Of a DNA stretch of 18,365 nt, positions 1 through 18,365 are shown piece by piece (within the stretch, counting starts at the first letter, position 1; the number at the start of each line of letters is the position of its first letter). Origin of the DNA: Bacteroidales bacterium (lineage in GTDB: Bacteria; Bacteroidota; Bacteroidia; Bacteroidales; UBA12077). The stretch is from the NCBI GenBank assembly GCA_028282585.1, contig JANQHR010000170.1, positions 1 through 18,365 of the forward strand, in the 5' to 3' direction. A program made the position numbers and the translations under genes. The notes beneath the pieces were generated by a model. That model ran no database searches. It was not told the origin of the DNA and worked only from the letters and a program-made list of their open reading frames with translations.

Positions 1-37
1 ACGCCATATGTTCAACTGGCAAATAATTGAAACTTCT

Positions 38-77
38 TAGAAATTCTATAATTCATAAAATAATTATAGAATTTCTA
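38..77. repeat. Perfect 16-bp AT-rich inverted repeat with an 8-nt spacer
   Basis: TAGAAATTCTATAATT (38-53) and AATTATAGAATTTCTA (62-77) are exact reverse complements. Function unknown (operator or terminator-like). Confidence 0.75.
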
Positions 78-100
78 TAAAATAAATTTGGTTTTATCAT

Positions 101-233
101 AGATATCGGTCCCGGCTTAGTAAATGTGCGGGTTTTCGCCTTGTTTCACTATCCGCCGTTACTAGAAACTAAAGATAACCAAAATTGTCACAATACCACT
201 ACACCCCGCATTTTTTCTGAAGCCGTGTTATGG
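101..233 (-). other. attC-like recombination site (133 bp)
   Basis: The minus strand reads CCATAAC-a-CGGCTT[C]AGAAAAAATGCGGG ... CCCGCACATTTACTAAGCCG-ggacc-GATATCT. The arms 113-132 and 205-225 are imperfectly complementary with one unpaired C (a G on the opposite strand), like the extrahelical G of attC. The R''-like ..TAAC is at 227-233. The R' position reads GAT instead of GTT. The site lies downstream of co-oriented ORFs. Confidence 0.65.
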
Positions 234-404
234 TTTGTGCCGCCAAAAACAACCCAGTCAGTTTTGCACTTAAAATCAACGAAGTTCTAAATTGTTTTAG
301 TTTTTAGAAATAGCAAATTGCTCGTAAGAGCAAAATCAAGCTCTTTTACAATTTATTGTAAATGTGCTTGGAATAAATTTACAATTATTAATAGAATTCA
401 AAAT

Positions 405-896
405 TTAATCCAAAATAACATTATTTAAACTTTTTACTGTTTTAGATTTCTTAGAAACAATCCTTTTTAAATCAAATGTTATTACGGATATAGTGTAATG
501 TTTATTTTTATTCAAATTGATTTTTTCTATGTATGATGCTAAATCAGAATGATATTCATCTAAATCAATCACTAACTTATGATTATCAAAAGGTATCAGT
601 TTAATAGATTTCTTTATCACTTCAATTGTAGTAGAATTATATCTCCAAAACAAAAATTTGTTAAAAGTTATAATATTTAAACCTTTAATATGTATGTCAT
701 GTGATCTAGGATTAATAACGTGAATATACATCAAATTATTCGAAACTTCTCCTTTCTCTGTTTCTCCATAAATCTTCTTTGGTTGAAAATTTATTCGAAT
801 GGTCTTGAAGTAATCAATAAGTTTTATAACAGCAAGTATAGTTGATAAAAATGCACCCCAAATTGCTAGAATTGTAGTTATCATATTGTTTTCCAA
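405..896 (-). CDS. Hypothetical protein with an N-terminal transmembrane helix (cassette ORF3)
   Basis: 163-aa ORF with a TTG start and an alternative ATG at 884. Hydrophobic ITTILAIWGAFLSTILAVIKLI is followed by a soluble basic domain. No family recognised. Confidence 0.7.
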   Translation of the reverse strand: MENNMITTILAIWGAFLSTILAVIKLIDYFKTIRINFQPKKIYGETEKGEVSNNLMYIHVINPRSHDIHIKGLNIITFNKFLFWRYNSTTIEVIKKSIKLIPFDNHKLVIDLDEYHSDLASYIEKINLNKNKHYTISVITFDLKRIVSKKSKTVKSLNNVILD

Positions 897-977
897 TTTC
901 TGAGTTTCATTTATAAGTTAATTAATAACATTTGCTTTAATGTCATTTTTTGAAAATTGAATATTTAAACATGAAGA

Positions 978-1310
978 TTATGAAAATCTACGTTTTAAAA
1001 TATCTTCCATAACGTCATATGATTGTTTTGTAAAAGTGTAATACCTACTTCCAATCCAACAACTAATTTGAACTTCTGAAACTATCCACAAATTATTATC
1101 TTCATCATTAAAAGTACTCTTACCATTTGAAGTACTGTGATGTTTCCACTTTTTTTCAGAAAAATCAAATACACCAGAAATAGTAATTTTACTTCTTTTA
1201 ACTTCTAAAGATACGTTTCCTAATTCTCCCATTTCAGAAGTTTCAGTATCAGTATATTCAGCGATACAATCATATCTTTTTCCGTAATAAGGGCATCTTT
1301 TTTTAAACAT
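978..1310 (-). CDS. Hypothetical protein (cassette ORF2)
   Basis: 110-aa ORF whose start overlaps the end of the upstream ORF by 8 nt, suggesting translational coupling. It looks beta-strand rich. No family recognised. Confidence 0.6.
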   Translation of the reverse strand: MFKKRCPYYGKRYDCIAEYTDTETSEMGELGNVSLEVKRSKITISGVFDFSEKKWKHHSTSNGKSTFNDEDNNLWIVSEVQISCWIGSRYYTFTKQSYDVMEDILKRRFS

Positions 1311-1656
1311 AAAATAAGTATCTAAATATGAAAAATAATGTTAAAATATCCACAAAAATAATAAACCTAACAGCTTTTGTTATACTAAAGTGTCTATACA
1401 AGATTTTATTAATTAAAAAGCTAATTGGTATAGTTAGAATAAACAATGCTATTATTATCAATGGAAAATACCACTTTATCAAAACGAACGAACCAATTAA
1501 TATTACTGGTAAGAGAAAGTAAGTTGCACGTAAAACGTAATTCCCATTTAGTAGTGGTCCACGTTGCATATCCCTACAAAAAGCATGTAAGAAATTTAGT
1601 GAAATATTAAGTAGAATTACTAAAAGATAAAAATATAAATGAACACCAAATAACAT
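1303..1656 (-). CDS. Hypothetical small integral membrane protein (cassette ORF1)
   Basis: 117-aa ORF with 3-4 hydrophobic segments separated by short basic loops. Confidence 0.6.
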   Translation of the reverse strand: MLFGVHLYFYLLVILLNISLNFLHAFCRDMQRGPLLNGNYVLRATYFLLPVILIGSFVLIKWYFPLIIIALFILTIPISFLINKILYRHFSITKAVRFIIFVDILTLFFIFRYLFYV

Positions 1657-1766
1657 AGTTTTTAATCTTTACAGTATCTTAAAATTAATTAATAACAGCA
1701 TCCTTAATCTCATAATTATCATATTAAAAATTGACAATCGAATTTAACAAATATTCGTATCAGTAA

Positions 1767-1774
1767 CAAATTTA
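1767..1774 (-). promoter_or_regulatory. Candidate Bacteroidota housekeeping promoter -7 box inside the cassette leader
   Basis: The minus strand reads TAAATTTG, matching TAnnTTTG, about 110 nt upstream of the 1656 start. A TTTG lies 15 nt further upstream (1790-1793), which is shorter than the typical spacing. Confidence 0.35.
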
Positions 1775-2051
1775 AACTCTTTTGCGTAGCAAATGTGTTT
1801 AAATTGAAATCCCAATTTTGCGAAGCAAAAAAGCGCGTTGGAAAAACTAAAACAATTTTCTATCATACCTACCAAACCAATCTCGTTAAATTCAGTATCA
1901 AAAAGCACTAATAATATATATTTTCACTGTCAAACAGCAAAATAACCAGGCTAAACGAAAAACCTGTCAGAATACTACGGAATTTCTATTAACAAAAACT
2001 GACTTACAAAGAGCAGAACTGCTCTATTTCTGAATTTTTTAGCGGCATTAA

Positions 2052-2106
2052 GCATAACTAGTTGTTAGATGGACAAAAATTCCATCTAATTGTATATAGA
2101 CGGACA
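2052..2106 (-). other. attI-like or target core site with adjacent repeated motifs
   Basis: The minus strand reads ATCTAAC-aacta-GTTATGC, i.e. RYYYAAC, a 5-nt spacer and a GTT core. Next to it are a perfect 9-bp inverted repeat TTAGATGGA/TCCATCTAA (2065-2073/2081-2089) and a direct repeat TAGAYGGACA (2066-2075, 2097-2106). Confidence 0.5.
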
Positions 2107-2249
2107 TGTTGAAAACGCCTGTAGCTCACCAATAATAAATAGTTGAGTCGTTTATGCAAAAAATAGAAAATATCCATCTTTCTAATTATAAAATTATGAT
2201 TTATTAATCAATTTCAAAATCCAAACTAAACCAAAAATTAACCTTTAAT

Positions 2250-2672
2250 TTACTTTACCTTTTTCGTTATTGGATGTTCATCTTTTAACTGCAGCAGATC
2301 CCATAAATTTCCGTATAAATCTTTAAATACGGCTACCGTCCCATAATCGGCTTCTTTAGGTTCTCTTACAAATTCAATGCCTTTGGAAAGCATTTCCTTA
2401 TAATCTCTCCAAAAATCGTCTGTATTCAGGAAAAGGAACACCCTGCCCCCGGCCTGGTTTCCTACAAATTCTTCCTGTTCGGGCTTTGAGGCCCTTGCCA
2501 GCAAAATGGTTGTTCCTGAAGAACCCGGAGGTGATACCACCACCCAGCGTTTATCCTGCTCGGGCTGGTACGTGTCCTCAATTAATTCAAAGTTTAGTTT
2601 TTGAGTATAAAATTCTATGGCTTCGTCGTAATCCCTTACTACTAAAGCGATGTGTACTATGGTTTGTTTCAA
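2250..2672 (-). CDS. VOC/glyoxalase-bleomycin resistance family protein
   Basis: HIALVVRDYDEAIEFY, RWVVV and YGTVAVFKDLYGNLWDL are typical VOC motifs. TTG start. Confidence 0.92.
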   Translation of the reverse strand: MKQTIVHIALVVRDYDEAIEFYTQKLNFELIEDTYQPEQDKRWVVVSPPGSSGTTILLARASKPEQEEFVGNQAGGRVFLFLNTDDFWRDYKEMLSKGIEFVREPKEADYGTVAVFKDLYGNLWDLLQLKDEHPITKKVK

Positions 2673-2737
2673 TTTTATGTTCTTTTTTTAATTTCTTCTA
2701 ACTCTTAATTTATATTTGAAAAATAAGTTGCTTTCTC

Positions 2738-2780
2738 ATTCTTTCATTAATGAAAGAATCAACCTGCCCGAAAGGCAAGG
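2738..2780. repeat. Palindromic intergenic element (REP-like remnant)
   Basis: Perfect 22-bp palindrome ATTCTTTCATTAATGAAAGAAT (2738-2759), followed by a GC-rich imperfect hairpin CCTGCC-CGAAA-GGCAAGG (2763-2780). Confidence 0.5.
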
Positions 2781-2838
2781 ATCGAGCGAAATGACTTCAG
2801 TCTATATACTTTCTTATTTGTTAAAAACATTCACCCTC

Positions 2839-2858
2839 TGCCTCCCATATGGGACGCA
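2839..2858. repeat. Short GC-rich palindrome (REP-like remnant)
   Basis: TGC-C-TCCCATATGGGA-C-GCA, with a perfect 12-bp core at 2843-2854. Confidence 0.4.
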
Positions 2859-2892
2859 TCTCTAAAGCGGGAACACTCCAATTTTACTTAAA

Positions 2893-3357
2893 TTAATCTA
2901 ACTGGAATAGTTGTATATAATTGCCATTATCATCATCAAAAATGGCTTCGTAGCCATAATCGGTTTTTGCCAGTTCCTTTTTAAATTTTACACCTTTACT
3001 CTTAAGCTCTTCCACTGTTTTTTGGATATTATCCGAGCTAAATGAAATAACCGGCATCCCCATTTGATATAATTCTTTTTTAAATTTCTTAGCTATTTCA
3101 ATCCCACCGGGTTCTGTAGGCTCCAGTAATAAAGTAACCCCTTCAGCATCAAGCGGCGATTTAACAATAGCAAGATAGTTTTCGGGAGAGTACATAACCT
3201 CCTCAAAGCCTAATATTTCGGTATAGAATTTAAAAGCTTTAACCGGGTCTTCAACTAAAACGCTTACCATAGCTATTTTCATCGGATGTTCGTTTTGTCC
3301 CATAGTATGTAATGAAATTAAAATGGTTATTAAGATTATTAATACAATTCTCATCAT
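2893..3357 (-). CDS. VOC/glyoxalase family protein with a predicted signal peptide
   Basis: VSVLVEDPVKAFKFYTEILGF, ELKSKGVKF and AIFDDDNGNYIQL. The N-terminus MMRIVLIILITILISLHTMG|Q looks like a Sec signal peptide. Confidence 0.88.
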   Translation of the reverse strand: MMRIVLIILITILISLHTMGQNEHPMKIAMVSVLVEDPVKAFKFYTEILGFEEVMYSPENYLAIVKSPLDAEGVTLLLEPTEPGGIEIAKKFKKELYQMGMPVISFSSDNIQKTVEELKSKGVKFKKELAKTDYGYEAIFDDDNGNYIQLFQLD

Positions 3358-3423
3358 TTTTTCGAATTTGAATGAAGTGTAAATATAACAAGATCGGTTT
3401 TCTTTTGTTCCCCTTTTGCAAAC

Positions 3424-3453
3424 AAAAAAACCTCCACTCTTATCAAATGGAGG
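3424..3453 (-). terminator. Intrinsic terminator downstream of the cyanophycinase gene
   Basis: The minus strand reads CCTCCA-11 nt-TGGAGG followed by T7. Confidence 0.7.
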
Positions 3454-3561
3454 CTCAACTATGGTTAAACATATTTAACACCCCTTGCTAGAAACCGTTT
3501 AAATCCATAGTTACAATCGGGATCAATATTAAACCTAAAATTACGAGAGCAACGAAATCAT

Positions 3562-4434
3562 TTATTCCGTTATTTTGAACTGATCGCCAGGCAAAAAGAC
3601 ATTTAGCTCCATGTTCCCTGCTCCTAATAATTCATTAACAATTTTTGTTTCTTTTGATTTATGCCTAAGCACAATTACCTGGTAATTACCATAAACGGTT
3701 GCATTATTTCCCTCAACCAATATGGCTGTTGATTCATCAATACCTATGCCTGTTTCTTCAGGATTCTCAAGAACCGTAGAAATCAGTCTGTTCATTCGCA
3801 TTCGCCATACAAAATGCTGGTCGATAATTGCATTCTGTAATAGCCCCAATCCCTCTTCTATTTCGATGTTATTTGCTTCCAGGGTCCTGAAGTTACCCGT
3901 ATACTCCGGATATTTATGTTCGTTTCCCGTGATCATTTTTTTGCTCATTACAGCAGCGCCGGCACTTGTACCTGCTATTACCGAACCATTAAGATAAGCC
4001 TCATGAATTGCACCGTAAACGGCAGTATTATTTACTATTTCCATGAATCTGTTTTGGTCGCCACCTGAAATATAAATCAAAGATGCTTTCTTAAGTGAAT
4101 CAATCTTTGAATCGGTCATATCCTCATGAGTTTGCATATTAAAAGAAAAGATGTTTTCAATTCCATGATCCTTAAATTGTTTCATCCCATAAAAAGCTGC
4201 TGTGTCGGGAAATCCGCTGGACATAGGCAGAACAATGATATAACCAGAACTATCAACCTTTGAAATACGGATCATATCCTGTATCATGGTAGCCGGGCGC
4301 TTACCTCCTCCAACAATGAATAATTTTCCTTTGGGTATTGTTTCATTACCATCATTCTGTGCAGTATTTGTGCACGATATGGCAAAAAGCATAAGTATTA
4401 TAGCACCAATTACGTTTAGTTTATTTTTTTTCAT
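3562..4434 (-). CDS. cphB: Cyanophycinase (peptidase S51), predicted lipoprotein
   Basis: GKLFIVGGG, ISGGDQ, nucleophile motif AGTSAGA, IIDQHFVWRMRMNRL (catalytic His plus the R-x-R-x-x-R pattern of cyanophycinases) and GIGIDESTA (Glu). The start was moved from 4473 to the ATG at 4434 because this gives the lipoprotein signal MKKNKLNVIGAIILMLFAIS|C, and 4473 lies inside the promoter motif. Confidence 0.9.
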   Translation of the reverse strand: MKKNKLNVIGAIILMLFAISCTNTAQNDGNETIPKGKLFIVGGGKRPATMIQDMIRISKVDSSGYIIVLPMSSGFPDTAAFYGMKQFKDHGIENIFSFNMQTHEDMTDSKIDSLKKASLIYISGGDQNRFMEIVNNTAVYGAIHEAYLNGSVIAGTSAGAAVMSKKMITGNEHKYPEYTGNFRTLEANNIEIEEGLGLLQNAIIDQHFVWRMRMNRLISTVLENPEETGIGIDESTAILVEGNNATVYGNYQVIVLRHKSKETKIVNELLGAGNMELNVFLPGDQFKITE

Positions 4435-4455
4435 AATAATTCCTTTTAGTATACA

Positions 4456-4487
4456 ATTAATACACTTATCCATTTGATTTCCCTTAA
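4456..4487 (-). promoter_or_regulatory. Putative ECF sigma promoter, copy upstream of cphB
   Basis: TTAAGGG-N17-GTATTAAT on the minus strand, ending 21 nt before the ATG at 4434. Confidence 0.72.
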
Positions 4488-4513
4488 ATCAACTCTGATT
4501 TTTTAATCCGGTG

Positions 4514-5680
4514 TTAATTTTCGTATGTTCCTTTTTTTAACATTTTGTAATCTGATACCATTAGTTGTCCACGGGCAATTACTTCTGATATTTGATTGTT
4601 GTTATCCAGAATCAAGAGGTCGGCATCAAGATTTTCCGCTATTCTTCCTTTATTTTTTAATTTTAATATATCAGCAACATTAGAGGTTACAACTTTAATA
4701 GCATCTTCCAATGGAACTTTTTCAATTTTTACTGTATCTATAAGCTCATCAAGTATTGACTTTGGTTGTCCCATTTCCAACCGAACTAAATTTCCGTTTT
4801 CATCAAAATCAGGGAGCGATCCGTTTCCATCCGATGTCATCGTAATATGTTCCAGGGGAACACCTGCTTTTAGAAATTCAGCTATTGCTTTTGAAGGTTT
4901 TATTTCGTATTCGGGATAATATGGGTAAGAACTTGTTGTAATATCTATATAACCATTCTTTCCATAAGTTTTTGCATCTTCAAAAATATACTCATTACGA
5001 TTACAATGCGTTGGAAAGAATTGTGTAAACTTCAACTCACTCTTTTCAACCGCATCATAAATAGGTTGGAAAGGATTTTTTGCATCGCCCATGTGTATAT
5101 TAGCAATACCTGCCTTACCTCCCAGCATTCCTCCTACCCTTGCGTGTTCTACCAGCCTTATTAATTCATTTGTTGTAGGGCACGAACTACGATGGTCGGA
5201 CAATGCAATTTCTCCAATACCGATTATCTCGTCAATCATTGCAATATCTTTTCCTACATCGCCCAAAATTGTCGGTGTTGGTACCTGATAAGATCCAGTG
5301 TACATCCATGCCGAAACTCCCTCTTCGCGTAATGATTTAACTTTCATTAAAACACCGTTTAACGAACGTGTCATACCATCAGTTCCCAGGCAACCTATTA
5401 CGGTTGTTATTCCACCCGCAAGCATTTGCGACAATTGCATTTCGGGTGTTCGTGTTGAAGGTCCTCCTTCTCCACCTGCACCGGCAATATGCACATGTGC
5501 ATCTATTAAACCCGGAACAATCTTTTTTCCTTTACCATCAATTATTTCGATATTCAGGTTTTTTAAACCGGATATATCAATATTGTTTTTAACCGCAATA
5601 ATTTTTTCACCTGCTGTTAATATGTCCTTTTCTCCCAAAAATTCAGGAGCATAAACAGATATCTTTTTTATTAAATACAT
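4514..5680 (-). CDS. iadA: Isoaspartyl dipeptidase (beta-aspartyl peptidase, amidohydrolase family M38)
   Basis: PGLIDAHVHIAGAGGEGG..TRTPE, GCLGTDG, YTGSY, EIALSDHRSS, HMGD, PTHCNR and TSDGNGSLP. No signal peptide. Confidence 0.96.
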   Translation of the reverse strand: MYLIKKISVYAPEFLGEKDILTAGEKIIAVKNNIDISGLKNLNIEIIDGKGKKIVPGLIDAHVHIAGAGGEGGPSTRTPEMQLSQMLAGGITTVIGCLGTDGMTRSLNGVLMKVKSLREEGVSAWMYTGSYQVPTPTILGDVGKDIAMIDEIIGIGEIALSDHRSSCPTTNELIRLVEHARVGGMLGGKAGIANIHMGDAKNPFQPIYDAVEKSELKFTQFFPTHCNRNEYIFEDAKTYGKNGYIDITTSSYPYYPEYEIKPSKAIAEFLKAGVPLEHITMTSDGNGSLPDFDENGNLVRLEMGQPKSILDELIDTVKIEKVPLEDAIKVVTSNVADILKLKNKGRIAENLDADLLILDNNNQISEVIARGQLMVSDYKMLKKGTYEN

Positions 5681-5707
5681 ATCAAACCATTAATTTAGTT
5701 ACTATAT

Positions 5708-5739
5708 AATAATACGAATTTTAATGAAATTACCCTTTA
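5708..5739 (-). promoter_or_regulatory. Putative ECF sigma promoter, copy upstream of iadA
   Basis: TAAAGGG-N17-GTATTATT on the minus strand, ending 27 nt before the ATG at 5680. Confidence 0.7.
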
Positions 5740-5847
5740 GCTTATCTTCATGTTAAACCAAATAATTATCTTTTCGTCAATTGATTTAACAGTTTTTTTT
5801 GATTTAAGTAATAAATTTTTAATTTTCGCCTAACAAATTCTCGACAC

Positions 5848-6432
5848 TTGAGTAAGGACGATAAAATATTGGTCGAAAGATTAAAGAATGATGACCGCGC
5901 AGCTTTTGAAAAGTTATTTAAACTTTATTCAGAACGAATTTATTATTTTACCATCCGATACATTAAGAATAAAGAAGAGGCTGAAGAAATTACACAAGAG
6001 GTATTTGTAAGGCTTTGGAACAGAAGGTTCGATTTAAAAACCGAACTTTCATTTAGCAGCTACCTTTTTATGATTGCTAAAAATGCTGTTATTGATTTGC
6101 TTAGAAAAAGACAAAAGGAATCTTCTTTAAACGAGGAGATTACTCCAGACGTAAATGCAATTGCGGAAAAATCAAATAATTCGGTTGAGTATAAAGAATT
6201 AAACGAAATCGTAAAAAATTCCATTTTGCAACTACCCGAAAAAAGAAGACAGATTTTTTTACTTAGTCGTAATGAGGGATTAACATATAAAGAAATTGCC
6301 GAAAAACTAAATATTTCGATAAAAACGGTTGAGTCGCATATGCGTCTGGCTTTACAACAATTAAAGAAAACTATTGGAAGCTCATACGAATTAATTTTAA
6401 CAGGAATTTTCTTCCTGCCATTTTTTTGGTGA
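5848..6432 (+). CDS. RNA polymerase ECF sigma-70 factor (Bacteroidota FecR-associated type)
   Basis: Region 2 AFEKLFKLY..EAEEITQEVFVRLW, region 4 LPEKRRQIFLLSRNEGLTYKEIAEKLNISIKTVESHM, and a hydrophobic C-terminal tail. TTG start. Confidence 0.96.
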   Translation: MSKDDKILVERLKNDDRAAFEKLFKLYSERIYYFTIRYIKNKEEAEEITQEVFVRLWNRRFDLKTELSFSSYLFMIAKNAVIDLLRKRQKESSLNEEITPDVNAIAEKSNNSVEYKELNEIVKNSILQLPEKRRQIFLLSRNEGLTYKEIAEKLNISIKTVESHMRLALQQLKKTIGSSYELILTGIFFLPFFW

Positions 6433-6447
6433 AAATATTAATTTAAG

Positions 6448-6480
6448 TTAAGGGTGAATATTAACTTTGCCCGTAATATT
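6448..6480 (+). promoter_or_regulatory. Putative ECF sigma promoter, copy upstream of fecR-susC-susD
   Basis: TTAAGGG-N18-GTAATATT between the sigma gene and fecR. Confidence 0.7.
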
Positions 6481-6509
6481 GAATGAAAAGGGGGAAGTAT
6501 TAAGAATAA

Positions 6510-7439
6510 ATGAAAATAAAGAATCAACATACAGGTAAGCATTCGGAAAAAAACGGCATACCAAGCGAAAAAGAAATGCTTGAAACATGGGAGAATTACA
6601 CCAAACATAAGAATGATTTTCCTAAACCCGATTTGGACTCCTTATGGGATAAAACAACCGAAGAAATCGGGTGGAAAAAAAGAAGGATCGGTTTTTTTCG
6701 AAACTCTTTTTTTCGTTATGCTGCTGCTATTTTACTACCAGTTCTTGTTATTGGTAGCGGGGTATATTTTTCAGTAATAAAAATAAACAACAGCCTAAAT
6801 TATGCCAGTTACGAATCTCCTGCCGGAGAGCGATCGAAGATAGAGTTACCGGATGGATCAACTATTTGGTTGCAACCAAACAGCAAAATAAAATACCCAA
6901 AGGAGTTCAAAGCAGATTTAAGAGAAATAGAGTTCTCCGGCCAGGGATATTTCGATATTCAAGAAAACCCGGAAATACCTTTTGTTGTTCATATTGATAA
7001 TATGAATGTGACTGTTTTGGGCACCCAATTTTATATTAAAGCCAATCAGAGCAATGATTTAATTGAAACAGGATTGATATCGGGGAAAGTGAAAATTAGC
7101 ACATCAAGGATTGAAAGAATTTTATCACCCAATAATGTTTTGGTTTATTCTAAATCTTTGAAGGATATCAAAGAATCTAAAGATCTACTGAATAATAAAT
7201 TCCATTGGGATAATGGAAGTATTGTTTTTGAAAATTGCAGGTTTGTGGATGTATTAACGGAAATTTCCGATTGGTATGATATTGATCTGGAAATAAATCC
7301 TGAACTTGAATTAGATACCAGAATAACGCTTACGATAAGAGAGGAGTCAATAAATGAGATTTTGGAAATTCTTAAAATAATTGTACCTTTTGAATTTCAC
7401 AAAAAGCAGGATAAAATAGTTGTAAGTACTATTTCTTGA
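6510..7439 (+). CDS. FecR-family anti-sigma factor
   Basis: Single transmembrane segment YAAAILLPVLVIGSGVYF, plus GERSKIELPDGSTIWL, GQGYFDI, PFVV and VLGTQF, and a C-terminal domain (W..GSIVFEN..ISDWYDIDL). It lies between the ECF sigma and the TonB-dependent receptor. Confidence 0.95.
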   Translation: MKIKNQHTGKHSEKNGIPSEKEMLETWENYTKHKNDFPKPDLDSLWDKTTEEIGWKKRRIGFFRNSFFRYAAAILLPVLVIGSGVYFSVIKINNSLNYASYESPAGERSKIELPDGSTIWLQPNSKIKYPKEFKADLREIEFSGQGYFDIQENPEIPFVVHIDNMNVTVLGTQFYIKANQSNDLIETGLISGKVKISTSRIERILSPNNVLVYSKSLKDIKESKDLLNNKFHWDNGSIVFENCRFVDVLTEISDWYDIDLEINPELELDTRITLTIREESINEILEILKIIVPFEFHKKQDKIVVSTIS

Positions 7440-7476
7440 GCGATATAGCTCCATAAGTTTTATTAATTTCTAAATA

Positions 7477-10400
7477 ATGAACCTAAATAATCAATTTAAG
7501 TTTTGGCCGATTATTTTGATGTTCAGTATTCTATTCTTCCAATCCAAGGCCCAGGAAAACGTATCAGTAAAGCTTAGAAATGACAGCCTGAAGGAGTTGT
7601 TTACCTCTCTTGAAAATCAAACAGAGTATACGTTTGTTTATAGTAACGACGATATTGATGTATCGCAAAGAATTACTTACAGAAAAAAGAACATTGAATT
7701 AACTGAATTGCTCCATGAGGTTTTTACAAAAAAAGATATTAATTTTCGACTAATCGGAAAGCAAATTATATTAACAAAAAAGATTCCCGAGCCGATACCT
7801 AAGGAACTAAAAACAACAAGCGGAACAGTCCGAAATAAATCCGATGATCTCCCACTTCCCGGTGTTAATGTGATTGTTAAAAACACAACTATAGGTACAA
7901 GTACAGATATTAACGGAACTTTCAGTTTTAAAATACCGGGAGATAGTAACGTCCTGGTATTTTCGTTTTTAGGCTTCAAAACTTTCGAATTAAATACGCT
8001 GGATCAGAATAACTTTAATATCCTGCTTGAAGAGGAACCGCAACTTATTGATGAAGTTATTGTTGTTGGGTATGGAAAAGAAAGTAAAACTAATTTATCC
8101 AGCTCGGTAAGCGATATAAGAGCCGAAAAAATCGGTGAAATTTTTACCTCAAATCTGTCTGAATCGATTAACGGCAAGTTAACCGGAATTCTTGTCAACC
8201 AAAATTCAGGAACACCAGGCGCAGCAACAACTTTAAGAATCCGGGGAATAAGTTCCATAACCGCAGGTGCGGACCCTCTGTATATTATTGATGGAGTTCC
8301 CGTTATTGCAATGGATCTTAGTCAAATATATTTTAACGGACAAGGAGTAAATACCATTTCTGATTTAAACCTGCCCGATATTGAATCTATTTCTATACTA
8401 AAAGACGCTTCTGCTACAGCAATATATGGTGCCAGAGGATCAAACGGAGTTGTTTTAATTACCACTAAACGCGGAAATGGAGAGGATTCTTTTATAAGAT
8501 TTAATGCGAAATATGGTTTACAGCAAGTAGCAAAGACCTATGGTATGCTTAATGCAGAAGAGTTTATGCGCTATAAAAACAACGCAGCCGAAAATAGTGG
8601 CGGTATTGCCGTATATTCCGAAGAAGATATTCTTAACAATAAATATGATACGGACTGGCAGAATGAGTTATACCGGATTGCTCCCGTGGAATCATACGAT
8701 TTAGCTTTCTCCGGAGGTACACATACAACCAGGTATTATTTAACCGGTAGCTATTTTAATCAGTCAGGGATTGTTGAAGGAACTGATTATAAAAGAATAA
8801 GCAGTAGAATTAACCTTGATCATAAATTCTCAAATCGTTTAAATCTGGGTGCGAGTATTTCCATTAACCGGGCTGTAAATAACAGAAAAGAAGGCGATCA
8901 ATCGCTAAACGGGCCGGTTCCAAATGCAATTTCATTACCTCCAATTTACCCTGTTTATAATAATGATGGAAGCTTTAACGAAGACGGACCGCTCGCTAAT
9001 CCGGTTTCCATAGCCAAACAGCACACAAACATAGCCTACTCATGGCATACTTATGGAAATACATTCCTGGATTTTAAGTTATTTAAAAACTTAATCTATA
9101 AAGTAAAATTCGGAGTAGATTATGTTAATTTCAGGGAACATACCTACGACCCTGCAACCACAAGGCAAGGCGCCAAATATCAAGGCTTAGGAATTGAATC
9201 AACTTCCGAAGCCCTTAAAACGCTCTTTAGTAATATCATAAATTACTCAACTATTATTAATGAAAAGCATAGCATTGATGTTGTTGCCGGTTATGAAATA
9301 GATAATGAACAGGTTAGTTCCACTTTTATGCGAGGTGAAACTTTTGCCAGTGAAAAATTGGAATATTTAGCCAGCGCAGTGGAAAAAGTATCTGCTGAAG
9401 CTTATTTTGAAGAATCTATTATCAATTCATTTTTGGGTAGGATCAAATATAAACTCAACAACAAATACATAGCAACGTTCAATGCACGTTACGATGGTTC
9501 ATCACGCTTCAGCAAGCAAAATCGTTATGGTTTTTTCCCCTCCGGTGATATCGCATGGAAAATATCAAAAGAAAATTTTTTTACTATTAACTTCGTAGAT
9601 GATTTAAAGATACGATCGAGCTATGGTGTTACCGGAAATGACAAAATACCTGAATTTCTTTATATTGCGCAATTCGGCGCCTCGGAATATGCCGGATCTC
9701 CTACTATTTATCCGGTTAATATATCCAATCCTTCATTAAAATGGGAAACTACAAAGCAATTCAACATTGGTATTGATTTATCCATTTTAAAAAGCAGGAT
9801 AGCACTAACTGCAGATTATTATCACAAAAAAACAGAAGATTTATTGTTGGAAAATCCTATCCCACCATCATCGGGATATGAAGAAATAATAACCAATACC
9901 GGGAAACTTGAAAATAAAGGTTTAGAATTAAATTTGAAATCTTTAAATATGAACCGCAGTTTTCGTTGGGAAAGCGAATTAAATATTTCGTTTAACCGAA
10001 ATGAGGTTACAAAGCTATATAATAATCAACCCATAGATAATATTGGCAGAGGCTATCAACGAATCGAAGCGGGTGAACCTATCGGAATTTTTTATGGTTA
10101 TAATTCTCTGGGTGTTGATCCGTCAACCGGCGATTTGATCTTTGAAGATGTTAATCAAAATGGTTTAATTGATATAAATGACAGAACAAAAATTGGCAAT
10201 CCTCATGCAAAATTTCTGGGTGGTTTTTCAAACATTTGGACCTATAAAAATTTCGAATTAAACTTGTTTTTGCAGTTTTCGTATGGAAATGACGTATTTA
10301 ACGGCACGCGCCGGTATATTGAATCCATGAAGGATGCTAACAATCAAACTACGGCTATTTTGGACCGCTGGCAAGAACCTGGCGATATTACGGATATCCC

Positions 10401-10707
10401 AAGGGCTACCAATTCCGATCCAAATGAGAATAACAGGGTTTCATCAAGGTATATTGAGGATGGGTCTTTTATTAAGTTTAAAACACTAAGGTTGTCTTAC
10501 AATCTTGATGAAAACTTTACAAACAGATTAAATATCAATGCGATTAATGTATTTATTTTAGCTCAAAACTTGTTTACGCTTACGAATTACAGCGGTTTGG
10601 ATCCTGAAGTAAATTATGCGGGTGCAGATGTAATTAGATCAGGTGTGGAGTTTTTCACATACCCTTCCGCTAAAATATATTCTGCCGGTTTATCTATTAA
10701 ATTCTAA
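7477..10707 (+). CDS. susC: SusC/RagA-family TonB-dependent transporter with an N-terminal STN signalling domain (transducer)
   Basis: Signal peptide ..SKA|Q, STN-like SLKELFTSLENQTEYTFVY, carboxypeptidase-regulatory-like PLPGVNVIVK..GTSTDING, EVIVVGYG, plug motifs PLYIIDG and DIESISILKDASATAIYGARGSNGVVLITTKRG, LKWETT, YSGLDPE, and a terminal Phe. Confidence 0.96.
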   Translation: MNLNNQFKFWPIILMFSILFFQSKAQENVSVKLRNDSLKELFTSLENQTEYTFVYSNDDIDVSQRITYRKKNIELTELLHEVFTKKDINFRLIGKQIILTKKIPEPIPKELKTTSGTVRNKSDDLPLPGVNVIVKNTTIGTSTDINGTFSFKIPGDSNVLVFSFLGFKTFELNTLDQNNFNILLEEEPQLIDEVIVVGYGKESKTNLSSSVSDIRAEKIGEIFTSNLSESINGKLTGILVNQNSGTPGAATTLRIRGISSITAGADPLYIIDGVPVIAMDLSQIYFNGQGVNTISDLNLPDIESISILKDASATAIYGARGSNGVVLITTKRGNGEDSFIRFNAKYGLQQVAKTYGMLNAEEFMRYKNNAAENSGGIAVYSEEDILNNKYDTDWQNELYRIAPVESYDLAFSGGTHTTRYYLTGSYFNQSGIVEGTDYKRISSRINLDHKFSNRLNLGASISINRAVNNRKEGDQSLNGPVPNAISLPPIYPVYNNDGSFNEDGPLANPVSIAKQHTNIAYSWHTYGNTFLDFKLFKNLIYKVKFGVDYVNFREHTYDPATTRQGAKYQGLGIESTSEALKTLFSNIINYSTIINEKHSIDVVAGYEIDNEQVSSTFMRGETFASEKLEYLASAVEKVSAEAYFEESIINSFLGRIKYKLNNKYIATFNARYDGSSRFSKQNRYGFFPSGDIAWKISKENFFTINFVDDLKIRSSYGVTGNDKIPEFLYIAQFGASEYAGSPTIYPVNISNPSLKWETTKQFNIGIDLSILKSRIALTADYYHKKTEDLLLENPIPPSSGYEEIITNTGKLENKGLELNLKSLNMNRSFRWESELNISFNRNEVTKLYNNQPIDNIGRGYQRIEAGEPIGIFYGYNSLGVDPSTGDLIFEDVNQNGLIDINDRTKIGNPHAKFLGGFSNIWTYKNFELNLFLQFSYGNDVFNGTRRYIESMKDANNQTTAILDRWQEPGDITDIPRATNSDPNENNRVSSRYIEDGSFIKFKTLRLSYNLDENFTNRLNINAINVFILAQNLFTLTNYSGLDPEVNYAGADVIRSGVEFFTYPSAKIYSAGLSIKF

Positions 10708-10717
10708 AAACCAGAAA

Positions 10718-12001
10718 ATGAAAAACAAATTATTAATCATATTATTCATCATTTTTTCAGGCTGTGAGGGAATTCTTGAATTGCAACCGACCGATTCGAT
10801 AAGTTCTGATATTGCTATTTTAAACGAAACTGATTTACAAAATACAATCAGAGGATGCTATGATGCACTGCAATTTGATGGTTACTACGGGCGATTAATG
10901 ATTGTAATTGGAGATATTGGGTCTGACAATGCTTTCAATGGTGGTACAATTTTAGAATATGACCAATTTAACAAAAATAGTGTAGAGCAAGATAACAGGT
11001 TTTTGGAAGATATCTGGACAACTCCTTACATTGCCATAAACAGGTGTAATACAGCTATTTTTCACACAAACAACTTTGATCAAATAACGGAAACCAAAAG
11101 AAATGAATATCTTGCCGAACTTCGATTTTTAAGAGCATTAAATTACTTTAACTTAACGCGTTTATTTAAGGATCTTCCGTTAAAATTAGAACCTACATTG
11201 GATACGGAAGATCTTAATGTGCCATTATCCGGTCAAAATATAATTTATGAGCAAATATTGGAAGATTTGAACTTTGCCAATAATAAAATTGCGAATACAG
11301 ATCCGTATTATGCTACGGACCTTGCTGTAAAAACGTTACTAGCTAAAGTTTACCTGGAAATCAGGGATTATGAAAAAGCTAATGATTTTGCAGAGCTTGT
11401 TATTTCAAGTGATAAAGAACTTCTTGAATCTTTTGATGAGTTATTTACCATCGAACATAATTCCGAGTCAATTTTTGAATTAAGTTTTACAGAAATTTTA
11501 ACTGATAAGAACAGGCTGGCAGAATACTGCTATCCTACCAATTTAGGAGGTAGATACGAAATAGCTCCTGAGATTAATTTAATTAACTCTTTTGAAGATG
11601 AAGATACCAGAAAGGATTTATTTTTGGGAAATACCCCGTATTGTAACAAATATGAAAGTCTTGCTTCCGGTGCCGATAATGTTTATATTTTTCGTTTAGC
11701 CGAGCTATACCTGATTCGTGCTGAAGCAAATGCACGATTGCAAAGGAATTTAACTGAAATTAATAATGATATAAATAGAATTAGGCTCAGAGCAGGTTTA
11801 AATAATATATTCTCCAGTTCGTACAGCGAATTACTGGACTTTATTGAATCTGAACGCCAACACGAATTTGCCTTTGAAGGACACAGAAGATTCGATTTGG
11901 TGAGAACCGGTAAAGCTTCTTTTGTTTTAGGTATTTCCGAAGAAGATTATTATTTTCCTATTCCATTATCGGAAATTAATACAAACAATCAAATCGATTA
12001 G
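10718..12001 (+). CDS. susD: RagB/SusD-family lipoprotein
   Basis: The start was moved to the ATG at 10718, giving lipobox MKNKLLIILFIIFSG|C. Motifs AELRFLRALNYFNL, FRLAELYLIRAEA, ERQHEFAFEGHRRFDLVR and FPIPLSEI. Confidence 0.95.
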   Translation: MKNKLLIILFIIFSGCEGILELQPTDSISSDIAILNETDLQNTIRGCYDALQFDGYYGRLMIVIGDIGSDNAFNGGTILEYDQFNKNSVEQDNRFLEDIWTTPYIAINRCNTAIFHTNNFDQITETKRNEYLAELRFLRALNYFNLTRLFKDLPLKLEPTLDTEDLNVPLSGQNIIYEQILEDLNFANNKIANTDPYYATDLAVKTLLAKVYLEIRDYEKANDFAELVISSDKELLESFDELFTIEHNSESIFELSFTEILTDKNRLAEYCYPTNLGGRYEIAPEINLINSFEDEDTRKDLFLGNTPYCNKYESLASGADNVYIFRLAELYLIRAEANARLQRNLTEINNDINRIRLRAGLNNIFSSSYSELLDFIESERQHEFAFEGHRRFDLVRTGKASFVLGISEEDYYFPIPLSEINTNNQID

Positions 12002-12006
12002 CCGCT

Positions 12007-13152
12007 ATGAAATTACAATTTGCTATAAGTACCGTGTTGATAATTCTTTTATTATCTTGTTCCAATGATGATTCTGGTTCTCCTACTCCTAGCACTCAAG
12101 CCAAATTTGTAGTTGAAATGGAAAATAATGGTATTGCACCGGCAAAGGTTAACTTTATTAATCAATCGGTAAATGCTTTAGATTATTTATGGGAATTTGG
12201 AACCGGAGAAATACTATTAACTATAAGTAAAGATACTATTTCATATGTATATGAAGATGCAGGAAGTTATACTATAACACTAAGTGTTGAATCACCTAAT
12301 CCGGAATTATATTATAATGTTTTGGAGTATGAAAAAACAATTGTAATAAGTGAAATACCGGTAAAGAGACTTTACTTTACCGATAGAGCAGAAAATAAAG
12401 TAAAATATATTGCTCTTGATGATAATTCTTTACCGGTAATAGAAGAATTTGAAAGCGCTACGTTAAACAAGCCTTATGGAATGCACATGGACACTACAAA
12501 CGGAAAATTATATGTTACCGATTATTCGGAGCAGGTAATGAATAGTTATAATTGGGATGGAACGGCACAGGAAATCTTAATGAATTCAAGCACTGAAAAT
12601 TTCGGGTCCCCGATCGGTATCATCGTAATTGGAAGTAAAATATATTGGGGAGAACCGGATGGTATTCATTGTGCCAATCTTGACGGATCAAATCCCCAGA
12701 TTTATATTCCAATATTGGGAGAATATCCACAAGATCTTACTTATGACCACATAAATAATGCTTTTTATTTTACGAATGACCTTGATCCTGAAAATGGCGG
12801 AATTTGGAAAGTCGATTTTGATGGTGGTAACTTAACGGAAATAATTCCTGATGTTTGGGGTGGAGCCATTGAAATTGATCCTGAAAATAACAGGCTGTAT
12901 TATTATATAGGTTATGAAGGAATGTATATATCGGGGCTAGATGGTAGTAATCCGATTTTATTTGATGCTTCAAATGCCGGAAAATGGGCATGGGGAATGG
13001 CTATTGATAAAGAAGGTGGTAAAATTTATTATCCAAATCGTGTGGATCTGACCATAATGAGAGCAAACCTGGACGGAAGTAATGTGGAGATTTTTATACC
13101 CTCCTCAGCAGATATTAATCCTAACGCAATGACGATTGATACATACAGATGA
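12007..13152 (+). CDS. Lipoprotein with a PKD domain and a six-bladed YWTD/LDL-receptor-class-B-like beta-propeller
   Basis: Lipobox LLLS|CSNDD. PKD-like VNFINQS..YLWEFGTG..YEDAGSYTITLSV. Repeats LYFTD, LYVTD, IYWGE, FYFTN, LYYYI and IYYPN, several followed by an (A)NLDGSN-like motif. Confidence 0.85.
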   Translation: MKLQFAISTVLIILLLSCSNDDSGSPTPSTQAKFVVEMENNGIAPAKVNFINQSVNALDYLWEFGTGEILLTISKDTISYVYEDAGSYTITLSVESPNPELYYNVLEYEKTIVISEIPVKRLYFTDRAENKVKYIALDDNSLPVIEEFESATLNKPYGMHMDTTNGKLYVTDYSEQVMNSYNWDGTAQEILMNSSTENFGSPIGIIVIGSKIYWGEPDGIHCANLDGSNPQIYIPILGEYPQDLTYDHINNAFYFTNDLDPENGGIWKVDFDGGNLTEIIPDVWGGAIEIDPENNRLYYYIGYEGMYISGLDGSNPILFDASNAGKWAWGMAIDKEGGKIYYPNRVDLTIMRANLDGSNVEIFIPSSADINPNAMTIDTYR

Positions 13153-13184
13153 AAAATGCTGTTGGAAAAAACCAACAGCATTTT
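13152..13184. terminator. Bidirectional intrinsic terminator between the convergent operons
   Basis: AAAAATGCTGTTGG-AAAAA-CCAACAGCATTTTT is a perfect 14-bp inverted repeat with T-tracts on both strands. Confidence 0.92.
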
Positions 13185-13201
13185 TATTTAAACCTTCAAA
13201 A

Positions 13202-14590
13202 TTATTCCTGATCCCACCAAAACCTATCTTGTAAATTCGGTAATGGTTTAGGAATGTTTGGATTATAAATTCTTTCACTTTGTGGATATGGTAACCTTCT
13301 TGGTATTTCTCCTCCGGGATTTTGATTATGATCTCCACCTTCGTTTGGAGTTAAAACCGGATAGCCAGTTCTTCGATAGTCGGTCCATGACTCAATACTG
13401 GCATACATAGCAATATATTTTTGCGTAATAATAGTTTCAAGATCATCATTAAAACTACCGGTTAAAATCACATTATCCGCAATGTATTGATTTATAATAG
13501 TGTCATGTATTGCATTACCCGACATTCTTTTCATATTCGCATAAACAGCTTCATTTAAAACATTTTGTACCTCAGGATCAATTGTATTTAACCTTAATCG
13601 TGCTTCTGCTTCGATAAATTTTTGCTCGAAAAAAGTCATTAAATGAACCGGTGATTCCGGTGAAGAATAATACCTGTTTTCAATATTTGACACACCGAAT
13701 TTCTTAATATAAAAAAGCGTATCCCTGGGATCATCCAGAATAAACATTAAAGAAGTAAAAAAATCATTTGGCTCAATATAACCTAATCTGGAATATGAAT
13801 AAAACGGACTTTGCTCAGATGCCGAATAACCATATTGGTATATCATATCATCTTCGTTTGACAACATTCCGTTTGTAACTGCATTCAAAGCTGCCTGGCT
13901 TGGGTTATAAGACAAATCAACTTCTCGCTTGGTTAAATGCATATAATATCTTGCTTTTAAAGCATAGGCTGTTTGTTTCCACTTAGCCATGTTACCTCCA
14001 AAAATCAAATCATCGGCTCCCGGTTTAATTCCCTCATTTTCCGTGTCAAAAGCAACAATTGCTTCATCCAATAATTGTTGAATAGTTTCATATATCAATT
14101 CTTGGGAATCATAGCGAGGATTTAAATTTGTAGAACTCTGTAATGCTTCAGAATATGGAACGTCTCCCCAAAGTGAAGTAACATTTCCTAAGCATAAAGC
14201 CATTAAAGTTTTTCCAATTCCAATGTAGTGAGGAACATAACCATTCTCCTCCGCAAACATCAACATTTGTTTTATATTGATCATTGGTCCATCATAATAA
14301 TCCTGAAAATTCCAGTCAGCATACAAAGCTTCATCAACAATATAATTTTGTACTGGTAATGGATGATTCTCAATGCCTTCATAATATTGAACAAATATTC
14401 CGCTCATAACTTGAGTAGTACCTATCATTAATCGGGCTAATGATTCTTGATTATAAGGAAGCAATACATTTACCGGTACTTCGGTTACATCATTTTTATT
14501 AACATTGGCTTCTTCTAATTCACAGGAATTAAACGAAATTATTATAAATGATGCAATCATTAAGAATGTATAATTTATTATCTTTTTCAT
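13202..14590 (-). CDS. susD: SusD/RagB-family lipoprotein (SusD-like_2 type)
   Basis: Lipobox ISFNS|C, LWGDVPYSEAL, PRYDSQELIY, IITQKYIAMY, ESWTDYRRTGYP, IPRRLPYPQSE and RFWWD. Confidence 0.94.
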   Translation of the reverse strand: MKKIINYTFLMIASFIIISFNSCELEEANVNKNDVTEVPVNVLLPYNQESLARLMIGTTQVMSGIFVQYYEGIENHPLPVQNYIVDEALYADWNFQDYYDGPMINIKQMLMFAEENGYVPHYIGIGKTLMALCLGNVTSLWGDVPYSEALQSSTNLNPRYDSQELIYETIQQLLDEAIVAFDTENEGIKPGADDLIFGGNMAKWKQTAYALKARYYMHLTKREVDLSYNPSQAALNAVTNGMLSNEDDMIYQYGYSASEQSPFYSYSRLGYIEPNDFFTSLMFILDDPRDTLFYIKKFGVSNIENRYYSSPESPVHLMTFFEQKFIEAEARLRLNTIDPEVQNVLNEAVYANMKRMSGNAIHDTIINQYIADNVILTGSFNDDLETIITQKYIAMYASIESWTDYRRTGYPVLTPNEGGDHNQNPGGEIPRRLPYPQSERIYNPNIPKPLPNLQDRFWWDQE

Positions 14591-14607
14591 TTTTAATCTA
14601 TTTATTA

Positions 14608-17600
14608 TTAAAAGTTAACAAGAAGATTAATTTCATAACTTCGCGTATTTGGCATATTAAAATAATCGCGGCCCAAACTGTTTGAAGCGCCTGATAAATT
14701 CGTTTCAGGGTCGATTCCCGAATAATCGGTGAATAATAATAAGTTTCTTCCACTCAACCCAATACTTAAGTTGGATACAGGTATTTTTTCAAACCATTTT
14801 GAAGGTAAGTTATACGATAATGAAACTTCTCTTAAACGAATATACGACCCATCTTCAATATAGGCCTCTGATAGTCCTGCTAATCCACCTTGTCTGCTAT
14901 AATACGATCGGTCTCTTTTTACCGGCACTTCATTCGGCAGTCCGGTATTTACATTTACACCATCGAAAATAAAATCTTCATCGCGGTTTTCTGTATATTT
15001 ATGAGTTCCAAGGGATGTCATTACGCCACGTGTTCCGTTAAATACATCTCCACCCTCTTTTATATCAATTACAGCGGTTAAACTTAAGCCTTTATAAGAA
15101 AAAGTATTTCTAAGCCCCATTATAAAATCAGGATTTGGATCACCAACAATACCGGCCTCAGTATCAATTAAAGGATACCCTTCATCATCCACTAATACAT
15201 CGCCATTTTCGTTTCTCAAAAACCTTCCGCCATATATTACTCCAAAAGGTTCGCCTTCGATTGCAACGGAGCGGGTGCTGCTTAATCCTGTAGTTGGGAA
15301 CTCAAATAGCGGAATCTCTTCTGGTAAATCCTCTACAATGTTTTTGTTTTTTGAAAAATTAACCGTTAAATCCCAGATAAAATCTTTAGTTTCAACAGGA
15401 GTTGCATACATCTGTATTTCAAATCCTTTATTTGAAATAATACCAGAGTTTAATACCATTTGCGGATATCCGGATGAGCTTGGAATATTTGCATCAATAA
15501 TTTGATTATCACTTTCAGAATGATAATAAGCAAAATCAACTCCTAACCTGTTTTGAAAAAATTTAAGCTCAACTCCTGCTTCATAAGATATTGTTTCTTC
15601 GGGATTAATTCCATTATTTCCAATCAACCCCCTTGTTCTGTAAGCAACCTGTCCTTGAATACCACCGTCAATAGCCTGAAAGTAATTCTGTAAACTATAA
15701 GGATCGGCGTCATATCCTCCCCTTGCGACAGATGCTCTTAATTTACCAAAACTAAAAAAAGGTATTCTTTCTTTAAAACGAAAGGCTTCGGAAAATATAA
15801 AGCTCAAATTCACGGAAGGATAATCAAACCAGTTTTTACTTGCAGGTAAAGTCGAAGACCAGTCTATTCTGTAAGTGGTATTAAAGTATAAATAATCGTT
15901 ATAAGATAATCTAATATCGTAATATGCACCTACTCTTTTATACTGAGACTCTGAATCGTCGCCAGCCGACTCTTCGGTATTCGAAATATCGTAATAGTTT
16001 GGTAAAACAAATTTATCACCTCGCTGATATATATAATATGTGTTTCTTGTAACATAATTATTACCTAACAAGGCTGTTAAGTTTAGCTTATCTGTAATAT
16101 CTTTTTCTAAAGTTAAGATTAAGTCGGAGTTGGTTGATTGAAATTCATAAGTACTAATATTTATATACCCATCAGGAGTATCACTTGAATTATTATCCAA
16201 ATAATTGCTTCTTTTATCGGTGTAATAATCCAATCCCAAACGATACATAATGTTTAACCATGGAGTAAATTTGTAATCAATCTGCGTATTACCCATCAAT
16301 CTGTTAACTGTTGAAAAAGCCTTATTTTTATTTATGGACCAATACGGATTATCATAGTTTGGAAAGTAATTTCGTTGTGTACCATCTGGTAACATATATG
16401 CGCTTTCGTCGTTAACCGGATCGCCAGATCCGTTCGTAATGTCAAATGTTGGTGTAACGCGCATCAAACCAACCATAACAGCAGATAAATTGCTTCCCTT
16501 TTGCATAAAAGTACCATCTGAATTAGCATAAGTGGCTTTCCCTGCAATTTTAAGCTTTTCACTTATTTGCATATCACCATTAATTTTAAAGGTTGTACGT
16601 TTAAACTCGCTATTAGGAACAATACCCGATTGATTTACATGTCCTGTAGAAATATGAAAATTACCCTTTTCATCACCTCCGCTCATGCTTAGGTAAGTAT
16701 CACTTTTAATTGCAGTCTGGAAAAAATCATTCACGTTTTCATATGGAACAACGCGCTGAGAAGTTGCCGTTGGGTCACTCATACCGACTATTCTTCCATT
16801 TTGATCCAACAAATAATCGGTGGCACCATCATAACGTAAAGTGTCAATTAGTGGCCCCCAGCTTGTATTCACCGTACTTGAATATTCAACAGCTCCCGTT
16901 GATGTATTATAAAATCCCTGCGCATATCTATATTGCTTTTCCGGTAATTTATTAACTTCATCAAAGCCAATAGAAGTTCTAAAAGTTATTTGTTTTCTAT
17001 CAGTTCCTCTCCCCTCACCTGATTTTGTTGTGATAATAATGGCACCATTTGCTGCCATTATACCATATAATGCAGTTGCTGTTGCTCCTTTAAGTACAGT
17101 TACTGATTCGATATCATTAGGATTTATATCAATTGCCCGGTTCGAATGATCAACATAATACGACCCGTCATAACTGTTATCTACAGGTACACCATCAACC
17201 ACAAACAAAGGCGAATTCGATCTTCCAAGCGAAGTTCTTCCCCTGATTACAATATTAGAAGAAGCGCCCGGAGTACCTGATGAGCTGGTAATTTCAACAC
17301 CGGCAACCTTAGAACTTAATGAATTAACAATATTAGGCTGGCTGGTTGCAATTAATTCATCTCCTTTTACCTCCTGGGCCGAATAACCTAATGATTTTTT
17401 CTCTCTTTTAATACCAATCGCTGTTACAATAACTTCATCCAAAGATTTTGTATCCGGCCTTAAATCCATATTAATAATAGTTTGAGGGCCAACAGTCATC
17501 TCCTCTTTTATATAGCCAACGTAACTATATATAAGGATATCTTCGACAGAAGTAACAAAAACGGAATAATTACCATCTATATCCGTTGTTGTTCCTATGG

Positions 17601-17739
17601 TACTGCCTTGCACAACAATTGTAGCACCTGGCAAAGGTTCTCCCGTATCAGCATCTTTAACACTACCTGTAATTTCTATTTGTGCATGTGTTGATGCGGA
17701 GAAGATAATTAACATTAAGAGTAAATAGATTTTTCGCAT
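14608..17739 (-). CDS. susC: SusC/RagA-family TonB-dependent transporter without an STN domain
   Basis: Signal peptide ..THA|Q, GEPLPGATIVV, EVIVTAIGIKREKKSLGYSAQEV, PLFVVDGVP, INPNDIESVTVLKGATATALYG..AANGAIIITTK, YSGIDPE, and a terminal Phe. Confidence 0.96.
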   Translation of the reverse strand: MRKIYLLLMLIIFSASTHAQIEITGSVKDADTGEPLPGATIVVQGSTIGTTTDIDGNYSVFVTSVEDILIYSYVGYIKEEMTVGPQTIINMDLRPDTKSLDEVIVTAIGIKREKKSLGYSAQEVKGDELIATSQPNIVNSLSSKVAGVEITSSSGTPGASSNIVIRGRTSLGRSNSPLFVVDGVPVDNSYDGSYYVDHSNRAIDINPNDIESVTVLKGATATALYGIMAANGAIIITTKSGEGRGTDRKQITFRTSIGFDEVNKLPEKQYRYAQGFYNTSTGAVEYSSTVNTSWGPLIDTLRYDGATDYLLDQNGRIVGMSDPTATSQRVVPYENVNDFFQTAIKSDTYLSMSGGDEKGNFHISTGHVNQSGIVPNSEFKRTTFKINGDMQISEKLKIAGKATYANSDGTFMQKGSNLSAVMVGLMRVTPTFDITNGSGDPVNDESAYMLPDGTQRNYFPNYDNPYWSINKNKAFSTVNRLMGNTQIDYKFTPWLNIMYRLGLDYYTDKRSNYLDNNSSDTPDGYINISTYEFQSTNSDLILTLEKDITDKLNLTALLGNNYVTRNTYYIYQRGDKFVLPNYYDISNTEESAGDDSESQYKRVGAYYDIRLSYNDYLYFNTTYRIDWSSTLPASKNWFDYPSVNLSFIFSEAFRFKERIPFFSFGKLRASVARGGYDADPYSLQNYFQAIDGGIQGQVAYRTRGLIGNNGINPEETISYEAGVELKFFQNRLGVDFAYYHSESDNQIIDANIPSSSGYPQMVLNSGIISNKGFEIQMYATPVETKDFIWDLTVNFSKNKNIVEDLPEEIPLFEFPTTGLSSTRSVAIEGEPFGVIYGGRFLRNENGDVLVDDEGYPLIDTEAGIVGDPNPDFIMGLRNTFSYKGLSLTAVIDIKEGGDVFNGTRGVMTSLGTHKYTENRDEDFIFDGVNVNTGLPNEVPVKRDRSYYSRQGGLAGLSEAYIEDGSYIRLREVSLSYNLPSKWFEKIPVSNLSIGLSGRNLLLFTDYSGIDPETNLSGASNSLGRDYFNMPNTRSYEINLLVNF

Positions 17740-17775
17740 TTTTATAAGATTTCATTAATATTTTTTATACATACT

Positions 17776-17807
17776 ATTAATACAGAAGAAATACAGTAAG
17801 CCCTTAA
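17776..17807 (-). promoter_or_regulatory. Putative ECF sigma promoter, copy upstream of the second susC
   Basis: TTAAGGG-N17-GTATTAAT on the minus strand, ending 36 nt before the ATG at 17739. Confidence 0.72.
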
Positions 17808-17950
17808 TGCAAAAACCTATTTTTTATTAACGTTAATTATAGCAAGGAATTAAACAAACCTGTCAAGTATAATTGCTTAAATAAAGCAGTGTTGATTTTA
17901 AGTTATCAGTATTTAAAAGTCAAGATTTATTAACTTTTTATTAAAAAGAA

Positions 17951-17982
17951 TTAAGGGTAAGATCATTTTATGAGGTAATAAT
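17951..17982 (+). promoter_or_regulatory. Putative ECF sigma promoter, copy upstream of the truncated ORF at 18021
   Basis: TTAAGGG-N17-GTAATAAT, ending 38 nt before the ATG at 18021. Confidence 0.72.
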
Positions 17983-18020
17983 AAGTGTAATAAAATTTAC
18001 TAACTAAAATTTAAACGCTT

Positions 18021-18365
18021 ATGAAATCAAAGATTTTTACCCTGATTTTTATTTGCATGGGACTATTTATCCAAAGTCTAATAGCACAACCTCTTAATTG
18101 GAGGGAATCTTCACCCGAAGGCTGGGATCCAATAATCATGGAAGCAGATTTTGATAATTTTACTGAAGGAACAGCATCATTGAAAATAACTTTTACTGAA
18201 ACAGGAACACCTTATTTTGTAACTGATACTTTTGATGTAACTGCTTCTACAGTTTGTAACTTATCAATGGATGTTTTAGATAATGATCCGGCGGCTGAAG
18301 TTAACCTTCGTATTAGATTTATATTAGATGACGGAACCAAGGTAGACTCAACGTCGAAAGAATAT
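18021..18365 (+). CDS. Secreted protein, 5' part only (runs off the window, absent from the ORF track)
   Basis: Open for 115 codons: MKSKIFTLIFICMGLFIQSLIA|QPLNWRESSPEGWDPIIMEADFDNFTEGTASLKITFTETGTPYFVTDTFDV... It has a Sec signal followed by Gln, then an acidic beta-rich region. Confidence 0.85.
   Translation, partial: MKSKIFTLIFICMGLFIQSLIAQPLNWRESSPEGWDPIIMEADFDNFTEGTASLKITFTETGTPYFVTDTFDVTASTVCNLSMDVLDNDPAAEVNLRIRFILDDGTKVDSTSKEY

Follow-up and report, generated by a model that had tools for sequence, protein, structure and literature searches.

A three-gene integron-like cassette of a Bacteroidales bacterium at a probable integrase-less attI copy, interrupted by an IS110-family element

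[quoted passage not shown] These clusters are defined via recombinase identity and GC, the 5' recombinase having to be at least 44% identical to a B. fragilis reference protein (10.1101/471110), and the accessible parts of the reports speak of a "predicted recombinase" and of "intergenic motifs" and are silent on crossover point, site structure and attI (10.1101/471110; PMC12247911). A literature search that covered few subscription journals found no account of site structure or crossover for Bacteroidota arrays. An IntI-specific insert around patch III is regarded as defining for integron integrases (10.1101/2022.02.06.479319), and the IntegronFinder 2.0 report has one complete integron only in Bacteroidetes, in Salinibacter (PMC9024848), while clusters of attC sites without an integron integrase are called CALIN (PMC9024848). 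Insertion sequences (IS) of the IS1111 family that target attC sites, such as ISKpn4 and ISPst6, form the "IS1111-attC group", and the IS110 and IS1111 types are distinguished by a long non-coding region located upstream or downstream of tnp, respectively (PMC11187229).

The window, i.e. the whole stretch of 18,365 nucleotides that was analysed, carries on the minus strand at 107–2057 a genuine mobile cassette with three genes, which belongs to an integron-like system for gene capture found widely across Bacteroidota. An earlier note on this DNA had described an integron-type cassette with three AT-rich orphan ORFs; the letters it quoted are all at their positions, and its observation is confirmed, its interpretation being supported in part. 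Reading from the start of the cassette, ORF 1 (1303..1656, minus strand, 117 aa) is very hydrophobic and is probably a small membrane protein, and ORF 2 (978..1310, minus, 110 aa) and ORF 3 (405..896, minus, 163 aa, with a hydrophobic stretch at the N terminus) are orphans by database searches. None of the three matches a Pfam, NCBIfam or PADLOC family, and the 163-aa and 110-aa ORFs each retrieve only themselves from 5.8 billion proteins. Their GC content is 0.22–0.28 against 0.30–0.41 in the neighbouring genes. The ORFs are preceded by a conserved non-coding 5' leader of about 290 nt (1767..2057, minus), identified from the genus copies, which is located at the start of a subset of the cassettes and is found in many copies in the genus with 72–95% identity; eight aligned copies part just upstream of differing ORFs. 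The leader contains two hairpins with TTCG loops and shows no match to Rfam, and as a structured RNA, with only eight copies to compare, it has 3 covarying pairs out of 49 predicted. A conserved 3' trailer (234..370, minus), known from matches in relatives, is also present in a subset of the cassettes of the genus. Window positions 103–370 are matched as a single block in relatives, for example in the genomes G003 (contig C27, 80% identity) and G008 (76%), and in G008 the trailer is located 5' of the attC in cassettes that also bear the leader. The cargo of the G008 array includes DUF6985 and Bflower among many unrelated families.

The cassette ends with an attC-like recombination site (107..233, minus), where the R'' box CCATAAC occupies 233–227 and the G of the crossover is base 107. 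An IS has displaced the TTRRRY half of the site, and the minus strand at 113–101 reads GGGACCG/ATATCT. Covariance model R1 gives 119.6 bits (E 4.5e-28) with a span of 101–233, which is its sole match in the window; Rfam at gathering thresholds gave 0 matches in the whole window, and no tRNA was found there. Further copies of the 101–233 element beside variable ORFs, for which the earlier note had suggested a search, are indeed present: the profile search found 88 in three genomes of the genus, 31 in G000 (the genome of the window), 39 in G008 (in 60 kb) and 18 in the G003 loci. Within 80 kb of G008 there are 48 site matches, 46 of them full length and all on one strand, and each is located 3' of an ORF and downstream of the integrase. 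The genus thus has arrays with an integrase at the head and up to 46 full sites, in place of the dispersed cassette system that had been imagined. The sites are uniform in length, about 131–138 nt, and form an imperfect hairpin with R'' RYYYAAC and R' GTTRRRY boxes, as is required of attC.

Folded alone as single-stranded DNA, the hairpin at 107–233 does not rise above chance (z = -0.70 for the minus and +0.12 for the plus strand), with 48 of 200 shuffles of its sequence folding equally well. That the hairpin is real follows from comparison among the copies and not from single-sequence folding. Over 72 distinct copies, 94.9% of the cells pair compared to 70.8% in shuffles, with none of 500 shuffles reaching 94.9%, and the pairing falls to 37–47% with slid partners. 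Covariation scores 0.589 versus 0.141, well over both controls, with compensatory changes in 15 of 23 pairs. The consensus is a 25-bp imperfect stem, maintained through compensatory change, with a conserved and asymmetric 4-base bulge (GTCC, bottom strand) adjoining the R box. The attC-like hairpin with an unpaired base claimed earlier therefore stands as to its structure, by copies and covariation, but its own fold is no better than chance and the "base" is the 4-base consensus bulge. During recombination the site would probably fold as a single strand.

Outside the genus the profile of the site family recovers sequence-level copies from just 4 integrase loci among the 80 scanned in other taxa, so that the covariance model is needed. 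With this model 41 matches were obtained in 19 of 62 integrase loci, all 41 co-oriented, and among 150 further Bacteroidota genomes that were sampled, 47 have matches. This shared orientation and linkage to one recombinase family speaks against the 133-nt element being a mere intergenic repeat (REP/MITE-like, or a terminator) that has otherwise spread among ordinary genes mistaken for cassettes. Such a repeat would account for the centre of the site being conserved in sequence within the genus and for the lack of a significant fold in the single sequence, but the sequence divergence among copies begins exactly at GTTA, and the complementarity described below is found across cassettes and not inside sites. 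We regard this explanation as very improbable.

G008 and G003 together provide 69 pairs of consecutive sites, and both boxes can be located in 59. The four variable bases after GTT are the reverse complement of the R'' of the next site in 55 of these pairs and match the R'' of the site itself in merely 6; none of 10000 shuffles reached 55, the maximum being 15. Among 22 pairs taken from nine loci in other genera, 17 match perfectly. The start of the window cassette, GTTATGC, agrees with the complement of its own R'' at only 6 of 7 bases, and for the first attC on contig C169 of G000, with R'' GCATAAC, it is 7 of 7. Only the outer boxes are swapped between cassettes, as with folded attC sites. 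The comparison places the crossover between G and TT, with the first bases of a cassette complementing its own R'', and the rule on which the integron-type assignment was originally based holds in 55 of the 59 pairs from related arrays. No excision joint or circle was found in the contigs of four public runs, where rare forms are dropped, and no joint across 107–2058 was found in the run containing the sequence when these contigs were compared with window 1–2600. The other runs contain three short joints with sides of at most 32 bases, derived from relatives. These contigs have no bearing on excision.

No integrase is encoded in the window, in agreement with the earlier note, and the search for an IntI-like recombinase that it proposed gives a single gene in G000, C169:2004–3134, which is located on a different contig from the window and is co-oriented with the cassettes. 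The product of 376 aa scores 221 bits with NF040815 (cut-off 220) and 214 bits with TIGR02249 (cut-off 265), the latter match being in two stretches with model positions 179–237 unmatched. Aligned to IntI4 (2a3v), residues 99–270 correspond to 5–176 and 293–370 to 242–319, where 22 residues stand opposite 65 (residues 177–241 of IntI4), and the predicted structure has just a short loop at the position of the IntI insert. The IntI-specific additional domain around patch III is absent, and about 95 aa form an additional domain at the N terminus. The best fold match is XerA (5hxy), with 2a3v next. The C169 protein can be classified from its sequence as a XerA/IntI-like integrase without the IntI-specific insert, and its linkage to the arrays suggests that it acts on these sites.

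Since such an enzyme is without the part of IntI that reads extrahelical bases, the same cassettes could be moved by another chemistry, with double-stranded Xer/dif-like core sites and a covarying stem that represents something else (a cruciform or a transcript structure). The missing insert and the XerA match are in favour of this, and so is the core of the attI, which resembles two inverted 7-bp boxes with a 5-bp spacer, but the 25-bp imperfect stem with its asymmetric bulge is kept by compensatory change and the exchange is limited to the outer boxes, as in folded attC. We consider double-stranded core sites possible but rather unlikely, and recombination of folded sites is preferred.

On the right-hand side the minus strand at 2070–2052 reads ATCTAACAACTAG/TTATGC, and the cassette/attI junction GTTATGC is found at 2052..2058 (minus) with the crossover between G2058 and T2057. 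By homology to C169, an attI-type region without integrase gene extends over 2059..2202 (minus), with an inverted repeat TTAGATGGA-N7-TCCATCTAA (2065–2089) and the core ATCTAAC-AACTA-G. Window positions 2045–2224 are 95.6% identical over 180 nt to C169:1845–2024, a stretch directly 3' of the integrase stop. The identity, about 96%, begins 18 nt ahead of the intI stop and continues as far as GTTATGC, and past the heptamer the two are unrelated. Alignment to the 3' end of the C169 intI gene shows an integrase gene remnant at 2203..2224 (minus), consisting of the last codons D F E I D and the stop only; the homology ends at this remnant and is followed by a glyoxalase-family gene (2250–2672). In both C169 and G008 the attI adjoins intI and takes the first cassette, with the AACTAG/TTA junction conserved about 145 nt after the integrase stop. 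This right boundary, AACTAG/TTATGC (2058/2057), is by the same homology best identified as a second, integrase-less attI copy that has kept the last 18–22 bases or so of intI. The secondary target site postulated in the earlier note is thereby replaced by a conserved attI-type junction, and the locus is a decapitated platform, not a stray cluster. Neither an empty site nor synteny was found in relatives, which have only the glyoxalase-family gene in common, with its neighbours mapping to other contigs of G000.

In sequencing run X1 the two attI flanks have depths of 13.7 and 13.8, which fits a genome that has both loci, and 2052–2198 is assembled as one contig of depth 26.5 with two alternative borders on each side and with letters at 2093, 2116 and 2124 that differ from those of the window. 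Because of this merged contig, it is only through the genome's assembler that the cassette is joined to the glyoxalase flank and not to the integrase flank. The double depth and the alternative borders would also be expected if the attI copies had been crossed in a mis-join, the window cassette being in reality the first after the intact C169 integrase and the C169 cassette belonging at the glyoxalase side. However, the assembled copies differ at 8 of 180 positions, suggesting two versions that each have their own flanks, and we find such a mis-join improbable.

The left boundary is the right end of an IS110-family IS (1..106, plus strand), recognized by near-identity to contig C64 and by full-length relatives. 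Positions 1–30 contain the final transposase codons (...TPYVQLANN and stop), followed by a hairpin at 38–77 and the terminal ...TTTATCATAGATAT at 93–106. There are 2 mismatches between window 1–106 and C64:79–184, though the adjoining attC bodies differ. Pfam finds nothing in the transposase tail of 35 aa, and the identity of the IS comes from the full-length relatives: 36 further genomes of the genus were searched with the tail (from C64), 6 of them have matching ORFs of 330–351 aa, and the three of these that were scanned contain DEDD_Tnp_IS110 and Transposase_20. Of the transposase itself, G000 has nothing assembled beyond the first codons and the final 35 aa. A frameshifted copy in another species (G046, L054:380–1681) has 205 nt of non-coding sequence upstream of the transposase gene versus 76 nt downstream, an arrangement of the IS110 type, and ends with ...TCATAGATAT/CGGTCC against another attC, abutting it at the same base. 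A permissive Rfam search gave only a chance miRNA match for L054 plus C64 and nothing for L030. A group II intron was dropped as a candidate for the left-end element, as there is no Rfam intron match and the transposase tail accounts for the sequence.

The flanks of the IS left ends, CCTATAAC/, GTTTATAAC/ and CCGCTAAC/, are R' boxes, and the right ends read ...GATAT/CGGTCC where an intact bottom strand has ...YYYAAC/GGTCC. The IS is found, within one base, at the G/TT crossover point of the cassette's attC. Both IS left ends that are assembled in G000 continue into further cassettes. One contig of X1, with 1275 bases and a depth of 42.6, stops at window position 99, the depth of the cassette being 14.3 (about three times as much for the IS), and at a third IS junction in this run the last 7 IS bases are absent. 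The contig of the window begins inside this multi-copy IS, and the solitary appearance noted earlier is therefore an assembly effect. The earlier note took the G/AT tail to derive from the target, with a solitary cassette in a secondary site (GWT) of ordinary chromosomal DNA. The R' box GATATCT instead of GTTRRRY and the window without integrase would be in line with this, as would C77:4616 in G000, another site with a GATATAA end. It is already contradicted, and hardly credible: ATATCT... is the conserved terminal sequence of the IS110-family element, located at the same base of the attCs in C64 and G046, and the opposite boundary is an attI-type copy. The empty site predicted on that basis, AACTAG/ATATCTATG, should consequently not exist.

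The locus is very probably a three-gene cassette at an integrase-less attI copy with its far end cut by the IS110-family IS at the attC crossover. A tyrosine recombinase would have inserted the cassette by a G/TT crossover between its structured attC-like site of about 133 nt and the attI-type site, the latter being a second copy of the platform beside the glyoxalase-family gene with intI reduced to its last 18–22 bases. As this copy has no integrase of its own, further recombination there would need the single integrase of C169 in trans. The IS would have entered the attC later, at G/TT and within one base, separating the TTRRRY half and the downstream cassettes from the rest, and the assembly would break at it as it is present in several copies.

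We give even chances to a wider reading, a phylum-wide integron lineage of Bacteroidota with folded sites of about 133 nt and G/TT exchange by a XerA-like recombinase that never had the I2 insert. The reading of the site may here be taken over by the extra N-terminal domain, the IS110-type element would be a parasite of the system with a guide RNA aimed at the crossover point, and integrase-less attI copies would be second docking sites served in trans. Surveys with the standard tool have found nearly no integrons in Bacteroidetes (PMC9024848), whereas the model matches here are present in about one third of the sampled Bacteroidota genomes, and in these arrays the cassette boundaries, crossover position, site structure and attI are directly legible. 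If folded-site recombination without the IntI insert is true, it would bear on the origin of single-strand recombination in integrases, a subject treated in the available part of PMC7790495, and supply a second system that is open to experiment. With an IS directed at the crossover there would be a natural case of guide-RNA targeting of a structured recombination site, and an explanation for the fragmentation of the arrays in assemblies.

Like the classical and sedentary chromosomal integrons, the system has cassettes of ORF plus structured site, RYYYAAC/GTTRRRY boxes, a G/TT crossover, an attI by the integrase gene, long arrays of similar, genus-specific sites and orphan cargo of low GC. Its recombinase differs from theirs: the IntI insert is missing, the TIGR02249 score stays under the cut-off, an additional N-terminal domain is present, and the gene has the same orientation as the cassettes. 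The sites differ as well, with a uniform length of about 131–138 nt and a 4-base bulge that replaces the usual spacer layout. The G008 and G003 arrays resemble rAID-1 in having at least two co-oriented downstream genes, a GC of at most 41% (0.22–0.28 in the window cassette) and repetitive intergenic motifs. The ORFs of the window cassette are orphans, not recognisable as immunity genes. A cassette without an integrase nearby is also a feature of CALIN, which comprise at least two attC sites without integrase, whereas here a single site is assembled (one R1 match, with the contig ending 106 nt further) together with an attI copy and an intI remnant. The IS shares with the IS1111-attC group a DEDD transposase and the insertion at a single end of attC sites with a single orientation, and differs from it in having its long non-coding stretch, 205 nt, before the transposase gene and in its target, a site of the Bacteroidota type.

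The window spans bases 1 to 18365 of contig C34, one of 173 contigs of the source genome G000, and its position 1 is therefore a contig end. Three AT-rich ORFs lie on the minus strand at 1303–1656, 978–1310 and 405–896, between boundary sequences that are found where the earlier note had placed them. None of the three matches a Pfam, NCBIfam or PADLOC family, their GC content is 0.22–0.28 against 0.30–0.41 in the adjacent DNA, and ORFs 405–896 and 978–1310 matched only themselves among 5.8 billion proteins. Rfam and tRNA scans of the window gave no match. The original observation is confirmed, and its reading as an integron-type cassette is supported by what follows.

In a DNA search of 40 relatives, the regions around window 103–370 and 1764–2046 are multi-copy repeats, often clustered, in 21 of the 24 other genomes of the genus. 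Copies of the attC-like site (107–233, minus strand) were collected with an iterated profile of window 96–240, giving 88 in all: 31 in G000, spread over 11 contigs, 39 within 60 kb of the complete genome of the relative G008, and 18 in two loci of the relative G003. A stretch of 80 kb in G008 contains 48 site hits, 46 of full length, on a single strand and each directly 3' of an ORF. In gene orientation the copies start with ...yyTAAC and end, in every case, with GGACCGTTA, and the similarity among them stops immediately past GTTA. The proposed hairpin folded alone does not outperform shuffled sequence (z -0.70 and +0.12), but the comparison of copies shows it to be structured. In an alignment of the bottom strands of 72 distinct copies RNAalifold predicts 23 pairs, and 15 of these have undergone compensatory double changes. 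Paired cells amount to 94.9% against 70.8% after shuffling (none of 500 shuffles attains the observed value) and 37–47% with slid partners, and covariation scores 0.589 in the real alignment, 0.141 shuffled and at most 0.127 slid. In the consensus stem the R box is followed by a 4-base bulge (GTCC) and about 18 more pairs, and the central ~70 nt are unpaired in the consensus, yet conserved in sequence within the genus.

In integrons the first bases of a cassette (TTRRRY) complement its own R'' box and not the R'' of the site that it abuts. The G008 and G003 arrays contain 69 consecutive site pairs, with both boxes located in 59 and the other ten pairs including partial or variant sites. The four variable bases are a perfect match to R'' of the next site in 55 of the 59 pairs and to R'' of the site itself in just 6, the maximum among 10000 shuffles being 15 matches. 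This matching across neighbours locates strand exchange inside GTT and shows that the units between sites are mobile as cassettes. The start of the window cassette agrees with its own R'' in 6 of 7 bases, as noted earlier (GTTATGC and the complement of CCATAAC), and GTTATGC is perfectly complementary to the R'' (GCATAAC) of the first cassette on C169, the contig with the integrase gene of G000.

The right boundary had been taken for a secondary integration site, and is instead an attI copy without integrase. Window 2045–2224 and C169:1845–2024, the latter lying directly after the integrase stop codon, share 95.6% identity over 180 nt; the homology begins 18–22 nt inside the integrase frame (D F E I D, stop; window 2203–2224), crosses an inverted repeat at 2065–2089 and ends at ...ATCTAACAACTAG|TTATGC, and G008 has ...AACTAG|TTA at equal distance past its integrase stop codon. 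The homology and the G008 junction indicate that the window contains a second platform that has lost its integrase gene, beside a glyoxalase-family gene (2250–2672) which abuts the attI copy. In X1, a public sequencing run with 95% of the sampled words of window 1–2400, the two attI flanks have depths of 13.7 and 13.8, which fits two loci in one genome. In X1, however, 2052–2198 forms one contig of depth 26.5, with letters that differ from the window at 2093, 2116 and 2124, and the pairing of cassette to attI copy thus rests on the assembler. The inverted repeat is a perfect one of 9 bp with a 7-nt spacer (TTAGATGGA-N7-TCCATCTAA), is separated by 6 nt from the crossover G in each of the two attI copies, and is a candidate protein-binding site.

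At the left boundary G|ATATCT had been proposed to be the tail of the target. Window 1–106 differs at 2 positions from C64:79–184 on another G000 contig, whereas the flanking attC bodies are only ~60% alike, and the switch from likeness to divergence is at GGGACCG|. Contig C64 opens on the plus strand with a reading frame ending ...NRNTPYVQLANN*, and this 35-aa tail matches ORFs of 330–351 aa in 6 of 36 further genomes from the genus, with DEDD_Tnp_IS110 and Transposase_20 in all three full-length ORFs scanned. The closest copy of this insertion sequence (IS), 1302 nt and frameshifted, is found in the relative G046 (L054:380–1681); it meets another attC at ...TTTATCATAGATAT|CGGTCC, and the junction base is the one seen in the window and C64. 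Left ends are assembled in G000 at C64:3355–3589 and C166:1–199, and the sequences that precede the left end there and in G046, CCTATAAC, GTTTATAAC and CCGCTAAC, are R' boxes of the next cassettes. An intact attC reads ...YYYAAC|GGTCC on the transposase strand. The IS therefore occupies the crossover point to within one base, and the transposase is antisense to the cassettes in every case. G|ATATCT is then the end of an attC-targeting IS and no target tail, and the array continues beyond it; this IS and the integrase-less attI copy replace the solitary and dispersed readings. More distant relatives of the IS end in other sequences, and attC targeting therefore belongs to the IS lineage at the window. 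In X1 an IS contig of 1275 bases and depth 42.6 ends at window 99, and a cassette contig (85–2081) has depth 14.3; this fits about three IS copies, which explains the contig break. One X1 contig fuses, at window 99, the IS end ...TTTATCA, without the last 7 IS bases (TAGATAT), to an attC one base off C64:2321–2455 that is intact in the assembled genome, and may be a community variant.

Targeting of one end of attC sites is known from IS1111-family elements, and in the IS110 type the long non-coding region precedes the transposase gene (PMC11187229). Unlike the attC-targeting IS1111 family, the window IS has the IS110-type layout, with 205 non-coding nt upstream of the transposase gene and 76 nt downstream. 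By eye, the upstream region (L054:380–584; C64:3355–3560; C166:1–199) forms a long stem, and its loops include GCGTTAAC/GCTCTAAC, resembling the R' box on the left side of the insertion point, as well as GGACCG, which complements the CGGTCC on the right side. A guide (seek/bridge) RNA directed at the attC core would be expected to look like this.

A subset of cassettes with quite different ORFs opens with a highly conserved non-coding leader of ~290 nt, with copies at window 1767–2057 (minus strand), L030:10921–11215, L030:12678–12966, L029:7695–7987, L032:10863–11153, L033:8341–8636, L025:1458–1745 and L028:1484–1781. It contains two hairpins with TTCG loops, and most copies end in a GC-rich hairpin and a T-rich run, partly deleted in the window copy. 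Covariation is seen in just 3 of its 49 predicted pairs, and Rfam gave no match to the leader, which may function as a promoter/leader RNA or as a small RNA. A conserved trailer of ~135 nt (window 234–370, minus strand) precedes attC in leader-bearing cassettes, and trailer, attC and leader thus form a conserved junction module of ~560 nt around varied cargo. In the sediment run X2 a contig of a relative links trailer straight to leader (335 to 1815), a weak indication, with 23 bases on one side, of the module without cargo. The ~70-kb G008 array (C1:1395001–1475000; L046, L029–L031), with 46 full sites, carries Vsr with a C5 methylase and a GHKL ATPase, HNH with FtsK-gamma, MarR with DUF169, a beta-lactamase-family protein, and TonB_C, DUF6985, Bflower and TPR proteins. 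An IS3-type element is present there in two identical copies, and one cassette recurs at least five times in near-identical form.

IntI-like recombinases were sought with an integron-integrase model in six-frame searches of G000, G008 and G003, and each has one strong candidate, at the array head and co-oriented with the cassettes. In G000 it is encoded by C169:2004–3134 (376 aa), and no second close copy was found in that genome. The protein narrowly passes NF040815 ('site-specific tyrosine recombinase/integron integrase'; 221 bits, cut-off 220) and stays below the cut-off of TIGR02249 (214 bits against 265), which it matches in two stretches with model positions 179–237 missing. Residues 99–270 and 293–370 correspond to 5–176 and 242–319 of the solved IntI4, with 22 residues opposite 65. 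A structure model (36 relatives, mean pLDDT 84.7) is most alike to XerA (5hxy), with IntI4 (2a3v) second, and has a small alpha/beta domain in the first ~60 residues, outside every Pfam family. The criterion for IntI in the field is the IntI-specific additional domain (10.1101/2022.02.06.479319), and by it the G000 integrase is not an IntI. The N-terminal extension (residues 1–62), modelled as a beta-sheet plus helix domain with pLDDT 76–94 and conserved W and F, might bind extra sites in attI or the conserved attC centre, like arm-binding domains of other integrases. The G003 integrase (L047:3918–5105) is 40–43% identical to that of G000 (L035:2004–3134) and the attC sites are alike despite this low identity, which suggests cassette exchange or integrase replacement within the genus.

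Relatives of the three integrases are encoded in 544 of 604 candidate stretches from one-genome-per-species contigs. The best 80 are mostly from Bacteroidota, with a few outside the phylum, and include Bacteroidales MAGs at 63–67% identity and Flavobacterium, Pedobacter, Kaistella, Galbibacter, Anaerophaga and others at 36–53%. A covariance model of the site (R1) gave 41 hits in 19 of 62 integrase loci, all co-oriented with the integrase and 40 downstream of it, and the box rule is perfect in 17 of 22 consecutive pairs from nine R1-positive loci. In an even draw of the phylum, 47 of 150 other genomes have R1 hits at E <= 1e-4 and under stricter filters, corresponding to 29 of 89 genera when G000 is counted.

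The system is an integron functionally, yet a non-member by the integrase criterion. Salinibacter is the sole Bacteroidetes with a complete integron according to IntegronFinder 2.0 (PMC9024848), a review lists Bacteroidota among the integron-bearing phyla (PMC8618304), and a 2024 preprint implies that no integrons were found in Bacteroidota (10.1101/2024.07.02.601686). A literature search found no paper with crossover, site structure or attI for these arrays. Among described systems, rAID-1 of gut Bacteroidales comes closest. It combines a XerD-like recombinase at the 5' end with low-GC genes in a common orientation, and the repeats between its genes are called 'reminiscent of integrons' (10.1101/471110; PMC12247911); the arrays probably belong to rAID-1.

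Follow-up and report, generated by a model that had tools for sequence, protein, structure and literature searches.

In canonical integrons, the attC site of a gene cassette measures 57-142 nt, carries heptanucleotide R boxes and undergoes exchange at R' (PMC2727003). In sedentary chromosomal integrons, such as the arrays of Vibrio, the cassettes are co-oriented and each closes with an imperfect palindrome bearing ..TAAC and GTTA.. boxes. The crossover falls between G and TT, the first bases of a cassette complement its own R'', the family of sites is lineage-specific and a tyrosine recombinase gene adjoins the array. The array described here, from an uncultured member of the Bacteroidales, is alike in all these respects, its palindromes being about 135 nt long.

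The window is the whole stretch of 18,365 nucleotides that was analysed, and positions 227-2058 are a single minus-strand gene cassette of this integron-like array. A preliminary description had proposed that the non-coding ends of this segment pair in several colinear blocks to form a long panhandle around the cargo, and that such an arrangement is not explained by attC. The two ends it had given, 227 and 2058, are the R'' and R' core sites of the cassette, and it was right in regarding the flanks as longer than is usual in integron cassettes. The features are as follows.

1..106, minus strand: 5' part of the next downstream cassette, cut by the contig end (1-114 matches C64:79-192 with 2 mismatches)
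103..237, minus strand: attC-like recombination site of the cassette (nhmmer family, core-box alignment and ssDNA fold)
227..249, minus strand: outer arm on the R'' side, left half of block 1 (complementarity to 2036-2058; family-wide pairing pattern)
252..398, plus strand: trailer arm (M, T-type), pointing into the cassette (nhmmer E=1.4e-22)
405..896, minus strand: cargo ORF3, 163 aa, N-terminal hydrophobic segment, no Pfam family
978..1310, minus strand: cargo ORF2, 110 aa, no Pfam family
1303..1656, minus strand: cargo ORF1, 117 aa, hydrophobic (membrane-like), no Pfam family, starting 90 nt past the leader arm
1734..1913, minus strand: leader arm (M, L-type), pointing into the cassette (nhmmer E=2e-30)
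1860..2035, minus strand: conserved segment X of the leader, separating the 5' end from the leader arm (9 such segments aligned)
2036..2058, minus strand: cassette 5' end, R' GTTATGC plus outer arm, right half of block 1 (C169 homology begins at GCATAAC)
2059..2224, minus strand: attI-like segment, second copy of the C169 stretch that separates the first cassette from the recombinase stop codon

The attC-like site has its R'' (CCATAAC) at 233->227 and a degenerate R' (GATAT) with its G at 107, and its single-stranded DNA fold yields an L''/L' stem. The family to which it belongs, about 135 nt long with xxxTAAC and GTTAxxx core boxes, has 35 nhmmer matches in the own genome, where the arrays are all of one orientation, and 52 in 80 kb of a complete genome of the same genus (G008). 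Iterated nhmmer was used for this census in place of a scan for attC centres with a 15-nt motif, which proved too noisy (102 matches, mostly spurious), and hmmalign in place of mafft --add --keeplength, which misplaced the core boxes. Breakpoints of homology and of repeats are located at the core boxes, between G and TT, and identical cassettes are found at differing positions of the arrays, an indirect sign that the recombinase may move cassettes as circles. On the downstream side, the identity of window 1-114 to C64 falls off sharply within attC, and the changes in the attC arms between the two sequences are compensatory; the downstream cassette also contains a perfect 16-bp hairpin at 38-77. 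At the cassette 5' end, where the crossover G is 2058, window 2045-2224 (overlapping the last 14 nt of that end) is 95.6% identical to C169:1845-2024, and in the likely source run the unitig of the attI-like segment has about twice the single-copy depth and branches both ways.

The recombinase gene (C169:2004-3134) lies upstream of the array, in the same orientation as the cassettes. Its product is without the IntI-specific insert (positions 179-237 of TIGR02249 are unmatched, with only ~16 residues in their place) and scores 214 bits against TIGR02249, below the cut-off of 265. The best family is the XerA-type NF040815 (221 bits, cut-off 220), the best solved relative is XerA 5hxy, and an N-terminal extension stays outside the Xer/IntI alignment, which starts at residue ~95-100. 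In the open-access literature, no description of this combination of recombinase and sites was found.

The four colinear inverted blocks of the preliminary description all exist exactly where it had placed them. Block 1 joins 227-249 to 2036-2058 (19/23 complementary), block 2 joins 256-265 to 1995-2004 (10/10) and block 3 joins 289-305 to 1842-1858 (17/17), the last being independently listed among the inverted repeats of the window; block 4 is a TTGC...GCAA hairpin present in either flank, at 318-333 and 1816-1830. One explanation is that such matches arise by chance in AT-rich DNA, since the region is only ~25% G+C and numerous short inverted matches are present. However, an inverted match of 17 was reached in none of 1000 dinucleotide shuffles of both flanks (shuffle maximum 14-16), and with up to 2 mismatches allowed the 17-mer occurs within the window just at its two block-3 places. 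The score of the colinear chain was attained in 0, 1 and 8 of 1000 shuffles with k=6, 7 and 8, respectively, and the observed value of 41 compares with a maximum of 32 in 80 real-sequence controls taken from the rest of the window. These figures come from a seed-chain analysis, as a global MAFFT alignment of the left flank with the reverse-complemented right one missed the blocks. Co-folding of the two flanks likewise beats shuffled controls, with a gain of -22.2 kcal/mol versus -9.4 (sd 2.0) under DNA parameters and of -27.9 versus -10.9 (sd 3.5) under RNA parameters, none of 60 shuffles being as good in either case. Given these shuffles and the recurrence of the same arms in 11 related genomes, a chance origin is refuted and retains practically no probability.

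In the predicted dimer, blocks 1-3 are intermolecular helices, and block 4 remains as local hairpins under DNA parameters. The inverted matches nevertheless appear on balance to have two separate origins, block 1 belonging to the recombination hairpin and blocks 3-4 to mirrored arm modules.

For block 1, the claim that attC offers no explanation fails: the pairing is an outward continuation of the R''/R' box, it is cassette-specific and it is seen throughout the arrays. Among 64 cassettes from two related genomes, each 5' end pairs with the flank of its own R'' over 16-19 nt, and in 60 of them positions 1-7 are all identical to the own R''. Position by position, identity with the cassette's own partner is 91-100% at 1-9, drops to 17% and 2% at 10-11, a fixed 2-nt mismatch within the end pairing, returns to 84-91% at 12-15, declines to 52-72% at 16-19 and reaches background from about 20. 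End complementarity thus exceeds the 7-nt core, with 84-100% pairing per position up to 15, save for 10-11. Comparison with foreign partners confirms that it is specific to each cassette: in the own genome (23 cassettes), positions 6-25 score 8.9/20 for self and 5.9 for non-self, and across the 64 cassettes positions 5-7 score 2.89 of 3 versus 1.03 and positions 8-25 score 9.69/18 versus 5.26, in both instances with 0/5000 permutations as high. Since the first 16-19 nt complement a stretch that ends in the cassette's own R'', the stem can close only in the free circle. There, the arm 2036..2058 lengthens the attC stem, and folding of the circular junction gives an unbroken outer stem and -33.0/-33.7 kcal/mol, as against -25.5/-20.9 in the array context. 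Block 1 would form the outer part of the recombination hairpin, and its stem probably provides the Xer-like recombinase with a duplex arm that reaches farther beyond the point of cleavage.

A true long-range panhandle would have blocks 1-3 pair in ssDNA or RNA, the resulting scaffold presenting attC or marking the cassette for recombination. It has in its favour the cassette-specific pairing of block 1 and a co-folding gain far beyond that of shuffles that runs through blocks 1-3. In addition, the leader and trailer copies of an 18-mer that contains block 3 agree at 15-18 of its 18 positions in 25 of the 26 pairs of arms, and one pair from G008 (p03) carries the same two substitutions in both arms, which fits pairing but also concerted evolution. 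Cassette-specific pairing however ends at about 19 nt: positions 26-45 score 5.97 for self and 5.64 for cross comparisons, a value that 501/5000 permutations equal, and the zone of block 2 scores 6.96 versus 6.89. On the alignments, block 2 is specific to the cassette of the window, being missing from most homologues. Block 3 owes its pairing solely to an 18-mer whose sequence both arms conserve, and in C83 the 17-mer block is complementary at only ~11/17. Block 4, by the same comparative evidence, is two local hairpins with compensatory changes that compete with any long-range partner. The arms of one cassette are no more alike than arms taken from different cassettes, first in 10 pairs and again in 26 (identity 0.458 self versus 0.479 cross), and the loops that would separate them measure 0.24-5.9 kb. 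Since own arms match no better than foreign ones and block 2 lacks conservation, there is no support for a long panhandle maintained by selection, and we consider it quite unlikely. What stands of the proposed fold is that the blocks are colinear and non-random and that a multi-branched scaffold is thermodynamically possible according to the co-fold; the comparative data lend the scaffold no support, and no cassette-specific or compensatory pairing is seen past ~19 nt, an outcome of the kind that the preliminary description had itself named as refuting its idea, here for the distal blocks.

Blocks 3-4 are instead accounted for by two inverted copies of an arm of ~150-190 nt, each consisting of a near-invariant 18-mer, AAAATTGTTTTAGTTTTT, and two local hairpins. 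In the trailer arm these parts lie at 288-305 (18-mer), 318-333 (hairpin 1) and 337-370 (hairpin 2), and in the leader arm at 1842-1859, 1816-1830 and 1769-1805. The trailer arm folds with z=-4.4 (0/200 shuffles as good). Searches with the arms gave 62 matches, which resolve into 27 convergent pairs and 8 singles; the pairs come from 11 genomes of the genus, which are close kin so that counts across them are not independent. The 18-mer shows at most 4 substitutions in both copies of 25 of the 26 scored pairs, the exception being the C83 trailer. The trailer arm overlaps attC by 16 nt in 25/27 pairs, and the leader arm lies 132-137 nt from the upstream attC in 15/27. Identity is 0.68 between leader arms, 0.66 between trailer arms and 0.46-0.48 between the two types. 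In 16 trailer arms, 85.9-87.5% of the hairpin cells are paired, with 19-21 double-change cells (0/500 shuffles as high), and in 18 leader arms 87.3% are paired versus 21-48% when the partners are slid. The two strands of the trailer hairpins score 85.9% and 87.5%, without preference; support being about equal, the pairing does not settle the strand or the molecule (RNA or DNA). These values were obtained by pair counting on hand-named structures, which replaced RNAalifold as the latter returned empty or nearly empty structures on the gappy arm alignments.

Segment X contains a hairpin at 2010-2025, after which the minus strand has a T-rich run, and copies 75-83% identical to it are found across the genus. 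A 14-nt stretch in common with one attC suggested that X might be a decayed attC; this idea was rejected, the attC profile giving E=1.3 and the fold z=-0.7. Rfam has no match at gathering score in the window (chance-level E of 0.65-2.9 in 1-2300), no tRNA was found, and no similar DNA was detected in a phage collection searched with the leader or a plasmid collection searched with attC and the trailer. Descriptions of two-armed cassettes were not encountered in open-access text either. As far as sequence comparison goes, the arms are homologous modules kept for their own sequence and local structure and not for mutual pairing. Cassettes of this two-armed class are built from a conserved 5' leader (X and the L arm) and a conserved 3' trailer (the T arm and attC), with two mirrored copies of the 18-mer facing the cargo, each followed by two local hairpins.

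Near-invariance of an inverted 18-mer, held at fixed distances from the core sites, could also mean that the arms are ends recognised by a protein. They might be accessory, arm-type sites bound by the extra N-terminal ~95 residues of the recombinase, which lie outside the Xer/IntI alignment, or by a host factor, and boost recombination of this class of cassettes; alternatively, they might be terminal inverted repeats belonging to a non-autonomous carrier by which genes are loaded into cassettes. In the own genome, the 18-mer at up to 1 mismatch occurs only inside arms (3 matches). Two-armed cassettes are often first or alone, 12 of the 27 pairs being without an attC upstream of the leader (2 of these 12 are cut by contig ends), and one lies ~500 kb from the main array in G008. 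However, arms are in the minority, with 4 clear pairs among 51 cassettes in the 80 kb of G008, and are thus not needed for recombination in general. Transposase families are missing from the three cargo ORFs of the window and from 15 cargo proteins of six two-armed cassettes examined (G000, G003 and G008). There is no convincing target duplication beside the 17-mers of the window, only a 3-nt TCT flanking both, and the arms stand in constant register to attC and X, whereas an element that inserts independently would not. Recognition ends are therefore unlikely. A further doubtful reading, at a similarly low level of credence, is that the two-armed flanks are a dedicated chassis for gene capture and delivery, in which unrelated genes are loaded between the mirrored 18-mers of a conserved carrier (R' arm, X, L ... 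T, attC) and first or solitary insertion is favoured by protein binding to, or pairing of, the 18-mers.

Inverted 18-mers around the cargo would also allow recombination between them to flip the enclosed genes as a switch, and cassettes with antisense cargo (G3d) or convergent cargo (C83) are compatible with this. A crossover at the 18-mer would however swap the L and T hairpins, and the cassette with antisense cargo keeps L-type hairpins on the leader side and T-type ones on the trailer side, which argues against inversion. The contigs of the likely source run (X1) contain no inversion joints, and the joints listed, from ~304-370 to 1768-1842, all derive from the unrelated sediment runs X2 and X3 and have 23-35 nt on their short side. 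The latter joints were not used as evidence, being indistinguishable from related arm copies of other organisms. An invertible segment is thus very unlikely.

The reading that we favour, at a probability of roughly 0.6, combines a long recombination hairpin with mirrored arms for expression and insulation. The same flanks enclose different ORFs, the arm module recurring around unrelated cargo in the 11 genomes with pairs, so that the term "reusable chassis" used in the preliminary description is apt. The cargo of two-armed cassettes includes peptidases, an ATPase, an HNH nuclease, a PF00144-family protein, regulators and small membrane proteins. In eight cassettes examined from two genomes, the cargo is read from the leader arm in seven, with a start 44-219 nt beyond it, and from the trailer arm in one; C83 has two convergent genes, one behind each arm. 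A pattern scan finds a terminator-like element at 333->318 on the minus strand, which is the cargo strand, and in the trailer consensus T runs follow both hairpins on that strand. No RNA run was listed as containing the stretch. Judged by motifs and geometry, the arms probably serve for expression and insulation. Hairpins of the terminator type would lie on the cargo strand at the 3' end, and both ends would direct promoter or leader functions inward, so that the cargo could work either way round and far from the array promoter; the cassette would become a self-contained, insulated expression unit. Against the expression reading, the near-invariant 18-mer resembles a protein-binding site more than a generic promoter or terminator element, and in the window the trailer arm has the 3' end of ORF3 in front of it and no gene downstream.

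An uncultured lineage of Bacteroidales thus packs unrelated genes in one conserved frame with mirrored arms, and a long stem, specific to each cassette and present only in the free circle, closes its recombination hairpin. This bears on the origin of cassettes and on the expression of genes distant from the array promoter. If the arms are modules for expression and insulation, Bacteroidota have in them a portable expression cassette of natural origin; as recognition sites, the arms would be relevant to cassette genesis and to the handling of folded sites by an Xer-like enzyme, and a capture chassis, if real, would offer a first view of cassette-making in an integron-like system. The locus also carries a caution, in that colinear complementarity of ends can arise where mirrored modules are conserved and no long-range fold is under selection.

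Compared with known systems, the array departs from chromosomal integrons in several ways. The recombinase is without the IntI insert, scores below the TIGR02249 cut-off and is co-oriented with the cassettes, the array being placed after its 3' end. The end pairing covers 16-19 nt with a fixed 2-nt mismatch instead of 7 nt, and one class of cassettes has long conserved leader and trailer arms. MITEs, foldback elements and mobile insertion cassettes similarly have conserved inverted arms of ~150 nt around variable cargo. However, in contrast to transposons with terminal inverted repeats and MITEs, no transposase and no clear target duplication were found, the arm similarity lies inside the cassette in fixed register with attC and the R' junction, and what pairs outermost is the recombination core itself. 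The favoured reading resembles cassettes with their own promoters and the gene-less promoter cassettes of chromosomal integrons, where distant cassettes can hold their own expression signals. A mirrored module at both ends was not found described in open-access text, and what sets the present cassettes apart from self-promoter cassettes is that this homologous conserved module, whose promoter role is putative, is common to unrelated cargo.

The four inverted matches between the two flanks of the cassette (227-2058, minus strand) sit exactly as the preliminary description had them:

227-249 with 2036-2058: block 1, 19/23 complementary
256-265 with 1995-2004: block 2, 10/10 complementary
289-305 with 1842-1858: block 3, 17/17 complementary
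one TTGC..GCAA hairpin in each flank: block 4

The blocks also surpass what chance would give. When both flanks are dinucleotide-shuffled 1000 times, an inverted match as long as the observed 17 never occurs, and the colinear chain score is attained in 1, 8 and 0 cases under three settings. Among 80 controls drawn from real sequence elsewhere in the window, the largest chain is 32 vs 41 observed. Likewise, the flanks co-fold better than their shuffles, with intermolecular helices that correspond to blocks 1-3 (gain of -22.2 kcal/mol vs -9.4±2.0 with DNA parameters and -27.9 kcal/mol vs -10.9±3.5 with RNA parameters; 0/60 shuffles as good in either case).

The window is an entire contig (C34), and the surrounding genome (4.9 Mb in 173 contigs, with SusC/SusD genes) contains further copies of both cassette flanks. 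The first 2.2 kb of the window, about 25 % G+C with three small ORFs on the minus strand, none of them in a Pfam family, form part of an integron-like array. Iterated nhmmer searches of this genome recover 35 copies of an attC-like imperfect palindrome of about 135 nt, in single-orientation arrays on contigs C55, C77, C170, C64, C85, C118 and C169 and at 103-237 of the window. Each copy, in the direction of the window's minus strand, runs from ..yATAAC through an inner stem, variable among copies with compensation, to ..CCGTTAT, and its core boxes coincide with repeat breakpoints. A tyrosine recombinase of 376 aa is encoded on contig C169, with the 3' end of its gene towards an attC-like array. 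Against the integron integrase model TIGR02249 it reaches 214 bits (cut-off 265) and leaves model positions 179-237 unmatched; against the XerA-type model NF040815 it reaches 221 bits (cut-off 220), and its closest solved structure is XerA. Since window positions 2045-2224 are 95.6 % identical to the stretch between the recombinase stop codon and the first cassette, 2057->108 (minus strand) is the first cassette beside an attI-like segment, and the ends initially proposed for it coincide with its R' and R'' cores.

Some details of the assembly concern this neighbourhood. The attI-like stretch occurs twice, beside the recombinase (C169:1845-2024) and beside a glyoxalase-family gene (window 2045-2224), where the copy takes in the final ~20 nt of the recombinase ORF. 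A single unitig represents it in the probable source run, at about twice single-copy depth and with branches on each side to both neighbours; the cassette-to-copy joins therefore rest on the assembler. The start of the next cassette (window 1-114) is near-identical to C64:79-192 (2 mismatches) behind a different attC, and the same cassette thus follows two different cassettes in the assembly. In a complete genome of the same genus (G008), the recombinase orthologue (C1:1398548-1399666, 73 % identity) lies about 10 kb upstream, on the same strand, of a stretch (1410001-1490000) with 52 attC sites in 80 kb, which makes an array of more than 80 kb probable. Cassettes lacking a long ORF are repeated often in both genomes: copies of one of 486 nt, 90-95 % identical, lie on six or more contigs of the window's genome (C169:1243-1857; also C55, C170, C36, C85 and C138), and eleven of 356-368 nt whose ends are near-identical are dispersed through the 80 kb of the G008 array.

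Block 1 belongs to the attC-like site. When the 5' end of each cassette is compared with the reverse-complemented stretch that ends in its own R'', 23 cassettes of the window's genome agree beyond the core at 8.9/20 positions, vs 5.9 for 506 non-self pairs. A larger set from G008 (single contig) and a second genome of the genus, G003, comprises 69 sites and 64 cassettes, after removal of those with N, at contig changes or not starting with GTT. Here, 60/64 cassettes are identical to their own R'' over all of positions 1-7, and the excess extends over positions 8-25 (self 9.69/18, cross 5.26; 0/5000 permutations as high) and fades at 26-45 (5.97 vs 5.64; 501/5000). Position by position, pairing is 91-100 % at 1-9, 17 % and 2 % at 10-11, 84-91 % at 12-15 and 52-72 % at 16-19, with background from about 20. 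The fixed mismatch at 10-11 opposes AA in the 5' arm to TG in the reverse-complemented R'' flank in most cassettes, and such a constant unpaired dinucleotide may serve as a recognition signal. With redundant cassettes and two-armed ones excluded, the end pairing persists (9.6 vs 5.4 over 52 cassettes). Because it is cassette-specific and the 19/23 match of the window follows the same per-position pattern, block 1 extends the attC R box outward and travels with the cassette. Closed as a circle, the window junction forms one continuous stem (-33.0/-33.7 kcal/mol); in array context the outer stem is absent (-25.5/-20.9 kcal/mol).

The remaining blocks involve two arms. The leader (~1734-1913, minus strand) and trailer (~252-398, plus strand) arms are copies of one module, which consists of an 18-mer, AAAATTGTTTTAGTTTTT, followed by hairpin 1 and hairpin 2 and points inward at both cassette sides. 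A true panhandle, with selected long-range pairing between the arms, would be one reading of their complementarity; however, own arms match no better than foreign ones. Over 210 model columns and 26 pairs (one weak pair dropped), leaders score 0.458 against their own trailer and 0.479 against those of other cassettes (4932/5000 permutations as high), with identities of 0.68 among leaders and 0.66 among trailers; a first set of 10 pairs had the same outcome. The 18-mer is near-invariant in both arms (leader and trailer copies identical at 15-18/18 positions in 25/26 pairs), so the complementarity is a consequence of its conserved sequence and leaves hardly any variation with which pairing could be tested. 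One G008 pair carries the same two substitutions in both 18-mers, and on contig C83 the block (17 nt) is only ~11/17 complementary. Block 2 is not borne out as a general feature (25 cassettes, self 6.96 vs cross 6.89, 1842/5000 permutations as high), the window itself having the highest score. Block 4 is local hairpins. With structures taken from the fold of the window itself, a choice that inflates the percentage of pairs, the trailer hairpins are paired in 85.9 % of cells (16/26 trailer arms, those inside single loci; slid controls 28-51 %), with 19 double-change cells and a covariation score of 0.215 vs 0.106 (each 0/500 shuffles). Leader hairpins reach 87.3 % in 18 arms (a value attained by 5/500 shuffles, while slid controls give 21-48 %); double changes are few, since leader arms vary little.

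Arms of this kind define a class of two-armed cassettes. The window's genome has six copies of the module, among them another leader-trailer pair, on C83. At the DNA level, 20/24 genomes sampled from the genus match the leader unit (window ~1764-2046) and/or the attC-plus-trailer unit (~103-370), vs 0/16 genomes of the order's other families. In public genomes, an exact 25-mer from the leader arm turns up in 19 stretches; apart from a single 5.4-kb contig with a different binning, all belong to Bacteroidales or Bacteroidota MAGs. Over 26 stretches, the arm profile gives 62 matches. Of these, 54 form 27 convergent pairs, spread over 11 genomes, and 8 stand singly, a few of the latter weak or at contig ends. 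The arrangement is constant: the trailer arm overlaps attC by 16 nt in 25/27 pairs and the leader arm starts 132-137 nt past an upstream attC in 15/27; the other 12 have no attC upstream of the leader (2 of them cut by contig ends). Inter-arm distances range from 237 to 5896 nt. In one genome (G016:C57), a two-armed unit has a perfect 22-bp-stem hairpin (2680-2725 of the stretch analysed) in place of attC beside the trailer arm and also lacks attC beyond its leader end, and thus looks like a solitary or remodelled cassette.

As the preliminary description had anticipated, the same flanks enclose different ORFs; the cargo is unrelated among two-armed cassettes:

window: three small ORFs
C83: AAA ATPase, 338 aa, 11902-12918 (+); S8 subtilase-family protein, 819 aa, 12915-15374 (-)
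G008, L035:16288-17394: 368-aa PF00144-family protein (beta-lactamase/transpeptidase-like)
another: FtsK-gamma/HNH
another: TonB_C/TPR
another: SMC_N-like ATPase with PRTase and HAD
a further one: small lipoprotein-like ORFs
a further one: DUF4386
antisense operon: CarboxypepD_reg-domain protein, flavodoxin, AraC/TPR regulator

From their sequence and position, we infer that the arms probably make the cassette a self-contained expression unit. In 7/8 cassettes examined (G008, G003), the start of the cargo lies 44-219 nt past the leader arm and its end shortly ahead of the trailer arm; in one, the entire cargo is antisense and starts 142 nt past the trailer arm. This proximity would fit such a unit, as would the convergent genes of C83, each of which starts just past one arm. 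The trailer hairpins are followed by T runs on the cargo strand, and leader segment 1860-2035 opens with a hairpin and a T run; both are in keeping with this reading. Two-armed cassettes are often first or alone, which fits units independent of the array promoter. Against this, the hairpins fold equally well on both strands (87.5 % of cells paired on the opposite strand of the trailer), and the invariant 18-mer suggests a binding site. Less likely alternatives to the expression unit are arms for protein recognition or a carrier element, the true panhandle and, least likely, an invertible segment.

According to the IntegronFinder 2.0 paper (PMC9024848), integrons are rare in Bacteroidetes: only In0 elements had been seen before, and Salinibacter ruber has one complete integron. 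In the open-access literature we found neither this combination of site and recombinase nor cassettes with mirrored arms described, and the two-armed class is what the window adds. The cassette works like an integron cassette. However, its recombinase does not qualify as an integron integrase by the IntI-specific domain, and its end pairing exceeds the 7-nt limit of integrons. Heptanucleotide R boxes are described for canonical attC sites (PMC2727003); the longer outer arm here would suit a Xer-type enzyme.

What the first reader, a model, noticed from the sequence alone, without database searches (positions are those of the whole stretch)
3562..18365. Candidate cyanophycin utilisation locus: a PUL-like Sus system whose enzymes are cyanophycinase and isoaspartyl dipeptidase
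Seen: cphB (lipoprotein) and iadA lie divergent from ECF sigma-fecR-susC(STN)-susD-surface lipoprotein, followed by a second susC/susD pair. No glycoside hydrolase and no cyanophycin synthetase is recognisable in the window. Known: cyanophycinase cleaves multi-L-arginyl-poly-L-aspartate into beta-Asp-Arg dipeptides, IadA splits these into Asp and Arg, and ECF/FecR/STN-SusC trios sense the substrate across the envelope in Bacteroidota PULs. Inference: the Sus design has been applied to scavenging a non-ribosomal nitrogen-storage polypeptide released by other microbes, with binding and import by SusCD, extracytoplasmic CphB and cytoplasmic IadA. I know of no characterised SusCD system for cyanophycin. 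The shared promoter motif (next finding) argues that this is more than chance adjacency.
Basis: partly seen in the sequence, partly recalled or inferred. Interest (0 to 1): 0.9.

Follow-up and report, generated by a model that had tools for sequence, protein, structure and literature searches.

The report
SusCD locus for scavenging cyanophycin
This Bacteroidales gene cluster couples two outer-membrane SusC/SusD importers to exported cyanophycinase-type enzymes and an isoaspartyl dipeptidase, so it most likely feeds on the nitrogen-storage polymer cyanophycin released by other microbes, a kind of locus already proposed in 2017 but apparently never tested at the bench.

Summary
I found no glycoside hydrolase, and the 98%-complete genome has no cyanophycin synthetase.

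- The window is a whole contig. In two relatives with contiguous assemblies, the DNA beyond the right edge holds a T9SS surface protein, a DcuC/YfcC-type transporter and a T9SS-secreted 664-aa cyanophycinase-like enzyme, not CAZymes.
- Of the 46 exported-CphB loci with at least 8 kb on both sides (from the best 80 Bacteroidota relatives), 32 have SusC and SusD nearby. Only 1 of 20 cphA-linked intracellular cphB loci does.
- The dipeptidase slot is filled by IadA, by an IaaA-type enzyme or by an M20 peptidase in different lineages.

Caveats:
- No activity or expression data exist.
- A solved CphB look-alike is titled pseudo-CphB.
- The 'shared promoter motif' is not conserved.

A 'cyanophycin utilization locus' in a Bacteroidetes strain was published in 2017, as cited in PMC10206079. 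I therefore rate this a new, more elaborate member of a predicted but uncharacterised kind. Interest is about 0.5.

The parts
3428..3456 (-). Terminator-like hairpin downstream of cphB; the likely left boundary of the locus.
   Evidence: a 12-pair stem followed by a T-rich tail. It is a consensus match only. Synteny with G054 ends at about position 3507.
3562..4434 (-). cphB: an exported cyanophycinase-type S51 serine peptidase. It is a lipoprotein without an acidic surface-export signal, so it is predicted to face the periplasm.
   Evidence: TIGR02069 scores 161.9 bits against a cut-off of 126.6. GGDQ, GTSAGA, DQHFxxRxRxxRL and GIDE align with solved cyanophycinases. The lipobox Ser-Cys is invariant in 6 of 6 orthologues. 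Among orthologues with a recognised lipobox, 54 of 55 have 0-1 acidic residues in the five positions after the Cys.
4514..5680 (-). iadA: cytoplasmic isoaspartyl (beta-aspartyl) dipeptidase, and the only iadA-like ORF of at least 300 aa that blastp found in this genome.
   Evidence: TIGR01975 scores 492.6 bits against 331.25, matching residues 2-387, so there is no leader. It is the sole iadA hit in the genome-wide ORF blastp.
5681..5847 (.). Divergent intergenic region between iadA and the ECF sigma gene. It holds AATTTTAATGAAAT at 5717-5730.
   Evidence: The motif recurs with one mismatch at 17749-17762 on the other strand. It is not conserved in 3 of 4 orthologous regions and is changed in the fourth.
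5848..6432 (+). ECF-type sigma factor, Bacteroidetes subfamily.
   Evidence: TIGR02985 scores 163.5 bits against 126.4; PF04542 and PF08281 also match.
6510..7439 (+). FecR-type anti-sigma factor.
   Evidence: PF04773 (E 1.6e-15) and PF16344 (E 2.1e-13).
7477..10707 (+). susC1: SusC/RagA TonB-dependent transporter with an N-terminal extension that is probably an STN signalling domain.
   Evidence: TIGR04056 scores 851.8 bits. STN scores only 17.8 bits at residues 51-102. SusC proteins with fecR directly upstream are 1075-1105 aa (n=25); those without are 968-1061 aa (n=22). susC1 sits in a 37-row clade of cphB-linked SusC (SH-like support 99) that excludes the 6 other SusC of this genome.
10718..12001 (+). 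susD1: SusD/RagB-family surface lipoprotein.
   Evidence: PF07980 (E 2.2e-23) and PF14322 (E 1.5e-14). The lipobox is FSGC.
12007..13152 (+). Surface lipoprotein 'P': a PKD domain followed by a six-bladed YWTD-type beta-propeller. It is the candidate surface binder of the substrate.
   Evidence: PF00801 matches. The AlphaFold model has pLDDT 86.9. Foldseek finds LRP6 and LDL-receptor YWTD propellers at E 5.5e-16. The sequence after the lipobox Cys is SNDDS. Of 57 P lipoproteins, 55 have at least 2 acidic residues in the five positions after the Cys. P is present in 34 of 80 surveyed loci and is often duplicated.
13202..14590 (-). susD2: SusD-like_2 family lipoprotein of the second pair.
   Evidence: PF12771 scores 213.8 bits. 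The sequence after the lipobox Cys is ELEE.
14608..17739 (-). susC2: second SusC/RagA transporter, without a signalling extension.
   Evidence: TIGR04056 scores 684.4 bits and the match starts at residue 21. It groups (support 98) with SusC proteins that lie within 10 kb of cphB in three other records, L086, L055 and L064. In L086 this pair sits directly beside T9SS protein-fecR-iadA-ECF-cphB-S51long-YfcC.
17740..18020 (.). Divergent intergenic region between susC2 and the T9SS protein gene.
18021..18365 (+). 5' part of a T9SS-secreted surface protein, cut by the contig end. The gene continues on contig C65 of the same assembly. C65 then carries a DcuC/YfcC-type transporter at 1800-3197(-) and a 664-aa T9SS-secreted cyanophycinase-like enzyme at 3204-5198(-).
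   Evidence: The 744-aa G008 homologue has DUF5018, choice-of-anchor J and Por_Secre_tail domains. C65 starts with the C-terminal 457 aa, 69% identical to G008. The C34 end and the C65 start map about 0.9 kb apart inside one gene of the contiguous relative G054. The C65 transporter scores 367.7 bits on PF03606. The C65 enzyme scores 91.2 bits on TIGR02069 and also matches PF18962.

Best explanation
[quoted passage not shown] Including the continuation on contig C65, it spans about 21 kb and has two modules.

Proposed pathway:
1. A T9SS-secreted 664-aa S51 enzyme and a T9SS surface protein act on polymer released from lysed producers.
2. The surface lipoproteins SusD1, SusD2 and the YWTD-propeller protein P capture the fragments.
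3. SusC1 and SusC2 carry oligomers across the outer membrane.
4. Periplasmic lipoprotein CphB trims the oligomers to beta-Asp-Arg dipeptides.
5. A DcuC/YfcC-type carrier takes the dipeptides across the inner membrane.
6. Cytoplasmic IadA splits them into Asp and Arg.
7. Substrate binding at SusC1 is relayed through its N-terminal extension to FecR and the ECF sigma factor, which switch the locus on.

Shown here: gene identities, predicted export signals, conserved linkage and the absence of cphA. Inferred: the substrate, the size of the imported species, the role of each binder and the regulation.
For: Gene families.

Active-site conservation:
- CphB keeps the GGDQ, GTSAGA, DQHFxxRxRxxRL and GIDE motifs aligned with solved cyanophycinases.
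- In 14 of 14 S51long orthologues, GGDQ, GTSAG, D194, H196, R200, R202, R205 and D227 are invariant.
- The S51long model's N-domain matches Synechocystis cyanophycinase 7uqw at E 5e-15.

Linkage:
- The block is identical in G008, G022, G001 and G054.
- Compact one-strand variants, fecR-susC-susD-PKD protein-T9SS adhesin-S51long-iadA-ECF-cphB-DcuC-type carrier, occur in G007 and G032.
- Among the best 80 of 214 relatives: SusC+SusD in 46, P in 34, a DcuC/YfcC-type carrier in 33, a second S51 in 43, and IadA, IaaA-type or M20 in 49.
- Of 46 loci with at least 8 kb on both sides, 32 have SusC+SusD.
- Of 62 loci with at least 8 kb upstream, 32 have SusC or SusD on the same strand ending less than 4 kb before cphB.
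- Control: 1 of 20 cphA-linked cphB loci has SusC+SusD, and none has P or the carrier.

Non-orthologous replacement: in Flavobacterium loci an Asparaginase_2/beta-aspartyl-peptidase type enzyme sits where iadA sits here.

Exogenous substrate:
- No CphA in G000 or in 5 relatives.
- All 78 complete CphB orthologues begin with a signal-like segment; the other 2 of 80 are N-terminally truncated.

Topology: CphB lacks the acidic post-Cys signal that P has.

Signalling: SusC length tracks the presence of fecR.
Against: - No enzyme assay, growth test or expression data exist for any member that I could find.
- Sequence membership does not prove activity. PDB 7uqv is titled 'pseudo-CphB', and the window CphB matches it better (116.1 bits) than it matches Synechocystis CphB (71.6 bits). 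From my recollection of the abstract of Sharon et al. 2022 (paper not held), that protein is inactive on cyanophycin. This is partly offset: a cphA-adjacent CphB (L154) also matches 7uqv better than 3en0.
- The exported CphB clade is only 27-32% identical to cphA-linked CphB and scores lower on TIGR02069 (about 160 against 217-229 bits).
- S51long is below the TIGR02069 cut-off (91.2 against 126.6 bits).
- IadA is promiscuous for beta-aspartyl dipeptides (PMC10206079, abstract and passages) and is the only copy in the genome, so it may also serve housekeeping.
- The STN domain is below the Pfam threshold.
- Of the 46 fully flanked loci, 14 lack a detected SusCD pair.
- If the secreted enzyme releases only dipeptides, a SusCD importer and a periplasmic CphB would seem unnecessary, so the step order is uncertain.
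Confidence: 0.68

Rival explanations
1. The locus is real and co-functional, but its substrate is not cyanophycin. It would take up some other Asp-rich or isoaspartyl-containing peptide material, working as a RagAB-like peptide importer, with the S51 enzymes acting as aspartyl peptidases of different specificity.
For: - S51 also includes peptidase E and cyanophycinase-like exopeptidases (PDB hits 6nqc, 7c9b and 1fy2).
- A structurally near-identical 'pseudo-CphB' exists.
- S51long and the short T9SS S51 forms fall below the TIGR02069 cut-off.
- IadA is promiscuous (PMC10206079).
- Another SusCD cluster in this genome sits beside histidine-catabolism-type genes and a DcuC-type carrier, so this organism may use SusCD for nitrogen-rich substrates in general.
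Against: - CphB passes the curated cyanophycinase equivalog cut-off.
- The Arg-x-Arg-xx-Arg segment and the GGDQ, Ser, His and acidic positions shared with solved cyanophycinases are kept in both S51 lineages.
- The slot next to CphB is repeatedly filled by beta-aspartyl-specific dipeptidase families (IadA or IaaA type in 27 of 80 loci).
- To my knowledge, cyanophycin is the only abundant natural source of beta-aspartyl dipeptides.
Confidence: 0.2
2. The substrate is the same but the route differs. All depolymerisation happens outside the cell, SusCD imports only beta-Asp-Arg dipeptides (or Arg), and CphB is surface-exposed.
For: - Cyanophycinases are described as exo-enzymes that release dipeptides (PMC10206079, introduction passage).
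- TonB-dependent uptake of small scarce nutrients is common.
Against: - CphB orthologues switch between a lipobox without an acidic tail and ordinary signal-peptidase-I type leaders, as judged by eye. The neighbouring P proteins carry at least 2 acidic residues after the Cys in 55 of 57 cases. This argues for a periplasmic CphB, which would have no substrate if only dipeptides entered.
Confidence: 0.15
3. This is chance adjacency. Ordinary glycan PULs happen to lie beside a cphB-iadA pair, and the missing CAZymes lie off the contig.
For: - The window ends inside a gene, so its right flank is unseen in this contig.
Against: - Contig C65 and two contiguous relatives show the flank, with no CAZyme family.
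- Only 2.5% of this genome lies within 10 kb of a SusC.
- Linkage persists through several rearrangements and across orders.
- Linkage is absent from 19 of 20 control loci.
Confidence: 0.03
4. The locus turns over the cell's own cyanophycin store.
For: - cphB and an isoaspartyl peptidase also cluster in producers: 17 of 20 cphA loci carry an IaaA-type gene.
Against: - No CphA is present in a 98.35%-complete genome or in two complete relatives.
- CphB and S51long carry export signals.
- The exported CphB clade is separate from the cphA-linked clade.
Confidence: 0.02

Closest known systems
'Cyanophycin utilization locus' of the Bacteroidetes strain L21-Spi-D4 (Ben Hania et al. 2017, Environ Microbiol 19:1134), known to me only through Sharon et al. 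2023 (PMC10206079) and my recollection of its abstract
   Same: [quoted passage not shown]

A complete 4.81-Mb genome from the same family as a record titled Salinivirga sp. carries cphB-susC-susD-P followed by iadA and a T9SS S51 enzyme. Its proteins are 58%, 47%, 40%, 34%, 68% and 32% identical to those of this locus.
   Different: - The window version adds an ECF sigma, a FecR and a SusC with a signalling extension.
- It adds a second SusCD pair of another clade.
- It adds a T9SS surface protein.
- It adds a DcuC/YfcC-type carrier.

I could not read the 2017 paper, so I cannot say which of these features it already described.
Canonical polysaccharide utilisation loci (the Sus paradigm) with ECF-sigma/anti-sigma control
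   Same: - Adjacent SusC and SusD.
- Accessory surface lipoproteins.
- A surface depolymerase combined with a periplasmic exo-enzyme.
- Trans-envelope signalling through a SusC N-terminal extension.
   Different: - No CAZyme is present. The degradative enzymes are S51 serine peptidases and a metallo-dipeptidase.
- The secreted enzyme uses a T9SS C-terminal domain rather than a lipoprotein anchor.
- The accessory binder is a YWTD beta-propeller.
RagAB oligopeptide importer of Porphyromonas gingivalis (Madej et al. 2020; seen only as a reference entry in PMC9723704; content recalled)
   Same: It is a SusCD-type pair that imports peptides rather than glycans.
   Different: RagAB takes ribosomal oligopeptides produced by gingipains. 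It is not linked to S51 or IadA enzymes or to ECF/FecR control.
Extracellular cyanophycinase CphE of Pseudomonas anguilliseptica with downstream dipeptide use, and the TonB-dependent transporter next to a cyanophycinase gene in Citromicrobium (PMC3400609)
   Same: - A secreted S51 enzyme attacks environmental cyanophycin.
- A TonB-dependent transporter beside a cyanophycinase gene was already read as a cyanophycin importer in 2012.
   Different: - These are proteobacterial systems with no SusD, no T9SS and no periplasmic second cyanophycinase.
- Dipeptide use there runs through CphZ/AotO and an ABC transporter (PMC9974463).

Membership tests
Cyanophycinase (NCBIfam TIGR02069, peptidase S51) | The whole-protein score is above the curated equivalog cut-off. 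| tested here: met
   CphB scores 161.9 bits against 126.6. A Winogradskyella orthologue scores 159. S51long on C65 scores 91.2 bits, below the cut-off.
Cyanophycinase (NCBIfam TIGR02069, peptidase S51) | The Ser nucleophile, His, acidic residue and flanking GGDQ and Arg-x-Arg-xx-Arg segments seen in solved cyanophycinases are present. The roles of these residues are recalled from Law et al. 2009, not from a call. | tested here: met
   The motifs align column for column with 7uqv and 3en0. They are invariant in 6 of 6 CphB orthologues and in 14 of 14 S51long orthologues.
Cyanophycinase (NCBIfam TIGR02069, peptidase S51) | The protein hydrolyses cyanophycin to beta-Asp-Arg. | not testable with these tools
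   An enzyme assay is needed. As a caution, 7uqv is titled 'pseudo-CphB'.
Isoaspartyl dipeptidase IadA (TIGR01975) | The whole-protein score is above the equivalog cut-off, over the full length. | tested here: met
   492.6 bits against 331.25, matching residues 2-387 to model positions 2-389 of 389.
SusC/SusD pair (hallmark of PUL-type loci) | A SusC/RagA-subfamily TonB-dependent transporter lies directly next to a SusD-family lipoprotein. | tested here: met
   There are two pairs. TIGR04056 scores 851.8 and 684.4 bits, and TIGR04057 signatures are present. PF07980/PF14322 and PF12771 match the SusD proteins. The gaps between partners are 10 and 17 bp (using the 10718 start for susD1).
Polysaccharide utilisation locus in the strict sense | Carbohydrate-active enzymes are encoded in the locus. 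| tested here: not met
   No glycoside hydrolase, lyase or esterase family appears in the Pfam or NCBIfam tables for the window, for C65:1-13953 or for the G008 flanks.
ECF sigma / FecR anti-sigma / STN-SusC trans-envelope signalling | An ECF sigma and a FecR-type anti-sigma are encoded directly upstream of the SusC. | tested here: met
   TIGR02985 scores 163.5 bits; PF04773 and PF16344 match.
ECF sigma / FecR anti-sigma / STN-SusC trans-envelope signalling | The transporter has an STN signalling domain at its N-terminus. | tested here: inconclusive
   PF07660 scores 17.8 bits, below its cut-off of 28.4. An extension of about 90 aa is present in every one of 25 SusC with fecR upstream, and SusC is shorter in all 22 without it.
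Cyanophycin utilization locus (as relayed by PMC10206079) | Cyanophycinase gene(s), iadA and a transporter are clustered in a genome without cphA. | tested here: met
   A homologous locus occurs in a Salinivirgaceae-family complete genome.
T9SS cargo | A C-terminal Por_Secre_tail sorting domain is present. | tested here: met
   PF18962/TIGR04183 match in S51long (residues 591-664) and in the 744-aa homologue of the 18021 ORF. The model's C-terminal domain matches T9SS substrate CTDs such as 8gl6_D.

The most novel reading that the evidence does not exclude
Bacteroidota from several orders, including cultured marine Flavobacteriaceae, share a dedicated SusCD machine for a non-ribosomal polyamide. 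It would have the following features.

- Depolymerisation runs in two tiers: a T9SS-secreted S51 enzyme with a second alpha/beta domain outside the cell, and a periplasmic CphB inside.
- YWTD beta-propeller lipoproteins act as a new class of surface binders for a poly(Asp-Arg) chain.
- Oligomers, not dipeptides, cross the outer membrane.
- A DcuC/YfcC-type carrier acts as the beta-Asp-Arg permease.

This would be the first SusCD system with a defined non-glycan, non-ribosomal polymer substrate, and a quantitatively relevant route for recycling cyanobacterial nitrogen.
Probability: 0.5. Interest if true: 0.7.

Novelty: new member of a known kind. Interest (0 to 1): 0.5.

Why it matters
Cyanophycin is a major store of fixed nitrogen in cyanobacteria and in many other bacteria. 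How it is recycled after cell lysis is known mainly from a few proteobacterial and Gram-positive isolates.

If this locus works as proposed, Bacteroidota use their signature SusCD import design for a branched polyamide, well outside glycans. The survey also shows the operon in cultured genera (Gelidibacter, Winogradskyella, Aequorivita, Flagellimonas, Flavobacterium, Fulvivirga), where the prediction can be tested directly.

The locus also nominates three parts with no assigned role in cyanophycin metabolism:
- a YWTD-propeller surface lipoprotein;
- a DcuC/YfcC-type carrier as a possible beta-Asp-Arg permease;
- a T9SS-secreted two-domain S51 enzyme.

The concept was published in 2017, so the value lies in breadth, anatomy and testability rather than in a first discovery.

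Tried and rejected
- Shared promoter motif. I compared all intergenic regions of the locus for 12-mers with at most 1 mismatch. The best pair was AATTTTAATGAAAT (5717-5730, + strand) and AATATTAATGAAAT (17749-17762, - strand). In 4 orthologous iadA-ECF regions it is altered in the closest relative and absent from the other three. I rejected it as evidence.
- Sigma-70 promoter scan. It was not enriched: 68 sites against 70.1 expected. This is uninformative for Bacteroidota.
- Expression. The look-up of sequencing runs listed no RNA holder, only DNA runs, one of which may be the source.
- Internal duplication in S51long. BLASTP of residues 1-280 against 281-590 gave only E 1.8, and the second half has no Pfam hit even at E 10. 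The idea that it is a degenerate second S51 domain rests on the model's alpha/beta pattern alone and is left open.
- 'Closer to pseudo-CphB' as a sign of inactivity. I rejected this as diagnostic, because one cphA-adjacent CphB (L154) shows the same preference while another (L148) does not.
- Literature. Ten searches found no paper in the held library that characterises a SusC/SusD system for cyanophycin. One search was swamped by 'susceptib...' matches. Supplements were not opened.
- Tools not used. Complex prediction, the protein-atlas search, the search for homologous proteins, the search of protein representatives and the listing of cluster members were not used, because no claim depended on them.
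- Survey limits:
  - Only the best 80 of 214 tblastn-confirmed relatives were examined, and many loci are cut by contig ends.
  - Neighbours were recognised by blastp against my own reference set (E below 1e-6, coverage at least 0.5), so divergent SusD or other families can be missed.
  - Signal-peptide calls are by pattern and by eye. My lipobox pattern missed at least 5 obvious lipoboxes.
  - The S51 tree used every second locus, and among the five 'G000 paralogue' rows it included ORFs that may not be S51 (very long branches).
  - Both trees are FastTree with SH-like support only.

Full report
**What is in the window**

The window is a complete 18,365-bp contig (C34) of a 4.89-Mb, 98.35%-complete Bacteroidales-type assembly.

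| Gene | Coordinates | Main evidence |
|---|---|---|
| cphB | 3562-4434(-) | TIGR02069, 161.9 bits against cut-off 126.6 |
| iadA | 4514-5680(-) | TIGR01975, 492.6 bits against 331.25 |
| ECF sigma | 5848-6432(+) | TIGR02985, 163.5 bits |
| fecR | 6510-7439(+) | PF04773 and PF16344 |
| susC1 | 7477-10707(+) | TIGR04056, 851.8 bits |
| susD1 | 10718-12001(+) | PF07980 and PF14322 |
| PKD + propeller lipoprotein (P) | 12007-13152(+) | PF00801; model |
| susD2 | 13202-14590(-) | PF12771, 213.8 bits |
| susC2 | 14608-17739(-) | TIGR04056, 684.4 bits |
| 3'-open ORF | 18021-18365(+) | homologue of a T9SS protein |

susD2 and susC2 are convergent with the first operon. The left 3.5 kb holds two glyoxalase/VOC-family genes and three ORFs without a Pfam hit. 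This part is not syntenic with relatives. A terminator-like hairpin at 3456-3428 follows cphB. No CAZyme family appears in any table. CphA is absent: the best match is 127.4 bits against a cut-off of 850. The same model finds CphA above the cut-off in 50 of 401 Bacteroidota genomes, so the model works in this phylum.

**Beyond the right edge**

In the complete same-genus genome G008 the block is collinear. It continues with three genes:
- a 744-aa T9SS protein (DUF5018, choice-of-anchor J, Por_Secre_tail), which is the homologue of the 18021 ORF;
- a DcuC/YfcC-type carrier (PF03606, 367.7 bits; NF008611 at 386 bits, below its cut-off of 500);
- a 664-aa protein with an N-terminal S51 domain (TIGR02069, 91.2 bits, below the cut-off) and a T9SS sorting domain.

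In this assembly these genes open contig C65. In the closest relative found (G054, CphB 87% identical, one 121-kb contig) the end of C34 and the start of C65 map about 0.9 kb apart inside the T9SS gene. After the S51 gene come genes that look unrelated: an MBL-fold hydrolase, an SBF transporter, an FtsX permease and a two-component system. The refuting condition is not met, and the locus gains a secreted enzyme and an inner-membrane carrier.

**Is the linkage conserved?**

Same-genus genomes G022 and G001 keep the core. G007 and G032 (another family) carry a compact one-strand form: fecR-susC-susD-PKD lipoprotein-T9SS adhesin-S51long-iadA-ECF-cphB-DcuC-type carrier.

A scan of one genome per species with an alignment of six CphB orthologues gave 214 relatives. 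The best 80 were kept, at 49-87% identity. I annotated their flanks of up to 10 kb by blastp against the locus proteins.

| Neighbour found | Loci (of 80) |
|---|---|
| SusC + SusD | 46 |
| P | 34 |
| ECF sigma | 30 |
| fecR | 27 |
| DcuC/YfcC-type carrier | 33 |
| A second S51 enzyme | 43 |
| IadA | 18 |
| IaaA-type | 9 |
| M20 peptidase | 22 |

Among the 46 loci with at least 8 kb on both sides, 32 have SusC+SusD. Among the 62 with at least 8 kb upstream, 32 have SusC or SusD on the same strand ending less than 4 kb before cphB. The usual Flavobacteriaceae order is ECF-fecR-susC-susD-P-P-cphB, followed by a periplasmic M20 peptidase and a T9SS S51 enzyme. Flavobacterium loci read T9SS-S51-susC-susD-IaaA-type-cphB-carrier-S51.

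Two controls were run:
- This genome has only 8 SusC-like genes, and 2.5% of its bases lie within 10 kb of one.
- Of 20 cphA-linked cphB loci (19.6-kb windows) from the same phylum, 1 has SusC+SusD, none has P or the carrier, and 17 have an IaaA-type gene.

**Both SusCD pairs belong to the system**

In a FastTree of 59 SusC proteins, susC1 lies in a 37-row clade made only of cphB-linked SusC from Bacteroidales, Saprospiraceae, Cytophagales-type and Flavobacteriaceae records (SH-like support 99). That clade excludes the 6 other SusC of this genome. susC2 groups (support 98) with three other SusC that lie within 10 kb of cphB. In one of these, L086, the susC2/susD2-type pair directly abuts T9SS protein-fecR-iadA-ECF-cphB-S51long-carrier, with no susC1-type pair present. 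Outgroup sampling is thin, with only this genome's paralogues, so 'dedicated clade' is a moderate claim.

**The enzymes**

CphB aligns with solved cyanophycinases. Against 7uqv it scores E 1.7e-32, and against 3en0 E 6.4e-19. GGDQ, GTSAGA, DQHFxxRxRxxRL and GIDE are all kept. S51long keeps the same positions, which are invariant in 14 of 14 orthologues. Its AlphaFold model (pLDDT 85.7) matches Synechocystis cyanophycinase at E 5e-15 over the N-domain. The model then shows a second alpha/beta domain of unknown family and a T9SS C-terminal domain.

An S51 tree of 102 rows separates four lineages, each on one side of a branch:
- exported CphB, 40 rows, support 99;
- cphA-linked CphB, 28 rows, support 98;
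- S51long N-domains, 15 rows, support 94;
- other T9SS or short S51 forms, 14 rows, support 100.

One caveat matters. Foldseek titles 7uqv 'pseudo-CphB'. I recall from the abstract of Sharon et al. 2022 (paper not held) that this protein showed no cyanophycinase activity. The window CphB matches it better than it matches the Synechocystis enzyme. However, a CphB encoded next to a bona fide cphA (L154) shows the same preference (174.3 against 130.2 bits), while another (L148) shows the reverse. The preference therefore reflects lineage, not pseudo status. Even so, sequence cannot prove activity.

**Topology**

Of 80 CphB orthologues, 55 match a lipobox pattern, and 54 of those have 0-1 acidic residues in the five positions after the Cys. 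Two of the rest are N-terminally truncated, and the other 23 start with a signal-like hydrophobic segment as judged by eye.

Of 61 P proteins, 57 match the lipobox pattern, and 55 of those carry at least 2 acidic residues after the Cys. In Bacteroidota such an acidic stretch is the reported surface-export signal; this point is recalled, not taken from a call. I therefore place P and the SusD proteins on the surface and CphB in the periplasm. A periplasmic CphB implies that oligomers cross SusC.

P models as a PKD domain plus a six-bladed YWTD propeller (pLDDT 86.9; LRP6 and LDL-receptor hits at E 5.5e-16). IadA has no leader peptide.

**Regulation**

The STN domain in SusC1 is weak by Pfam (17.8 bits). 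However, SusC proteins with fecR directly upstream are 1075-1105 aa (n=25), while those without are 968-1061 aa (n=22). This fits a signalling extension. The promoter-motif argument is not supported.

**Comparison with what is known**

Sharon et al. 2023 (PMC10206079; abstract and passages read) make three relevant statements:
[quoted passage not shown] - Ben Hania et al. 2017 described a 'cyanophycin utilization locus' in strain L21-Spi-D4.

I recall that the 2017 abstract calls it a transport complex homologous to PULs, but the paper is not held. A complete genome from the family of a record titled Salinivirga sp. carries cphB-susC-susD-P, then iadA and a T9SS S51 enzyme. This is the same core as the window.

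Sorokin et al. 2018 (PMC6243061; passages read) note two S51 proteins in that species, one of them with a Por secretion domain. Tang et al. 2012 (PMC3400609) had already read a TonB-dependent transporter beside a cyanophycinase gene as a cyanophycin importer in an alphaproteobacterium. Ten searches found no experimental characterisation of a SusCD system for cyanophycin.

**Verdict**

- The kind is already proposed in print. This is a more elaborate member, with ECF/FecR control, two SusCD pairs, a T9SS surface protein and a DcuC/YfcC-type carrier.
- Function is untested. My confidence in the cyanophycin reading is about 0.68, and interest is about 0.5.

Noticed in passing
window 1-2000: G+C is 0.26-0.27 here, against 0.32-0.38 in the rest of the window. 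Three ORFs (405-896, 978-1310, 1303-1656, all on the - strand) have no Pfam hit. The whole left 3.5 kb has no counterpart next to cphB in G054. In G008 a DcuC-type carrier sits in this position instead. The region may be a recent insertion or replacement.
   Followed up: partly
G000 contig C135:50710-64709 (L146): Two further SusC/SusD pairs lie beside a formiminotransferase-cyclodeaminase, an amidohydrolase and a DcuC-type carrier that is 67% identical to the one in the compact cyanophycin loci. This may be another SusCD system for a nitrogen-rich, non-glycan substrate.
   Followed up: partly
G000 whole genome: Only 8 SusC-like genes were found in 4.9 Mb, which seems few for a member of the Bacteroidota. 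Two of the eight are in this locus.
   Followed up: no
G000 contig C65:3204-5198 (L044), residues about 300-580 of the 664-aa S51 protein: A second alpha/beta domain has conserved motifs but no Pfam family. It shows weak collinear similarity to the catalytic domain (E 1.8). It could be a degenerate duplicate that mimics the cyanophycinase dimer.
   Followed up: partly
L103:10834-12156 and 21 other surveyed loci: An M20 (glutamate-carboxypeptidase-like) peptidase with a signal peptide follows cphB in Flavobacteriaceae loci that lack iadA. It is a candidate for the beta-Asp-Arg-splitting step, which Sharon et al. 2023 say is still undiscovered in many Bacteroidota.
   Followed up: partly
L178-L197 (cphA loci of Bacteroidota): An IaaA-type (Asparaginase_2) gene lies within 8.5 kb of cphA-cphB in 17 of 20 loci. 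This is more than I expected from the 22.1% of CphA1-encoding Bacteroidota genomes reported to have IadA and/or IaaA in Table 2 of PMC10206079.
   Followed up: no
L042:14381-14860 (G003): One same-genus genome keeps only a cphB remnant: a 159-aa ORF, with the match interrupted by a TGA. It has no iadA or SusCD nearby. This looks like loss of the locus.
   Followed up: no
G000 contig C77:36653-37519 (L045:8653-9519): A 288-aa S51 paralogue scores 115.1 bits on TIGR02069, just below the cut-off. It is conserved in many relatives at about 30% identity to CphB. Its role is unknown.
   Followed up: no
L049, L050, L058 record titles: Records titled Thiohalospira sp., Spirochaetaceae bacterium and Paludibacter propionicigenes carry loci nearly collinear with this Bacteroidales locus. 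The bin labels are probably wrong.
   Followed up: no

Follow-up and report, generated by a model that had tools for sequence, protein, structure and literature searches.

The closest described systems to the locus reported here are the PULs of B. thetaiotaomicron that use trans-envelope signalling. For these, the layout put forward by Martens et al. 2009 has the ECF gene behind a housekeeping promoter and the anti-sigma, SusC and enzyme genes behind ECF-dependent ones (excerpts of PMC2709373). The Bacteroidetes housekeeping consensus is quoted as -33 TTTG / -7 TAnnTTTG in excerpts of PMC7366714, which also state that in 2020 no promoter consensus was known for the SusC-linked ECF sigmas of B. 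thetaiotaomicron. Ravcheev et al. 2013 described ECF motif prediction as an open task, and the excerpts of that paper predict none (PMC3878776). A chain that runs from TonB-dependent transporter to FecR-type anti-sigma to ECF sigma, as it appears to do here, is also known from E. coli FecI/FecR/FecA and from ECF239-ECF243, which form the FecI-like clade, and ECF239 and ECF240 are Bacteroidetes-rich groups with FecR-like anti-sigma factors (Casas-Pastor et al. 2021, excerpts of PMC7826278).

Like the B. thetaiotaomicron systems in the excerpts of PMC2709373, our locus has an ECF sigma, a FecR-type anti-sigma and an N-terminally extended SusC in the same order, a sigma gene behind a candidate promoter of the -33/-7 type, and separate putative sigma-dependent promoters for the anti-sigma/SusC operon and for nearby enzymes. 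It differs in that the predicted enzymes are peptidases for a non-glycan polymer and not glycoside hydrolases, and in having six separate candidate promoters, two SusCD pairs and T9SS cargo. A conserved promoter consensus can be read here, whereas none is given in those excerpts. The difference from FecI/FecR/FecA is that the predicted substrate is not iron. When we compare the locus with cyanophycin degradation by CphB/CphE (PDB 7uqv, 3en0) and then IadA (PDB 1onw), both enzymes are present above their equivalog cut-offs, but here they appear to be coupled to SusCD transporters, to a second S51 protein that T9SS would secrete, and to an ECF switch. Excerpts of PMC6243061 note that in Cyclonatronum and Salinivirga a plain S51 peptidase has a Por-tailed partner, and mention no link to SusCD or an ECF sigma; among the title and abstract matches listed, we found no description of a cyanophycinase or cyanophycin locus with SusC, PUL or TonB. 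The ECF-assigned motif SM6 of Flavobacterium psychrophilum shares a CGT-like box in the -10 region of non-sigma-A Bacteroidota promoters, but SM6 serves T9SS and other genes genome-wide, possibly with several sigmas (excerpts of PMC9723704), while the present motif belongs to a single locus and has a distinct AAGGG -35 block. The regulatory principle is already established, and what is new is the promoter code and the probable substrate, which is a matter of detail and not of kind.

The window is the whole stretch of DNA that we analysed, 18,365 nt from a genome of 4,888,182 bp in 173 contigs with 32% G+C (labelled G000). The organism is known solely as a metagenome-assembled genome. An earlier note on this DNA claimed that five copies of a bipartite motif, TWAAGGG-N17/18-GTAWTAWT, mark the targets of an ECF sigma encoded in the window. 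A regex scan of the window returns exactly these five matches, and each of them is co-oriented with its downstream gene. All five sites are intergenic; counting from the coordinates of the genes, we put the intergenic share of the window at about 12%. As claimed, the spacer is 17 nt in four sites and 18 nt in the fecR site, and the spacer sequences are mutually unrelated. The features are listed below, with position matrix scores in bits and with gaps given as the distance between the motif's final base and the start codon.

3428..3456, minus strand: terminator-like hairpin of 12 pairs with a T-run, after cphB, dividing the proposed regulon from the VOC genes
3562..4434, minus strand: cphB-like cyanophycinase gene (TIGR02069, PDB 7uqv), lipoprotein-type signal peptide (…LFAISC)
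4456..4487, minus strand: candidate promoter P_cphB, TTAAGGG-N17-GTATTAAT, 21 nt before cphB ATG 4434, 18.9 bits
4514..5680, minus strand: iadA, isoaspartyl (beta-aspartyl) dipeptidase gene (TIGR01975, PDB 1onw)
5708..5739, minus strand: candidate promoter P_iadA, TAAAGGG-N17-GTATTATT, 27 nt before iadA ATG 5680, 24.5 bits
5798..5827, plus strand: housekeeping-type promoter candidate of the sigma gene, TTTG at 5798-5801, 18 nt, TAATTTTC at 5820-5827
5848..6432, plus strand: ECF sigma gene, 194 aa, TTG start (Pfam Sigma70_r2, Sigma70_r4_2, Sigma70_ECF)
6401..6427, plus strand: terminator-like hairpin with a T-run, inside the last sigma codons and just ahead of P_fecR
6448..6480, plus strand: candidate promoter P_fecR, TTAAGGG-N18-GTAATATT, 29 nt before fecR ATG 6510, 21.3 bits
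6510..7439, plus strand: fecR, FecR-type anti-sigma gene, 309 aa (Pfam FecR, FecR_C)
7477..10707, plus strand: susC1, TonB-dependent transporter gene, product extended at the N-terminus by about 90 residues (STN-like)
10643..12001, plus strand: susD1 (Pfam SusD_RagB, SusD-like_3)
12007..13152, plus strand: gene for a PKD-domain and beta-propeller-like protein (Pfam PKD, weak Ldl_recept_b), last gene of the putative fecR operon
13202..14590, minus strand: susD2 (Pfam SusD-like_2, 213.8 bits)
14608..17739, minus strand: susC2, TonB-dependent transporter gene without the N-terminal signalling extension
17776..17807, minus strand: candidate promoter P_susC2, TTAAGGG-N17-GTATTAAT, 36 nt before susC2 ATG 17739, 19.7 bits
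17951..17982, plus strand: site before ORF 18021, TTAAGGG-N17-GTAATAAT, 38 nt before the ATG, 20.1 bits
18021..18365, plus strand: 5' part of a large secreted protein gene, interrupted by the contig end, with the remainder opening contig C65

The distance of 21-38 nt from motif to ATG that the note gave holds at all five sites, with the cphB figure depending on a true ATG at 4434. Judged on sequence, cphB does start at 4434 and not at 4473; the mechanical start at 4473 falls within the motif, and ATG 4434 opens a lipoprotein-type signal peptide. P_cphB falls after the stop codon of iadA and ahead of the cphB start, P_fecR lies 15 nt past the sigma stop codon, and P_susC2 and the ORF 18021 site are divergent and 143 nt apart. 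With the position matrix, the five sites score 18.9-24.5 bits and the next-best window match 9.5 bits, one-base-shifted versions of the same sites excepted. P_iadA is the top-scoring match of the whole genome. The matrix finds no motif in the window before the VOC genes or the sigma gene, in agreement with the note, nor does it find one upstream of the small ORFs, susC1, susD1, the PKD gene or susD2.

The two-block form that the note proposed stands, and the conserved core is shorter than its pattern: T-W-AAGGG, 17/18 nt, GTA-W-T-A. We aligned 26 anchored sites from 6 genomes, with anchors picked by regex, so that conservation at the anchors is partly by construction. Away from the anchors, the only gains in information are at the pair of bases preceding AAGGG (0.9 and 0.8 bits) and at the three that follow GTA (0.8-1.0 bits); the spacer and flanks carry roughly 0-0.6 bits, the spacer on its own about 0-0.5. 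The spacer is 17 nt in 21 of the 26 sites and 18 nt in 5, a C precedes GTA in 15, and 2 have AAGGT instead of AAGGG. TWAAGGG would be the -35 element and (C)GTAWTA the -10 element, with 17-18 nt between. Promoters of the FecI-like sigma PvdS have TAAAT-N16-CGT, a layout that resembles TAAGGG-N16-CGTA here. A sigma-70 consensus scan was uninformative in this setting (89 matches against 88.9 expected).

The sigma protein belongs to NCBIfam TIGR02985, Sig70_bacteroi1, a Bacteroidetes ECF subfamily (163.5 bits against a cut-off of 126.4). Its own candidate promoter contains TAATTTTC, which by sequence match is one mismatch off the -7 consensus TAnnTTTG. The arrangement TTTG-N18-TAnnTTTC is present in G000 and in three related genomes (G041, G008 and G001), and a fourth, G022, keeps the TAATTTTC box. 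The hairpin at the end of the sigma gene is also visible in G041 and is not obvious in G008 or G001. SusC1 matches STN over residues 51-102 with 22.1 bits, short of the Pfam cut-off of 28.4, though the match spans the whole model (positions 1-52 of 52); SusC1 is the probable signal transducer. SusC2 has CarboxypepD_reg from residue 23 and no STN match. The true start of susD1 is probably later than the mechanical one, because the latter overlaps susC1.

Both enzymes score above their family cut-offs and match solved enzymes. IadA scores 492.6 bits with TIGR01975 over residues 2-387 (equivalog cut-off 331.25) and matches PDB 1onw at E 1.3e-100. CphB scores 162 bits with TIGR02069, peptidase S51 (equivalog cut-off 126.6), and matches the cyanophycinase PDB 7uqv at E 1.7e-32 with the serine-nucleophile motif GTSAGA aligned. 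The VOC genes do not adjoin cphB in G041, G008, G022 or G001. For the interrupted gene at 18021, the G041 orthologue is 837 aa long with a T9SS sorting tail, DUF5018 and choice-of-anchor J, and C65:5-1372 matches residues 286-837 of that orthologue.

The regulon members that the note proposed in the window hold up, and the proposed regulon continues past the window edge: the adjoining contig C65 has a sixth, degenerate candidate promoter, ahead of genes for a secreted cyanophycinase-like protein and a YfcC transporter. In G000 this site has two deviations from the TWAAGGG-N17/18-GTAWTAWT pattern and ranks about 30th genome-wide. The G041 orthologue of this cyanophycinase-like C65 gene encodes a second S51 protein, which carries a T9SS tail, and its TIGR02069 score of 95.5 bits is below the cut-off of 126.6. 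Among 17 examined matrix matches outside the window, only the C65 site and one on contig C135 were intergenic and had, no more than 150 nt away, the start of a co-oriented gene of 80 aa or longer. Most high-scoring matrix matches off the locus fall inside long open frames and were set aside. The C135:62995 site precedes a hut-linked YfcC paralogue and is kept in G041. In G008, G022 and G007 a conserved spacer segment stays there while AAGGG and GTA are gone, and G001 has a core motif at another place before its homologue. We excluded the C135 site from the regulon count, and in G000 and G041 the same sigma may reach this unlinked YfcC paralogue beside the hut genes.

Four further genomes (G041, G008, G022 and G001) have an orthologous sigma that is 64-97% identical; the five close-sigma genomes belong to one genus-level group and so are not independent of each other. 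In these four, orthologous genes are again preceded by the motif, while spacers and flanks diverge. It stands before iadA in five genomes (kept in all four relatives) and before fecR in five (likewise, with AAGGT in G022). Four genomes have it before susC2 and four before the secreted-protein gene, both sites being kept in G041, G008 and G022, and four have it before the S51-T9SS gene. P_cphB is kept in G041, and a site precedes cphB in G001 and G007 too. Where the promoters stand follows the operon structure: the cphB gene of G008 lies 23 nt after iadA and lacks a site of its own. The PKD gene is syntenic in G041, G008, G022, G001 and the locus L022. Genomes with a sigma orthologue have 3-6 motif matches inside the locus. 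A core-like site in G008 (L013:6289-6316, minus strand) after the locus yfcC paralogue was left uncounted, as a terminator-like hairpin directly follows it. Further away, TTAAGGG-N17-GT remains before fecR in G007 and L022 despite a sigma that is only 44% identical. More distant loci carrying these same genes (G032/L017 and L022, whose sigma is about 44% identical) have no site in promoter position except that of L022 fecR; therefore either the promoter code drifts or their sigmas are not orthologous.

Could the five matches be a chance product of AT-rich intergenic DNA? The genome is 32% G+C and the -10 block is itself AT-rich, with GTAWTAWT alone matching 3,066 times, but we consider chance a negligible explanation. 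With the relaxed pattern AAGGG-N17/18-GTAWTA, the window has 5 matches against a mean of 0.07 and a largest count of 1 in 200 dinucleotide-preserving shuffles, none of which reached 2. The strict pattern, which the note described for this locus, occurs 8 times in 4.89 Mb, and 5 of the 8 are on this 18-kb contig, 0.4% of the genome. We judged the remaining three (C125, C146 and C169) to be chance from their contexts, which are a hairpin between two genes on the same (minus) strand, a start-codon overlap and a convergent gap without a downstream gene. The sites are conserved across genomes, and a matrix built from nothing but 9 orthologous sites of G008, G022 and G001 places the five sites of the window at ranks 1, 4, 5, 6 and 9 genome-wide. 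A transcribed or structural element, either a common 5'-leader element or what is left of some small repeat after its spread in the locus, is slightly less far-fetched and still very improbable. Strong conservation just 3' of the -10 block before susC2 and the secreted-protein gene means that some leader-level feature therefore exists there. However, that conservation is gene-specific and not common to the five sites, and the two blocks are not mutually complementary. Spacers are unrelated among sites and diverge among genomes while the blocks and their distance stay fixed, unlike what a mobile repeat or an RNA helix would give.

The alternative that we take most seriously, and still regard as unlikely, is that these are real promoters or operators read by a regulator encoded elsewhere, such as a different ECF sigma (perhaps one linked to T9SS or nutrient stress) or an activator that binds DNA, with the adjoining sigma controlling part or none of the locus. 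Cross-talk between ECF sigmas and related promoters has been reported in B. thetaiotaomicron (excerpts of PMC2709373). Two of the regulon members are T9SS cargo. The region upstream of a paralogous FecR gene on contig C79 has the same GTATTAAT block with a different upstream block, and therefore -10-like elements may be common to ECF paralogues. What argues for the local sigma instead is that the motif clusters only around this sigma/FecR pair in every genome examined and stands directly ahead of fecR, the classic position of a cognate ECF-dependent promoter. Within the genome, the motif is confined to this locus. G000 has only 5 FecR genes, and we did not find the motif upstream of the other 4. 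The note had granted that a motif common at unrelated ECF loci would give no link to this one. We compared 80 loci that surround relatives of the sigma: those of the 3 close orthologues have 2-3 core matches each within 1.5 kb of the sigma, while the 76 unrelated loci, which lack iadA, have 11 scattered core matches in total and no enrichment. Five same-genus genomes without a sigma match at E<=1e-30 have no cluster of three or more matches; their 54 matches in about 22 Mb are not above the reversed-pattern control. Most transcription-factor sites are palindromes or direct repeats, but these blocks are neither, and their spacing fits a -35/-10 pair.

All of the in-silico tests that we ran agree with an ECF-type promoter tied to the local sigma, and this reading is supported by sequence comparison. 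We think it very likely that the locus is an ECF/FecR/SusC trans-envelope switch, and that the six sites are the target promoters of the sigma at 5848-6432, driving a cyanophycin-utilisation regulon. What the sequence shows is the motif, with its statistics, locus specificity and conservation, together with the family assignments; which sigma uses the promoters, where transcription starts, how far the operons reach, what the inducer is and what the substrate is are what we infer. In the proposed mechanism, most likely similar to that of the Bacteroides PULs, the housekeeping -33/-7 promoter would read the sigma gene, and FecR would keep the sigma inactive. When substrate engages SusC1, which has the putative N-terminal signalling extension, FecR would release the sigma. 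The sigma would then drive six units: fecR-susC1-susD1-PKD, iadA, cphB, susC2-susD2, the large T9SS-secreted protein, and the C65 unit, predicted to encode a T9SS-secreted cyanophycinase-like protein and a YfcC-type inner-membrane transporter.

By gene content, and at the level of family membership, the substrate is probably cyanophycin or its beta-Asp-Arg fragments. The route would run from extracellular depolymerisation through SusCD uptake and inner-membrane crossing to cleavage by IadA. A bolder proposal, which we put forward tentatively and which could well turn out wrong, is that this is a dedicated cyanophycin utilisation locus, a PUL-style machine for a nitrogen-rich non-glycan polymer. 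It would combine two SusCD pairs with a cyanophycinase that is a surface lipoprotein, a cyanophycinase-like enzyme secreted by T9SS, a YfcC-type importer and IadA, all under one sigma with the simple, portable code TWAAGGG-N17/18-GTAWTA, and beta-Asp-Arg oligomers on their way through SusC1 would be the inducer.

The promoters of the many SusC-linked ECF sigmas of Bacteroidota are mostly undefined, as excerpts of PMC7366714 and PMC3878776 indicate for B. thetaiotaomicron. This locus is a clean cross-species case in which the -35/-10 blocks and the predicted full target set and operon boundaries are legible from sequence. If the assignment is true, few explicit promoter codes would have come earlier for a FecI-like sigma linked to SusC in Bacteroidota, and this one would offer a small orthogonal sigma/promoter pair that is directly testable in reporter assays. 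For the organisms themselves, the set of genes suggests scavenging of cyanophycin, a cyanobacterial nitrogen store, by uncultured Bacteroidales associated with corals, via PUL-like uptake.

The bipartite pattern TWAAGGG-N17/18-GTAWTAWT, which an earlier note had proposed as the -35/-10 promoter signal of the local ECF sigma factor (encoded at 5848-6432), matches the window exactly five times, with coordinates and strands as that note gave them (4456-4487, 5708-5739 and 17776-17807 on the minus strand; 6448-6480 and 17951-17982 on the plus strand). The spacers are unrelated in sequence, and as claimed they are 17 nt long in four of the five sites and 18 nt in the fecR site. The distance to the gene, put at 21-38 nt, is also right: counted from the last motif base to the start codon it is 21 nt for cphB, 27 for iadA, 29 for fecR, 36 for susC2 and 38 for the secreted-protein gene. 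The window is all of contig C34, 18,365 bp long (33.5% G+C), from a genome of 4.89 Mb in 173 contigs. Gene names were assigned through Pfam, NCBIfam and PDB sequence matches.

Features of the window
2250-2672 and 2893-3357, both minus: VOC/glyoxalase gene pair
3428-3456: terminator-like hairpin after cphB, between the putative regulon and the VOC genes
3562-4434, minus: cyanophycinase, cphB (TIGR02069, 162 bits against a cut-off of 126.6; PDB 7uqv, E 1.7e-32, GTSAGA aligned)
4514-5680, minus: isoaspartyl dipeptidase, iadA (TIGR01975, 492.6 bits against a cut-off of 331.25; PDB 1onw, E 1.3e-100)
5848-6432, plus: ECF sigma (TIGR02985)
6401-6427, plus: terminator-like hairpin and T-run in the last sigma codons, just before the fecR site
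6510-7439: FecR anti-sigma
7477-10707: SusC1
ending at 12001: SusD1
12007-13152: PKD/propeller-like protein
13202-14590, minus: SusD2
14608-17739, minus: SusC2
from 18021: secreted protein, first 115 codons, then off the contig end

The mechanical start of cphB, 4473, falls inside the motif site; the likely start is the ATG at 4434, which opens a lipoprotein-type signal peptide. SusC1 has an extra N-terminal segment, absent from SusC2, with a full-length STN match that is below threshold. To the left of the VOC genes there are three small ORFs (110, 117 and 163 aa) at 405-896 and 978-1656, all on the minus strand, with no match in Pfam or NCBIfam; the earlier note called part of this stretch a "cassette".

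The relaxed form AAGGG-N17/18-GTAWTA has five matches in the window where 0.07 are expected (200 shuffles, with a largest count of 1). By position matrix, the five sites score 18.9-24.5 bits and everything else in the window at most 9.5 bits, with one-base-shifted versions of the same five sites set aside. The same scan bears out the claim that the motif is absent before the VOC genes and the sigma gene, and it found no site before the small ORFs or the genes inside the SusCD operons.

It was also possible that the motif is common upstream of unrelated ECF loci and so gives no link to this one. We found that it is not, because several checks of specificity agree. Across the 4.89 Mb genome the strict pattern has eight matches, five of them in the window. 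The other three are at non-promoter positions: the first is a hairpin with same-strand genes on either side, the second overlaps with a start codon and the third falls in a convergent gap. An independent matrix, for which the sole input was nine orthologous sites in three comparison genomes (G008, G022 and G001), was run over the whole genome and ranks the window sites 1, 4, 5, 6 and 9; most of the other high-scoring matches are within long open frames or have no downstream gene. The genome has only five FecR genes, and the regions upstream of the other four are without the motif. Upstream of one of these paralogues, on contig C79, a GTATTAAT block lies about 17 nt downstream of ATAGGCC, not TTAAGGG, which hints at a shared -10 element with differing -35 elements among paralogous ECF sigmas.

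We also looked at 80 loci around relatives of the sigma from the genome collection. The three close orthologues among them (sigma 64-97% identical) have 2-3 core matches no more than 1.5 kb from the sigma gene; the fourth locus that carries iadA (L022, sigma 44% identical) has a single core match, which lies within a gene. In the 76 loci that lack iadA, core matches total 11; they are scattered, with none clustered near the sigma gene. Genomes with an orthologue of the sigma have 3-6 matches inside the locus. In five genomes of the same genus in which the sigma query has no match at E<=1e-30, there are 54 matches in about 22 Mb, which is not above the reversed-pattern control, and nowhere do three or more cluster.

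The locus is syntenic in G041 (sigma 97% identical), G008 (71%), G022 (72%) and G001 (64%), although genomes with a close sigma form one genus-level group, so these observations are related and not independent. The common gene order is iadA / sigma-fecR-susC1-susD1-PKD / susD2-susC2 / secreted protein. Orthologous upstream regions have diverged heavily, yet both blocks and their spacing are kept: before iadA and fecR in five genomes each, and before susC2 and the secreted-protein gene in four each. The fecR site in G022 reads AAGGT, and the cphB site is kept in the window's genome, G041 and G001. When 26 sites from six genomes are stacked on anchor bases, 21 have a 17-nt spacer and five an 18-nt one. 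The conservation of these anchor bases is inflated since they were chosen by regular expression; beyond them, the only rise in information is at the two positions directly preceding AAGGG and the three directly following GTA. Immediately before GTA, 15 of the 26 sites have a C. With sigma identity down to about 44%, G007 (GTT) and L022 (GTAAAT) still have TTAAGGG-N17-GT before fecR; in G007 a full site also precedes cphB. The comparison genome G032 has no motif at promoter positions.

Predicted promoter placement tracks operon structure, and the apparent gain and loss of promoters tracks gene-order rearrangements between genomes such as G008 and G007. In G008, cphB begins 23 nt after iadA, and no separate site precedes it. 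In the G008 locus (L013, 6318-9990), iadA, cphB and yfcC form a tight operon with a single predicted promoter; in the G007 locus (L018, 627-4160), iadA, sigma, cphB and yfcC are on one strand, with a site before cphB.

The leaders below the -10 blocks of susC2 (17740-17775, minus) and the secreted-protein gene (17983-18020, plus) are near-identical in the window's genome, G041 and G008, the second one partly also in G022. Unlike the leaders, the DNA upstream of the two -35 blocks has diverged. These leaders may be a control element at the level of translation or RNA.

G041 has a further site, the sixth, upstream of the gene for an S51 protein of 664 aa that carries a T9SS sorting tail; a YfcC-like transporter gene comes next. 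In the window's genome the counterparts are on contig C65. Because the first 1.4 kb of C65 encodes the C-terminal portion of the gene truncated at 18365, C34 and C65 adjoin, and the putative regulon reaches past the window edge onto C65. An excerpt of PMC6243061 mentions two other bacteria in which a plain S51 peptidase is paired with a second, Por-tailed S51 peptidase.

Sites beyond the window
C65:5214-5245, minus: degenerate sixth site, ATAAGGG-N17-GTATAATT, 15 nt before an ATG
C135:62995-63026, plus: candidate site, TTAAGGG-N17-GTATTGAT, 60 nt ahead of the gene for a YfcC paralogue of 540 aa

The C65 site deviates from the pattern at two bases and ranks about 30th in the genome by matrix; it is kept in place in G041, G008 and G022. 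The C135 paralogue adjoins hutI- and ftcD-like genes. Its site is kept only in G041, while G008, G022 and G007 keep just the "spacer" segment TACGAAAWTACAAAA, so it may be an unlinked member of the regulon or may be due to chance.

In place of the motif, the sigma gene carries TTTG-N18-TAATTTTC (5798-5827), which is conserved in relatives and differs at one base from the Bacteroidetes housekeeping -33/-7 consensus as quoted from PMC7366714. The hairpin at 6401-6427 would keep transcription of the sigma gene from running on into fecR-susC1. It is present in G041 and is not clear in G008 or G001.

The motif itself is confirmed, and we consider it very probable, from the in silico evidence, that it marks an ECF regulon. 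The sites would be the -35 and -10 elements of the window's sigma, driving six units: fecR-susC1-susD1-PKD, iadA, cphB, susC2-susD2, the secreted protein, and the S51-T9SS and YfcC genes on C65. We infer this pairing, as we do the transcription starts and the inducer, and we read the sites this way because the layout is the one proposed for trans-envelope signalling in Bacteroides (PMC2709373, in the part used here), in which a housekeeping promoter primes the ECF gene and the genes for the anti-sigma, SusC and enzymes have promoters that need the ECF sigma. Here too the sigma gene would be primed from a housekeeping promoter, and ECF-dependent promoters would serve the anti-sigma, SusC and enzyme genes.

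The set of genes makes cyanophycin the probable substrate. Two enzymes, CphB as a lipoprotein and the S51 protein secreted by T9SS, would depolymerise it outside the cell. Uptake across the outer membrane would be via SusCD and import through the inner membrane possibly by YfcC, after which IadA would split beta-Asp-Arg. Among the titles and abstracts listed by our literature searches, none connects either cyanophycin or its cyanophycinase with SusC, with PULs or with TonB. For the ECF sigmas of B. thetaiotaomicron, no such motif was known according to the sections of PMC7366714 we drew on, and a passage of PMC3878776 treats its prediction as an open task; other ECF sigmas, SigW-1 and SigH-1, have non-canonical -30/-10 motifs (PMC12596196). 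The regulatory design is already known, and what is new is an explicit predicted promoter consensus for a SusC-linked, FecR-paired ECF sigma of the Bacteroidota, together with cyanophycin as the apparent substrate of the locus.
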